40,620 nt of DNA from Streptosporangiaceae bacterium (lineage in GTDB: Bacteria > Actinomycetota > Actinomycetes > Streptosporangiales > Streptosporangiaceae): positions 1 through 40,620 of the forward strand of contig DASXJM010000456.1 of assembly GCA_036497405.1 (NCBI GenBank). Direction: 5' to 3'. Each line of letters begins with the position of its first letter. Position 1 is the stretch's first letter. Under the pieces are notes generated by a model. The model was not told the DNA's origin. It saw nothing but the letters and a program-made list of their open reading frames with translations, and ran no database searches. Below, piece by piece: positions 1-40,620 of the stretch. Position numbers and translations under genes: made by a program.

Positions 1-87
1 ATCGCGCCGGACTGAGCCGCCGCAGCCCAGGGCCAGGTCGGCTCCAGGCTCCGAAACACCCGTGATGAGTCGCCCGCCCAGGGCAAG

Positions 88-375
88 GTGACCCGGTTCA
101 AGCCGCACCTGCTGGACCAGGCGCCCTGGGCCGGGCTGGACCAGCTGACCGATTTCGCGGCCAAGCGGGAGCTGACCCTGGTCGAGGTGGCCTACGGGTG
201 GCTGCTGGCCCAGCCCGGAGTCTCCACCCTGGTCACCGGCGCGACCAGCCCGGCCCAGGTCACCGCCAACGCCTCCGCGACCACCTGGCGCCCCACCCCG
301 GTCGAGGAGGCCGAGCTCCGGTCCCTGTTCACCGGCGACCTCAGCGGCAACCCTGGCCGCTCGGCCCCTAGCTGA
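88..375 (+). CDS. Aldo/keto reductase, C-terminal fragment (partial or disrupted at window start)
   Basis: The protein ends in ...ELTLVEVAYGWLLAQPGVSTLVTGATSPAQVTANA..., the conserved C-terminal block of aldo/keto reductases. The frame is open back to nt 16, where an in-frame TGA (13-15) interrupts it. AKR-like residues upstream appear in another frame. Confidence 0.5.
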   Translation: MTRFKPHLLDQAPWAGLDQLTDFAAKRELTLVEVAYGWLLAQPGVSTLVTGATSPAQVTANASATTWRPTPVEEAELRSLFTGDLSGNPGRSAPS

Positions 376-459
376 CCGGTGCCCCACCGGGACCAGGCCC
401 ATAAGAGAAACGAAGCCGGGCTCAAGGTTCCGTTCAGGGATCTTGGCCAGGCTGTGGCC

Positions 460-1083
460 ATGACGACGATGGAGCATGAGGACCCACTGTCGGGGTCAGC
501 ACTGTCGGGGGCGGCACTGTCGGGGCCAGCACTGTCGGAGGCGGCACTGTCGGGGACGGAGCGGCACCGGGCCGTGCGGCGCGCGCTGGCCGAAGCGCGC
601 AACCTGGCCCAGTTGCAGGCCGAGATCCTGGACCGGCTGGACCAGGCCGACCGGGCCGGGGACGACGAGACCGTGCTGAGCTGCCACGCCGAGCTGGACC
701 ACGTGATGGCGCTGATCGCCGAGACCGAGCAGGTCCGCACCGGCGCCCGGTCCACCCTGGCCGCTGAGTTCGACCTGACCTGCGCCGGCTGCGGCGGGGC
801 GGCCGAGCCGGCCTACGCACAGCCCCGGCTGCTGGGCTACCACTGCACCGGCTGCGGCTGGTCCGGCGACGACCCGGACGCTCAGGCCGACCGCAAGCGC
901 GCCGAAGCCCTCGACACCGTCGCGGCCGCAATCGAGCCGGCCGCGCGCACGGTCGAAGAGGCCATGGCCACCCTCGGCCACCGCGGCAAGCAGGCCCGCA
1001 CCGAAGGTCTCACCGCGCTGCGCGAACTGCACGAAACCCTGGCCACCGTCAGCCAGCGCCTCCGCCGCACCCAACACGCCTGA
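460..1083 (+). CDS. Hypothetical protein with (A/P)LSG pentapeptide repeats and a CxxC...CxxC zinc-ribbon-like motif
   Basis: GC3-rich ORF. ATG 460 is preferred over GTG 379 because codons 379-459 have many A/T third positions. It contains LTCAGCGG...HCTGCGW (two CxxC pairs) and a coiled-coil-like Ala/Arg/Glu-rich remainder. I recognise no family. Confidence 0.5.
   Translation: MTTMEHEDPLSGSALSGAALSGPALSEAALSGTERHRAVRRALAEARNLAQLQAEILDRLDQADRAGDDETVLSCHAELDHVMALIAETEQVRTGARSTLAAEFDLTCAGCGGAAEPAYAQPRLLGYHCTGCGWSGDDPDAQADRKRAEALDTVAAAIEPAARTVEEAMATLGHRGKQARTEGLTALRELHETLATVSQRLRRTQHA
486..560. repeat. 5 x 15-bp in-frame tandem repeat (cactgtcgggg-nnnn)
   Basis: Direct reading gives cactgtcggggtcag, cactgtcgggggcgg, cactgtcggggccag, cactgtcggaggcgg and cactgtcggggacgg. 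These encode LSGSA, LSGAA, LSGPA, LSEAA and LSGT. Confidence 0.9.
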
Positions 1084-1095
1084 CCGGCAGCAGGC

Positions 1096-2518
1096 TTACC
1101 GGGACGCGTCGAGGATAAAATCCCGGCCCAGGTGCAGCAAGAGCTTGTCCGCCGTGAGCAACTGCAGGCCAGCGGTGATGCTGAGCAACTCCAGCCCCTG
1201 GGCTGCTGGATGTCCGGGTCGATGTCGAAGGCCTCGTCGCCGTAGCTGATTTCGCCCGAGAGCCCGCCGAAGGTTTTCTCAGCCGACGCTAACCCGGCCA
1301 GGTACTTGGCCAGGTCGCCGATGACGTCGCGGGCGTCGTCCTCGATGCCGTAGATGAACGTGGACTTACGGCGCCGGAGCACCGGCAGGCCCAGGGCGTA
1401 AAGGCCGGGGCTGTCGGTGACCACTCCGCCGTCGTGCTCGAGCTGGCCCTTGGCGTCGACCACCGGGACGTTCAGCCAGGAATAGTCGGGCCGGAAGCCG
1501 GTGGCCCACACGATCGTGGTGATCTCGCCGCTGGTCAGGTCGAGCTGCAGCGGCGAGGCGGCGGGCACCTGGGTCGGTTCGGCCCGTTCGGGCGCCGTGA
1601 ACTCCCCGTCCCGCCCGCTGGTCAGGGCCCACTCGTCGAACGTGTCCAGCAGCCGGCCGAGCTTGAGGTCAGCCAGCGAGAAGACGTTCCGCAGTCCGCC
1701 CGAGAACAGCGCGCGGCCGTCCCGGACGGCGGCCCAGCGGCCCACCAGCTGGACGCCCAGCGCGGTCAGCGCGTTGAGGTCGAGCGTGGCCCGCTCGGGG
1801 GTGCCGACCAGCTGGGGTGACGGCAGCCGCCGGGCCCGGGTCAGGTCGTCGAGCTCGTCGTAGCGCTGGTCCCACACCCCCGCGTGGTCCATCCACCACA
1901 GCACGTCGTGGCCGCGGTAGGTGCGGGGCAGCCGGGTGTGCTCGCCGACCGAGAGGGTGACCGGCCGCCCCGAGCGGGCCAGTTCGGCCGCCAGCTGGAC
2001 GCCGGTGGCCGACGCCCCGACCACCAGGACGCCGCCGTCGGGCAGCCGTCCCGGGTCCCGGTAGTCAAACGTGGTCACCTGCGACACGGAGGCCGGCACC
2101 CCGGCACTGAGCGCCGGGACCGAGGGCCGGTTGCAGGCGCCGCTGGCGATGACCACCGTCCGGCAGCTGAACTCACCCTGGCTGGTCGTCACCTGGTACC
2201 CATCGCCTGCGGCCCGCACCGAGGTAACGGTGGTACTGGTCCGCACCGGGGCGCGGCTGGCCGCGGCGAAGCGCCCGATGAACTCGGTTACTTCCCCCAC
2301 CGTCATGTAGCCGTCGGGGTCCGGGCCCTCGTAACGAAGGCCCGGGACCCGGCTCTGCCAGTTGGGGGTGAGCAGCCGCAGCGAATCCCAGCGTTCGTGC
2401 CGCCAGGAGTTCGCTACCTCGCCGCGTTCCAGCACAACGTGGTCGATCGACCGGTCGGTCAGGAAGTGGCTGGCCGCCAAGCCGGCGTGGCCCGCCCCGA
2501 TGACGACCGTGGTGACAT
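1096..2518 (-). pseudogene. Flavin-containing monooxygenase-like FAD/NAD(P) oxidoreductase (COG2072 type) with apparent start loss and 3' frameshift
   Basis: It has the Rossmann motif VVIGAGHAG (2507-2481), a second dinucleotide motif VLVVGASATG, and WRHERWDSLRLLTPNW. There is no ATG, GTG or TTG between the upstream in-frame TGA (2573-2571) and the GxGxxG motif. The only ATG (2518-2516) is one nucleotide out of frame. Near nt 1200 the GC3-rich frame shifts to AQGLELLSITAGLQLLTADKLLLHLGRDFILDASR and ends at TAA 1098-1096. The ORF-track frame meanwhile runs on as Cys/Ser/Arg-rich text antisense to the neighbouring gene. Confidence 0.55.
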
Positions 2519-2535
2519 GCTCGATGGTCGGCGCC

Positions 2536-3084
2536 TCAGGCCACTTCGACGGTGACGTTGGTCGGGTTGGTCAGGGCGTCGTACACCGCGGAGCGCTTCG
2601 TGGACTGGGCCACCAGCGCCTCGATCTCCTCCTTCGACGCGTCCGCGTCGATGTCGAAGGTCACCTTGATGTCGTTGTAGCCGTTGCGGACGTCGCTGTC
2701 GGCCCCGAGGATGCCGCGGATGTCGTGCGCGCCCTCCACCGTCGACTCGACCGAGCGCAGCTGGATGCCGCGGTTCTCCGCCACCGAGGCGATACCGCCG
2801 GTCAGGCAGCTGGCCAGGCCGACCAGGAGGTATTCGATCGGCGTGATGCCGCCGTCCTCGGCCGCGAACACCTCGGGGTGGTCGGCCTCGAAGGTCCACT
2901 CTTGCTTGTGGGTCTGCTCTTCGCCCAGGCCGAAGAAGCTCTGCACCTTGATCTGGCTGTGCACGCCGCTCTGCCACTTGGCCGAGGCGCGCCAGGTGAA
3001 CTGGGCCGCCTCTGGTGCGCCCTTGAGCACTTCGCGCGCGTCCAGCAGCGCCTGAACGTTAACCCCATTGGTAGCGGTTGTCAT
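2536..3084 (-). CDS. OsmC/Ohr family peroxiredoxin-like protein
   Basis: 182 aa. It shows OsmC-type features: ...PIEYLLVGLASCLTGGIA... and a C-terminal ...STKRSAVYDALTNPTNV... block. Codon usage is GC3-rich. Confidence 0.8.
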   Translation of the reverse strand: MTTATNGVNVQALLDAREVLKGAPEAAQFTWRASAKWQSGVHSQIKVQSFFGLGEEQTHKQEWTFEADHPEVFAAEDGGITPIEYLLVGLASCLTGGIASVAENRGIQLRSVESTVEGAHDIRGILGADSDVRNGYNDIKVTFDIDADASKEEIEALVAQSTKRSAVYDALTNPTNVTVEVA

Positions 3085-3168
3085 GACGGCCCCTCTCGAA
3101 GATTCTCCCCCAAATTCCCTATGGGGACGATCGACAATATACCGGCAGAGACCAGCTAAGATAACCTC

Positions 3169-4401
3169 ATGCCGGAGCCAGCCTCGACGCTCGCGGCCGG
3201 TGCGGGCGGTCCGGTGGGCTCGGCCGGTACCGTCGAAACCCAGTACCTCGACCTGTCCCAGCCGGTGCGGCTGGACTGCGGCCGGGAGCTTTATCCGATC
3301 CGGGTCGCATACGAGACCTACGGCACCCTGTCACCCCAGCGCGACAACGTCATCCTGGTCTGTCACGCGCTCAGCGGCGACGCCCACGCCGCGGGCTTCG
3401 CCCGGATCCCGAGCACCGCCAGCACCCGCGACGGGTTCGCGGCCGACGATCGCGACGGGGCAGCGGGCAAGGCGCTCGGCTGGTGGGACGGGATGATCGG
3501 CCCGGGCAAGGCCTTCGACACCAGCCGCTACTTCGTCGTGGCCACGAACCTGCTCGGCGGTTGCCGCGGCACCACCGGGCCGTCCTCGCCCGACCCGGCC
3601 ACCGGTGCGCCCTACGGGACGGACTTCCCGGTCATCACGGTGGCGGACATGGTGCGGACCGAGCGCGCATTCCTGGACGCGCTCGGGATCGAGCGGCTGG
3701 CCGCGGTGGCCGGTGGCTCCCTCGGCGGCATGCAGGCGTTCGAATGGGCCATCCTGTACCCCGACCAGGTCGACGCGGTGGTGGGCATCGCCAGCACGCA
3801 CGCGCTGCACCCCCAGGGCATGGCCTGGAACGCGATCGCCCGCGAGTCGATCATGCGCGACCCGGACTGGCAGGACGGCCACTACTACGGCACCGGCCGG
3901 GCCCCCGAAGCCGGCCTGGGGGTAGCCCGAATGGTCGGCCACGTCACCTACCTGTCCGGCGAGGCGCTGGACACCAAGTTCGGCCGCCGCCTGCAGACCC
4001 CCCGGGCCGACGGCGACCTCCGCTACACGCTGACCGAGCCGGAGTTCCAGGTCGAGAGCTACCTGCGCCACCAGGCCAGCTCGTTCGTCCGGCGGTTCGA
4101 CGCCAACACCTACCTCTACACTTCCCGCGCGCTGACCTACTTTGACCTGGCCCGCCAGCACGGCGGCGGATCGCTGACCCAGGCCCTCAAGGGCGTCGCG
4201 GCCCGGACGCTGCTGATCGCGTTCAGCTCGGACTGGCTGTACCCGCCGTCGGGCTCGGAAGAGATCGCGGGGGCATTGCGTTCGCTGGATAAGCCGGTCG
4301 AGTTCGAGGTCATCGACGCGCCCTACGGCCACGACTGCTTCCTGCTGGAGGAAGCCCGGCAGACCCCCATCATCCAGCGCTTCCTGAGGAGCTCTTCGTG
4401 A
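3169..4401 (+). CDS. metX: Homoserine O-acetyltransferase
   Basis: 410 aa. It has the alpha/beta-hydrolase MetX hallmarks: VAYETYGTL..RDNVILVCHALSGDAH, the nucleophile elbow GGSLGGMQAFEW, and a C-terminal ...YGHDCFLLE. The stop overlaps the metY start (GTGA). Confidence 0.9.
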   Translation: MPEPASTLAAGAGGPVGSAGTVETQYLDLSQPVRLDCGRELYPIRVAYETYGTLSPQRDNVILVCHALSGDAHAAGFARIPSTASTRDGFAADDRDGAAGKALGWWDGMIGPGKAFDTSRYFVVATNLLGGCRGTTGPSSPDPATGAPYGTDFPVITVADMVRTERAFLDALGIERLAAVAGGSLGGMQAFEWAILYPDQVDAVVGIASTHALHPQGMAWNAIARESIMRDPDWQDGHYYGTGRAPEAGLGVARMVGHVTYLSGEALDTKFGRRLQTPRADGDLRYTLTEPEFQVESYLRHQASSFVRRFDANTYLYTSRALTYFDLARQHGGGSLTQALKGVAARTLLIAFSSDWLYPPSGSEEIAGALRSLDKPVEFEVIDAPYGHDCFLLEEARQTPIIQRFLRSSS

Positions 4402-5816
4402 CCAACCAGCCCCCGCGCGAAGCGCCAGGTGCCCCGCGCGAAGCGCCAGGTGCACAGCGCGAAGCGCCTGGAACACCGCGGGCCGAAGAAGACCGGGCGT
4501 TCGGGTTCGAGACCCGGCAGCTGCACGCCGGGCAGCGCCCCGACCCGAATACGGGCGCCCGGGCGGTGCCGATCTTCCAGACGGCCAGCTACGTGTTCGA
4601 GGACCCGGAGTCGGCCGCGGCCTACTTCAACCTGCAGGAGTACGGCAACACCTACTCGCGGATCATGAACCCGACCGTCGCGGTGTTCGAGGAACGGGTG
4701 GCCAACCTCGAGGGCGGCGCCGGCGCGGTCGGGTTCGCCAGCGGGCTCGCGGCCCAGGCCGCCGCGCTGTTCACGCTGCTGGAGCCGGGCGACCACGTCG
4801 TCTCGTCCTCGGCTCTGTACGGCGGCACGGTCAACCAGTTCAAGCACGTGCTGCGCAAGCTGAACGTGGAGCTGACCTGGGTCGACCCCGATGACCCGGA
4901 GGCCTGGCGCGCCGCCGTCCGCCCCAGTACCAAGGCGTTCTTCGCCGAGACCATCGGCAACCCGGCTGGGAACGTGCTCGACATCGAGACCGTGGCCGGC
5001 ATCGCGCATTCCCATGGCCTGCCGCTGCTGGTGGACAACACGTTCGCCAGCCCGTACCTGTGCCGCCCGATCGACTGGGGCGCCGACATCGTGATCCACT
5101 CGGCCACCAAGTTCATCGGTGGCCACGGCACGTCCATCGGCGGCGTGGTGGTCGAGAGCGGGCTGTTCGACTGGTCCAACGGGCGCTTCCCCGTGGTCGC
5201 GGACCCCTCGCCCGCCTACCACGGCCTGCAGTTCCACGAGACGTTCGGCACCTACGGTTACCTGATGAAGCTCCGGGCCGAGACCCTGCGCGATCTGGGC
5301 GGGGCCATGTCGCCGTTCAACGCCTTCCTGTTCCTGCAGGGGCTGGAGACGCTGTCGCTGCGGATGGAACGGCACGTCACCAACGCCCTGGCCATCGCCT
5401 CGTTCCTGGAGTCGCATCCGCTGGCCTCGAACGTGACCTACCCGGGCCTGCCGTCCAGCCGTTTCCAGCCGCTGGTGGGCAAGTACCTGCCCCGCGGGGC
5501 CGGCGCGGTGTTTTCGTTCGACTGCGCCGGCGGCCGGGCCGGCGGCCAGGACCTCATCCGCGGCCTGTCGCTCTGGTCGCACCTGGCCAACGTGGGCGAC
5601 GCCAAGAGCTTGGTCATCCATCCGGCCAGCACCACGCACCGGCAGCTCAGCGAGGAGGAGCTGGCCGCGGCCGGCGTCGGCCCGGGCACGGTCCGGCTGT
5701 CGGTCGGGCTGGAAACCGCGGCCGACCTGACCTGGGACCTGGAGCAGGGCTTCGCCCTGGTCGCCGCGACGGCGGATAAGGCCACGGCCGTTAAGGCAGA
5801 AGGAGCCTCAGCATGA
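4398..5816 (+). CDS. metY: O-acetylhomoserine aminocarboxypropyltransferase (sulfhydrylase), PLP-dependent, with a repeat-encoded N-terminal extension
   Basis: Cys/Met-metabolism PLP family: FGFETRQLHAGQ..., the SATKFIGGHGTSIGG lysine motif, and NVGDAKSLVIHPASTTH. Only the GTG at 4398 is available as an in-frame start. Confidence 0.9.
   Translation: MTNQPPREAPGAPREAPGAQREAPGTPRAEEDRAFGFETRQLHAGQRPDPNTGARAVPIFQTASYVFEDPESAAAYFNLQEYGNTYSRIMNPTVAVFEERVANLEGGAGAVGFASGLAAQAAALFTLLEPGDHVVSSSALYGGTVNQFKHVLRKLNVELTWVDPDDPEAWRAAVRPSTKAFFAETIGNPAGNVLDIETVAGIAHSHGLPLLVDNTFASPYLCRPIDWGADIVIHSATKFIGGHGTSIGGVVVESGLFDWSNGRFPVVADPSPAYHGLQFHETFGTYGYLMKLRAETLRDLGGAMSPFNAFLFLQGLETLSLRMERHVTNALAIASFLESHPLASNVTYPGLPSSRFQPLVGKYLPRGAGAVFSFDCAGGRAGGQDLIRGLSLWSHLANVGDAKSLVIHPASTTHRQLSEEELAAAGVGPGTVRLSVGLETAADLTWDLEQGFALVAATADKATAVKAEGASA
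4412..4474. repeat. 3 x 21-bp in-frame tandem repeat at the 5' end of metY
   Basis: cccgcgcgaagcgccaggtgc occurs twice exactly (4412-4432 and 4433-4453). A degenerate third copy lies at 4454-4474. Together they encode PREAPGA, PREAPGA and QREAPGT. Confidence 0.9.
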
Positions 5817-6319
5817 GTGTGGAGCTGGCCACCAGCGACTTCGACCTGACGCCGTACCAGGACGTGACCGCGATCCAGCGGGTGCTGCACCACGCGAGCA
5901 CGATCGCGATCGTCGGTCTGTCCAACAACCCGCTCCGGGCCAGCTACTTCGTCGGCTACTACCTCAAGCGGCACGGCTACACGGTCATCCCGGTCAACCC
6001 GCGGGAGCAGGAGATCCTGGGGGAGAAGTCCTACCCCAGCCTCAAGGACATCCCGGTGCCGGTGGACGTGGTCAACGTGTTCCGGGCTCCGGCCGCGCTG
6101 CCGGGCATCGCCGAGGACGCGGTGGCCATCGGCGCCGGCACCCTGTGGTGCCAGTTCGGCGTGATCAACGAAGAGGGCACCAAGATCGCCGCGGAGGGCG
6201 GCCTGACCGTGATCGTGGACCGCTGCCTCAAGGTCGAGCACGCCCGCTACGTGGGCCGGATGAACTGGCTCGGCCTCAACACCCAGCGCATCACGTCGGT
6301 CCGGGGCGGCCTGCAGTAG
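5813..6319 (+). CDS. CoA-binding domain protein (YccU/YneT-like)
   Basis: 168 aa. It has ...IAIVGLSNNPLRASYFVGYYLKRHGYTVIPVNP...VDVVNVFR..., typical of the small CoA-binding Rossmann family. Its ATGA start overlaps the metY stop. Confidence 0.75.
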   Translation: MSVELATSDFDLTPYQDVTAIQRVLHHASTIAIVGLSNNPLRASYFVGYYLKRHGYTVIPVNPREQEILGEKSYPSLKDIPVPVDVVNVFRAPAALPGIAEDAVAIGAGTLWCQFGVINEEGTKIAAEGGLTVIVDRCLKVEHARYVGRMNWLGLNTQRITSVRGGLQ

Positions 6320-6959
6320 CGCTAGGCGTCGCCGGATCCAGTGTCGCCGGATCCCGTGTCGCCGGACTCAGGGCGGCCCGGGTCAGCGTGGTCGCCGTGT
6401 GCACGATGCTGGCGATGGCGTCCTCCGGCTCGAGGCCGTGCAGGTCGGTCAGGCTGAACAGGGCTTCGGCGCTGACCACCACGGCCAGGTCGCGCTTGAG
6501 CTGAGCCAGGACCGGGGGCTGGGTCGCTCCCAGCGTGTCCTCCAGCGGCGCCAGCGCGTTGTCGATCAGGCCGAACCGCAGGCCGGGGCGGGCCGGGGCC
6601 TGACCGGGCCGGGTGATCGTGGCCGCGATCAGCGCCCGGACCACGCCTTGCCGGGCCAGCACGTGGCGCAGCAGGAACTCGGTGACGGCGGCGACCCGGG
6701 CCGCCGGGTCGTCCCGGCCGGCCAGCGGGGCCAGGGCCTCGTCCTCGGTCGGCAGCAAGCCGGCGATGGCCTCCTGCAGCAGGCTGGCCAGGTCGGGGAA
6801 GTAGCGGTAGGCCGTCGCCTCGGACACCAGCGCGGCCCGGGCCACCTCGGGCATGGTGACCTCGAGCCCGGTGCGGCTCAGTTCGGCCGCCGCCGCGACG
6901 ATCGCGTTGCGGGTCCGGAGTTTCTGGTTGACCCGGCCCGTCGTCCCCGCCACGCCCAT
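6291..6959 (-). CDS. TetR/AcrR family transcriptional regulator
   Basis: N-terminal HTH: RTRNAIVAAAAELSRTGLEVTMPEVARAALVSEATAYRYFPD. The 3' end overlaps the convergent CoA-binding gene by 29 nt and carries a repeat-encoded tail. Confidence 0.85.
   Translation of the reverse strand: MGVAGTTGRVNQKLRTRNAIVAAAAELSRTGLEVTMPEVARAALVSEATAYRYFPDLASLLQEAIAGLLPTEDEALAPLAGRDDPAARVAAVTEFLLRHVLARQGVVRALIAATITRPGQAPARPGLRFGLIDNALAPLEDTLGATQPPVLAQLKRDLAVVVSAEALFSLTDLHGLEPEDAIASIVHTATTLTRAALSPATRDPATLDPATPSATAGRPGPT
6326..6370. repeat. 3 x 15-bp tandem repeat in the TetR 3' end
   Basis: The units are gcgtcgccggatcca, gtgtcgccggatccc and gtgtcgccggactca. They encode the ATRDPATLDPAT tail on the minus strand. 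Confidence 0.85.
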
Positions 6960-7061
6960 CGGTCGCCCCTCTGCGTTGCTTCCAGCGGTGCCGGTACCCG
7001 CTAGCGGTTCCCCGCGGCCTGGGCCCCGGCCGACCTCCCGGCACCGACCTGAGAGTCAGCT

Positions 7062-7088
7062 ATCATGATGCCTCATTATTTTCATCAT
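7062..7088. promoter_or_regulatory. AT-rich inverted repeat in the TetR / aldo-keto reductase divergent region (candidate TetR operator)
   Basis: atcATGATGcctcattattttCATCATta: ATGATG (7065-7070) and CATCAT (7083-7088) form an inverted repeat. It lies in the only AT-rich patch between the two divergent genes. Confidence 0.3.
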
Positions 7089-7158
7089 TAACAAGCTCCC
7101 GCCGCGTGGCGTCCTCGCCCGCCTCAACCAGGAAACCCCGGCGGGATAGCGTTGAAGC

Positions 7159-8082
7159 ATGGCCATCACGACACGAACCCTCGGGCGCACCGGCGCCGAC
7201 GTGACCATCCTCAGCTACGGCGCCATGGAGCTGAGAGGCCAGCCGCGCGGGCCCGAGATCGCCGACGAGGACGCGGGCCGCCTGCTCAACCGCGTCCTCG
7301 ACGGCGGCATCAACCTGATCGACACCAGCCCCGACTACGGCCGCAGCGAGGAGCTGATCGGCCGCTACCTCGGCCACCGCCGGGACGAGTACTTCCTGGC
7401 CTCCAAGTGCGGCTGCCCGCTCAACCCGCCCGCCGACGCCACCCCGCCCTACGCGCACGACTACACCCCGGCCAACGTCCGCGCCGACGTGGAGCAGTCC
7501 CTGCGCCGCCTGGGCACCGACCGGCTCGACCTGGTCCAGGTGCACATGTCACCTAGCCAGACCACGCTGGAGCAGGACCACACCGTCGAGACCCTGCAAC
7601 AACTCCAGGCTGAAGGCAAGACCCGCTTCATCGGCATGTCCGGCATCCTGCCCCACCTGCCCGGCCACATCGCCATGGGTGTGTTCGACGTGTTCCAGAT
7701 CCCCTACTCGGCCGTCCAGCGCGACCACGAGCAGCTCATCACCGAGGCGGCCGACGCCGGGGCGGGCACCTTCATCCGCGGCGGGGCCGCCCGCGGGGCC
7801 GCCGCCGAGGACAAGAACTGGCGGGTCGGGCCGCTCAGCCAGGAGGCCGGGCTGGGCCAGCGGAACTGGGAGGGTTCGGGCATCGCCGACCTGCTCAGCG
7901 AGGCCGGGCTGACCAGCATGGAGTTCGTGCTGCGGTTCACGCTCAGCCACCCGGACCTGTCGACCACGATCGTCGGCACCGCCAACCCGGACCACCTGGC
8001 CAGCAACATCGCCATCGCCGAGCAGGGTCCGCTCCCGGCCGACCTCTACGCCGAAGCCAAGAAGCGCCTCCCGCTCCCGTAG
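7159..8082 (+). CDS. Aldo/keto reductase
   Basis: 307 aa with MAITTRTLGRTGADVTILSYGAMEL..., INLIDTSPDYGRSEELIG and LDLVQVHM. Confidence 0.85.
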   Translation: MAITTRTLGRTGADVTILSYGAMELRGQPRGPEIADEDAGRLLNRVLDGGINLIDTSPDYGRSEELIGRYLGHRRDEYFLASKCGCPLNPPADATPPYAHDYTPANVRADVEQSLRRLGTDRLDLVQVHMSPSQTTLEQDHTVETLQQLQAEGKTRFIGMSGILPHLPGHIAMGVFDVFQIPYSAVQRDHEQLITEAADAGAGTFIRGGAARGAAAEDKNWRVGPLSQEAGLGQRNWEGSGIADLLSEAGLTSMEFVLRFTLSHPDLSTTIVGTANPDHLASNIAIAEQGPLPADLYAEAKKRLPLP

Positions 8083-8102
8083 GCCGCCGCTCCCGTAGGC
8101 CG
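8071..8102. repeat. Perfect 16-bp tandem duplication spanning the AKR stop codon
   Basis: ccgctcccgtaggccg occurs at 8071-8086 and again at 8087-8102. Each copy contains the TAG. Confidence 0.9.
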
Positions 8103-8105
8103 GCC

Positions 8106-8561
8106 TTACCCGCGCAGCTCGGTCTCGAGCAGGTTCATGGCCTTGACGAAGGCCTCCTGCTCGGTGGGGGAGAGCTGGTCCAGCACCCGGGCCAGGGGCC
8201 TGGCCGCGCCGTCCAGCCATTCGCTGATCAGCTCGGCCTGGGCCGGGATGATCTCGACGATCGTGCGGCGCCGGTCGGCCGGGTCCGGGTGCCGTTCGAT
8301 CATGCCCGCCCGGTCCAGGTCGGCCAGCAGGCCGCTGACCGTGGTCAGGGTCAGGCCCAGCCGCCCGGCCAGCTCGCTGACGATGAGCGGCCCGTCCCGC
8401 AGCTGCTCCAGCGCGCCCACGTGCCGCGGGCTGAGCGGCGCGCTGACCGCGGGCGCGGTGCGGTCCTGCCAGCGGCGCATACCCCGGCCCACCCGGCGGA
8501 ACGCCTGCATCAGGCGCAGGCAGATCACGGATTCCGCGGTGGCCGCGCCTTCCTCGGCCAT
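8106..8561 (-). CDS. MarR family transcriptional regulator
   Basis: Winged-helix MarR pattern: ...LSPRHVGALEQLRDGPLIVSELAGRLGLTLTTVSGLLADLDRAGMIERHPDPADRRR.... ATG 8561 is preferred over the ORF-track start at 8594 because a gagggagggg Shine-Dalgarno lies just upstream. Confidence 0.85.
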   Translation of the reverse strand: MAEEGAATAESVICLRLMQAFRRVGRGMRRWQDRTAPAVSAPLSPRHVGALEQLRDGPLIVSELAGRLGLTLTTVSGLLADLDRAGMIERHPDPADRRRTIVEIIPAQAELISEWLDGAARPLARVLDQLSPTEQEAFVKAMNLLETELRG

Positions 8562-8587
8562 GCCCCTCCCTCGGCGCGTCAACCGGC

Positions 8588-8625
8588 TTGACACTCGCCA
8601 AGCTCAGTTTATACGGTTTGGCCAA
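8588..8625 (+). promoter_or_regulatory. Candidate promoter (TTGACA-18-TACGGT) plus TTGGCCAA palindrome upstream of the yceI-like gene
   Basis: ttgaca lies at 8588-8593 and tacggt (TANNNT) at 8612-8617. The perfect 8-bp palindrome ttggccaa at 8618-8625 sits over the predicted start site, so it is a plausible MarR operator. Confidence 0.35.
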
Positions 8626-8710
8626 CCAAATAGTTTTACTATCAACACCATTTTACCGAAGGCTGCGGGGCGGGGCTTCCGGCCCGGCCCGGACCAGACA
8701 GGGGAGCGGT

Positions 8711-9259
8711 ATGACATCGCCCGAACCGCTGACCGAATCCGACCTTCAGGCCCTGCTGCAGGGCGGTGAACTGGCTGGGTCCTGGACGCTGGACCCGGCC
8801 CGGTCCCAGGTCCGGCTCACCACCCGCCACACCTGGGGGCTGCTTCCGCTGCACGGCGCCTTCGAGAAGGTGACCGGCCACGGCACGGTCACCCCGGCCG
8901 GGGAGGTCAGCGGGGTCCTGGCCGTGGGCGCCGAGTCCATCAGCACCAAGAACCCCACCCGTGACAAGCACCTCCGCTCACCAGCCTTCTTTAATATCGA
9001 ACACCACCCCGAGATCACCTTCACCGTCGACGGCGCGGCCCCGGCCAGCGGCGGCGTTCGGCTCACCGGCCAGCTCAGCGTGGCCGGTAACGCCCGGCCC
9101 GCCACCGTCGACGCCCAGGTCGGCCGGGCCGGGGACGAGGTGACGCTGGACGGCGAGCTGCAGGTGGACCGGCGCGAGTTCGGCCTGACCTGGAACTTCC
9201 TCGGCATCGCCGGGAACCACGCCGCGATGGCGGTGCACGCCGTGTTCACCCGCCAGTAG
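8711..9259 (+). CDS. YceI family protein
   Basis: It has ...WTLDPARSQVRLTTRHTWGLLPLHGAFEKVTG..., ...TKNPTRDKHLRSPAFFNIEHHPEITF and ...VDRREFGLTWN. ATG 8711 is preceded by ggggag. Confidence 0.8.
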   Translation: MTSPEPLTESDLQALLQGGELAGSWTLDPARSQVRLTTRHTWGLLPLHGAFEKVTGHGTVTPAGEVSGVLAVGAESISTKNPTRDKHLRSPAFFNIEHHPEITFTVDGAAPASGGVRLTGQLSVAGNARPATVDAQVGRAGDEVTLDGELQVDRREFGLTWNFLGIAGNHAAMAVHAVFTRQ

Positions 9260-9291
9260 CCGCGCCCCACGCCCGGCCACGCCGAACGGAA

Positions 9292-9321
9292 GCAGGCCCG
9301 CACCGATCGGTGCGGGCCTGC
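9292..9321. terminator. Bidirectional stem-loop between the convergent yceI-like and amt genes
   Basis: gcaggcccgcacc-gatc-ggtgcgggcctgc is a perfect 13-bp GC-rich stem with a 4-nt loop. It lies 33 nt after the yceI-like stop and 71 nt after the amt stop. Confidence 0.7.
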
Positions 9322-9391
9322 ACATGCTCCCGGGTCCCTCCCGGCGCGCCGAGGCGCTGGCGGCCAGGAGGAACCCGGGTGGTCAGCCGGG

Positions 9392-10729
9392 TCAGTGCGC
9401 CCCGCGCACCGACTCCGTTTCCGCCTCGGGGTCGGCCCCTTCCCGGCCCGTGCCGTTCACGGCCGGCCGTGGCGCGTCCGTGTGGCCGGCGTGGCCGAGC
9501 TGGTTGATGAGGAAGTCGTACGCGGTCTCGGCGTGCTGGGTGAGGTCCACGCCGGTGATCTCGTCCTCTTCGGAGACCCGGAAGCCCATCGTCTTGTCGA
9601 TGATCTTGCCGAGGATCCAGGCCACCGCGAAGGAGTAGCAGCCCACCGCGACCGGCCCCAGCACCTGGACTCCCAGTTGCCTGATCCCGCCCCCGTAGAA
9701 CAGGCCCTTGTGCTGGCCGTCGAGCAGGGGGTACGCGGCCAGGAACCCGAGCGAGATCGCGCCGAACGCCCCGCCGACAAGGTGCACGCCGACCACGTCG
9801 AGCGCGTCGTCGAAGCCGAGCTTGTGCTTGAGGCCGATCGCGAAGCAGCAGATGGCCCCGGCCGCCAGGCCGAGCACGATGGCGGCCCAGGGGGCGATGA
9901 ACGCACAGGCGGGGGTGATCGCGACCAGACCGGCCACCGCTCCCGAGGCCACGCCCAGCGTGGTCGGCTTGCCGTCCCGGTACCGCTCGACCAGGAGCCA
10001 GCCCCCGGCCGCGGCCGCCGTCGCGATCTGGGTGTTCATGAAGGCCAGGGCGGCAGTCCCGTCCGCCGCGAGCTCGGAACCGGCGTTGAAGCCGAACCAG
10101 CCGAACCACAGCAGGCCCGCGCCCAGCAGCACCAGCGGCAGGTTGTGCGGCCGCATCGGGTCCTTGCCGTAGCCGCGCCGCTTACCCAGCACGAGGGCGA
10201 GGGCGAGACCGGCCGAACCGGCGTTGACGTGCACCACGGTGCCGCCGGCGAAGTCCTCGATGCCCAGGCTGCTGAGCCAGCCACCGCCCCAGACCCAGTG
10301 GGCCACCGGGAAGTACACCAGCGTGGCCCAGGCGACGGTGAACACCGCCCAGGCGCCGAATTTGGTCCGGTCCGCGATCGCGCCGCTGATCAGGGCCACG
10401 GTGATGACCGCGAAGGTCAGCTGGAACGCGGAGAAGATGAGGTCGGGGATGCCGGACACCCGGGACGCCGAGTTCACCAGCCCGTGCTCACCGAGGAACT
10501 GGAAACCGCCGATGAACCCGTTGCCCTTCGAGAACGACAGGGAGTCCCCGTACAGCACCCAGGCGATGGTCACGGTGACGATGGCGATCCACGACATCAT
10601 CATCATGTTCAAGGTGGTCTTGGCCCGCGTCATGCCGCCATAGAAGAACGCCAGGCCAGGGGTCATCAGCAAGACGAGGGCGGTGGCCGCCAGCATCCAT
10701 GCGGTCGATCCAGTATCAATCTTCACCAA
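9392..10729 (-). CDS. amt: Ammonium transporter (Amt family)
   Basis: 445 aa and polytopic. It has TAWMLAATALVLLMTPGLAFFYGGM, ...DFAGGTVVHVNAG... and ...VVGVHLVGGAFG.... No glnK or glnD follows it. Confidence 0.9.
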   Translation of the reverse strand: MVKIDTGSTAWMLAATALVLLMTPGLAFFYGGMTRAKTTLNMMMMSWIAIVTVTIAWVLYGDSLSFSKGNGFIGGFQFLGEHGLVNSASRVSGIPDLIFSAFQLTFAVITVALISGAIADRTKFGAWAVFTVAWATLVYFPVAHWVWGGGWLSSLGIEDFAGGTVVHVNAGSAGLALALVLGKRRGYGKDPMRPHNLPLVLLGAGLLWFGWFGFNAGSELAADGTAALAFMNTQIATAAAAGGWLLVERYRDGKPTTLGVASGAVAGLVAITPACAFIAPWAAIVLGLAAGAICCFAIGLKHKLGFDDALDVVGVHLVGGAFGAISLGFLAAYPLLDGQHKGLFYGGGIRQLGVQVLGPVAVGCYSFAVAWILGKIIDKTMGFRVSEEDEITGVDLTQHAETAYDFLINQLGHAGHTDAPRPAVNGTGREGADPEAETESVRGAH

Positions 10730-10747
10730 AGGCTCCTTTTGCCATCC

Positions 10748-10846
10748 GTTTACACAGGCTCTTAATCGCGGGTTTCACGGATTTCGCCGGCGTATTTCTC
10801 TCGTGTGAAGAAAACGCGTCCTATGTTTCAGCGACGTTTCACGGAT
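10748..10846. promoter_or_regulatory. GAAAC-type repeats upstream of amt (candidate GlnR boxes)
   Basis: On the amt sense strand, atccGTGAAAC occurs twice exactly (plus-strand gtttcacggat at 10772-10782 and 10836-10846). One copy forms GAAAC-gtcgct-GAAAC (5-6-5). GTAAAC (10748-10753) lies closer to the gene. Confidence 0.35.
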
Positions 10847-11043
10847 GCCCCCAGGCCGCCGTCGGCCCCCACCTGACAAACCCCGATCCCCGTGTGGACC
10901 GGCCTTTGGGCCGACTCAGACGCGCTTGGCCCACGTCAGAAGGCCCGGTGTGCTCCTGGACACGTATTCCCCGCGACCGGCCCGCCCCCGCCCGTACTCC
11001 GGTGGCCCGCTCCCACACGGCCCCGGCCCGAGGGGCACGGCCG

Positions 11044-11103
11044 AATGTGCGTAATGGCTCACCGACCACACCCTGGTGTGGTCAGGGGTTCATTGCGCAC
11101 ATT
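11044..11103. other. 60-nt nested hairpin in the amt / ychJ intergenic region
   Basis: The outer 13-bp stem pairs aatgtgcgtaatg (11044-11056) with cattgcgcacatt (11091-11103), with one G-U position. The inner stem is 8 bp: gaccacac-cctg-gtgtggtc (11064-11083). The internal loops are symmetric at 7 nt each. It lies about 85 nt downstream of the ychJ-like stop and has no U tract. Confidence 0.4.
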
Positions 11104-11188
11104 GCGGCGAGAGGCCGAACGCGGCCACAGGCCTCCCGCGCCCCGTCAGCCACACCAGCCCCACCACTGGGGGCATGGGCCCGGGCGG

Positions 11189-11572
11189 TCATCCTTCGGG
11201 CGAAGCGGCCAGGTAGACCCAGCGGCCGTTCTCGCGCACGAACTGGCTCTTCTCGGCCAGGACACCTCGCTGGCCATCTTGGATGTAGACGGCCCGGAAC
11301 GTGACCGTCCCGGTGTCGTCGAACATCCCGCCGTCCTCGGTCTCCAGCACCGCCAGCCGCTTCCACTCGGTGGCCGGGTCGAGGGTCAGCGTGGCCGGGC
11401 GGCCGGACCGGTGCCAGCTGCGCAGCAGGTAGTCGGCGTCGCCGACCGCGAAGGCGCAGTAGCGGGAGCGCATCAGCGCCTCGGCCGTCGGGGCCGGGGT
11501 GCCCGCGTGGTACCGCCCGCAGCAGGCCTCGTAATCGTCCCCGAGCCCGCACGGGCATGCCTGTCCGCCCAC
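11189..11572 (-). CDS. YchJ family protein (SEC-C motif plus NTF2-like domain)
   Basis: It has an N-terminal CPCG....YEACCG SEC-C metal motif, then ...EALMRSRYCAFAVGDADYLLRSWH.... Confidence 0.75.
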   Translation of the reverse strand: MGGQACPCGLGDDYEACCGRYHAGTPAPTAEALMRSRYCAFAVGDADYLLRSWHRSGRPATLTLDPATEWKRLAVLETEDGGMFDDTGTVTFRAVYIQDGQRGVLAEKSQFVRENGRWVYLAASPEG

Positions 11573-11573
11573 G

Positions 11574-13226
11574 TCAGTGCCCCTTGAACGCCTCGGCCAG
11601 CCACCAGGAGCCGCCGTCGCTGGCGACCTTGGCGTCGATGACCAGGACCCCGTCCGGGTCGCGGGCCCAGGCCGCGACCGCGGCCAGGTCGTCCGGGCCG
11701 CGGACGGTGACCCCGGTCGCGCCGAACCCGCGGCCGATGGCGGCCAGGTCGCGGTCGGGGAACGTGACCGTCTCGTGGTCGGCGCCAGTGAAGTGATGCA
11801 CCTCGGCCCCGTAGGCGGCGTCGTCGTAGACCGCGATCACCATCGGCCGCCCGAGCCGGACCGCGGTCTCCAGCTCGGACACCCCCATCAGGAAGCCGCC
11901 GTCGCCGGTGGCGATGACCGGGAGCCGGTCCGGCTGGGCCAGCGCGGCGCCGATGCCGCTGGCCAGGCCGAGCCCGACCGACTGGAACGCCTGGGTGAAG
12001 CAGAACCCGAATTCGTCCGGCACCCGCAGGTAGGCGCTCGGGTAGCCCATGAAGTTGCCGGAGTCTACCGAGACCAGGCGCATCGCCGGCAGCGCCCGGT
12101 CCAGGGCCTTGCTGAACTCGCGCGGGTCGATCCGGTCGGCCGTGCCCAGGTCGTCGGTCGGCACCTGGTTCCACCAGCGCTGCCCGGCCAGGCGCTGCGC
12201 GACCGCTTCCGTCCGGTAACCGGCCCGGGCTGGCTCGCCCCCGCCCTCGCCCGCTCCGAGGGCGTCGAGGGTGTCGGCCGCGGTGGCCGCGCAGTCACCG
12301 AGGATGCCCAGGTCAACGGGCCGGTGCGCGCCCAGCGCGGCCAGGTCGTCGTCGACCTGCACGACCTGGGTCGCCGGGCCGATCAGGGTGCCATGCCGCA
12401 TCGTCCACATGTTCAGGGCGCAGCCCCAGCCGACGATGAGATCGGCCCCGGCGATCAGCTCGGCGGCCAGGGGAGAGGCGAAGCCACCCGAGATGCCCAG
12501 GTCGAACTGGTCCCCGGCGAACAGGCCGTTGGCCACCGCCGAGGTGGCCAGCAGGGCCCCGGCCCGCCGGGCCAGGGCGGCGATCTCCGGCCCGGCGCCG
12601 CGGCCGCCGCGGCCGACCACGAAGACCGGGCGTTCCGCCGCCGCCAGCAGGCCCGCCAAGTCGGCCACGGCCGCGGCGCCCGGCCGGGCCGGGTCCGGCG
12701 CGGCCACCGGGGCCAGCGGCAGCGGCGCGTCCAGCGGTGCCGCCTGCACGTCGAGGGGCAGGCTGACCACCACGGTCCGGCGTCCGTGCACAGCGGTGGT
12801 GAAGGCCCGGGTGATGTCGGCCACGGCCGAGGCCGGGCCGTGGACCCGCTCGGCCACGGCGCCGACGCTGGTGGCCAGCAGGTCCTGGTCGATCCGGAAG
12901 TTGGAGTTGACCGCGGCCCCGGCGGTGTCGGCGGCCAGCACGATCATCGGGGTACGGCTCTTGGCCGCCTCGGTGATGCCGGTCATCGCGTTGGTGAGAC
13001 CGCAGCCCTGGTGGACCGAGAGCACGGCGGGCCGCCCGGCCAGGCGGCTGTAGGCGTCGGCCATGGACGCGGCGCCGCCCTCGTGCCGGGCCGCGGTGAA
13101 CGGGACCCCGCCGGCCCGGAGCGCGTTGGTGACGTGGAAGTTGCCGCTGCCGACCACGCCGAAACAGTGCCCGGCCCCGAGGTCGGCCAGCACCGATCCG
13201 GCCACCGCGGCCACGTTCTGGGTCAT
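11574..13226 (-). CDS. Thiamine-diphosphate-binding enzyme (acetolactate synthase-like family)
   Basis: It has MTQNVAAVAGSVLADLGAGHCFGVVGSGNF..., ...AARHEGGAASMADAY... and the ThDP motif ...GDGGFLMGVSELETAVR.... The start at ATG 13226 forms an ATGA overlap with the upstream cyclase gene. The longer ORF-track N-terminus is Arg/Pro/Gly-rich junk. Confidence 0.85.
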   Translation of the reverse strand: MTQNVAAVAGSVLADLGAGHCFGVVGSGNFHVTNALRAGGVPFTAARHEGGAASMADAYSRLAGRPAVLSVHQGCGLTNAMTGITEAAKSRTPMIVLAADTAGAAVNSNFRIDQDLLATSVGAVAERVHGPASAVADITRAFTTAVHGRRTVVVSLPLDVQAAPLDAPLPLAPVAAPDPARPGAAAVADLAGLLAAAERPVFVVGRGGRGAGPEIAALARRAGALLATSAVANGLFAGDQFDLGISGGFASPLAAELIAGADLIVGWGCALNMWTMRHGTLIGPATQVVQVDDDLAALGAHRPVDLGILGDCAATAADTLDALGAGEGGGEPARAGYRTEAVAQRLAGQRWWNQVPTDDLGTADRIDPREFSKALDRALPAMRLVSVDSGNFMGYPSAYLRVPDEFGFCFTQAFQSVGLGLASGIGAALAQPDRLPVIATGDGGFLMGVSELETAVRLGRPMVIAVYDDAAYGAEVHHFTGADHETVTFPDRDLAAIGRGFGATGVTVRGPDDLAAVAAWARDPDGVLVIDAKVASDGGSWWLAEAFKGH

Positions 13227-13993
13227 GCGGCGACGATGGCGAAGGCCCGGGCCGGCGAGCCGGTGCCGCCGACGATCGGCAGCGGGGCCGCCACCAGCAG
13301 GGCGCCCGTCACCGGCAGCCGGTCCAGGTTCTCCAGCTGGGTCAGGCCGTACTTGTCCGCCCCGAGCAGGTGGTTGTGGGCCGGGAACGCGGGCTCCATG
13401 CCGCCGGCCTGGCCCGCGTCGATCCCCACCGTCTCCACCCCGAACCCGGTGATCGACGAGTCGGCCAGCCACTTCGCGCCCGCGGGGGAGACCCCCGGGG
13501 TGTGCGGGCCCTGGTCGTCGGCGTTCAGGAACGCGGCCGCGTCCCGGTTGAAGCGGCTCCAGCCGGTGCGGAACAGCAGCCAGGCCCCGGCGGGCAGCGG
13601 CCCGTGCGCCGCGACGTGGGCCTCGAAGTGCTCGGGCTCGAGCAGGAAGTCCGGGTGGCCGGCCACCTCGGCGGTGAAGTCGAGCACGACGGCCGGCCCG
13701 ATGAGCCGCGACGGCGGGATCTGGTCCACCGGCGTGCCGTGGCGGCCGGTGGCCCAGTGGGTGGGGGCGTCGAGGTGCGTGCCGGTGTGCTCGCCGAGGT
13801 GGATGTTGTTCCAGCCCCAGGCCGGCCCGGCCTCATCGAAGTCGCTGACCTTCTCCATCGACAGCGGGATCGTGTTGGCGAACGGCGGCGGCAGCTGCAG
13901 GATCGGCGTCTGCGGCGAGAGCGGCGCGGTGAGGTCGATGACCGTCGTCTCGCCGGTCTGCAGGGCCGCGAGCAGGCTGTCAATGGCGGTCAT
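13223..13993 (-). CDS. Cyclase family protein (kynurenine-formamidase-like fold)
   Basis: It has the HxGTHxDxPxH motif (LGEHTGTHLDAPTHW). ATG 13993 is preceded by gggaggaa. Confidence 0.8.
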   Translation of the reverse strand: MTAIDSLLAALQTGETTVIDLTAPLSPQTPILQLPPPFANTIPLSMEKVSDFDEAGPAWGWNNIHLGEHTGTHLDAPTHWATGRHGTPVDQIPPSRLIGPAVVLDFTAEVAGHPDFLLEPEHFEAHVAAHGPLPAGAWLLFRTGWSRFNRDAAAFLNADDQGPHTPGVSPAGAKWLADSSITGFGVETVGIDAGQAGGMEPAFPAHNHLLGADKYGLTQLENLDRLPVTGALLVAAPLPIVGGTGSPARAFAIVAA

Positions 13994-14066
13994 GGCGGAT
14001 TCCTCCCGATCGGGACATACGGGGCGGATCAAGGTGGCCGATGGCTCCGGACGATACTAGGAGGAG

Positions 14067-15350
14067 ATGACCGACCTCCCCTCCGGCTCGCCCGGCGCCG
14101 CGTCCGGGGGAGAAGAGGAGTTCCGGCTTCGTTCGGTCGCGGTGGCCGCGTTCGGGCCGGCCACCTTGTTCGGGCTGGCCGAGGGGGCGATGCTGCCGGT
14201 CATCGCGCTGAGCTCGATCGACCGGGGCGCCAGCACCGCCATCGCCGCGCTGATCAACGCGCTGCTCGGCATCGGGTCGATCGTCACCAACATCCCGTCC
14301 GGCATCCTGGCCACCCGTATCGGGGAGCGGAAATCGATGCTGGTGGCCGCGGCGGTGGCCGTGGCCGGCCTGATCTTGTGCCTGGTCAATCTGGGCCATG
14401 GCGCGCTGTCGCTGACCGTGTTCGGCCTGGGCGTGCTGCTGCTGGGGGCGGCCAGCTCGGTGTACACCCTGGCCCGCCAGTCCTACCTGACCGAGGTGGT
14501 GCCGCCGCGGATGCGGGCCCGGGCGATGTCGACCCTGGGCGGCACGCTCCGGATCGGAATGTTCGCCGGCCCGTTCATCGGCGCGGGCGCGGTCGAGCTG
14601 TGGGGGTTGCCGGGGGCCTACTACGTCAGCCTGGCCGCGATGGCCGGCGCGGCCGTCATCGTCTACCGGGTGCCCGACCTGGAGAGGACCGACGAGCACC
14701 GGGCCGCCGTGGCCGAGGTGACGTCGTGGGGCATGCTCAAGCAGTACTGGCGCGTCTTCGCCACCCTCGGCCTGGGCGTGGTCCTGCTGTCGGCGATCAG
14801 GCAGACCCGGCAGGTGGTCATCCCGCTGTGGGCGGCCCACCTGGGGCTGTCACCCACCGCCAACTCAATCATCTACGGCATCGCCGGGCTCATCGACGTG
14901 GCCACCTTCTACCCGGCGGGCAAGGTCATGGACACCTACGGGCGCCGCTGGATCGCGGTCCCGTGCGCGGCCGTGCTCGGCGTCTCCTTCATCCTCATGC
15001 CGTTGACCCACGCCGTCGTCACCCTGACCCTGACCGCGATGATCATGGGCTTCGGCAACGGGATCGGCTCCGGCATCGTGATGACGCTGTCGGCCGACGC
15101 CTCCCCGGAGATCGGCCGCCCGACGTTTCTCGGCCTGTGGCGCGAGCTGGGTGACGCCGGCCAGGGCCTCGGCCCGCTCATCTTGTCCGGGGTGACCGCC
15201 GTGGCCGGTCTGACCACCGGCATCACCGCCAGCGGCCTGGTCGGTTTCGCCGCCGCCGCGGTCATGTGGACGTTCATCCCCGGCCGCCCCCGGCTGCCCC
15301 GCCTCGGGCCGCGCCGGGCCCAGGCCGCCGAGACCTACGAGCCCCGGTAG
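14067..15350 (+). CDS. MFS transporter
   Basis: 427 aa and about 12 hydrophobic segments. It has ...ILATRIGERKSM..., a D/R-rich loop 2-3 motif. An aggaggag Shine-Dalgarno precedes the ATG. Confidence 0.85.
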   Translation: MTDLPSGSPGAASGGEEEFRLRSVAVAAFGPATLFGLAEGAMLPVIALSSIDRGASTAIAALINALLGIGSIVTNIPSGILATRIGERKSMLVAAAVAVAGLILCLVNLGHGALSLTVFGLGVLLLGAASSVYTLARQSYLTEVVPPRMRARAMSTLGGTLRIGMFAGPFIGAGAVELWGLPGAYYVSLAAMAGAAVIVYRVPDLERTDEHRAAVAEVTSWGMLKQYWRVFATLGLGVVLLSAIRQTRQVVIPLWAAHLGLSPTANSIIYGIAGLIDVATFYPAGKVMDTYGRRWIAVPCAAVLGVSFILMPLTHAVVTLTLTAMIMGFGNGIGSGIVMTLSADASPEIGRPTFLGLWRELGDAGQGLGPLILSGVTAVAGLTTGITASGLVGFAAAAVMWTFIPGRPRLPRLGPRRAQAAETYEPR

Positions 15351-15357
15351 CGCGACC

Positions 15358-15819
15358 TCACACGGTGGCGAACCACAGGTCACCGGCAGAAAACGCGTCC
15401 GCGTCCAAGGCCGGGTTGTCCACCACCCGATCACCGAAGGCCGCCCGCAGTACCCCCGGGTCACACCGCAGCACGACCGCGTCCAGCCCGGGCACCTCAA
15501 GCACCACGACCCCCCCCGGGCCCTCGCCCGCCTCCGCCCTGTCCCACCCGGTCGCGTCCCCGATCACGATGGCCAGCGGCCCGATCAGGCTGACCAGCAC
15601 CGCGACCTTCCCGCCGGTCAGGACCCGGGCCCAGTCCTCCCCGGCGTCCTCATCCCAGTCCAGCTCACCATCCAACCGCCGGGCCGTATCACGGGCCAGC
15701 TCCGCCCCCCGCTCCCCGAACGGCCAGCCTGCCCGGCGGGACCGAACGGTCGGCGGTCCACCCGGCCACTGGATCGGCATGGTAAAGGTTCGCCCGCGAA
15801 CGATTCGGGCATGCGCCAT
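15358..15819 (-). CDS. Hypothetical protein
   Basis: GC3-rich ORF of 153 aa (140 aa if it starts at ATG 15780). I recognise no family. Confidence 0.45.
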   Translation of the reverse strand: MAHARIVRGRTFTMPIQWPGGPPTVRSRRAGWPFGERGAELARDTARRLDGELDWDEDAGEDWARVLTGGKVAVLVSLIGPLAIVIGDATGWDRAEAGEGPGGVVVLEVPGLDAVVLRCDPGVLRAAFGDRVVDNPALDADAFSAGDLWFATV

Positions 15820-15848
15820 TCCCGTGGGTGGCGGCTAGCATCGGGGAT

Positions 15849-16358
15849 ATGGATGCCGCCGCTGACGTGACCGAGCTGCCGGAGATTCCCGGCGACCCGC
15901 TGGCCCTGGAACGCCAGGTGTGCTTCGCCCTGTCCATCGCGGCCCGCAGCGTGCTGGCCATCTACCGGCCGCTGCTTGAGCCGATGGGGCTGACCCACCC
16001 GCAGTACCTGGTCATGCTCGCGCTGTGGGGACGGTCCCCGCTGTCGGTCAAGGAGCTGGGCGAGATGCTCCAGCTCGACGCGCCCACCCTGTCGCCGCTG
16101 CTCAAGCGGCTGGAAGCGGCGGGCCTGCTGACCCGGGCCCGGGACCAGCGCGACGAACGCCAGCTGCGCATCGAACTGACCCAGCAGGGCCACGACCTGC
16201 GCCAGCTGGCGCTGGGGGTGCCACCCGCGGTGGTGGCCCGGATCGGGGTCGAGCTGGGCGAGCTGCAGGACCTGCAGCAGGCGCTGGTCCGGCTGAACGA
16301 GGCCGCTCGCCGGGCCGGGGTGCAGCCGCTCGCGGTCCCGGCCCAGGACAGTGTGTAG
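15849..16358 (+). CDS. MarR family regulator, OhrR-like (conserved N-terminal Cys)
   Basis: It has ...LALERQVCFALSIAARSVLAIYRPLLEPMGLTHPQYLVMLALW...VKELGEMLQLDAPTLSPLLKRLEAAGLLTRARDQRDERQ.... An alternative GTG start lies at 15828. Confidence 0.8.
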   Translation: MDAAADVTELPEIPGDPLALERQVCFALSIAARSVLAIYRPLLEPMGLTHPQYLVMLALWGRSPLSVKELGEMLQLDAPTLSPLLKRLEAAGLLTRARDQRDERQLRIELTQQGHDLRQLALGVPPAVVARIGVELGELQDLQQALVRLNEAARRAGVQPLAVPAQDSV

Positions 16359-16361
16359 GCG

Positions 16362-17798
16362 CTAGCCGAGCCTGCGGTCGAGGTCCAGCAGCGCCTGGGT
16401 GAACACCTCGATCGGCGCCACGGCCACGCCCGCGCCGACCTGGCCGCTGCCGTCGGAGTTGTGCAGGATCCCGGTCGTCACCTTGGGCGTGATCCCGAGC
16501 TCGACGACCTTGCGCACGTCGACCCCGACCGGGGAGCCGCGCTGGCCCCAGGTCGGCAGGATGAACCGGGTCGACCGGCCGACGCAGACCAGGTCCAGCT
16601 GCTCGGACAGCCGGGCCGCGTCGGCCATCGTGCCGCCGACCAGCTGGGCCACGGCCGGGGACCCGGCCGCGCAGGCGCCGCCGAGACCGATCAGCTCCAG
16701 CACCGAGCTGTCCCCGATGTCGGGGGCGGCGTCGTCTTCGCTGCGTCCCGGCTGGTAGAGCGCGTCGCCGACCAGCGGGGACGGCGCGTACTGCCAGGAG
16801 CTGCCCGGCCCGGCCAGCCAGGCCGCGAAGCCAGTGCCGTTGCGGCTCATGCCGGCGACGATCGAGCTGTTCTCGACCTGGCCCGCCCACAGGGTGAGGG
16901 TCCGGGCCGCGGCCATGGCCAGGCTCAGGAACAGCAGGTAGTTGGCGGACAGGAAGTCGGCCACCTCACCCCGGCGCGGGTGTGCGCCCCGCACCAGCGC
17001 GGGCAGCAGGGTCCGCAGCAGCAGGTTGGTCGAGGCCTGGGTCCGCACGTGCACGTCGTCGCCCATCGCCACCGCCTGGGCCGCGAACGACAGCACGTTG
17101 AGCGGGCCGGTCGCGGCCAGCGCGTCGGCCAGGACCGGGCCGGCCGCGTCGCGCAGCAGGATCAGCCGCTCGATGGCGCCGGGACTGTCCTTGCCGAACC
17201 AGGCCACATCGCCCGAGCCCTGGCCCAGCGGCGCGTAGGCCTGGAGGCCGGCCTCGGCCAGTTCCACCACCCAGACCGGGGTCCGCGGGCCCATCGCGGT
17301 CGCCATCGGCACCACCGTCTGATGATGGTTGGCCGAGCCGGTCCGCACCTGCCCGGAGGCCAGCAGCTCATCGGCCTGCCCGGGACCGGCGGCCCAGCCC
17401 TCGGCGCAGACCGCCGCCCGCAGGGAGCGCTGGAGCGGGTCGCGGGCGTCGCGGTATTCGATGGGCGGGCCGCTGTGCAGGATGAGCCGCTCGCCGTCCA
17501 GGGCCGGGATGACCTCGGCGGCGGGGCGGACCGTGACCACCTCCGGCACCCCGCGGTCCAGGCGCCGGTACACCTCGGCGTTGGCCGCGTCGATCACCGC
17601 CGCCCGCGGGCCGGACAGCCGCCGCAGGGCCGCCACCACCTCCGGGTCGCCGCCGCCGGGGATGCGCCAGTCGAGCTGGATGACGGGCCGGTCCTGGTCG
17701 GCGATGGCCTGGGCGAACAGGGGCAGCCCGGCATTCAGCACCGATACCTCGTCCGGCAGCCGCACCGGGTGATCGGTCTCGTGGGCGGCGGCGGTCAT
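16362..17798 (-). CDS. DUF1116 (YlbE/AllG-like) protein
   Basis: 478 aa. Blocks matching E. coli YlbE as I recall it are ...ILHSGPP..., ...MGDDVHVRTQAS..., ...PDIGDSSVLELIGLGG... and ...GITPKVTTGILHNSDGSGQVGAGVAVAP.... An ATGA overlap joins it to the upstream lyase gene. Confidence 0.75.
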   Translation of the reverse strand: MTAAAHETDHPVRLPDEVSVLNAGLPLFAQAIADQDRPVIQLDWRIPGGGDPEVVAALRRLSGPRAAVIDAANAEVYRRLDRGVPEVVTVRPAAEVIPALDGERLILHSGPPIEYRDARDPLQRSLRAAVCAEGWAAGPGQADELLASGQVRTGSANHHQTVVPMATAMGPRTPVWVVELAEAGLQAYAPLGQGSGDVAWFGKDSPGAIERLILLRDAAGPVLADALAATGPLNVLSFAAQAVAMGDDVHVRTQASTNLLLRTLLPALVRGAHPRRGEVADFLSANYLLFLSLAMAAARTLTLWAGQVENSSIVAGMSRNGTGFAAWLAGPGSSWQYAPSPLVGDALYQPGRSEDDAAPDIGDSSVLELIGLGGACAAGSPAVAQLVGGTMADAARLSEQLDLVCVGRSTRFILPTWGQRGSPVGVDVRKVVELGITPKVTTGILHNSDGSGQVGAGVAVAPIEVFTQALLDLDRRLG

Positions 17799-19309
17799 CG
17801 CGATTCTCCTTCGGACAGCCCGGCCAGCAGGGTCCGGGCCAGCTGGGTGAGTTCCTCTTCGGCCGCGCCGATGGTGGCGGCGTCGCGGTGGGCCTGGGTC
17901 AGCAGCCGTTCCCCGTGCTGGCGGGTGCGCTCGGCCATGCCCGCGACCACCTGCGGGGCGGCCCCGCCGTCCAGCACCCGGGTCTCCACGATGCCGCGCG
18001 GGTCGAGCACGGTGACCAGGTCGACGTCGTCGAGGTCGAGCCGGGAGCCGTTGTACTCGGCGGCCGCGTCCTGTAGCCGTTCGACGGTCAGGTCCACGCC
18101 CCGGATGCCGTCCCGGCTGGCCTTACGGACGGCGGCCCCCACGATCTGGTAGGCGGTCCGGTAGTCCACGCCGCACTGGCCCATGATGAACTCGGCCAGG
18201 TCGGTCGACTGGCTGTAGCCCGACTCCAGCGCCTGCCACATGCGGGCCGCGTTGACCTCCAGCGTGCTGATCACTCCCGCGGTCAGCCGGGTCGTACGCA
18301 GGGCCAGGTCGAGCGCGCGCGGGACCTCGCCGTAGGCGTAGATGAGGTTGTCGCTGCGGGCCGAGGGGCTCTTGCTGACGGCCAGGAACCCCGACAGGCG
18401 GCCGATCATGGTGCCGGACGCGCCGCGGATGATGGACAGCGAGTAGGGGTTCCGCTTCTGCGGCATCAGCACGCTGGACCGGCTGTAGCCGTCGGCGATG
18501 GAGACGTAGTCGAATTCGTTGCTGGCCCAGATCTCCAGGTCTTCGGCCAGTTTGCTCTGGGTGGTCAGCAGGCTGGACGCGGCCGACATGGCCGCGATCA
18601 GCCCGTCGATCTGCCACATCGCATCGCGGGTGTGCTCGATGAACCCGTCGAACCCGAGCAGGTTGGCCACCCGCGACCGGTCGTGCAGCAGGCGGCTGCC
18701 GTTGACGCACCCGGCCCCACCCGGGCTGAGGTTGATGCCGTCCAGTTCGCCGCGGAGCCGCTCGCCGTCGCGCAGGACCGGATAGGCGAAGCTGACCAGA
18801 TAATGCCCGAAGGTGGATGGCTGGGCGTGCTGCAGATAGGTCTGGTCCGGCAGCCAGGTGCGCGTGTGCTGCCCGGCCAGCCCGGCGATCTCCATGCCCA
18901 GCCGGGCCGCCGCCGCGATCAGGTCGGTCAGTACCCCGCGCAGGTGCAGGCGCAGCGCGATGCGGACCGCCTCCCGGCGCGGGCGGCCCGCGTGCAGCCA
19001 GCCGGCCGCGTCCCCGATCTGCGTGGTGAAGTAGCGCTCGCGGGAGTTGTACGGCTCACCGAACGACGGGTCGTACGGGAACTCCGCCGCCGGGGTGGCC
19101 GCCGCCTGCAGCAGCACGGTCAGCAGCGCGCGGGTGGCCTCGGGCGGGATGACCTTCCGCTCGTGCAGGTCGATGACGTGGGCCAGGTCGGCCAGGTTGA
19201 GGCCGTCGTGCAGCAGCGGCGCGTCCGCGTTCTCCAGGGTGAAGCCGCTGTCGATGAGTTCCTGGGCCGGCCCGCTGACGGGCGGCCCCAGGCGGGCTTG
19301 GGCGGGCAT
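17795..19309 (-). CDS. Argininosuccinate-lyase-like enzyme (fumarate lyase superfamily)
   Basis: 504 aa from ATG 19309, with an aaggagacc Shine-Dalgarno. Superfamily signature: SSVLMPQKRNP. Also ...TYLQHAQPSTFGHYL.... The upstream part of the 624-aa ORF-track entry is Arg/Pro/Gly-rich and overlaps the PLP gene. Confidence 0.8.
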   Translation of the reverse strand: MPAQARLGPPVSGPAQELIDSGFTLENADAPLLHDGLNLADLAHVIDLHERKVIPPEATRALLTVLLQAAATPAAEFPYDPSFGEPYNSRERYFTTQIGDAAGWLHAGRPRREAVRIALRLHLRGVLTDLIAAAARLGMEIAGLAGQHTRTWLPDQTYLQHAQPSTFGHYLVSFAYPVLRDGERLRGELDGINLSPGGAGCVNGSRLLHDRSRVANLLGFDGFIEHTRDAMWQIDGLIAAMSAASSLLTTQSKLAEDLEIWASNEFDYVSIADGYSRSSVLMPQKRNPYSLSIIRGASGTMIGRLSGFLAVSKSPSARSDNLIYAYGEVPRALDLALRTTRLTAGVISTLEVNAARMWQALESGYSQSTDLAEFIMGQCGVDYRTAYQIVGAAVRKASRDGIRGVDLTVERLQDAAAEYNGSRLDLDDVDLVTVLDPRGIVETRVLDGGAAPQVVAGMAERTRQHGERLLTQAHRDAATIGAAEEELTQLARTLLAGLSEGESR

Positions 19310-20367
19310 CAGGTCTCCTTCGCGGCGGCTTCGTCGACGGCGTCGAGCAGTCCACCGGTGTGCCAGAAAATCGTGGTCAGGCCGGGATCGGCGGCGGTCC
19401 CGCCGAGGATCGCGGGCAGCGCGGCCAGGGCCTTGGCCGTGTACACCGGATCGAGCACCAGCCCCGCCGTCCGCAGCGCCAGCCGCGCCGCCGCCCGCCC
19501 CTGGGCCGAGGCGAGCCCGTGCCCGGGGCCGCGGCCGTCGGTCAGCTCGACGTCGTCCGGGCCCGGCGCCGGGGTCCCCAGCTGCCGGGCACAGCCGGTG
19601 GCCATGGCCAGCACCCGCTGGCGGGTCTCGGCGGGAGGCCGCGACACCGACACGCCCGCCAGCCGCCACGGCCGCCCGAGCGCGACGGTCCCCGAGACCA
19701 GCCCGGCCAGCGTGCCCCCGGACCCGGTGGCCGTCACCACCGTCACCCGCCCGCCAGGCCAGCCCGCCTCACTAATCCCACCGGCCCCACCAGCCCCATC
19801 AGTTAGCTGGCGCGCCAACTCGGCGGCGGCCCAGTGGAAACCAGCCGCGGACCGGGCGGTGGCGCCGCCGCGCGGGATCGGGAACGGGCGCTCGCCCGCG
19901 GCTTCGAGCCGGGCCGCGGCCTGGGCGATCCCGGCGTCGACCGACTCGCGGTCCGGATCGCCGGTGAACACGACCTCGGCCCCCCAGTGCCGGGCCAAGG
20001 CCAGGTTGGGATGCTCCTGCTCCGGCGCGGTCCCGGCGTAGACCAGCAGCGCGGGCAGACCTGCGTGGGCCGCGGCCGCCACCGCCGCGGCCGCGAAGTT
20101 GGACCCGGTGGCGCCGCCGGTGACGATGACCGTGGCCGCCGTGGCCGCCGCGTCGGCCAGCAGCACCTCCAGCGGCCGGGCCTTGTTGCCGGCCACCGCG
20201 AACCCGGTCAGGTCGTCCCGCTTGACCAGCAGCGGGCCCGCCAGGCCCAGCGCCGCGGCCAGCCGCGGGGCCGGGGTCAGCGGGGTGGGCAGCACCGCCA
20301 GCGGCCAGCGCTCTGGCCCACCCGGCGCACCGGCCGTACCCGGCCCCGCTTCCGTGCTCGACGTCAC
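19309..20367 (-). CDS. PLP-dependent enzyme of the ACC deaminase / D-cysteine desulfhydrase / L-cysteate sulfo-lyase family
   Basis: 352 aa from GTG 20367, which forms a GTGA overlap with the upstream gene. It has ...LLVKRDDLTGFAVAGNKARPLEVLL... (the GNK lysine motif), a Gly-rich ...TATGSGGTLAGL... loop, and ...LDPVYTAKALAAL.... Confidence 0.7.
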   Translation of the reverse strand: MTSSTEAGPGTAGAPGGPERWPLAVLPTPLTPAPRLAAALGLAGPLLVKRDDLTGFAVAGNKARPLEVLLADAAATAATVIVTGGATGSNFAAAAVAAAAHAGLPALLVYAGTAPEQEHPNLALARHWGAEVVFTGDPDRESVDAGIAQAAARLEAAGERPFPIPRGGATARSAAGFHWAAAELARQLTDGAGGAGGISEAGWPGGRVTVVTATGSGGTLAGLVSGTVALGRPWRLAGVSVSRPPAETRQRVLAMATGCARQLGTPAPGPDDVELTDGRGPGHGLASAQGRAAARLALRTAGLVLDPVYTAKALAALPAILGGTAADPGLTTIFWHTGGLLDAVDEAAAKET

Positions 20368-21566
20368 GGCCACTGGTCCGGCTCCTGCTCCCGGGCCCGC
20401 CGGGCCCGGCTGATGACCAGGTCGACGATCTGCGGGGCGGCCCCCGGGTCGGACGGGTTGCTGGTCGAGCCGAGGTAGGTGGCCACGTTGGCTGCCATCT
20501 TCTCCTCGTTCACCTCGAGTCCTTCGGCCAGCGCGATGGCGATCTGCAGGGCCTGGCCGGTCAGCAGGCAGACCTCGGGCAGCGCGGGCCACTCGGCCTT
20601 CCAGGTCCGGCCGTCCCGCTCGTGCTCACCGACCAGCCCTTCCATCAGCACGCCCGCGTTGACCCGGACCATCCGGGCCAGCGTGGCCAGGTGCTCGCTG
20701 CCTTCGGGGTTCCGTTTGTGACCCATGGTGATGGAGCCGATGACCGTGCTGGCCCGGGGCTCGCCCAGCTCTCCGATCTCCGGCCGCTGCAGCTCGTAGA
20801 CCTCGGTGCCGAACCGGGCCAGCGTGCCCGCGATCATGGCCAGCACGCCGCCGAACTCCGCGATCCGGTCGCGGGTGGCCAGCCAGGAGATGACCGGGTC
20901 GGCCAGGTCCAGGTCGGCGCAGAACGAGGCCCGGATGTCCAGTCCGGCCGGGCCGAACGCGGCCAGCGTGCCGATGCCGCCGCCGAGCTGGCCGACCAGC
21001 CAGCGCGGCGCCCCCTCGCGCAGCCGGTCCAGGTGCCGGCGCACCTCGTCGGCCCAGGTGGCCGCCTTCCAGCCGAACGTGGTGGGTGCTCCCGGCTGGC
21101 CGTGGGTCCGGCCGCAGATGAGCGTGTCCCGGTACCGGGCGGCCAGGCTGAGCAGCAGGTCCTCCAGCATGCGCAGGTCCCGCCAGCACGCGCCGCCCAC
21201 TGTCCGCAGGGCCAGGCTGGTCCAGGTGTCGGTGACGTCCTGGACGGTGGTGTCCCGGTACACGTATTCGGCCGCGGCCGGCGACAGCACCCGGCGCAGC
21301 TCCAGGATCAGCCCCTGGGTCGAGTGCCCGGTGATCCGGGCCCCCTCCGCGACCCGGTCCAGGTCCAGCCGGCCGACGGTGGCCTCGGCGGTGATCGCCG
21401 CGGCCGCCTCGGCCGGGATGAAGCCGTGGGCGGCCTGGGCCCGGGCCAGCGCGGCCAGCACGGTGAGCCAGCCCTGCACCCGGCCTTCCTCGTTGAACAC
21501 CTCCCGCAGTTCCGCGGTGCCCCACAGGTGGGCGTAGGACAGCGAATCCGTGATGCGTGCGTTCAC
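20364..21566 (-). CDS. Adenylosuccinate-lyase / 3-carboxymuconate-cycloisomerase-like enzyme (fumarate lyase superfamily, deviant signature)
   Basis: 400 aa. It has ...LWGTAELREVF..., ...GRTHGQPGAPTTFGWK... and the signature GSITMGHKRNP, where the canonical form is GSSxMPxKxNP. A GTGA overlap joins it to the upstream gene. Confidence 0.75.
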   Translation of the reverse strand: MNARITDSLSYAHLWGTAELREVFNEEGRVQGWLTVLAALARAQAAHGFIPAEAAAAITAEATVGRLDLDRVAEGARITGHSTQGLILELRRVLSPAAAEYVYRDTTVQDVTDTWTSLALRTVGGACWRDLRMLEDLLLSLAARYRDTLICGRTHGQPGAPTTFGWKAATWADEVRRHLDRLREGAPRWLVGQLGGGIGTLAAFGPAGLDIRASFCADLDLADPVISWLATRDRIAEFGGVLAMIAGTLARFGTEVYELQRPEIGELGEPRASTVIGSITMGHKRNPEGSEHLATLARMVRVNAGVLMEGLVGEHERDGRTWKAEWPALPEVCLLTGQALQIAIALAEGLEVNEEKMAANVATYLGSTSNPSDPGAAPQIVDLVISRARRAREQEPDQWP

Positions 21567-22477
21567 CGGGTCCCGCCCGCCAGGTCAGCGGCGGCCCGCA
21601 GCCCGTCGGCGACGAGGTCGAAGGAGGCGCCCCAGGGCACGACCACGGTGTCGCCGCGGGTCTCGATGTGGGTTTCCAGCAGGCAGCACTTGGTCAGCCG
21701 GACCTCACCGGCCGGGACCGGGGAATCCGCCGCCAGCCGGGCCGGGCACATGTCGATCTGCCGCAGCGACGCGGCCTGGTCCGGGTAGAAGTGGTCGTGG
21801 ATGGCCCGGGAGCGGGCGCAGCCGATCAGCACCCAGCCGGGATCGGGCGGCGGGACCTCGTCCAGGTAGGAGATGGTGGCCCCCGGGACCCGCGCCCCGC
21901 CACCCCGGCAGGGCAGCAGGTAGTGGCGGGCCGGCTCGGCCTGGGCCAGTTCCTGCAGGTCGATGACTTCGGCCCGGGTCAGCACCGCGGGCAGGCTCTC
22001 GGCCGTGCCGAGCAGCCGGTCGACCTGGTCGCAGAACTTGGCCGGCCAGGGCGGGGCCACGTCCAGCACGTGCACCACGGCCGGGTCGGAGTCGAGCACG
22101 AAGTTGACGTGCTCGTACCGGCCCTTGACCACCACGCACCGGTGACCAGGGAACTCGGCCGCGACCCGGGCCAGCTGGCTGGGCACCGCGGTGTCGATGT
22201 CCGGCCTGGTCACCATGATCGTTTCGGCCGGGCCAGCCAGCCGGGTCACCGTGGAAACCGGGCGGAACAGGGAGTCGTCACGGTCGCCGGACCCCACCGG
22301 AGCGACCTTCGATATATCCACCTCGGCCAGCGCCACCTGGTCGCCCGAGCAGGCGATCACGAACCTCGTCCGCCGGTAGACGTCGTGGCCGGCGAACCAG
22401 TCCGCCAGCGATTCGGGGGACAGGTCGCCGCCGATGCTGGTGAAGGCCACGGTCCGGTACTGGCCGGGGATCAGCAT
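21563..22477 (-). CDS. Conserved-looking hypothetical protein (304 aa), family not recognised
   Basis: ATG 22477 overlaps the ComA-like stop (TGATG). The ORF is strongly GC3-rich and sits inside a translationally coupled operon. The 692-aa ORF-track entry extends it artefactually through the ComA-like gene in another frame. Confidence 0.6.
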   Translation of the reverse strand: MLIPGQYRTVAFTSIGGDLSPESLADWFAGHDVYRRTRFVIACSGDQVALAEVDISKVAPVGSGDRDDSLFRPVSTVTRLAGPAETIMVTRPDIDTAVPSQLARVAAEFPGHRCVVVKGRYEHVNFVLDSDPAVVHVLDVAPPWPAKFCDQVDRLLGTAESLPAVLTRAEVIDLQELAQAEPARHYLLPCRGGGARVPGATISYLDEVPPPDPGWVLIGCARSRAIHDHFYPDQAASLRQIDMCPARLAADSPVPAGEVRLTKCCLLETHIETRGDTVVVPWGASFDLVADGLRAAADLAGGTR

Positions 22478-23340
22478 CACGCCGCTCCTCCGGGCCGGCC
22501 CGGACCGTCCAGGTTCGTATCGACCGTGTCCGCGCGCAGCCCCAGGCGAAGCGTCTCCACCGACAGGGCCGCGCCCGGGCGGACGTTGCCGAGGTTCACG
22601 TTGGCCCCGTAGCGGCGGATCAGCCAGGTCTGCTGGGCCCGCTGCGGCGCCTCGAACAGCACCCGGTCGGCGCCGATCGCCGCCACCACCGCCGCCACCA
22701 CGTCGGCCCGGACCGAGCCGTCCGGCTCGTACAGGCCGACGGTTCCGCTTTCGCGTCCCTCGGTGACGACGTAATCGGCGCCGGCCTCCAGGTCGGCCTC
22801 GGCGTCGGCCGCCCACTGCCCGGCCAGGACGGAGGCGTCGGCGTCCTTGCGGCCGATCTCGGCCAGCACCCCGAACCGCTGGGCGGCCACGCCGATCAGG
22901 CCGGACTTCTCGGCCCGGGTCAGCTCGACGGTGCCGCAGGACACCTCCACGCACGGGAAGCCGACCGCCATCGCCCAGTCCAGGAACGGGCTGACCGCGC
23001 CCTGGGCCCACGCGATCTCCAGCAGGGTGCCGCCGGTGCAGGCGCGGACCCCGTGCTGCTCCAGCAGGTCGAGCTTCTCCTCCAGGTTCTGATCGACGTA
23101 GGCCGTGCCCCAGCCGAACTTCCAGATGTCGATCAGCGGCCCGGCCACGGCCAGGTGCTGGCGGGCCTCGGGGACCGACATCCCGTCGTCCAGCACGTGC
23201 AGCAGCCCGGAGGCCCTGGGTTTCACGGTCCGGGCCGGCAGGGCCAGGAAGCCGGGCGTGCGCAGCCCCGGCCCCGGTTCCGGCCCCAGCCGGACGCTGG
23301 GCGGCACGGTGATACATTGCGCCGGTGCCTGCTCCGTCAT
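22477..23340 (-). CDS. Phosphosulfolactate synthase (ComA) family protein
   Basis: It has ...LPARTVKPRASGLLHVLDDG...IDIWKFGWGTAYV...FPCVEVSCGTVEL...AEIGRKD...ADYVVTEGRESG...LIRRYGANVNLGNV.... ATG 23340 is preferred. Alternative starts lie at 23352 and at GTG 23307. Confidence 0.75.
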   Translation of the reverse strand: MTEQAPAQCITVPPSVRLGPEPGPGLRTPGFLALPARTVKPRASGLLHVLDDGMSVPEARQHLAVAGPLIDIWKFGWGTAYVDQNLEEKLDLLEQHGVRACTGGTLLEIAWAQGAVSPFLDWAMAVGFPCVEVSCGTVELTRAEKSGLIGVAAQRFGVLAEIGRKDADASVLAGQWAADAEADLEAGADYVVTEGRESGTVGLYEPDGSVRADVVAAVVAAIGADRVLFEAPQRAQQTWLIRRYGANVNLGNVRPGAALSVETLRLGLRADTVDTNLDGPGRPGGAA

Positions 23341-24299
23341 CGGATCTCCCACCTGCGGAACTGGATGGCCTGGCCCGGCGGATCCGGGATCTGCCCGGCG
23401 TCCGCTCCAAGAGCGCCATCGGAACGGTCGCCGACGTGCTCGGCGGGGGCGACTGGTGGGCGGGACCGGGCGACGACGGCGCGGTGGTCGAAGACGACGG
23501 GCGCATGCTGGTCGTCGGCGGCGAGGCCATGCTTCCGGCCTTCGTGGCCGGTGACCCGTACGGAGCCGGGATCGGCGCGATGGTGGCCAACGTCAACGAC
23601 CTGGCCGCCATGGGCGCCCGGCCGCTGGCCATCGTGGACACGCTGGTGGGGTCGGCTCCGCTGTGCGCGGAGATTCTCCGCGGCCTGCGATGGGCGGGGG
23701 AGCGCTACGACGTCCCGGTCGTCGGCGGCCACCTCACCGAGACCGACGGCCCGCCCGCGTTCTCCGCGTTCGGCCTGGGCCGGGCCAACGCCGTGCTGTC
23801 GGCCACCCACACCCGGCCCGGCCAGGTGCTCATCGTCGCCGCCTGCGTCAACGGCGCGATGCGGGATGACTTCCTGTTCTTCCGCTCGTTCGAGCAGCAG
23901 GGCTTCCAGCTGGCCGCCGACGTCCGGCTGCTGGCCGAGATCGCCGAGTCCGGCGCGGCCGTGGCGGCCAAGGACGTCAGCATGGCCGGGATGATCGGCT
24001 CGCTGGCCATGCTGCTGGAACCGAACCGGCTCGGCGTGACCGTCGACCTGGCCGCGGTCCCCACCCCGGCCGGGGTGCCGCTGGGCGACTGGCTGTGCTG
24101 CTTCCCGTCCTACGTCTTCGTCCTCACCGGGCCCGCCGACCGGGCCGACGACTGCGTGGCGATGTTCGCCGGGCACGGCATCACCGCCGCGGTCGCCGGT
24201 GAGCTCGACGATTCCGGCGCCGTCCGCCTGGCCGCCGGCGGCGCCACCGCCACCGTCTTCGACCTGCGCACCGAAGGCATCACCCGCCTGTCCCGCTGA
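23325..24299 (+). CDS. AIR-synthase-related (PurM-superfamily) protein, sll0787-like
   Basis: It has ...GPGDDGAVVEDDGRMLVVGGEAM...AMVANVNDLAAMGARPLAIVDTLVG...VVGGHLTE.... GTG 23325 is the only canonical start ahead of the conserved N-terminal block. It is inverted relative to the GNAT and radical SAM genes. Confidence 0.7.
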   Translation: MPAPSSDLPPAELDGLARRIRDLPGVRSKSAIGTVADVLGGGDWWAGPGDDGAVVEDDGRMLVVGGEAMLPAFVAGDPYGAGIGAMVANVNDLAAMGARPLAIVDTLVGSAPLCAEILRGLRWAGERYDVPVVGGHLTETDGPPAFSAFGLGRANAVLSATHTRPGQVLIVAACVNGAMRDDFLFFRSFEQQGFQLAADVRLLAEIAESGAAVAAKDVSMAGMIGSLAMLLEPNRLGVTVDLAAVPTPAGVPLGDWLCCFPSYVFVLTGPADRADDCVAMFAGHGITAAVAGELDDSGAVRLAAGGATATVFDLRTEGITRLSR

Positions 24300-24306
24300 C
24301 CCGCGC

Positions 24307-24825
24307 CTAGGCCCGCGCATGCGCCCCACTTCCGTCCGCGGGCCTGCTCAGCCCGATTGACATGCGCTGGTGGGGGAGGCCCTGGTACAGCTCGGGCTCG
24401 CCGGTCAGGCTCCAGCCCAGGTACCGGAAGAAGACCACGTTGGCCAGCTGGACGTGAGCGATCATCCGGCGGCCGCCGAGCCACCCGGCGGTCCGGACCG
24501 CGTGCCGGACCAGCGGGCCGCCGACGCGGTGCCGCCGGAACTCCGGCAGCACGGCCAGCCGGTCGCCCTGCCACAGCACCCCGCCGTCCGGTTCGCGCCG
24601 CAGCGGATAGAGGCGGACCGTGCCCGCGGCGGTGCCGTCGACGTAGCCGACGACGTGCACGGTGGCCGCCTCGTCGTCGTGGGCGTCCCGGTCGTCCGCG
24701 GGGAAGATGGCCTGCTCGGTGACGAACACCTGGCGCCGGACGGCCAGGTGCCGGTCCAGTTCCGCGGCCGCCTGGACGTTCCGGCATTCGACCGGGCTGA
24801 CGACGGTCGTGGTCATCGCGGTCAC
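24307..24825 (-). CDS. GNAT N-acetyltransferase, MSMEG_0567/Sll0786-like
   Basis: 172 aa. It has ...AVRRQVFVTEQAIF...GTVRLYP...GDRLAVLPEFRRHRVGGPLVRHAV.... A GTGA overlap joins it to the radical SAM gene. Confidence 0.75.
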   Translation of the reverse strand: MTAMTTTVVSPVECRNVQAAAELDRHLAVRRQVFVTEQAIFPADDRDAHDDEAATVHVVGYVDGTAAGTVRLYPLRREPDGGVLWQGDRLAVLPEFRRHRVGGPLVRHAVRTAGWLGGRRMIAHVQLANVVFFRYLGWSLTGEPELYQGLPHQRMSIGLSRPADGSGAHARA

Positions 24826-25985
24826 GCCACCTGCAGCGGCAGCATGCGCCGGCCGTCGGCGGGCAGCACCGGCGAACCGGGCCCGGGCCCGGGACCGGAC
24901 TCGTGCTCGAGGACGGCCATGCCCGAGCAGGCCTGGCAGCGGGCACAGCCGGCCATCACCCCGGCCGAGGTCATCCCGTGGCGGCGCAGGTGCGGGACCA
25001 CCTGGCGGTAGATGCTCTCGACGTAGTCCCGCGGCGGCGGCGTGGAATCGCCGAGGATGGTGCCCGGTACCGGCCGCAGCGGCACGACGAATGGGTAGAC
25101 GCCGATGTCGATCGCGCGCTTGCAGCTCTCGACCGTGACCGCCGGGTCTTCACCCATGCCGAGGATCACGTAGGTCGACACCTGCCCGGACCCGAACACC
25201 TGCACCGCCCGCTCCCAGGCCGCGAAGTAGGCCTCGATACCCCACCGGGCCTTGCCCGGCGCGACCCGGGCCAGGACCTGCGGGTCGAAGGTCTCGACGT
25301 GGATGCCGACCGAGTCGACGCCCAGGTCACGGACCTGGCTGAGGACGTCCAGGTTCGAGGGCGGCTCGAACTGCACCTGGACCGGGAGCCCGGCCGCGTC
25401 CTTCACCGCCTTCGCGCACCGGGCCACGTACAGGGCGCCGCGATCGGGGGTGGCGGTGCTGCCGGTGGTGAGGGTGGCGTCGACCGCGCCGTCCAGTTCC
25501 TTGGCCGCCACCGCGACCTCGGCCAGCATCTCCGGCGTCTTCTTGGCGATCGTGCGCCCGCCCGCCAGCGAGAGCCCGATGCCGCAGAACTGGCACTGGT
25601 CGGCGTTTCCCCAGTACGCGCAGGTCTGCAGGACCGTGCTGGCCAGCGAGTCCAGGTGCATCAGCGCGATCTTCCAGTACTCGAGGCCGTCCGCCGTCTT
25701 CATGTTGTAGAAGTTCGGCTGCGGGGCCGGGCGAGCCTCGGCCAGCCGCACGGTGCCCTGGTAGATGCCGAACCCCTCGTCATCCGCACGCAACGCGTAC
25801 GGCGACTCCGCCACGTAGGACGCGCTGGTCGGGACGGTCGTGGGCACCCCGTCGATCCACAGCATCCCCGCGTCGGACGGGCCGGCTCCACCCTGGCGCG
25901 TCTCCAGCTCGGTCTCGACCCGCAGGCCGACCGACTGGAGCTCAGCGATGAGATCAGCAGTGGCTGACCTGGGCATCTGCGACAT
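24822..25985 (-). CDS. Radical SAM protein, MSMEG_0568-like
   Basis: 387 aa. The only N-terminal Cys triad is CAYWGNADQCQFC. It has a TIM-like core ...ATLTTGSTA...VGIHVETFD...YVILGMGE... and a C-terminal CARCQAC. ATG 25985 is preceded by ggagga. Confidence 0.75.
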   Translation of the reverse strand: MSQMPRSATADLIAELQSVGLRVETELETRQGGAGPSDAGMLWIDGVPTTVPTSASYVAESPYALRADDEGFGIYQGTVRLAEARPAPQPNFYNMKTADGLEYWKIALMHLDSLASTVLQTCAYWGNADQCQFCGIGLSLAGGRTIAKKTPEMLAEVAVAAKELDGAVDATLTTGSTATPDRGALYVARCAKAVKDAAGLPVQVQFEPPSNLDVLSQVRDLGVDSVGIHVETFDPQVLARVAPGKARWGIEAYFAAWERAVQVFGSGQVSTYVILGMGEDPAVTVESCKRAIDIGVYPFVVPLRPVPGTILGDSTPPPRDYVESIYRQVVPHLRRHGMTSAGVMAGCARCQACSGMAVLEHESGPGPGPGSPVLPADGRRMLPLQVA

Positions 25986-26065
25986 GGGTCACGTTCCTCC
26001 GTTCCCGCGTCCAGCGACCGATCGGGGGGTTCGGCCCCGGCTGTCCGCGCAGCAAACGCTGTGGC

Positions 26066-26081
26066 GTCCACTATAGGAAAC
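26066..26081. promoter_or_regulatory. 16-nt GTCCA-CTATAG-GAAAC site upstream of the radical SAM operon
   Basis: It lies 81-96 nt upstream of the radical SAM start. Thirteen of its bases (ctataggaaacga, 26071-26083) are identical to 31620-31632. Confidence 0.45.
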
Positions 26082-26135
26082 GAAGTGCCGATGGCAACAG
26101 GTGTCCCAGAGATGTCAACGCGCCAAATGCCAGGG

Positions 26136-26966
26136 TCAGTGATCGAGGTCGGCGCGGAGCGCGGCCACCTGTTCCTCGCGGGCCGCGGCCGAATCGAATT
26201 CCCAGTACTCGGTGGAGTTATCGGTGGTCAGCTCGCCGCTGGCCGGGTCGACCGAGACCCGCTGGACGGCGTGCACAACCCCGGTGAAACTCTCGTCCGG
26301 CCGGGTTTCCACCAGCACGCCGACGCCGCTGACAGGATCGACTTCCAATCTCCGATAGGCAATGAACGGATCCCCGGCCGGATCGCCCACCTCATCGAGC
26401 ACCAGCCAGCCGCCCTCCACCCCACCGTCGCCGGCGCCCTGACCATTCCGCGCCACCTGGGCGTCCCGCGCGGCCCGCCCCATCGCCCGCCGTCGCCGCC
26501 GCGCCGCCAGCCAGCCGATCACCTCGCCGTGCCGGATCGCGAACGCGGCCGCGGTCAGCCCCTCCCGCTCGGCCGCGGTCAGGGGCAGCGCCGCGCCATC
26601 CACCGCGGCATCACCGGTCCCACCTGCGCGCGCGTCCCACGCGCCCACCAGCGCCGCCGCGGCCGCCTGCGCCCCGGCGTCATGCTCCTCATCACCATCC
26701 AGATCCAGCTCCCCACCACCCCCAGCCCCGCCGGCCTCCCCGCGCAGCCGATTCAGCCACGCCGCCACCAGCCGCGACGCGGCCGCGTACCGCTCCGGCG
26801 CCTGAGCCATCCCCGCGAACGCACTCCCCGACGCCGCCACCCACTGCGGCCCCAGCTGCCGCAACCGCGCCAGCGCCGGCCCCGCCTCGCCCCCGGCCGC
26901 CCCGCCCGCGACCGGCCCGCCCTCGCCCGCCTCGACCCCGGCCGGAGGTGGCGTTTCTGTCCCCAT
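26136..26966 (-). CDS. Hypothetical Gly/Ala-rich protein (276 aa)
   Basis: GC3-rich ORF lying between the radical SAM and carbamate kinase operons. The C-terminal ~100 aa is non-repetitive (...FIAYRRLEVDPVSGVGVLVETRPDESFTGVVHAVQRV...EYWEFDS...). I recognise no family. Confidence 0.5.
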   Translation of the reverse strand: MGTETPPPAGVEAGEGGPVAGGAAGGEAGPALARLRQLGPQWVAASGSAFAGMAQAPERYAAASRLVAAWLNRLRGEAGGAGGGGELDLDGDEEHDAGAQAAAAALVGAWDARAGGTGDAAVDGAALPLTAAEREGLTAAAFAIRHGEVIGWLAARRRRRAMGRAARDAQVARNGQGAGDGGVEGGWLVLDEVGDPAGDPFIAYRRLEVDPVSGVGVLVETRPDESFTGVVHAVQRVSVDPASGELTTDNSTEYWEFDSAAAREEQVAALRADLDH

Positions 26967-27009
26967 CGGTTGCCCCCTTCGGCTCGATTATTTACTATCC
27001 GATACGTAC

Positions 27010-27025
27010 GTTTGACATCGGAAAC
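27010..27025. promoter_or_regulatory. 16-nt GTTTG-ACATCG-GAAAC site in the divergent region upstream of carbamate kinase
   Basis: It has the same 5-6-5 geometry and the same GGAAAC end as the sites at 26066 and 31615. It is adjacent to the acgtacgt palindrome (27004-27011). Confidence 0.3.
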
Positions 27026-27090
27026 ACTTCTAGGGCGTTCGGACGAGAACATCTCAGGCGTTCGGCCGGCTGGTGGAAAGGTTCGGTGAA

Positions 27091-28062
27091 GTGGCTAGCA
27101 AGGTGGCGGTAGTGGCGGTCGGCGGCAACGCGCTGACCCGCGAGGACCAGCTTGGCACGGCCCAGCAGATCCGGGATAACGCGGCCGGGATCGCGACCGG
27201 GATCTGCGCCCTGGCCGACGCCGGGTGGCGGGTGGTGGTGGTCCACGGCAACGGCCCCCAGGTCGGCAACCTGGTCATCCAGCAGGAAACCGGCGTGACC
27301 ATGGTCCCGGCTCAGCCGCTGAGCGCGCTCAACGCGATGACCGAAGGCCAGCTCGGCTCGGTCCTGACCCTCGCCATCGACTCGATCCGAGGTCCGGGCA
27401 GCGCGGTCGCGCTGGTCAGCCACATGACCGTCAGCCCCGACGACCCGGCGTTCCAGCATCCGACCAAACCGGTCGGGCCGTTCTTCGACGCCGCCCACGC
27501 CGAGCAGATGGGACGCGAACGCGGCTGGCTGATGGCCGAAGACTCCGGCCGCGGCTACCGCCGGGTGGTGGCCTCGCCGGTCCCGCAGGATCTGCTCGAA
27601 CTGCCCACCCTGCGCGCCCTGGTCAGCAGCGGCCTGATCGTGCTGGCCGCGGGCGGCGGCGGGGTGCCGGTGGCCCGCACGGCCACGGGCACGTACACCG
27701 GGGTGGACGCGGTCATCGACAAGGACCTGGCCGCCGCGCGGGTGGCGGCCGGCATCGGGGCCCAGGCGCTGCTGCTGGTCACCGCGGTGGACGAGGTCTA
27801 CGTCGACTTCGGCACGCCCCGGGCCCGGCCGGTCCGGGTCATGGACACCGCGCTGGCCGATCGGTACCTGGCGCAGGGCCAGTTCCCGCCGGGCAGCATG
27901 GGACCGAAGATCCAGGCCGCGGTGTCGTTCGTCCGCTGGTCCGGGGCCAGCGCCGTGGTCACCTCGGCCGCCAGCATGGCCGCCGCGCTGGCGCCGGACG
28001 CGACCACCGGCACCCGGATCGTCCCCGAGATCGTGCCCGAGACCGTCATGAGCCGAGCATGA
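27091..28062 (+). CDS. arcC: Carbamate kinase
   Basis: It has ...KVAVVAVGGNAL...VVVHGNGPQVGNL...GYRRVVASPVP...VLAAGGGGVP...IDKDLAAA.... GTG 27091 is preferred (ggaaagg upstream). An alternative GTG lies at 27073. Confidence 0.85.
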   Translation: MASKVAVVAVGGNALTREDQLGTAQQIRDNAAGIATGICALADAGWRVVVVHGNGPQVGNLVIQQETGVTMVPAQPLSALNAMTEGQLGSVLTLAIDSIRGPGSAVALVSHMTVSPDDPAFQHPTKPVGPFFDAAHAEQMGRERGWLMAEDSGRGYRRVVASPVPQDLLELPTLRALVSSGLIVLAAGGGGVPVARTATGTYTGVDAVIDKDLAAARVAAGIGAQALLLVTAVDEVYVDFGTPRARPVRVMDTALADRYLAQGQFPPGSMGPKIQAAVSFVRWSGASAVVTSAASMAAALAPDATTGTRIVPEIVPETVMSRA

Positions 28063-29735
28063 GCGCCGACCCGCCGGGCGCCCCCAGCGCCGCCCCGCCG
28101 GCCACCCCCACCGCGACCGCCCCCAGCGCCGACCGGCCGGCCCACCACGCGGCCCGGACGATCTCCGATACCTACGCCGACTCCATGGTCCTGCTGGTGG
28201 CGACCTCGGTGATGTCCGGCCAGCCGGGCATCGGGTGGGCCGGGGCGGTGATGGCCACCCCGGCCGCGCTGGGTGACCTGGCCGAGCAGGGCTTCGCGCC
28301 CGCCGACCTGGCCGAGGCCCACGCCAACGACCTGGTCCTGGCGGTGCACGCGGCCGACGAGGGCCAGGCCGAGGCGGCCCTGGCCGCCGGGACGGATTCG
28401 ATCTTCAGCGCGACCCGCCCCGGCGGCAACGGCGGCAACGGCGGCAACGGCACGGAAGGCGGCCCCCGGCACGACGCCCCGCGCACCATCGAAGCCGCGG
28501 CCGAACTCGCCCCCCGCGCCAACGTGGCCATCGTCTCCGTGCCCGGCCCCTACGCCGCCCTCGAGGCCCATCACGCGCTCACGGCCGGCCTGCACGTCCT
28601 GCTGTTCAGCGACAACGTGCCGCTGGCCGAGGAGATCGAGCTCAAGCAGCGCGCCACCGAACTCGGCCTGCTGGTCATGGGTCCGGGCGCGGGCACCGCG
28701 GTGCTGGCCGGCACCGGGCTCGGCTTCGCCAACGTCCTGCGCCGCGGGCCGGTGGGCGTGGTCGCGGCCGCGGGCACCGGGGCCCAGGAGGTCTCGGCGC
28801 TGCTGGACCGCTGGGGCGTGGGCGTGTCCCAGGTGATCGGCGTGGGCGGGCGCGACCTGTCCGCCGAAGTCGGGGGCCGGATGGCCGTCGCCGCCGTGCG
28901 GGCTCTCGACGCCGACCCCGATACCCAGGCCATCCTGATCGTGTCCAAGCCGCCGGACCCGGCCGTGGCCAAGCTGGTGCTCGAACAGTGCGCCGGCACC
29001 CCGGCCGTCGCCGTCTTCCTCGGCGTCACCGACCTCACCCAGCCCGCCGGGACCCAGCCCGCCGGAACCCAGCCCCCCCAAAGCCAGCTCTCCCGCACGC
29101 TGGAGGCGGGCGCGATCGCCGCCGCCCGCCTGACCGGCGGAACCCCCCCGAATCCCGCCCACCACCTGGCCGACCACGCGGCTCGGGCCGCGGCCCGCCT
29201 GCCCGAGCAGCGCCGCACGATCCGCGGGTTCTACTCCGGCGGAACACTCTGCTACGAGGCCCAGCTGATCATCTCCGGCCTGCTCGGCCCGGTGTACTCC
29301 AACGAGCCGCTGGTCCACGAGAACACCGTGCCCGCGCCGCCCGGCAGTCACGTGCTGCTCGACCTCGGCGCCGAGGAGTACACCGTCGGCCGGCCGCATC
29401 CCATGATCGACCCGCAGAGCCGGATCGAGATCCTGCGCGCCCAGGCCCGCGAACCCGATGTGGCCGCGGTCCTGCTCGACGTGGTCCTGGGCCACGGATC
29501 GCACGCCGACCCGGCCAGGGAACTCGCTCCGGTGCTGACCGAGATCATGGCCGACGGCGGTCCGCAGGTGGTCGCCTACGTGCTCGGCTCCGGCGGCGAT
29601 TCCCAGGGCTACCAGGACCAGCGGGCCACCCTGGAGGCGGCCGGCTGCCTGGTCACCGAGACCGCGGCCCGGGCCGCCTACCTGGCCGCGGCCATCGCCG
29701 CCCGCAAGCCCGAGCTGGCCGAGCGGCGGGACTGA
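28059..29735 (+). CDS. fdrA: FdrA (AllF-like) family protein, succinyl-CoA-synthetase-alpha-like fold
   Basis: 558 aa from ATG 28059, which forms an ATGA overlap with arcC. It has ...ANVAIVSVPGPYAALEAHHALTAGLHVLLFSDNVPLAEE...LLVMGPGAGTAVL...VGVVAAAGTGAQEV...VIGVGGRDLS.... The 836-aa ORF-track entry is an artefactual N-terminal extension. Confidence 0.8.
   Translation: MSADPPGAPSAAPPATPTATAPSADRPAHHAARTISDTYADSMVLLVATSVMSGQPGIGWAGAVMATPAALGDLAEQGFAPADLAEAHANDLVLAVHAADEGQAEAALAAGTDSIFSATRPGGNGGNGGNGTEGGPRHDAPRTIEAAAELAPRANVAIVSVPGPYAALEAHHALTAGLHVLLFSDNVPLAEEIELKQRATELGLLVMGPGAGTAVLAGTGLGFANVLRRGPVGVVAAAGTGAQEVSALLDRWGVGVSQVIGVGGRDLSAEVGGRMAVAAVRALDADPDTQAILIVSKPPDPAVAKLVLEQCAGTPAVAVFLGVTDLTQPAGTQPAGTQPPQSQLSRTLEAGAIAAARLTGGTPPNPAHHLADHAARAAARLPEQRRTIRGFYSGGTLCYEAQLIISGLLGPVYSNEPLVHENTVPAPPGSHVLLDLGAEEYTVGRPHPMIDPQSRIEILRAQAREPDVAAVLLDVVLGHGSHADPARELAPVLTEIMADGGPQVVAYVLGSGGDSQGYQDQRATLEAAGCLVTETAARAAYLAAAIAARKPELAERRD
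28422..28448. repeat. 3 x 9-bp tandem repeat (ggcggcaac) inside fdrA
   Basis: Encodes GGNGGNGGN in a linker. Confidence 0.85.
29037..29075. repeat. 2.6 x 15-bp tandem repeat (acccagcccgccggg) inside fdrA
   Basis: Encodes TQPAGTQPAGTQP in a linker. Confidence 0.85.
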
Positions 29736-29737
29736 AC

Positions 29738-30931
29738 ATGGCCACTCCGGCGCCGGTCGCGCTGATCACCTACAGCACCAAACCGCGCGGCGGCGTCAGC
29801 CACACCCTCGCGCTCGGCGAGGCCCTGCACGCCCACGGCTACCCGGTGCTGATCGTCGGCCTGGGCGGCCCGGCCCAGGGCTTCTTCCGCCCGGTGGCCG
29901 CGCCCACGCTGATCGTCCCCGCGCCCGCCCCGCCGCCGGACGGCGGACTGGAAGCCAAGGTCGACGCCAACATCGATGCCCTGGAAGCGGCCCTCGGCGA
30001 CGTCGCCGCCCGCTACCCGATTCTGCACGCCCAGGACTGCATCTCGGCCCGGGCCGCCGCCCGGGTCCGCGACGCCACCACCGCCGCCCGCCCCACCGTG
30101 GTCCGGACCGTCCACCACGTCGACGACTTCGACACCGAGAAGCTGATGGACTGCCAGCGCCAGGCCATCCTGGAGCCCGACCACGTGCTGGTGGTGAGCC
30201 GGGTCTGGCAGCGGATCCTGGCCGGCGACTACGGCGTCCAGGCCGAACTGGCCGGGAACGGGGTGACCGTCGAGCGGTTCGCCACCGCCGACCCCGGCCT
30301 GGTCCGGCGGCTGCGCCAGCAGGTGGCCCCGGCCGGGCCGCTCATCCTGTCCGTCGGCGGCATCGAGCCCCGCAAGGGCACCGACACCCTGGTCCGCGCC
30401 CTGGCCCGCCTCTGCCGAGCCGCCGCCCCCCAAGGAGCCCAGCCCCCGGTCCTGGCCGTCATCGGCGGCCACTCCTTCCAGGACCACCGCTGGTACCGGG
30501 ACCAGGTCCTGGCCGAACTCCCCGCCCTCGGCCTGACCGCCGGACCAGGCCACGACGTCGTCGAGCTGGGCACGATCCCCGACGAAGAGATCCCGGCCTG
30601 GTACCAGGCCGCCGACGTGCTCGCCTTTCCCTCGACCAAGGAAGGCTTCGGCCTGGCCCCCCTGGAAGCCATGGCCGCCGGCACCCCGGCCATCGTCAGC
30701 GACCTGCCGGTCTTCGCCGAGTGGCTGCAGCCGGGCCGGGACGCCCTCCAGGTCCCGGTCGGCGACGACGTGGCCCTGGCCGCCGCCCTCGACCGGGTGC
30801 TGACCAACGAGAACCTGGCCGCCCGCCTGCGCGCGGCCGGCCAGCGGCTGGCCCGCCAGCACACCTGGGCCGCGGAAGCCGGCCGCCACCAGGGGCTCTA
30901 CGAGCTCTTCACCACGACGGTCCGGCACTGA
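29738..30931 (+). CDS. GT4-type glycosyltransferase, MSMEG_0565-like
   Basis: 397 aa. It has ...VALITYSTKPRGGVSHTLALGEAL... and the C-terminal GT-B motif ...FPSTKEGFGLAPLEAMAAGTPAIVSD.... The ATG lies 2 nt after the fdrA stop. Confidence 0.75.
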   Translation: MATPAPVALITYSTKPRGGVSHTLALGEALHAHGYPVLIVGLGGPAQGFFRPVAAPTLIVPAPAPPPDGGLEAKVDANIDALEAALGDVAARYPILHAQDCISARAAARVRDATTAARPTVVRTVHHVDDFDTEKLMDCQRQAILEPDHVLVVSRVWQRILAGDYGVQAELAGNGVTVERFATADPGLVRRLRQQVAPAGPLILSVGGIEPRKGTDTLVRALARLCRAAAPQGAQPPVLAVIGGHSFQDHRWYRDQVLAELPALGLTAGPGHDVVELGTIPDEEIPAWYQAADVLAFPSTKEGFGLAPLEAMAAGTPAIVSDLPVFAEWLQPGRDALQVPVGDDVALAAALDRVLTNENLAARLRAAGQRLARQHTWAAEAGRHQGLYELFTTTVRH

Positions 30932-30946
30932 GCCATGATGCCGACC

Positions 30947-31519
30947 TCACTCCATCCGCAGCGCCATCCAGATGGCGGTGGCCAGCTCGTCGCCCGGGTT
31001 GCGCCACGAGTGCGGCTGATAGGTGCGGAAGTGGAGCGAGTCGCCCGGCTTGAGCTCGTGCAGCCGGCCGTTGATGGTGAACTCCAGGCGGCCGGACATG
31101 ACGTAGACCAGCTCCTCGCCGCCGTGCGACATCGGCTTGGCCCCGCTGCTGGCGTGCGGCTGCACCTGCGCGAACGCGGCCGCGACCATGAACTCGTCGT
31201 AGGGCCCGGTGATGCCGCCGAGGTGGATGCCGTTGTGCGAGGTGTAGATGTCCGGGCGCTCGCCCGGCCGGGTCACCGCGGTCGGCGGCGCGTGCTCGGG
31301 CTCCTCCACGAAGTAGGCGACCGGCCGCTGCAGGGCGGCCGCGATCTTCAGCAGCGTGGTGATGGTGGGCACCATGTCGCCCTGCTCCATCTTGTGGATC
31401 GTCGCCGCCGAGACGTCGGCCCGGCTGCCCAGGGCCTGCAGGGACAGCCCGTTCTCGGCACGGAGCGCCTTGATCTTCGGGCCTATGCCCGAGACCACCT
31501 TGTGCAGCTCATCGTTCAT
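30947..31519 (-). CDS. XRE-family HTH regulator with C-terminal cupin domain
   Basis: It has ...IKALRAENGLSLQALGSRADVSAATIHKMEQG... (HTH_3) and ...HGGEELVYVMSGRLEFTINGRLHELKPGDSLHF... (cupin). Confidence 0.85.
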   Translation of the reverse strand: MNDELHKVVSGIGPKIKALRAENGLSLQALGSRADVSAATIHKMEQGDMVPTITTLLKIAAALQRPVAYFVEEPEHAPPTAVTRPGERPDIYTSHNGIHLGGITGPYDEFMVAAAFAQVQPHASSGAKPMSHGGEELVYVMSGRLEFTINGRLHELKPGDSLHFRTYQPHSWRNPGDELATAIWMALRME

Positions 31520-31594
31520 CTAGGCCACCAGCAGGGTCGTGGAGCGGGAGTTTCGCGCAGCTTGAGACGCAGGTTGACGTGCATGCCCACATCA

Positions 31595-31630
31595 ATTAAT
31601 GATAGGAAAATAATGTTGCCTATAGGAAAC
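31595..31630. promoter_or_regulatory. Two adjacent GGAAA(A/C)-ending sites, including the near-palindrome GTTGCCTATAGGAAAC, between the XRE-cupin and flavoprotein genes
   Basis: The first site is attaa-tgatag-gaaaa (31595-31610). The second is gttgc-ctatag-gaaac (31615-31630), which fits the palindrome GTTNCCTATAGGNAAC. ataggaaa is repeated 20 bp apart. A TAATGT -10-like hexamer lies at 31611-31616. Confidence 0.45.
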
Positions 31631-31655
31631 GATGCTTGCTCCCGGCGAGGTTGAC

Positions 31656-33017
31656 ATGGCAAAGCGAATCATAGTTGTCGGCGGCGGCGCGGCCGGGATG
31701 GGCGCGGCCGGAGCGGCCCAGGGCACGGACCCGGAGGCCAAGGTCACCGTGCTGACCAGCTTCGAAGACGCGGCCTACAGCCCGTGCGGCATCCCCTACG
31801 TGCACGGCAAGGAGATCCCCGACTTCGACCGGCTGTTCATGGCCACCAAGCAGCACTACATCGACCAGGGCCTCGACTTCCGCTACGAGACCACGGTGTC
31901 CGCGATCGACACCAGGGCCAAGACGGTCACGCTGGAGTCCGGGGACGTGCTCACCTACGACTCCCTGGTCCTGGCCACCGGCTTCAACTACGCCCCCACC
32001 GGCGTCCCCGGCGAGTCCGGCCCCGGCCTCTACTACGTGAAGAACATCCGCGAGGCCATGGAGTGGGACAAGACCCTCGACTCGGTGCGGAGCGCGGTCG
32101 TCATCGAAGGCGGGCCGCTCGGCGCCGAGATGGTCACCGCCCTGTCCGAACGCGGCATCGAGACCCATCTGGTCGACTCGGCCGCCTGGGCCATGTCGAT
32201 GGCCACCGACCCGGACATCATCAAGCCGGTCGAGGACGAGTGGCGCGAGGCCGGCGTCCACCTGCACTACAGCACCAAGCTCGAGGCCTTCCTGCGCAAC
32301 CCGGACGGGACCCTCCGCGGCGTGGCCACCTCCGACGGTGAGATCGTCGCCGACCTGGCCGTCATCGCCACCCACAAGGTGGCCAACACCGCGCTGGCCA
32401 AGGCGGCCGGGATCAAGCTCGGCATGTCCGGCGGCGTCATCGTCGACGCGGGCATGCAGACCTCGGCCCCCAGCGTGTTCGCCTGCGGCGACGTGGCCGA
32501 GATCCCGCACGGGGTCTCCAACGTGCCGATCCAGGGCCTGTCCGGCAGCCACGCCTACGCCCAGGGCAAGGTGGCCGGCACCCGGGCCGCGGGCGGCGTC
32601 CGCGACTACCGCGCGGTCTACGTGCCCTGGGGCATGATGGCCGGCCAGTCGATGCTGGGCGGCGTGTCGTTCAGCGAGACCCTGGCCACCGCGCTCGGCA
32701 TCGACTACGTGGCCGGGACCGCGACCGGGATCTCCCGGGCCCGCTACTACCCGGGGGTCAAGCCGGTCACGGTCAAGCTGCTGGCCGACCCGAAGACCCA
32801 GCGCCTGATCGGGGCCCAGCTGATCGGCGGTGAGGGCATCAAGGAACGCACCGACTTCCTGGCCATGTGCGTCCGCAAGGGGCTCACCCTCGACGACCTG
32901 GCCACCATGGAGAACGTCTACAGCCCGGGCATCGGCGCGCTCAACGAGCCGATCGCCCTGGCCGCCCAGAAGACGCTGGCCAACCTGGCCGCGGCCACGT
33001 CCAAGACCGGGGCCTGA
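31656..33017 (+). CDS. FAD-dependent pyridine nucleotide-disulfide oxidoreductase (NADH oxidase / CoA-disulfide reductase-like)
   Basis: It has MAKRIIVVGGGAAGMGAA, the redox-Cys motif YSPCGIPY, a second dinucleotide fold VVIEGGPLGAEM, ...FACGDVAE... and a C-terminal dimerisation domain. ATG 31656 is preceded by gagg. Confidence 0.8.
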   Translation: MAKRIIVVGGGAAGMGAAGAAQGTDPEAKVTVLTSFEDAAYSPCGIPYVHGKEIPDFDRLFMATKQHYIDQGLDFRYETTVSAIDTRAKTVTLESGDVLTYDSLVLATGFNYAPTGVPGESGPGLYYVKNIREAMEWDKTLDSVRSAVVIEGGPLGAEMVTALSERGIETHLVDSAAWAMSMATDPDIIKPVEDEWREAGVHLHYSTKLEAFLRNPDGTLRGVATSDGEIVADLAVIATHKVANTALAKAAGIKLGMSGGVIVDAGMQTSAPSVFACGDVAEIPHGVSNVPIQGLSGSHAYAQGKVAGTRAAGGVRDYRAVYVPWGMMAGQSMLGGVSFSETLATALGIDYVAGTATGISRARYYPGVKPVTVKLLADPKTQRLIGAQLIGGEGIKERTDFLAMCVRKGLTLDDLATMENVYSPGIGALNEPIALAAQKTLANLAAATSKTGA

Positions 33018-33021
33018 TCCG

Positions 33022-33279
33022 GTGGCCAGCCTGTTCCAGTGGGTCCGCCAGACCTCCGAACGCCACCTGATGCTCGACGCCCAGGACCGCATCGGCCGCA
33101 AGCTGGGCGCGGGCCGCCCGGCCCGGCCGCGCGGCCGCGAGATCTTCTGGCGGCGGGTCTACGTCCCGGTGTTCCACCGCCTCCCGCCCGGCGTCCGCAA
33201 CGCCATGATCGCCCGCATGCCCGGCAGCCACCGGCAGCGCTGGCCGGCCGAGCCCCCGCCCGCCGGCCCCGCCGTCTAA
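33022..33279 (+). CDS. Small basic conserved-looking protein (85 aa), candidate MSMEG_0570-family member
   Basis: The GTG lies 4 nt after the flavoprotein stop. GC3 is almost uniform. The sequence includes ...REIFWRRVYVPVFHRLPPGVRNAMIARMPGSHRQRW.... The family call rests on position only. Confidence 0.45.
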   Translation: MASLFQWVRQTSERHLMLDAQDRIGRKLGAGRPARPRGREIFWRRVYVPVFHRLPPGVRNAMIARMPGSHRQRWPAEPPPAGPAV

Positions 33280-33324
33280 CCCAGTCTCAACCGCCCCGCC
33301 AGTCACTCAGTCACAAGGAGTCCT

Positions 33325-33816
33325 ATGTCCACCAAGACGAACACCATCACGCCGGCGCAAGAGGGCGACGTACTGTACGACACCAGCGAGAAGGTCTTCC
33401 CCGACATCCAGGCCGAGCCGGGCCAGAAGGCCACCGTCTTCATCCACTCGGTTCCGTTCGAGGGCTCGGTCTCGCTGGTCAACCTGATGACCTCGACCCG
33501 GCTGCAGCGCAAGGGCTTCGAGCTCACCATCGTGCTGTACGGCCCGGCCGTGCTGCTGGCCTCCAACACCCGCGGCTTCCCGTCGGTCGGGGCCGAGGGC
33601 TTCCCCGGCAACCTCGCGGTCAACCGCCAGCTCAACGTCCTGCTCAAGGAGGGCGCGTCCATCTACGCCTGCCGGTTCGCCATGGGCGCGCTGTACGGCA
33701 TGCGCGAGGACGACCTGATCCCCGGGGTCAAGGCGTTCAACCCGCTCGACGTGCTCGACGCCGGCCTGACCGCGTGGAAGGAAGGCCACTTCCAGCTCAA
33801 CACCTGGACCGTCTGA
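33325..33816 (+). CDS. MSMEG_0572/Sll0783-like nitrogen-starvation-response protein (DsrE-like fold)
   Basis: 163 aa. It has ...ATVFIHSVPFEGSVSLVNLMTSTRLQRKGFELTIVLYGPAV...IYACRFAMGALYG...NPLDVLDAG.... An aaggag Shine-Dalgarno precedes it. Confidence 0.6.
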   Translation: MSTKTNTITPAQEGDVLYDTSEKVFPDIQAEPGQKATVFIHSVPFEGSVSLVNLMTSTRLQRKGFELTIVLYGPAVLLASNTRGFPSVGAEGFPGNLAVNRQLNVLLKEGASIYACRFAMGALYGMREDDLIPGVKAFNPLDVLDAGLTAWKEGHFQLNTWTV

Positions 33817-34649
33817 TGCCGACGACGCCCTCGCGGCACGTCGACGCCCACCGGCACCTGGGGGTGCTGCCCGCCTTCCCGTTCTACGGCGGGCCGCCGG
33901 TCAACCCCGACACCAGGGCCCGGGCCACGGTCAAGGACCTGATCGCTGACCTCGACGCCGAGGGCACCGAGCGGGCCCTGGTCATCCCGAACTACGGGGT
34001 CCCGCAGCCGGAACACTCGTTCAAGCTCAACGAGCTGGTGCTGGAGGCGGCCGGTGACAACGACCGGCTCCGGGCCGCGATCTGGGCCTCGCCCCGCCCG
34101 CAGGACGCCGAGCTCACCGAAGCCGCGCTCAAGCTGGCCGGCGAGCCCGGGGTCAAGGCGCTGAAGATCAGCTTCCTGCTCGGCGGCTCGGTCGAGGACG
34201 AGGCGGTCCTGGGTCAGCTGGACCAGATCTTCGCCACCGCCCGCCAGCACGACCTGATGGTGCACATCCACACCTCGCCCGGCGGCAGCTCCGACATCAA
34301 CGAGATCGGCAAGCTGGTCGAGCGCTACGGCGACGACAACAAGATCCACCTCGTGCACTTCGGCGGGGGGATGAGCGGCCACATCAAGCTGATCGGCGGC
34401 CGCTTCTTCGACTGGATCACCGCCGGCAAGCAGGTCTACACCGACCTGACCTGGTCGATCGGGTTCGCTCCGTACTGGCTGGCGGCCGAGATCGACCGCC
34501 GCGGCATCGGCGGCGACCGGATCCTGTTCGCCACCGACCAGCCCTGGGGTGACTTCGCCGGCGAATACCACCGCATGATGGAAGCCCTCGGCGACAAGGA
34601 GCTCACCGAGCTGATCTTCCACGGCAATTTCGAGCGCCTCTACGGCTGA
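33816..34649 (+). CDS. Amidohydrolase_2-type metal-dependent hydrolase (TIM barrel)
   Basis: 277 aa. It has the N-terminal HxH motif (VDAHRHLG), then ...VHIHTS..., ...HLVHFGGG... and ...LFATDQPW.... A TGATG overlap joins it to the preceding gene. Confidence 0.7.
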   Translation: MPTTPSRHVDAHRHLGVLPAFPFYGGPPVNPDTRARATVKDLIADLDAEGTERALVIPNYGVPQPEHSFKLNELVLEAAGDNDRLRAAIWASPRPQDAELTEAALKLAGEPGVKALKISFLLGGSVEDEAVLGQLDQIFATARQHDLMVHIHTSPGGSSDINEIGKLVERYGDDNKIHLVHFGGGMSGHIKLIGGRFFDWITAGKQVYTDLTWSIGFAPYWLAAEIDRRGIGGDRILFATDQPWGDFAGEYHRMMEALGDKELTELIFHGNFERLYG

Positions 34650-34657
34650 GCGCCCGC

Positions 34658-34675
34658 AAACACGCCGGAAACACG
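34658..34675. promoter_or_regulatory. Direct repeat AAACACG-n4-AAACACG, containing cggaaacac, upstream of the distal OsmC gene
   Basis: aaacacg lies at 34658-34664 and 34669-34675. The 9-mer cggaaacac (34666-34674) also occurs at 27019-27027. Confidence 0.25.
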
Positions 34676-34691
34676 AAGGCAGGAGGTAGGG

Positions 34692-35099
34692 GTGGGCCGC
34701 GAGCGAACCGCTGACGTCGTCTCGGTGTCGACGGCCGGCTACCAGGCGCGGGTCACCGTCCGCGGCCACGAGCTGACCGTCGACGAGCCCGCCGAAGACG
34801 GCGGCAAGGACACCGGGCCCACCCCCACCGAACTGCTGCTGGCCAGCCTGGCCTCCTGTTACACCCTGGCCCTGCGCTGGGCGGCCAAGCACCGCAACGT
34901 CCCCCTGGGCGACATCAAGGTCGTCGCCCACGGCGCCTACGACGGCCTCAAGTTCGGCCGCATCCATCTGGAAGTCCACGGTGACCTGCCCCCCGGCGAG
35001 GAAGACGCCCTCCTCCGCGACGCCTCCCGCGTCTGCTACGTCTCCAGCACCCTCGCCGCCGGCGTCCCCGTCGACGTCACCCAGGGCCCCTCGGCCTGA
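34692..35099 (+). CDS. OsmC family protein
   Basis: 135 aa. It has ...DTGPTPTELLLASLASCYTLALRW... and ...ASRVCYVSSTL.... The GTG is preceded by aggagg. Confidence 0.8.
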   Translation: MGRERTADVVSVSTAGYQARVTVRGHELTVDEPAEDGGKDTGPTPTELLLASLASCYTLALRWAAKHRNVPLGDIKVVAHGAYDGLKFGRIHLEVHGDLPPGEEDALLRDASRVCYVSSTLAAGVPVDVTQGPSA

Positions 35100-35185
35100 C
35101 CTTTCTTCCCCTATGGCTTGAGACCACGGCCTGAGTCCCACCCAGCTCCAGTCCGGCGGCGTCCTCTCGCTACCGCCCACCCCCC

Positions 35186-35213
35186 GAGTCCCATCACCCG
35201 AAGTGTGGGACTC
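35186..35213. terminator. Stem-loop gagtccca-n12-tgggactc downstream of the island's last operon
   Basis: An 8-bp stem. A third copy of gagtccca lies at 35133-35140. There is no U tract. Confidence 0.3.
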
Positions 35214-35285
35214 CCACGCCCCCGGCCCCGAAGCCCCTCCCCATGCGTCCCTTGCGCTCCCGTCATCCCTCACGACTATGCTTGG

Positions 35286-35308
35286 TGCACTAATAGTTAT
35301 TGCACTAA
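35286..35308. repeat. Direct repeat TGCACTAA (15-bp period) in an AT-rich patch
   Basis: tgcactaatagttattgcactaa is the lowest-GC stretch in this neighbourhood. It lies immediately 5' of the truncated NirA-like ORF. Confidence 0.6.
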
Positions 35309-35344
35309 CAGATCCTCGCTGGTCTGAGCCGGGAGCGTGGTCAC

Positions 35345-36160
35345 GTGTGCTTGCCCGAAGACTCCGGGGCCGCGCCGCCGGTGCTGGTGGGCAGCCCGGT
35401 GGCCGGGATCGCCCGGGACGAGATCGTGGACGGCACCCCGGCCCTGCGCGAGCTCCACGACCAGCGCGCCCTGCTGACCGGCCTGCCCCCGGCCTTCACC
35501 ACCACGGTCAGCGGGTCACCCCGGCAGGACGTCCTGCACGAGGCCAGCGACGTGTCGTTCAGCGGCGTCCGCCATCCCGAGCGCGGGCCCGGCTTCGACG
35601 TGCGGGTCGGGGCCGGCCTGGTGACCCACCCGGCCCGGGCCGGCCGGCTGGGCGCCTTCGTGACCCTGGCCGAGGTGCCCGCGGTGTGGGCCGCGATCGT
35701 GCGCGCGTTCGGCGACTTCGGCTACCGGCGGCTGGACCCTCGCCAGCGCCTGGCCCTCCTGCTCGAGGACGCCGGTCCCGCCGCGGGCCACCCGCCCGGG
35801 GCCACCAGCTTCCGGCGGCTGATCGAGCGCGAGTACCTGCACTACGGCCTGGCCGACGGCCCGGCGCCGCCGCCGTCCGGACCGCGGGACCACACCGGCG
35901 TGCACCCCCAGCGCGACGGCCGCTACTACATCGGGGTCAGCCCGGCCGCCGAGGGCGAAGCGCCCCCGCACGACCGGGCCCGCCTGACCGCCCTGGCTGA
36001 CCTGGCCGGGGCGCACGGCAGCACCCGGGTCCGCCTCACCCCCTACCGGAAACCGATCGTCCTCGACATCTCACCCGGCCAGGTCGAGTCGTTCTGCGCC
36101 GGGCTGGGCCGGATCGGGCTCACCGCCCGGCCCGGCCTGTCCCGTCACCGCGGCCGGTGA
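35345..36160 (+). pseudogene. Nitrite/sulfite reductase (NirA/SirA)-like remnant lacking both ends
   Basis: It aligns by eye to the middle of SirA-type enzymes: VGSPVAGI..DE..D, LPPAFTTTVSGSP, FDVRVGAGL, FGDFGYRRL..RQRL, RDHTGVHPQRDGRYYIGV and GSTRVRLTPYRK. There is no room for the ~150-aa N-terminus. The ORF stops just where the Cys-rich Fe-S/siroheme segment should begin, 16 nt inside the convergent S8 gene. Confidence 0.5.
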
Positions 36161-37518
36161 TGATGGTGATGGTGCCCCGGGGCTCCGTCGCTGTGACCGG
36201 ACCCGTACTGCCCGGACCCGTCACCGCAGCACGCCCCGGATCCGTCGTCGCACGCCTGCCCGGGCCGGAGCACGGGTCCCACCCCCCGAATGGCCTGGCT
36301 CTGAGCCCGGGCCAGCAGGGACTGGGCCGCCTGCGGGGCGCTCTCGCCGGTCCCCGACATCCGGGCCGCGATCAGGCCGGCCACCATCGGCGTCGAGAAC
36401 GACGTCCCGCTCCACCGGCACATGCCGTCGAATTGCTCGTGCCGGCCGACGTTGGGCGGTTCGGTGTACCAGTACTCCCCGTTGGCGTAGGCGTTGACCA
36501 GTCCCTCGCCCGGCGCGTAAACGTCCACCCACGGGCCGTAATTGCTGAAATTGGCCCGGTGGCGCCAGTTCGCGCTGAGCGCACCCACTCCCACCGCCCA
36601 GCAGAATGCGGCCGGCCAGAACGGGCGTCGCGAATGGTCATTGCCCGCCGCCGCCACCAGCACGACGCCCGGATAATTTTTCAGCTGCTCACCCACCACG
36701 TCGAAACCCAGCGCGGCAATGTTCCGCCGGGTGTTGGTCCCGAAGTCGAGCGAGATGATGTTGGCGCCTTTTCTGAGTTCCTGGGAAAACTGACTGACCA
36801 GGTCGGACTCATAATTCGCCCCGGCCACCCGGAACGTCCGGCGGACCTCGACCTCGGCCCGGGGGGCCATGGTCCGGACCACGCCGGCCACGAAGGTGCC
36901 GTGACCCGCGTAGGGCGCGATCCGGGCCGGGTTGATCGGCTCCGAATCTCCGGTCACGCCCGCCAGCCAGGAGTGCTGGGTGCCGGCGTCGTCGACCAGG
37001 CCGCTGTCCAGGACGGCCACGAACACGCCGTGGCCGTCGCAGGGCCCGGTTTCCACGTCCGGGTCAGGCGCGGTGGCCCCCGGGACCGGCTCCGGTTCGG
37101 TCGCGGGGCAGGTGGCGGTGGTGCAGACGTAGAAGATGTGATCGGGGGTGGCGATTCCCTCGCCGAGATCCCGGTCCAGCCGGGCGCAGACCTCGTCGAC
37201 GGACCGTTCCTGGTCGGTCAGCTGGAGCAGGGTCAGGCCGCGCAGGTTACTTTCCCGGTCCCGCACCGGCTCGCTGGGCTCGATTTCCCGGACCCGGGCC
37301 ACGTCTTCGTCACGAACGAGAATGTGGTGGTTCCGGTACAGATAATCCACGTCGCCAACGTTGTCTTTACCGTGGGTGTTCCAATCGGGTGGCCAGACCG
37401 CCGCATCGGGTAGCCCTCCCTCGCCGTGGAAGCCATTCAGGATCAAATCAATCTGGGCTTCAAGAACGCTTCCCGGCTCGAAACGAGCCTCATCGCCATT
37501 GGTCACGACGTCCCCCAT
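36145..37518 (-). CDS. S8 (subtilisin-like) serine peptidase, apparently cytoplasmic, with His6 C-terminal tail
   Basis: Catalytic triad motifs are VAVLDSG (Asp), HGTFVAG (His) and GTSFSTPMVAG (Ser). There is no hydrophobic signal-peptide-like N-terminus. It has an N-terminal region of about 190 aa. The tail is ...CDDGSGACCGDGSGQYGSGHSDGAPGHHHHHHRPR. Local GC is visibly lower than in the neighbouring genes. Confidence 0.85.
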   Translation of the reverse strand: MGDVVTNGDEARFEPGSVLEAQIDLILNGFHGEGGLPDAAVWPPDWNTHGKDNVGDVDYLYRNHHILVRDEDVARVREIEPSEPVRDRESNLRGLTLLQLTDQERSVDEVCARLDRDLGEGIATPDHIFYVCTTATCPATEPEPVPGATAPDPDVETGPCDGHGVFVAVLDSGLVDDAGTQHSWLAGVTGDSEPINPARIAPYAGHGTFVAGVVRTMAPRAEVEVRRTFRVAGANYESDLVSQFSQELRKGANIISLDFGTNTRRNIAALGFDVVGEQLKNYPGVVLVAAAGNDHSRRPFWPAAFCWAVGVGALSANWRHRANFSNYGPWVDVYAPGEGLVNAYANGEYWYTEPPNVGRHEQFDGMCRWSGTSFSTPMVAGLIAARMSGTGESAPQAAQSLLARAQSQAIRGVGPVLRPGQACDDGSGACCGDGSGQYGSGHSDGAPGHHHHHHRPR

Positions 37519-37560
37519 CCCGCATTCGGTTGACCTTGATCACTGTTTAACATCATTTAT

Positions 37561-40179
37561 GTGGAGGGCGGAGATGATGGCGGGATAAATTTGCCCGCCG
37601 ACCCAGGCCGGCTGCTGCCGCTGGCGTTGTCGCGGCCGCAGGACGCCCTGCTGGCCGCGCGGGCCGTGCTGGCGACCCGGCCCGGTCCCTTTGAGGCCTC
37701 GTTCGCGCACCAGGCGATCGGGATCGTCCTGCGTGATCGCGGTGACCTGTCCGCCGCCCTTACTGAGCTGCGGAAGGGTCTGCGCCGGGCCCACGAGTCC
37801 GGTCGGCCCGAGCGCGAAGTCGACGTCCAGGCCACCCTGGCCACCGCCCTGGCCTGGTCGGGCCGCAGCCGGGAGGGCCTGGCCCTGCTGGACCAGGCGG
37901 TGGTGGCCGCCCAGGGCGCCACCGCCGGGCGGGTGCTGATGCGGCGGGCCAGCACCCTGCAGCACCTGGGCCGCTTCCGCGACGCCCACGAGGACCTCAG
38001 CCGGGCCCTGCCCTACCTGCGCCGGGCCGGCGACACGGTCTGGGAAGCGCGGTCGGTGAGCTGGCGGGCCGAGGTCTTCCTGGCCCTTGGCCTCCCCGAG
38101 CGTGCGGCGGCCGACTACGCCCGCTCCGAAGAGCTGTTCCGCGCCAGCGGGCAGGATCTTGAGTACGCCCGGGCCCGGCACAACCGCGCGCTGGTCGCCC
38201 TCAGCCGGGGTGACCTGCCGCAGGCGCTGACCTACTTCGACGAGGCCGAGAAACGCTACGACGAGCTGGGCGAGACCAATCCCGACCTGGCCATCGACCG
38301 CGGCCGGGCCCTGCTGGCGGCCGGCCTCGCCGCCGAGGCGGTCCGGGAGGCCGACACCGCGCTGGGCCGGACGCCGCCCGGCGGCGGGATCCCCTACAAG
38401 ACGGCCGAGCTCGTGTTCGTGGCCGCCACCGCCGCCCTGGCCGCGGGGGACCCGGCCGCCGCCCGGCAACGGGCGCGCCGGGCCGGCCAGCTGTTCCGGG
38501 CTCAGGGCCGCGACGTCTGGGCGGCCCGGGCCGGCCTGGTCCTGGCCCAGGCCCGGTACGCGGCCGGTGAGCGTTCGGCACGGCTGTTCCGGTCGGCCGA
38601 GCAGGTCGCCGCCCGGCTCGATGCGGCCCGGGCCAGCGAGGGGCTGCCGGCCCACCTGCTGGCCGGGCAGGTCGCGCTGGCCCGGGGCCGGGCCGTGGAC
38701 GCCGACCGGCACCTGGAGCACGCGGCCCGGGCCCGTCGCCGCCGTCCGCCGCTGACCCGGAGCGTGGCCTGGCTGGCCCAGGCCCTGCAGGCCGACGCGC
38801 ACGGCCACGCCCGCGGCACCGTGGCCGCCTGCGCCCGGGGGTTCGACGCCCTCGATGAGCATCAGACCACGCTGGGCGCGACCGAACTGCGCGCCTACGG
38901 CACCGCGCACGGCGCCGAGCTGGCCCGGCTGGCGCAGCGCGAGGCGGTCCGCCGCGGGGACGTGCGCCGGCTGCTGTTCTGGAGCGAACGGTGGCGGGCG
39001 ACCATGCTGGCGCCCCGGGCGACGCCGCCCCGGCACGACCGCGAGCTGACCGCCGAGCTGGAATCGCTGCGCACCGTGACCCGCCTGCTCGGCGAGAGCG
39101 ACGAGCCCGGAGTTCGCCGGAACGCCCTCGAGCACGAGCGGCGGCGCCTCGAGGCCGCGGTGCAGGCCCGGATCCGGCGGTCGCCCGGCGGCAACACCGG
39201 GCCGCCGGGTCGGTTCGAGCTGGGTGACCTGTTCGACGAGCTGGGCCAGACCAGCCTGGTCGAGCTGGTGGAGCTGGACGGCGTCCTGCACGCGATCGTG
39301 GTCGCGGGCCGCCGGGTCCGGCTGCACACGGTCGGGGCCGTGGCCGAGCGCGAGGTCCAGCTGAGCCGCTTCGTGCTGCGCCGGCTCGCGCACCGTCCGG
39401 CCGGGCCGGACGACGGGCCGGTGCTGGCCTACCGGGGGGCCATGCTGGAGGCCGCCCTGCTCGGCCCGGCCGCGGCCGCCCTGGGCTCCGGGCCGGTCGT
39501 GATCGTGCCGCCCGGCCGGCTGGGGGCCGTGCCGTGGATGCTCATGCCCGCGCTGCGGGACCGCCCGGTGACGCTGGCGCCGTCGGCGGCGGCCTGGATC
39601 CGCGCCCGCCGGGCCAAGCCGCCGCCCCAGCGGCGGGTCGCCCTGGTCGTGGGCCCGCAGCTGGCCACCGGGGGAGCGGAGGTGACCCAGCTCCGGTCCC
39701 GGTACCCCGAGTCGGTGCTGCTCGGCCAGGGCAGCGCCACCGCTGAGCGCGTGCTCCAGGCCCTGGACGGCGCCTGGCTGGCCCACATCGCGGCCCACGG
39801 CACGTTCCGGGCCGACAACCCGCTGTTCTCATCGGTGCGGCTGGACGACGGACCGCTCATCGTGCACGATTTCGAGCGCCTGGGCCGGGCGCCGTATCAG
39901 CTGGTCCTGTCCAGCTGCGACTCCGGGATGGCGGCCGCGGTGGGCGCCGGCGAGCTGCTGGGCCTGGTCAGCAGCCTGATCCCGCTCGGTGCGGCCGGCA
40001 TCATCGCCAGCGTCGTGCCCGTCAACGACCCGGCCTCGGTGCCGCTGATGCTGGCCTTGCACGCCGCCCTGCAGACCGGGGCCACCTTGCCCGAGGCGCT
40101 GCTGGCCGCGCGGCAGACCGCCCCCGGCGACCCGCTGGCGGTGGCGACCGCGCTTTCGTTCGTGGCCTTCGGCTGCTGA
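37561..40179 (+). CDS. TPR-repeat / CHAT-domain (caspase-like) protein
   Basis: 872 aa. The N-terminal ~550 aa are Ala/Leu/Arg-rich TPR-like helical repeats. The C-terminal CHAT domain has His (WLAHIAAHG) and Cys (QLVLSSCDSG). The start is GTG 37561, possibly leaderless (TAACAT 7 nt upstream), or TTG 37591. Confidence 0.85.
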   Translation: MEGGDDGGINLPADPGRLLPLALSRPQDALLAARAVLATRPGPFEASFAHQAIGIVLRDRGDLSAALTELRKGLRRAHESGRPEREVDVQATLATALAWSGRSREGLALLDQAVVAAQGATAGRVLMRRASTLQHLGRFRDAHEDLSRALPYLRRAGDTVWEARSVSWRAEVFLALGLPERAAADYARSEELFRASGQDLEYARARHNRALVALSRGDLPQALTYFDEAEKRYDELGETNPDLAIDRGRALLAAGLAAEAVREADTALGRTPPGGGIPYKTAELVFVAATAALAAGDPAAARQRARRAGQLFRAQGRDVWAARAGLVLAQARYAAGERSARLFRSAEQVAARLDAARASEGLPAHLLAGQVALARGRAVDADRHLEHAARARRRRPPLTRSVAWLAQALQADAHGHARGTVAACARGFDALDEHQTTLGATELRAYGTAHGAELARLAQREAVRRGDVRRLLFWSERWRATMLAPRATPPRHDRELTAELESLRTVTRLLGESDEPGVRRNALEHERRRLEAAVQARIRRSPGGNTGPPGRFELGDLFDELGQTSLVELVELDGVLHAIVVAGRRVRLHTVGAVAEREVQLSRFVLRRLAHRPAGPDDGPVLAYRGAMLEAALLGPAAAALGSGPVVIVPPGRLGAVPWMLMPALRDRPVTLAPSAAAWIRARRAKPPPQRRVALVVGPQLATGGAEVTQLRSRYPESVLLGQGSATAERVLQALDGAWLAHIAAHGTFRADNPLFSSVRLDDGPLIVHDFERLGRAPYQLVLSSCDSGMAAAVGAGELLGLVSSLIPLGAAGIIASVVPVNDPASVPLMLALHAALQTGATLPEALLAARQTAPGDPLAVATALSFVAFGC

Positions 40180-40190
40180 CGCCGAACCGG

Positions 40191-40620
40191 TCAGAGCGTG
40201 ACCCACACGGTGGCGGCGTCGATGCTGTCCGCGGTCCGGCAGCGCAGCCGGAACCGGCCGGCCGGGACCGGCTCGACACAGAAACAGCCGGTCACGTCCA
40301 CCCGGGCCGTGCCCGCCGGGCCGGCCTGGGTCTGCACGTTGATCGTCCCCTCCCGGGGCGGCAGGATCTGCCCGAACAGGCCCTCGTCGGTGACTTCCAG
40401 TTCGATGGTCAGGTGGGCCGAGCTGAACGTGAGCGAGCGGATGCCGGCCGCTTCGGACCGTACCGGCGCGCTGGCCTCCAGGCCGGCCGCGGAGTCCCGG
40501 GTCAGCTCGGCGAGCTCGGCGTCGATGGTGCGCCAGGCGTAGGCGGCCCGGGCCATCTCGATCCAGTCGGCCGGGACGGCTTCCCGCTCCTGCACGGCGG
40601 TACGCAGGGCCGCCAGCAGC
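40191..40620 (-). CDS. Hypothetical protein, N-terminus beyond the window
   Basis: GC3-rich frame that stays open to the window edge (...LLAALRTAVQEREAVPADW...). The C-terminal ~90 aa are beta-rich. I recognise no family. Confidence 0.5.
   Translation of the reverse strand, partial: LLAALRTAVQEREAVPADWIEMARAAYAWRTIDAELAELTRDSAAGLEASAPVRSEAAGIRSLTFSSAHLTIELEVTDEGLFGQILPPREGTINVQTQAGPAGTARVDVTGCFCVEPVPAGRFRLRCRTADSIDAATVWVTL

Follow-up and report, generated by a model that had tools for sequence, protein, structure and literature searches.

Parts of the locus analysed here have counterparts in the coenzyme M (CoM) pathway of Xanthobacter, the oxamate transcarbamylase system of E. coli and the canonical Nit1C cluster. 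In Xanthobacter, XcbC converts phosphosulfolactate to sulfoacrylate, XcbD catalyses the addition of cysteine to sulfoacrylate, and XcbA, a [2Fe-2S] thioaldehyde reductase, performs the last step of CoM synthesis (PMC9457059). The E. coli AllFGH proteins and AllK make up an oxamate transcarbamylase with its carbamate kinase, a catabolic system (PMC11326118). The canonical cluster of M. smegmatis makes cells resistant to peroxide (PMC6039565). Genes resembling all of these are combined in 19 contiguous genes (Table 1) within the window, the whole 40,620-nucleotide stretch of DNA that was analysed. Codon-bias gene calling returned the same set, at the same coordinates, as a preliminary description of this DNA. 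The genes occupy both strands in six transcription units (g6-g1, g7, g10-g8, g11-g13, g14 and g15-g19), one more than first counted. Single operons, in which stop and start codons overlap, combine genes of different modules: one comprises carbamate kinase, FdrA and glycosyltransferase, and in another AllG comes after the Xcb genes. The end of g19 has a terminator-like hairpin at 35084-35097, and an ammonium transporter is encoded 5.7 kb upstream of the island.

Table 1. Genes and regulatory site of the island, in window coordinates.
Feature	Description	Position	Strand	Basis
g1	AllG-type (DUF1116) subunit	16362..17798	-	Pfam AllG, E. coli AllG alignment
g2	XcbC-like aspartase/fumarase-family enzyme	17795..19309	-	NF052535
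g3	XcbE-like PLP enzyme	19309..20295	-	NF052537
g4	XcbD-like adenylosuccinate-lyase-family enzyme	20364..21566	-	NF052536
g5	XcbA-family protein (DUF7714)	21563..22480	-	NF052538, Pfam DUF7714
g6	Phosphosulfolactate synthase ComA/XcbB, first gene of Xcb operon	22477..23352	-	Pfam ComA
g7	AIR-synthase-like (PurM superfamily), sll0787-type, transcribed alone	23325..24299	+	TIGR04049 best match
g8	MSMEG_0567/Sll0786 GNAT acyltransferase	24307..24825	-	TIGR04045
g9	MSMEG_0568-family radical SAM enzyme	24822..25985	-	TIGR04043
g10	Conserved protein without family match, 5' of radical SAM gene, same strand	26136..26966	-	
g11	Carbamate kinase, first gene of carbamate kinase-FdrA-glycosyltransferase operon	27073..28062	+	PRK12352
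g12	FdrA/AllF-type subunit (succinyl-CoA-synthetase-alpha-like)	28059..29735	+	NF004760, E. coli AllF alignment
g13	MSMEG_0565-family GT4 glycosyltransferase	29738..30931	+	TIGR04047
g14	HTH_3 + cupin regulator (PuuR-like), divergent from g15	30947..31519	-	Pfam HTH_3, Cupin_2
Site	Promoter-like site, then two ATAGGAAA repeats in near-palindrome	31574..31630	.	Promoter scan, sequence inspection
g15	Single-cysteine CoADR/Nox-type flavoprotein disulfide reductase	31632..33017	+	TIGR03385, SPCGIPY motif
g16	85-aa basic protein without family match	33022..33279	+	
g17	MSMEG_0572/Sll0783 protein, DsrE/YchN-like predicted fold	33325..33816	+	TIGR04044, AlphaFold model
g18	Amidohydro_2 metal-dependent hydrolase	33816..34649	+	Pfam PF04909
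g19	OsmC-family peroxiredoxin-like protein, last island gene	34692..35099	+	Pfam OsmC

The 19-gene island is real, widely conserved among actinobacteria and no accident of one genome. Dozens of species-level genomes show the same genes in the same order, and the split two-strand layout, first regarded as peculiar to this locus, is the standard architecture across the whole clade. In a census of 80 related loci, 45 of them with enough flanking DNA, all five Xcb genes occur in 29 of the 45, and at least four, in the same order, in 33; the latter loci come from Streptosporangiales, Nocardioidaceae, Frankiales, Geodermatophilaceae, Nanopelagicales, Acidimicrobiia and others. Across the same 45 loci, GNAT is present in 44, the glycosyltransferase in 42, FdrA in 38, carbamate kinase in 37, the AIR-synthase-like gene in 35 and AllG in 33. 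The recurring order is glycosyltransferase-FdrA-carbamate kinase, radical SAM-GNAT, AIR-synthase-like, ComA-XcbA-XcbD-XcbE-XcbC-AllG. In the isolate Nonomuraea sp. NPDC048916, at least 15 of the 19 genes are contiguous, from the regulator to GNAT, up to the end of the stretch compared. Nit1C and Xcb genes are strongly though not invariably linked: in some related loci, among them Nanopelagicales locus L071 and several Pseudonocardia loci, no Xcb gene lies within 10 kb of the radical SAM core. The extra genes are conserved neighbours, and the initial proposal of a single, larger variant without a nitrilase is supported. A literature search found no paper describing the composite, in keeping with its presentation as new.

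Five of the enzymes previously listed as extras (a fumarate-lyase pair, a PLP enzyme, a ComA-like protein and one "orphan") are, judged by homology, a complete, colinear counterpart of the bacterial CoM pathway (ComA/XcbB, XcbA, XcbD, XcbE, XcbC). Xcb models are the best NCBIfam match for all five products, by wide margins. The XcbC model scores 430.8 bits against g2 (cut-off 575; runner-up argH, 263), the XcbE model 249.7 against g3 (cut-off 450; runner-up CuyA, 179) and the XcbD model 518.5 against g4 (cut-off 600; runner-up 358), and g5 passes the XcbA model at 263.7 (cut-off 150). The g5 product also scores 260 bits with DUF7714 and has five Cys positions kept across 49 homologues. For g6, Pfam ComA gives 262 bits and the archaeal ComA equivalog model TIGR03849 233.8, below its cut-off of 280; translation of g6 starts at 23307 or 23352. 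Matches are one-to-one, with 38-45% identity to the biochemically characterised Xanthobacter XcbB-E and 39-53% to the Nocardioides JS614 set: 38% (Xanthobacter) and 49% (JS614) for g2, 45% to Xanthobacter XcbE for g3, 45% and 53% to the respective XcbD proteins for g4, and 49% to JS614 ComA for g6. Because the XcbC, XcbD, XcbE, ComA, FdrA and AIR-synthase-like scores fall below curated cut-offs, substrate identity with the reference enzymes is only putative. The g4 C-terminus is ~50 aa shorter than in the reference proteins, a form common to the Streptosporangiales clade, and a search of g4 for a frameshift to explain it found none. The window encodes no CoM-consuming enzyme (epoxyalkane:CoM transferase or 2-KPCC).

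The FdrA, DUF1116 and carbamate kinase proteins correspond, by sequence comparison, to AllF, AllG and AllK of the E. coli oxamate transcarbamylase system. The domains of the extra enzymes had been listed correctly, but their identities as this set and the Xcb set were under-read. The g11 product scores 281.6 bits with PRK12352 (cut-off 266) and 303.5 with arcC (cut-off 358), and is 37% identical to AllK. The g12 product, whose gene overlaps g11 by 4 bp, scores 394.8 bits with NF004760, below the cut-off of 433, and is 34% identical to AllF over 512 aa. The g1 product (195 bits, Pfam AllG; 36% identity to E. coli AllG) carries at its N-terminus a segment that in E. coli belongs to the C-terminus of AllF, whose residues 503-554 align to 17771-17616. 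Its gene closes the Xcb operon, with a 4-bp overlap with g2. Since the AllF- and AllG-type subunits lie in different operons, both operons must be expressed for subunit assembly. The E. coli enzyme needs AllH; the island differs in that AllH was not found in the window, while six related loci have AllH homologues after AllG. These assignments suit the carbamoyl part of the carbamoyl, ureido or amino-acid nitrogen role first suggested, to which the complete five-gene CoM-type pathway adds sulfonate/thiol chemistry.

Most of the Nit1C look-alikes first noticed pass their NCBIfam cut-offs: radical SAM (TIGR04043, 393.5 bits; cut-off 303.7), GNAT (TIGR04045, 105.8; 68.45), glycosyltransferase (TIGR04047, 339.7; 259.85) and MSMEG_0572 (TIGR04044, 191.8; 109.85). 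The sll0787-type protein does not, scoring 243.9 against a cut-off of 321.3, though TIGR04049 is its best match and it shares 35% identity with the Agrobacterium vitis Nit1C protein; its gene has an alternative start at 23436. The g9 product shares 45% identity with its canonical A. vitis counterpart and contains C-x8-C-x2-C (Cys 122, 131, 134) and C-terminal C-x2-C-x2-C (Cys 347, 350, 353) motifs. Genes g8 and g9 overlap by 4 bp, and g13 starts 2 bp past the end of FdrA. The g10 product is a new conserved protein specific to the variant: Pfam and NCBIfam searches gave no match, whereas an HMM of positional equivalents from 34 loci matches it at E 1e-37. Its AlphaFold model (pLDDT 84.5) has no PDB fold match. 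Comparison with E. coli AllH ruled out that g10 is AllH.

Several of the remaining genes suggest thiol and redox chemistry. The g14 regulator adjoins the flavoprotein gene in 13 of 45 loci. The site between the two genes, which the three closest loci (L002-L004) share, may serve as operator for g14 and as promoter for g15-g19. The flavoprotein scores 234 bits with TIGR03385 (cut-off 579), and its SPCGIPY aligns with the active-site CGLPY of NoxA-3 and CoADR structures. The small protein g16, already proposed as a partner, is indeed kept beside MSMEG_0572 in 20 related loci, always between the flavoprotein and MSMEG_0572 genes, with motifs FW and MPGSHR..W kept in 21 sequences; it has no NCBIfam or Pfam match and no similarity to MSMEG_0570. 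The MSMEG_0572 protein models as a DsrE-like sulfur carrier with a single cysteine (Cys116) invariant among homologues; the nine best Foldseek matches to its AlphaFold model (pLDDT 88.3) are DsrE/DsrF/YchN-family structures, each at probability 1.0. OsmC (64.6 bits) is present in 24 of 45 loci.

The reported absence of a nitrilase holds. Six-frame tblastn of the window with Nit6803 nitrilase, two Rhodococcus Nit1C carbon-nitrogen hydrolases and nitrile hydratase alpha and beta left a best match of E ~0.07, one artefact aside, and PF00795 is found in 0 of 40 called products. The artefact, a nitrile hydratase beta match (E 1e-8) at 33680-33823 in the MSMEG_0572 C-terminus, reflects overlap with an over-extended query ORF. 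The nitrilase has not simply been lost, however. In canonical Nit1C it follows MSMEG_0572; here that slot is filled by Amidohydro_2 (72 bits; N-terminal H-x-H motif, DAHRH) and in sister lineages by a Co-type nitrile hydratase, in the order 0572-NHaseB-NHaseA. Among the 80 loci, nitrile hydratase occurs in 15, Amidohydro_2 in 16 and both in none. Carbon-nitrogen hydrolases are adjacent in two related loci.

The 19 genes most likely form one functional island of four interwoven modules that produces CoM, or a sulfonate thiol close to it, and then elaborates or uses this compound, a reading to which we assign a probability of roughly 45%. Module A (g6, g5, g4, g3, g2) would convert phosphoenolpyruvate, sulfite and cysteine to 2-mercaptoethanesulfonate or a very close sulfonate thiol, acting in the order ComA/XcbB, XcbC, XcbD, XcbE, XcbA. 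Module B, the putative carbamoyl-phosphate module of carbamate kinase and AllF-/AllG-type transcarbamylase subunits, and module C, the Nit1C core of an unusual radical SAM enzyme, GNAT, PurM-like ATP enzyme, GT4 glycosyltransferase and g10, may acylate, carbamoylate, glycosylate or otherwise elaborate the thiol, or use it as a carrier, which would give a derivative that bears nitrogen at the amide or nitrile level. The PurM-like enzyme could drive ATP-dependent activation or dehydration of an amide carbonyl; HypE, whose target is an S-carbamoyl group originating from carbamoyl phosphate, is a precedent by analogy only. Module D (HTH-cupin regulator, CoADR-type reductase, 85-aa protein, MSMEG_0572, Amidohydro_2 and OsmC) would supply thiol, redox and C-N hydrolase functions: the slot hydrolase may process the C-N group of the derivative, and the reductase, DsrE-like protein and OsmC may keep thiol/persulfide chemistry reduced or turn it against peroxide.

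The same genes could instead scavenge nitrogen under starvation by breaking down an external ureido, carbamoyl, nitrile or sulfonate compound, which we consider unlikely. The C-N hydrolase would free ammonia, AllF/AllG-type phosphorolysis (a presumed direction for the carbamoyl step) would give carbamoyl phosphate, and carbamate kinase would yield ATP, NH3 and CO2, with the Xcb-like lyases and PLP enzyme acting on sulfonated amino-acid-like substrates. The catabolic role of E. coli AllFGH and AllK (PMC11326118), the hydrolytic nature of nitrilase, nitrile hydratase and amidohydrolase alike, the second-best match of g3 to the D-cysteate sulfo-lyase CuyA and the upstream ammonium transporter are consistent with this, as is the >500-fold, GlnR-mediated induction of the canonical cluster by nitrogen starvation (PMC6039565). 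However, the nitrogen-starvation link drawn at first derives from canonical clusters only, and GlnR-box-like motifs in the window are no commoner than chance. Enzymes of the glycosyltransferase, GNAT, radical SAM and PurM-like types typically serve biosynthesis, the pathway that the five Xcb homologues match one-to-one and in the same order is a biosynthetic one, and no transporter is conserved in the island among the related loci compared.

It is similarly doubtful that the island is a biosynthetic cluster for a secreted, sulfonate-containing specialised metabolite (antibiotic or signal) instead of a cofactor or redox system. In that case a sulfoacrylate or thiol-sulfonate building block would come from the Xcb-like enzymes, its tailoring would fall to the radical SAM, GNAT, glycosyltransferase and carbamoyl enzymes, and self-protection to the hydrolase, reductase and OsmC. 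Such clusters typically mix tailoring enzymes in this way, Xcb scores below equivalog-level cut-offs leave room for an altered product, and a phosphopantetheinyl transferase and a BBE-type oxidase adjoin some related loci. Yet no exporter, NRPS or PKS is conserved among the related loci compared, and a gene order so extremely stable across classes is more like that of a housekeeping or stress system. The island is also present in Nanopelagicales and Acidimicrobiia, streamlined planktonic lineages with few secondary-metabolite clusters. Chance juxtaposition of three independent operons (CoM synthesis, carbamoyl-phosphate catabolism and a decayed Nit1C), for which stand-alone counterparts exist in xcb of Xanthobacter and JS614, E. 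coli allFGHK and canonical Nit1C, is very improbable, being largely refuted by the same arrangement in 29-33 of 45 loci from different orders and classes, by operons that mix modules (carbamate kinase-FdrA-glycosyltransferase; AllG closing the Xcb operon) and by partner AllF-/AllG-type subunits split between two units.

Nocardioides JS614, a known CoM user, has the island's order ComA-XcbA-XcbD-XcbE-XcbC, and its xcb operon is adjoined by an FAD oxidoreductase 34% identical to g15. Unlike the island, the xcb operons of known CoM users (Xanthobacter, JS614) have no Nit1C genes nearby, a point in favour of chance juxtaposition. A role against peroxide would have its parallel in the resistance that the canonical cluster gives M. 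smegmatis, and the composite offers the first concrete chemical lead to the role of Nit1C-type clusters.

The island ties recognisable chemistry to the core that it shares with Nit1C, the nitrilase-containing cluster also named sll0783-0787, MSMEG_0565-0572 or the 'gpr' GlnR-dependent peroxide-resistance operon (Podar 2005, PMC1199592; PMC6039565): a full predicted route from sulfite, PEP and cysteine to a thiol-sulfonate, a carbamoyl-phosphate module, and an interchangeable nitrile hydratase, amidohydrolase or nitrilase. No published description of such a composite of Nit1C, Xcb (bacterial coenzyme M, CoM) and carbamoyl genes was found in the literature searched. The G+C content of the window is ~72%, and genes were therefore called by codon bias, which returned the same 19 genes at the same coordinates as the preliminary description. 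Its distribution of these genes over both strands stands as well, with six units in the gene calls in place of the five claimed. Stop/start overlaps of 4 bp occur at g2/g1, g5/g4, g6/g5, g9/g8 and g11/g12 and of 1 bp at g3/g2 and g17/g18, with a gap of 2 bp at g12/g13, a tight packing that fits translational coupling inside units. The gap between g14 and g15 has a promoter-like site that carries two ATAGGAAA repeats and is kept in the closest relatives. A GlnR-box pattern run over the window matched 19 times, where chance would give 16.9, and none of the matches is convincing in the island promoter regions. The sole plausible nitrogen-regulation signal seen lies outside the island, a one-mismatch GlnR-box-like site, GAAACGTCGCTGAAAC, ~130 bp upstream of an AmtB ammonium transporter gene. 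No structured RNAs (Rfam families) or tRNAs were found in the window.

Positions and strands of the island, its transcription units and other features of the window
Feature	Coordinates	Strand
MSMEG_0569-like flavin oxidoreductase	882-2570	minus
The same with adjoining second OsmC-like gene	882-3030	minus
MetX homoserine O-acetyltransferase, O-acetylhomoserine/O-acetylserine sulfhydrylase, CoA-binding protein	3214-6319	plus
AmtB ammonium transporter gene	9392-10696	minus
GlnR-box-like site	10825-10840	
TPP enzyme, cyclase-family protein, MFS transporter, MarR regulator	11574-16358	
Island, g1 to g19	16362-35099	both
Unit 1, g6 to g1: ComA/XcbB (g6), XcbA-family (g5), XcbD-like (g4), XcbE-like (g3), XcbC-like (g2), AllG-type (g1)		minus
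N-terminus of g1 aligned with E. coli AllF	17616-17771	minus
XcbD homologue g4	20364-21566	minus
Unit 2, g7: AIR-synthase-like protein		plus
Unit 3, g10-g9-g8: variant-specific family (g10), radical SAM (g9), GNAT (g8)		minus
Unit 4, g11-g12-g13: carbamate kinase (g11), FdrA/AllF-type (g12), GT4 glycosyltransferase (g13)		plus
Unit 5, g14: HTH-cupin regulator		minus
Two repeats of the promoter-like site	31596-31630	
Unit 6, g15 to g19: CoADR-type flavoprotein (g15), small protein (g16), MSMEG_0572 (g17), Amidohydro_2 (g18), OsmC (g19)		plus
Half-length nitrite/sulfite-reductase-like protein	35345-36160	plus
S8 subtilase and TPR-CHAT protein	36145-40179	

The core families first read from the sequence are upheld by NCBIfam models for the radical SAM protein g9 (MSMEG_0568 family; TIGR04043, 393.5 bits against a cut-off of 303.7), the GNAT protein g8 (MSMEG_0567/Sll0786 family; TIGR04045, 105.8 against 68.45), the glycosyltransferase g13 (MSMEG_0565 family; TIGR04047, 339.7 against 259.85) and g17 (MSMEG_0572/Sll0783 family; TIGR04044, 191.8 against 109.85). 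The best match of g7 is the sll0787 model TIGR04049, at 243.9 bits and under its cut-off of 321.3, and the protein is 35% identical to its canonical counterpart. Two cysteine motifs are present in g9, C-x8-C-x2-C and a C-terminal C-x2-C-x2-C. The AlphaFold model of g17 (pLDDT 88.3), which has one invariant cysteine, adopts a DsrE/DsrF/YchN fold, and its nine best Foldseek matches all belong to that family (probability 1.0), in agreement with the earlier YchN assignment (Podar 2005, PMC1199592) and DsrE remark (PMC6039565).

The reported absence of a nitrilase holds: tblastn with three canonical-cluster carbon-nitrogen hydrolases against six frames of the window gave nothing better than E 0.18, PF00795 (CN_hydrolase) falls on no called product of the window, and tblastn detected no remnant or pseudogene of a nitrilase or a nitrile hydratase in any window frame. 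An NHase-beta match at 33680-33823 proved to be an artefact of an over-extended query ORF overlapping the MSMEG_0572 gene. By tblastn, MSMEG_0570 has no homologue anywhere in the window and MSMEG_0569 none inside the island; g16 and g15, considered as candidates for these respective proteins, were ruled out by their lack of tblastn similarity. In place of the canonical 0569 flavoprotein and its 0570 small partner, the island has two unrelated proteins, g15, a single-Cys CoADR-type protein 34% identical to an FAD oxidoreductase adjoining the xcb operon of Nocardioides sp. JS614, and g16, of 85 aa. The OsmC gene ends the island. Separately, an MSMEG_0569-like flavin oxidoreductase is encoded 14 kb from the island, next to a second OsmC-like gene. 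It scores 341.6 bits with TIGR04046 (cut-off 498), shares 34-39% identity with canonical Nit1C 0569, and may be a piece of the system that has become detached or a paralogue of one.

A radical SAM alignment scanned against one genome per GTDB species yielded 493 relatives, the best 80 of which (64-93% identity) were analysed by tblastn with all window proteins; gene counts were taken over the 45 loci with enough flank. ComA, lyase and FdrA genes, anticipated as companions of MSMEG_0568-type radical SAM genes, are indeed recurrent neighbours. All five Xcb genes are present in 29 of the 45 loci and at least four in 33, alongside GNAT (44), the glycosyltransferase (GT, 42), FdrA (38), carbamate kinase (CK, 37), the AIR-synthase-like gene (AIRS, 35) and AllG (33); in some related loci no Xcb gene lies within 10 kb. 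The genes recur in the order GT-FdrA-CK / rSAM-GNAT / AIRS / ComA-XcbA-XcbD-XcbE-XcbC-AllG, where rSAM is the radical SAM gene, and because the two-strand layout recurs across the related loci it is the normal architecture of the clade. The modules are interwoven, with the Nit1C glycosyltransferase in one operon with carbamate kinase and FdrA, AllG closing the Xcb operon, and the two transcarbamylase-type subunits in separate operons, an arrangement that argues strongly that the island would serve a single function.

Carriers include Streptosporangiaceae (the nearest a MAG, at 93%), Nonomuraea, Sphaerimonospora, Microbispora, Aeromicrobium, Frankiales, Geodermatophilus, Blastococcus, Nanopelagicales, Acidimicrobiia, Streptomyces chiangmaiensis, Pseudonocardia aurantiaca and one Dormiibacterota MAG. 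The isolate Nonomuraea sp. NPDC048916 has the region from regulator to GNAT contiguous, with at least 15 of the 19 genes as far as the retrieved sequence extends, and its peripheral module adjoins AllG. A reduced version of the island is found in Nanopelagicales and relatives (L071, L059, L062, L073 and L075), comprising OsmC, regulator, flavoprotein, small protein, 0572, nitrile hydratase, GT, FdrA, CK, rSAM and GNAT, with no AIRS, Xcb or AllG within the available flank. The entries L016, L032, L050/L058, L057 and L059 combine a radical SAM protein 67-70% identical to that of the window and the same neighbour genes with MAG labels of Acidobacteria, Gemmatimonadota, Burkholderiales, Dormiibacterota and 'Bifidobacterium breve', which points to mis-binning or horizontal transfer. 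On the g1 side, the island is abutted by a MarR regulator, in a stretch that also encodes a TPP enzyme, a cyclase-family protein and an MFS transporter. Only the nearest relatives match these genes, through the cyclase (L002, L004) and MarR (L002, L003); the TPP enzyme, whose best match, to sulfoacetaldehyde acetyltransferase Xsc, is weak (200 bits, cut-off 620), and the MFS transporter have matches in none of the related loci. At the far end of the window, an S8 subtilase adjoining an 862-aa TPR-CHAT protein is unrelated to the island.

ORFs of the related loci with no window counterpart were clustered and then scanned. The largest cluster, with members in 34 loci, occupies the position of g10 (HMM against g10, E 1e-37); this family matches no Pfam or NCBIfam model, and the confident AlphaFold model of g10 (pLDDT 84.5) has no PDB match at E <= 0.001 in a fold search. 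Several loci encode a Co-type nitrile hydratase, alpha plus beta (VCTLCSC), with a small beta-like accessory protein, directly after MSMEG_0572. Across the 80 loci, nitrile hydratase occurs in 15 and Amidohydro_2, represented in the window by g18, in 16, with both in none; adjacent carbon-nitrogen hydrolases are found in two. The alternation of nitrilase, nitrile hydratase or Amidohydro_2 beside MSMEG_0572 marks this position, by the families that fill it, as a predicted C-N hydrolase slot.

In Xanthobacter, the five Xcb enzymes convert PEP, sulfite and cysteine to CoM (PMC9457059). Among the island homologues, g6 scores 262 bits with Pfam ComA (cut-off 25) and 233.8 with the archaeal equivalog TIGR03849, under its cut-off of 280, while g5 passes the XcbA-family model NF052538 (263.7 against 150). 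The remaining three miss their NCBIfam cut-offs (g2, XcbC, 430.8 against 575; g4, XcbD, 518.5 against 600; g3, XcbE, 249.7 against 450), and for each of them the Xcb model ranks first, ahead by 70-170 bits. The XcbA family is small overall, with 233 representative clusters at E <= 1e-10 among 1.84 billion, and an Xcb-type pathway is present in dozens of actinobacterial species-level genomes without alkene genes. The g4 product is ~50 C-terminal residues shorter than XcbD of JS614 and Xanthobacter, a form common to Streptosporangiales-type loci (L002-L012, L017), with ~80 more residues in other lineages. A frameshift was ruled out as its cause, there being no second HSP and the short form being clade-wide.

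Several genes of sulfur metabolism lie in or near these regions. On JS614 pNOCA01 (L086), a phosphoadenylyl-sulfate reductase (12719-13420), a sulfite supplier, directly follows the xcb operon and has no equivalent in the window island. MetX, the sulfhydrylase and a CoA-binding protein lie in series as a sulfur amino-acid operon near the island, which itself would use up cysteine. Directly past the island is a half-length, 271-aa nitrite/sulfite-reductase-like protein with NIR_SIR and ferredoxin-like half domains. ComA takes sulfite as its substrate, but the related loci do not keep this gene.

The carbamoyl-phosphate set consists of g12, g1 and g11, homologues of E. coli AllF (FdrA), AllG (YlbE) and the carbamate kinase AllK at 34-37% identity. 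For g12 (34% identical to AllF), NF004760 gives 394.8 bits, under its cut-off of 433; g1 scores 195 bits with PF06545 AllG (DUF1116; cut-off 27), and g11, whose 4-bp overlap is with the FdrA gene, 281.6 with PRK12352 (cut-off 266). E. coli AllH (DUF2877) has no tblastn match in the window at E <= 1, and AllH-like genes were found in six related loci. As a candidate for the missing AllH, g10 was rejected: it has no Pfam DUF2877 domain, E. coli AllH matches its family HMM at E 0.28, and both proteins occur together in locus L048. The N-terminus of g1 aligns with the last ~50 residues of E. coli AllF (503-554), and the subunit boundary is therefore shifted, which is indirect evidence that the AllF-type and AllG-type products interact. 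The island's transcarbamylase-type reaction may run in the biosynthetic direction.

From the directly observed gene content, family membership, conserved synteny, slot replacement and predicted folds, a pathway can be proposed. The island would make CoM or a close sulfonate thiol, production of 2-mercaptoethanesulfonate by its Xcb homologues being predicted from homology; the carbamoyl module and Nit1C core would elaborate this thiol or use it as a carrier, the slot hydrolase would act on a C-N group, and thiol redox would be handled by the reductase, the DsrE-like protein and OsmC. More broadly, CoM or a close sulfonate thiol would be made by many Actinomycetota without alkene oxidation, among them abundant lineages of soil and freshwater, and would serve a Nit1C-type pathway as its missing substrate or carrier. 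Carbamoyl phosphate, the PurM-like ATP enzyme and the radical SAM protein would build from it a carbamoyl-, amide- or nitrile/thiocyanate-level derivative, which a nitrilase, nitrile hydratase or amidohydrolase would then process. This reading is tentative, and we put its probability at roughly 0.3. If true, it would give CoM a new role in bacteria and provide the first chemistry for the Nit1C cluster, whose function has been unassigned since 2005. The hypothesis is directly testable, since carriers are available in culture (Nonomuraea spp., Microbispora hainanensis DSM 45428, Geodermatophilus ruber DSM 45317, Streptomyces chiangmaiensis JCM 16577 and Pseudonocardia aurantiaca JCM 11838).

Nit1C/gpr clusters are found in many phyla, are among the most strongly nitrogen-starvation-induced genes of mycobacteria, and are needed by pseudomonads to assimilate cyanide (PMC1199592, PMC6039565); the canonical operon of M. 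smegmatis confers peroxide resistance and is induced >500-fold under nitrogen starvation (PMC6039565). A rival reading takes the island to be a catabolic one that scavenges nitrogen, and a second takes its product to be a secreted sulfonated natural product. Chance juxtaposition of the modules is largely excluded by the locus census.

The proposed CoM-based pathway has functional parallels, by analogy, in two kinds of known system. In HypF/HypE cyanide-ligand synthesis, carbamoyl phosphate, a PurM-superfamily ATP enzyme and a cysteine or thiol acceptor yield a thiocyanate-level group, and mycothiol/bacillithiol-type systems (MshA/MshD/Mtr-type) combine a GT4 glycosyltransferase, a GNAT, a disulfide reductase and a thiol peroxidase. 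Unlike these, the island has no HypF and no MshB/C homologues, and g7 scores only 18.5 bits as HypE. Another comparison is with E. coli AllFGH, the oxamate (oxamic) transcarbamylase, which acts with the carbamate kinase AllK (PMC11326118). AllG and carbamate kinase homologues, and a probable AllF one, are common to both, and the pairing with carbamate kinase is retained. The window lacks AllH and allantoin genes, however, and the island divides the subunits between two operons, with the 50 C-terminal residues of AllF sitting on the AllG homologue.

With Nit1C, compared here through the canonical clusters of Agrobacterium vitis pAt and Rhodococcus sp. NJ-530, the island shares the radical SAM, GNAT, GT4 and DsrE/YchN-like MSMEG_0572 proteins and probably the AIR-synthase-like one. 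The functional slots are also retained, namely a flavoprotein and small protein pair and a C-N hydrolase beside MSMEG_0572, but they are filled by proteins non-homologous to the absent Nit6803 nitrilase, MSMEG_0569 and MSMEG_0570. Whereas the canonical clusters form one operon on one strand (0572-nitrilase-rSAM-GNAT-AIRS-GT-0570-0569 in A. vitis pAt), the island has six units on two strands and ~10 added genes (the Xcb set, AllF, AllG, carbamate kinase, g10, OsmC and the regulator), and its radical SAM protein is 42-45% identical to canonical ones, compared with 64-93% inside the variant clade. With xcbABCDE of Xanthobacter autotrophicus Py2 and Nocardioides sp. JS614 (Wu 2022, PMC9457059), it shares all five families one-to-one and the five conserved cysteines of the XcbA homologue, and its single operon has the ComA-XcbA-XcbD-XcbE-XcbC order of JS614 pNOCA01. 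Identities range from 38 to 53% (38-45% to the characterised Xanthobacter XcbB-E, 39-53% to the JS614 set), with XcbC, XcbD and XcbE under the NCBIfam cut-offs. The xcb operons of known CoM users have alkene-pathway neighbours and no Nit1C genes, whereas the island has no alkene or epoxide pathway genes, and its Xcb operon, with an AllG-type gene joined onto it, sits not in an alkene-oxidation plasmid region but in a Nit1C-type cluster.

Follow-up and report, generated by a model that had tools for sequence, protein, structure and literature searches.

Five of the six genes of a minus-strand operon at positions 16362-23340 of the window, the 40,620-nucleotide stretch of Streptosporangiaceae DNA analysed here, are predicted to encode the bacterial route to coenzyme M (CoM, 2-mercaptoethanesulfonate), and gene content and order indicate that the operon belongs, as one arm, to a conserved supercluster spanning about 19 kb (16362-35099). 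Taken as a whole, with the sixth gene coding for an AllG-type subunit and CoM serving a nitrogen/redox system, this reading is the one we regard as likely. The first-pass annotation knew of no described pathway with such a combination of enzymes; the five-step pathway of Xanthobacter autotrophicus Py2 was in fact published in 2018 and 2022 (PMC9457059). What differs here is the context, away from alkene-degradation genes and within a nitrogen-starvation/peroxide-stress type cluster, an arrangement for which we found no description in the literature searched.

The xcb operon and its predicted products

The operon comprises six open reading frames, all on the minus strand:

22477-23340, minus: xcbB (g1), ComA-type phosphosulfolactate synthase, predicted to form phosphosulfolactate from phosphoenolpyruvate (PEP) and sulfite (Pfam PF02679)
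21563-22477, minus: xcbA (g2), putative [2Fe-2S] reductase, sulfoethanethioaldehyde to CoM (Pfam DUF7714, NCBIfam XcbA)
20364-21566, minus: xcbD (g3), adenylosuccinate-lyase-like, predicted to form 3-sulfopropionylcysteine from sulfoacrylate and cysteine (NCBIfam XcbD)
19309-20367, minus: xcbE (g4), PLP enzyme, predicted to convert 3-sulfopropionylcysteine to sulfoethanethioaldehyde (NCBIfam XcbE)
17795-19309, minus: xcbC (g5), argininosuccinate-lyase-like, predicted to convert phosphosulfolactate to sulfoacrylate and phosphate (NCBIfam XcbC)
16362-17798, minus: allG-like (DUF1116) gene (g6), its start overlapping the xcbC stop in ATGA (Pfam PF06545 AllG)

The ends of all six frames and the five stop/start overlaps lie where the first-pass annotation had placed them, the junctions reading TGATG, GTGA, GTGA, TGATG and ATGA on the coding strand from g1 to g6. 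GC3 is 0.92-0.96 against a GC2 of 0.49-0.64 in each gene, the coding signature expected of a genome of roughly 72% GC. The overlaps speak for an operon whose translation is coupled. The stoichiometric co-expression that had been deduced from them is left unproven, since overlaps of 1 or 4 nt are not unusual in the window: of 17 further pairs of neighbouring genes on the same strand, 6 have them. A GGGAG Shine-Dalgarno sequence precedes the xcbB ATG, and the xcbE start is ambiguous, with in-frame GTG codons at 20373, 20367 and 20295. About 70 other genomes have the same composition and gene order, with g6 next to g5, which places the operon far beyond a chance arrangement.

By homology to the characterised enzymes, XcbB would add sulfite to PEP, XcbC would eliminate phosphate to give sulfoacrylate, XcbD would form 3-sulfopropionylcysteine by adding the cysteine thiol, the PLP enzyme XcbE would cleave and decarboxylate this product to sulfoethanethioaldehyde, and the iron-sulfur protein XcbA would reduce the latter to CoM. 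In the published pathway, phosphosulfolactate loses its phosphate through XcbC, cysteine is joined to sulfoacrylate by XcbD, and XcbA is the [2Fe-2S] reductase of the last step, from sulfoethanethioaldehyde to CoM (PMC9457059).

The C3-sulfonate chemistry proposed for the operon is well founded: the PF02679 match of g1 (262 bits) spans the whole profile, and the protein aligns with the solved Bacillus subtilis phosphosulfolactate synthase 1U83 at 168 bits with its conserved motifs intact and is 38% identical to Py2 XcbB and 49% to that of Nocardioides sp. JS614. The supposed orphan g2 is assigned to XcbA, whose NCBIfam model it matches at 263 bits (cutoff 150), with 261 bits for DUF7714; cysteines C190, C220, C244, C264 and C265 are invariant in 14 homologues, JS614 included. 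The PLP enzyme had been correctly placed in the D-cysteine desulfhydrase/CuyA family. Its best NCBIfam model is XcbE, with 254 bits, while CuyA reaches 182, D-cysteine desulfhydrase 134 and ACC deaminase 116; the protein is 44% identical to Py2 XcbE, and its PLP lysine K62 is invariant in 51 of 51 homologues. With its top NCBIfam model, XcbD, g3 scores 518 bits, and with the adenylosuccinate lyase subfamily 358; it is 45% identical to Py2 XcbD. Its deviant signature, rightly read before as a sign of a changed reaction, is the XcbD loop, GSITM(P/G/H)HKRNP, common to the window protein and the characterised Py2 enzyme, and the motif GSITM.HKRNP is the hallmark of the family. Finally, g5 scores highest with XcbC (431 bits, against 263 for argH) and shares TYLQxAQP and S(S/A)xxMPQKRNP with Py2 XcbC.

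Identity to the characterised Py2 proteins is 38-45% for the window and 36-44% for JS614, a known CoM user. The JS614 XcbC and XcbE also score below the NCBIfam curated cutoffs, so that sub-cutoff scores are no argument against Xcb membership; the window XcbC even exceeds that of JS614 (431 versus 378 bits). An altered specificity is possible, given that XcbE scores 254 bits against 315 for the JS614 enzyme and that XcbD, at 400 residues rather than the 443-462 of most members, has about 50 fewer at its C-terminus.

The xcbABCDE genes of Py2, on plasmid pXAUT01, encode members of these five families (38-45% identity for B, C, D and E) with the same GSITMxHKRNP (XcbD), TYLQxAQP (XcbC) and XcbA cysteine (CC, C, C, C) signatures. 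The order differs, A-B-C-D-E in Py2 against B-A-D-E-C in the window, and so does the neighbourhood: the plasmid genes lie near an alkene monooxygenase, epoxyalkane:CoM transferase, 2-KPCC and dehydrogenases, whereas the window operon is extended by allG, has Nit1C-like surroundings and lacks a CoM-consuming enzyme of known type. Closer in layout are the etnE-linked xcb clusters of JS614 (pNOCA01), Mycolicibacterium chubuense NBB4 and many soil Actinomycetota MAGs, which share the B-A-D-E-C order, 39-52% identity and a nearby CoA-disulfide-reductase (CoADR)-like flavoprotein. However, they belong to a separate XcbA clade, always with epoxyalkane:CoM transferase, and are devoid of the allG, FdrA, carbamate kinase and Nit1C-type genes found in the window.

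The supercluster and its carbamoyltransferase-type genes

Around the operon lie Nit1C/gpr-type genes (radical SAM, GNAT, AIR-synthase-like, Sll0783-like and GT4), a CoADR-like flavoprotein gene and an OsmC-type peroxidase gene:

15828-16358, plus: OhrR-like MarR regulator, convergent with the allG-like gene (Pfam MarR)
23436-24299, plus: AIR-synthase-like protein of sll0787/NitF type, divergent from xcbB (Pfam AIRS and AIRS_C)
24307-24825, minus: GNAT acyltransferase of MSMEG_0567/Sll0786/NitE type (TIGR04045, 106 bits, cutoff 68)
24822-25985, minus: radical SAM protein of MSMEG_0568/NitD type (TIGR04043, 393 bits, cutoff 304)
26066-26081, no strand: palindromic operator-like site GTCCACTATAGGAAAC upstream of the radical SAM operon, matching GTTTCCTATAGGAAAC
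26136-26966, minus: conserved ORF upstream of the radical SAM gene (GC3 0.85)
27073-28062, plus: carbamate kinase (Pfam AA_kinase; NCBIfam NF009007)
28059-29735, plus: FdrA/AllF-like protein with a succinyl-CoA-synthetase-alpha fold (Pfam CoA_binding and Ligase_CoA; NCBIfam FdrA)
29738-30931, plus: GT4 glycosyltransferase, MSMEG_0565 family (TIGR04047, 340 bits, cutoff 260)
30947-31519, minus: PuuR-like HTH(XRE)-cupin regulator (Pfam HTH_3 and Cupin_2; PuuR 59 bits)
31615-31630, no strand: palindromic operator-like site GTTGCCTATAGGAAAC, between the HTH(XRE)-cupin regulator and flavoprotein genes, kept in L001-L004
31632-33017, plus: CoADR-like flavoprotein with a single active-site cysteine, SPCG (Pfam Pyr_redox_2 and Pyr_redox_dim)
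33022-33279, plus: small basic protein of 85 residues, kept after the flavoprotein gene in supercluster loci
33325-33816, plus: MSMEG_0572/Sll0783 (NitB) family protein (TIGR04044, 192 bits, cutoff 110)
33816-34649, plus: Amidohydro_2 metal hydrolase (Pfam PF04909, 72 bits)
34725-35099, plus: OsmC/Ohr-type peroxidase (Pfam OsmC, 65 bits)

This gene set and order recur in about 70 Actinomycetota genomes of soil species at 42-95% identity. The AIR-synthase-like gene, which scores 236 bits with TIGR04049 (below the cutoff of 321) and 167 bits with methanogenesis marker 2, lies beside xcbB in all supercluster loci; the GNAT and OsmC/Ohr genes are kept as well, and the HTH(XRE)-cupin gene adjoins the flavoprotein gene in many. 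The radical SAM protein is 54-93% identical in all related loci, including those that lack xcb. Relatives of g6 at 40-43% identity occur in such xcb-less Nit1C-like clusters with the AIRS gene and allG directly adjacent, which shows the point of xcb insertion; the supercluster would thus have arisen by placement of xcb between these two genes in a nitrilase-less Nit1C/gpr-type cluster.

Compared with the Nit1C systems of Synechocystis (sll0783-0787) and Pseudomonas (nitB-H) and with the gpr cluster of Mycobacterium smegmatis (MSMEG_0565-0572), the window has radical SAM, GNAT, GT4 and Sll0783/MSMEG_0572 proteins above cutoffs and an sll0787-type AIR-synthase-like protein. Nitrilase, from which Nit1C takes its name, is missing from the supercluster (about 16.3-35.1 kb of the window), and its position is occupied by the Amidohydro_2 gene, which all xcb-less variants and some of the supercluster loci carry. 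The COG2072-type flavoprotein of Nit1C/gpr is replaced by the CoADR-like one, and xcb, allG/fdrA/carbamate kinase, OsmC and Amidohydro_2 are additions.

The sixth gene had rightly been included in the operon, but its functional link to genes beyond 16362-23340 had been missed. Scoring 195 bits with PF06545 and 210 bits with the solved DUF1116 protein 3CLQ, g6 is predicted to be the AllG-type subunit of an FdrA/AllG-type enzyme rather than an enzyme of the CoM pathway, and relatives at or above 54% identity all directly follow xcbC in loci with enough flanking DNA. In Escherichia coli, AllFGH and AllK have been characterised, and AllFGH, the only characterised enzyme of its kind, reversibly converts an N-carbamoyl compound and phosphate to carbamoyl phosphate (PMC11326118); the allFGH-allK genes (fdrA-ylbE-ylbF-ybcF) specify oxamate carbamoyltransferase and a catabolic carbamate kinase. 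The AllG (PF06545), FdrA-like and carbamate kinase families are likewise present in the window. Unlike in E. coli, allantoin genes are absent and allG lies 9-12 kb from the fdrA and carbamate kinase genes on the opposite strand; g6 is only 33-37% identical to classical AllG clusters. The FdrA-like protein and carbamate kinase (27073-29735) are the likely partners of g6. The kinase reaches 282 bits with NF009007 (cutoff 266) and 303 with arcC. The FdrA-like protein scores 395 bits, below the FdrA cutoff of 433, and covers profile positions 9-497 of 555; the tail that it lacks resembles the N-terminus of g6, whose residues 7-63 weakly resemble the FdrA C-terminus. AllH, a further subunit that is essential to the E. 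coli enzyme, was not detected in the window and is found in part of the other supercluster loci.

A probable role of CoM in the cluster

Judging from the gene neighbourhood, CoM probably serves a nitrogen-starvation/redox system. It would be used within the supercluster as a thiol cofactor, carrier or building block and be kept in its reduced form by the CoADR-like flavoprotein; the system would serve to scavenge nitrogen, to protect against peroxide or both, and not to metabolise epoxides. In M. smegmatis, nitrogen starvation induces the homologous cluster MSMEG_0565-0572, which makes the organism resistant to peroxide (PMC6039565). Here, an OhrR-like regulator, the OsmC peroxidase and the single-cysteine reductase are co-conserved. 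The regulator scores 140 bits with NCBIfam OhrR (cutoff 200), is adjacent in L001, L002 and L004 and is present in L007; the OsmC/Ohr catalytic cysteines are kept in 52/52 and 51/52 homologues. The flavoprotein, whose top NCBIfam model is CoA-disulfide reductase (234 bits, below cutoff), has an invariant Cys52 (44/44 homologues) and is 33% identical to the JS614 flavoprotein adjoining comA.

Alternatively, the locus could be a biosynthetic gene cluster for a larger sulfonated metabolite. The Xcb-like enzymes would then stop short of free CoM, and one of their sulfonated intermediates, sulfoacrylate, 3-sulfopropionylcysteine or the thioaldehyde, would be the starting material for the GNAT, GT4, radical SAM and AIR-synthase-like enzymes. 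XcbE and XcbD are the most divergent Xcb members, and GT4 with GNAT is reminiscent of mycothiol and bacillithiol pathways, MshA and BshA being among the weaker GT4 matches. We consider this unlikely: the set of Xcb genes is complete in every supercluster locus, down to XcbA, the terminal reductase, whose five cysteines are invariant, and a shortened pathway would have no need of the full set; the GNAT, radical SAM, AIRS and Sll0783-like genes are widespread without xcb (see also PMC1199592), which argues that their chemistry is independent of the sulfonate.

It is also rather improbable that the CoM supplies an alkene/epoxide pathway of the epoxyalkane:CoM transferase type, its genes lying elsewhere in the genome, the Nit1C-like/allG position being functionally meaningless. 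All bacterial CoM uses known by experiment are in epoxide metabolism (PMC9457059; PMC8727900), EtnE-type transferases are very common in soil Actinomycetota, Streptosporangiaceae MAGs included, and a transferase could lie outside the 1.8 Mb of DNA that our search covered. Yet that search found no epoxyalkane:CoM transferase in the window or in any supercluster locus, whereas known users and the two other XcbA clades have this gene beside xcb. Moreover, the supercluster XcbA forms a monophyletic clade, the xcb-allG junction and entire neighbourhood are kept across Actinomycetota orders down to 42% identity, and the best 80 of more than 352 transferase relatives include no protein from the roughly 70 assemblies with the supercluster.

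The earlier proposal of a new pathway joining C3-sulfonate chemistry to two aspartate-dependent nitrogen transfers, with fumarate released by both lyases, is very hard to sustain: g3 and g5 do both belong to the Lyase_1 (aspartase/fumarase) superfamily, but the XcbC and XcbD models score best over ArgH, PurB and PcaB (by 168 bits over ArgH and 160 over adenylosuccinate lyase), the motifs of XcbC and XcbD are present in g5 and g3, phosphate elimination and cysteine addition are the reactions of the characterised orthologues (PMC9457059), and the cognate ligases that were expected nearby are absent from the window and are not needed for CoM.

Two further ORFs and the putative operators complete the description of the supercluster. 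The 85-residue basic protein had no match in a family search. The ORF at 26136-26966, without a match in Pfam or NCBIfam, has homologues in L001, L003, L004 and L007; as a candidate AllH it was ruled out (hhalign probability 0.1%). The nearby GTCCACTATAGGAAAC is one of two matches to GTTTCCTATAGGAAAC at up to 3 mismatches, where none was expected, and the motif is kept at this position upstream of the radical SAM gene in L001-L004, L006, L007 and L010.

The xcb operon and its predicted product

Six minus-strand ORFs fill positions 16362-23340 without gaps, and their GC3 of 0.92-0.96 against a GC2 of 0.49-0.64 indicates that all six are real coding genes. The first-pass annotation had described an overlapping stop and start at each of the five junctions, and the coding strand indeed reads TGATG, GTGA, GTGA, TGATG and ATGA. 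These overlaps indicate an operon with coupled translation but do not by themselves prove the stoichiometric expression deduced from them, and they are unexceptional, as 1- or 4-nt overlaps also occur at 6 of the 17 other same-strand gene pairs of the window. A scan of the operon for consensus promoters and terminators found nothing and was uninformative because of the G+C content, which is about 72% throughout the window. Matches to the window in public sequencing runs are confined to soil and mine metagenome DNA, and its nearest public relatives are Streptosporangiaceae MAGs. The best family assignments of the six genes are listed below.

Best family assignments of the six operon genes (minus strand, 16362-23340)
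g1, xcbB: ComA/phosphosulfolactate synthase; PF02679 (Pfam), 262 bits over the full profile
g2, xcbA: DUF7714, the XcbA family, previously called an orphan; NF052538, 263 bits (cutoff 150)
g3, xcbD: Lyase_1; top model XcbD, 518 bits (adenylosuccinate-lyase subfamily 358, PcaB 272-279)
g4, putative xcbE: PALP; top model XcbE, 254 bits (CuyA 182, D-cysteine desulfhydrase DcyD 134, ACC deaminase AcdS 116)
g5, xcbC: Lyase_1 and ASL_C2; top model XcbC, 431 bits (ArgH 263)
g6, allG-like: AllG/DUF1116; PF06545 (Pfam), 195 bits

XcbA to XcbE constitute the bacterial coenzyme M (CoM) pathway resolved in Xanthobacter autotrophicus Py2 (PMC9457059). In this pathway, XcbB joins PEP and sulfite into phosphosulfolactate, from which XcbC eliminates phosphate to give sulfoacrylate; XcbD adds cysteine to form 3-sulfopropionylcysteine, the PLP enzyme XcbE converts this compound to sulfoethanethioaldehyde, and the [2Fe-2S] protein XcbA reduces the latter to CoM (PMC9457059). 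By homology to these characterised enzymes, the operon would make CoM from PEP, sulfite and cysteine, and its predicted product is 2-mercaptoethanesulfonate. The C3-sulfonate chemistry proposed in the first-pass annotation is thereby borne out by g1, and the altered reaction suspected for the second lyase by the XcbD score of g3. The two aspartate-dependent nitrogen-transfer steps found no support, the lyases scoring best as XcbC (431 bits) and XcbD (518 bits), and the combination of enzymes, then believed to be undescribed, is the published Py2 pathway.

Alignments of the individual proteins agree with these assignments. XcbB, whose ComA-like nature had been put forward for testing by alignment, matches the solved phosphosulfolactate synthases 1U83 and 1QWG end to end. 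XcbA belongs to a small family, represented by 363 clusters (50% identity) in a set of 1.84 billion representative proteins; five of its cysteines are invariant across 14 aligned sequences. The XcbD loop GSITMGHKRNP is one residue off the family consensus GSITMPHKRNP, and the pattern GSITM(P/H/G)HK(R/V)NP is found in Py2 XcbD and in all 14 other aligned XcbD sequences; the loop initially regarded as deviant does mark a changed reaction but is a hallmark of XcbD. The window protein is about 50 residues shorter at its C-terminus than most other aligned XcbD proteins (400 aa versus 443-462 aa). Microbispora (locus L006) and N. daejeonensis (L007) also carry a 400-aa XcbD lacking these residues. 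The PLP lysine of XcbE, the most divergent of the window's Xcb proteins, is invariant among homologues. Window and Py2 XcbC have TYLQxAQP and S(S/A)xxMPQKRNP in common; argininosuccinate lyases have THLQRAQP where XcbC has TYLQxAQP.

Several scores lie below the curated NCBIfam cutoffs: XcbD reaches 518 bits for a cutoff of 600, which a full-length relative in locus L009 also misses with 596 bits; XcbC, with 431 bits, is under its cutoff of 575; and XcbE, with 254 bits, is far under 450. We compared the window with the plasmid loci of Py2 and of Nocardioides sp. JS614, a documented CoM-dependent ethene/vinyl chloride degrader. Since XcbC and XcbE of JS614 also miss the cutoffs (378 bits, lower than window XcbC, and 315 bits, higher than window XcbE), sub-cutoff scores are no argument against Xcb membership. 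Protein identities between the window and Py2 are 38% for XcbB, 38% for XcbC, 45% for XcbD and 44% for XcbE; those between the window and JS614 are 39-52%, while JS614 and Py2 share only 36-44%. An xcbA copy upstream of Xaut_4872 on Xanthobacter pXAUT01 (CP000782; L028, about 8900-9800) is unannotated in the record and is readable only with a frameshift, as two tblastn pieces between which the translation switches frame.

A conserved supercluster and its origin

An XcbA-like protein was searched against one genome per species, and all window proteins were mapped onto the 27 loci returned. In every actinobacterial locus of this set with enough flank, xcbB-A-D-E-C is followed directly by the allG-like gene. 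The accompanying genes in these loci encode an AIR-synthase-like protein (AIRS) divergent from xcbB, a GNAT protein, a radical SAM protein, carbamate kinase, an FdrA-like protein, a GT4 glycosyltransferase, a pyridine-nucleotide-disulfide oxidoreductase, an 85-aa protein, a 163-aa protein and an OsmC-type protein, often together with an HTH-cupin regulator and an Amidohydro_2 hydrolase. The conserved unit, hereafter the supercluster, extends in the window from 16362 to about 35099. With g6 as the query, a further search brought the carrier genomes to about 70, all with xcbB-A-D-E-C plus allG, and the operon composition is thus kept well outside the window. Carriers belong to Streptosporangiales, Nocardioidaceae, Propionibacteriaceae, Geodermatophilales, Frankiales, Kineosporiaceae, Jiangellaceae and Nanopelagicales, and include cultured members of Microbispora, Nonomuraea, Sphaerimonospora, Sphaerisporangium, Nocardioides, Geodermatophilus and Blastococcus. 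This comparative genomics shows that a larger conserved unit has the xcb operon as a constant component, and that g6 belongs to the FdrA/carbamate-kinase module within it.

The relatives of g6 fall into three identity bands. Those with at least 54% identity always lie directly after xcbC. Those with 40-43% identity, from MAGs of Thermoleophilia and other Actinomycetota, lie in clusters devoid of xcb that retain carbamate kinase, Sll0783-like, Amidohydro_2, radical SAM, GNAT and AIRS genes, with AIRS and allG as direct divergent neighbours and AllH after allG. Those with 33-37% identity are found in ordinary fdrA-allG-carbamate kinase clusters of Spirochaetes, Acholeplasmataceae and Firmicutes (Bacillus, Clostridiaceae). 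From the adjacency of AIRS and allG in the xcb-less clusters, it follows that xcb was inserted between these two genes of a pre-existing cluster, which made allG the last gene of the xcb operon. Within the flanks available, the CoA-disulfide reductase (CoADR)-like flavoprotein, OsmC, the 85-aa protein, GT4 and the FdrA-like protein occur only in the xcb-containing version. The xcb-less sister form (L084-L086, L095, L100, L101, L103 and L107) has the order carbamate kinase, Sll0783-like, Amidohydro_2, radical SAM, GNAT, AIRS, AllG, AllH; these clusters contain no nitrilase, and no FdrA-like gene lies within 10 kb. The insert between GNAT and AIRS in L107, considered as a replacement for xcb, encodes an unrelated Calx-beta/cadherin surface protein and is uninformative.

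Several genes of the window lie outside the supercluster. Just beyond it, a 271-aa ORF (35345-36160) with nitrite/sulfite reductase 4Fe-4S and ferredoxin-like half domains is not conserved in the related loci. Positions 882-6319 carry genes for a flavin monooxygenase-like protein, a second OsmC, an alpha/beta hydrolase, a Cys/Met-metabolism PLP enzyme and a CoA-binding protein, and an S8 peptidase gene stands beside that of a large TPR-CHAT protein at 36145-40179.

Nit1C/gpr-type neighbours and the AllG/FdrA/carbamate-kinase module

Four neighbours of the operon exceed the curated cutoffs of families from the Nit1C/gpr cluster of Synechocystis (sll0783-0787) and M. smegmatis (MSMEG_0565-0572).

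Nit1C/gpr-type neighbours above cutoff (NCBIfam)
Radical SAM protein: TIGR04043, 393 bits (cutoff 304)
GNAT protein: TIGR04045, 106 bits (cutoff 68)
163-aa Sll0783/MSMEG_0572 family protein: TIGR04044, 192 bits (cutoff 110)
GT4, MSMEG_0565 glycosyltransferase: TIGR04047, 340 bits (cutoff 260)

Seven genes grouped around a nitrilase make up Nit1C, a cluster known since 2005 (PMC1199592). Pseudomonads need it for growth on cyanide, and its biological function is still obscure (PMC7815647). In M. smegmatis, nitrogen starvation acts via GlnR to induce the cluster more than 500-fold, and the cluster confers resistance to peroxide (PMC6039565). Unlike Nit1C, the window cluster has no nitrilase of the sll0784 family: no called gene of the window matches CN_hydrolase, no unassigned gene-size space that could hide one is left within the cluster, and the position after the Sll0783-like gene is taken by one for an Amidohydro_2 protein. 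The two also differ in their flavoprotein. The only one in the window cluster, which carries a single invariant cysteine within an SPCG motif, has CoA-disulfide reductase as its top model, and the COG2072-type model (MSMEG_0569 family) is not among the best 25 of its 48 matches. The OsmC protein keeps both catalytic cysteines, and the MarR gene abutting g6 is OhrR-like.

For the AIRS protein (23436-24299, plus strand), the top model is the sll0787-type TIGR04049 (236 bits, under the cutoff of 321). It also scores 167 bits on the model for "methanogenesis marker 2", a protein from the methanogen marker set, which may only mirror the general relatedness of the two families; methanogens are the other CoM-using organisms. 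Its identification as a self-carbamoylated HypE-like protein was rejected because it lacks the C-terminal cysteine.

No convincing GlnR box (GTnAC-n6-GAAAC) was found in the window, the only matches, each with one mismatch, being at 10840, 12220, 15379 and 31615. The match at 31615 falls within a 16-bp palindrome-like site, GTTTCCTATAGGAAAC (GTTTCC-TATA-GGAAAC type), which is present in two copies where none is expected by chance. The copy at 26066-26081 is upstream of the radical SAM operon and is conserved in seven related loci (L001-L004, L006, L007 and L010); the copy at 31615-31630, between the genes of the HTH-cupin regulator and the flavoprotein, is conserved in L001-L004. The palindrome probably serves the PuuR-like HTH-cupin regulator as its operator. 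Also upstream of the radical SAM gene is a 276-aa Ala/Gly/Arg-rich ORF (26136-26966, minus strand) that matched no known family and has homologues in Streptosporangiaceae MAGs and Nocardioides daejeonensis.

g6 aligns with the solved DUF1116 protein 3CLQ (210 bits). The FdrA-like and carbamate kinase genes lie in the same conserved supercluster as g6 and in a different operon; the former scores 395 bits on the FdrA model (cutoff 433), the latter 282 bits on NF009007, above the cutoff of 266. In E. coli, AllFGH converts oxalurate and phosphate to oxamate and carbamoyl phosphate, an activity for which AllH is required, and the carbamate kinase AllK turns carbamoyl phosphate into ATP, CO2 and ammonia (PMC11326118). 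Despite their 10-kb separation, a partnership between g6 and the FdrA-like protein is suggested by the fact that the latter ends at position 497 of the 555-position FdrA profile, and that the N-terminus of g6 weakly matches positions 500-554 of this profile as well as residues 421-475 of the solved FdrA. The first 60 or so codons of g6 weakly resemble the C-terminal 55 or so residues of E. coli FdrA, which are absent from the FdrA-like protein (28059-29735). A domain appears to have moved between these presumed partners.

The window has AllG, FdrA-like and carbamate kinase genes in common with the E. coli system but neither AllH nor an allantoin/oxalurate context was found. AllH (PF11392) was detected in the window neither by tblastn nor with an HMM built from 12 AllH sequences; it is present in L009, L013, L014, L021, L026 and L072 and in all xcb-less variants. 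ORF 26136-26966 was rejected as a hidden AllH (profile-profile probability of 0.1%). Allantoinase, allantoate amidohydrolase and ureidoglycolate dehydrogenase are absent among the scanned window genes. Because AllH and allantoin genes are missing from the window, g6 should not be named oxamate carbamoyltransferase, and by analogy with AllFGH only the type of chemistry might be borrowed.

XcbA clades, epoxyalkane:CoM transferase and a possible role for CoM

The xcb genes of Py2 and JS614 have those for epoxyalkane:CoM transferase and alkene monooxygenase as neighbours. In a neighbour-joining tree, 97 XcbA sequences fall into three clades, namely a Ktedonobacteria/Chloroflexia clade, a clade of JS614 and loci linked to the transferase gene etnE, and a monophyletic supercluster type that includes the window. 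When EtnE was searched by tblastn against the window and all 107 xcb/allG loci (1.8 Mb), matches were confined to the Ktedonobacteria/Chloroflexia loci, and none adjoined xcb in the window or the supercluster loci. Physical linkage to the transferase is thus a feature of two XcbA clades and, within these 1.8 Mb, never of the supercluster clade, whose genomes may nevertheless carry a more distant transferase gene.

Known roles of CoM are methanogenesis and alkane activation in archaea and epoxide carboxylation in bacteria. We infer that CoM is used inside the supercluster unit. It is possible, though we hold it to be doubtful, that CoM plays a third role there: a large group of soil Actinomycetota would employ it as dedicated thiol in a nitrogen-starvation/peroxide-defence system descended from Nit1C/gpr. 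CoM disulfide or a mixed disulfide would be a plausible substrate for the single-cysteine CoADR-like flavoprotein, which, in the most specific form of this proposal, would keep CoM reduced. The OsmC/OhrR pair and the gpr phenotype would point to peroxide defence; AllG, FdrA and carbamate kinase, with the nitrogen-starvation control of homologous clusters, would point to the release of ammonia from a carbamoyl compound. CoM could then act as reductant for an OsmC/Ohr-type peroxidase or else carry a carbamoyl or cyano group. If it is a carrier, the FdrA/AllG enzyme might interconvert S-carbamoyl-CoM and carbamoyl phosphate, and carbamate kinase would yield ammonia and ATP from the latter. Such a module would stand in for the nitrilase of classical Nit1C clusters.

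Bacterial CoM biosynthesis was resolved only in 2018-2022 and is known only as support for alkene/epoxide degradation. The five-gene pathway is thus already known. As to its setting, the literature searched describes neither the supercluster context, the joining of allG to the xcb operon nor the separate XcbA clade, and yielded nothing relevant linking CoM or phosphosulfolactate synthase to Nit1C, DUF1116 or carbamate kinase. Our analysis reveals a separate xcb lineage, monophyletic and chromosomal, that occurs widely in soil Actinomycetota, never adjoins epoxyalkane:CoM transferase in the loci searched, and is joined to an AllG/FdrA/carbamate-kinase module and to a Nit1C/gpr-type cluster that has no nitrilase. 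Should CoM really function in this setting, the smallest organic cofactor would gain a wider biology, and an easily traced sulfonated thiol would provide a chemical handle on the Nit1C/gpr cluster, whose function has been open since 2005 despite its links to cyanide assimilation, nitrogen starvation and peroxide resistance. The role of CoM is directly testable because cultured carriers exist in Microbispora, Nonomuraea, Sphaerimonospora, Nocardioides, Geodermatophilus and Blastococcus.

A search with an alignment of three transferases as the query returned more than 352 relatives, the best 80 of which are 77-94% identical to JS614 EtnE, and come mostly from soil Actinomycetota; the approximately 70 supercluster assemblies are not represented among these 80. 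The transferase gene is immediately followed by xcbB-A-D in about half of the 80 loci (L112-L191). EtnE-type genes are very common in the genomes and MAGs of soil Actinomycetota (for example L135-L185), and CoM-dependent epoxide metabolism would accordingly seem to be much commoner in soil than one would expect from the small number of cultured alkene degraders.
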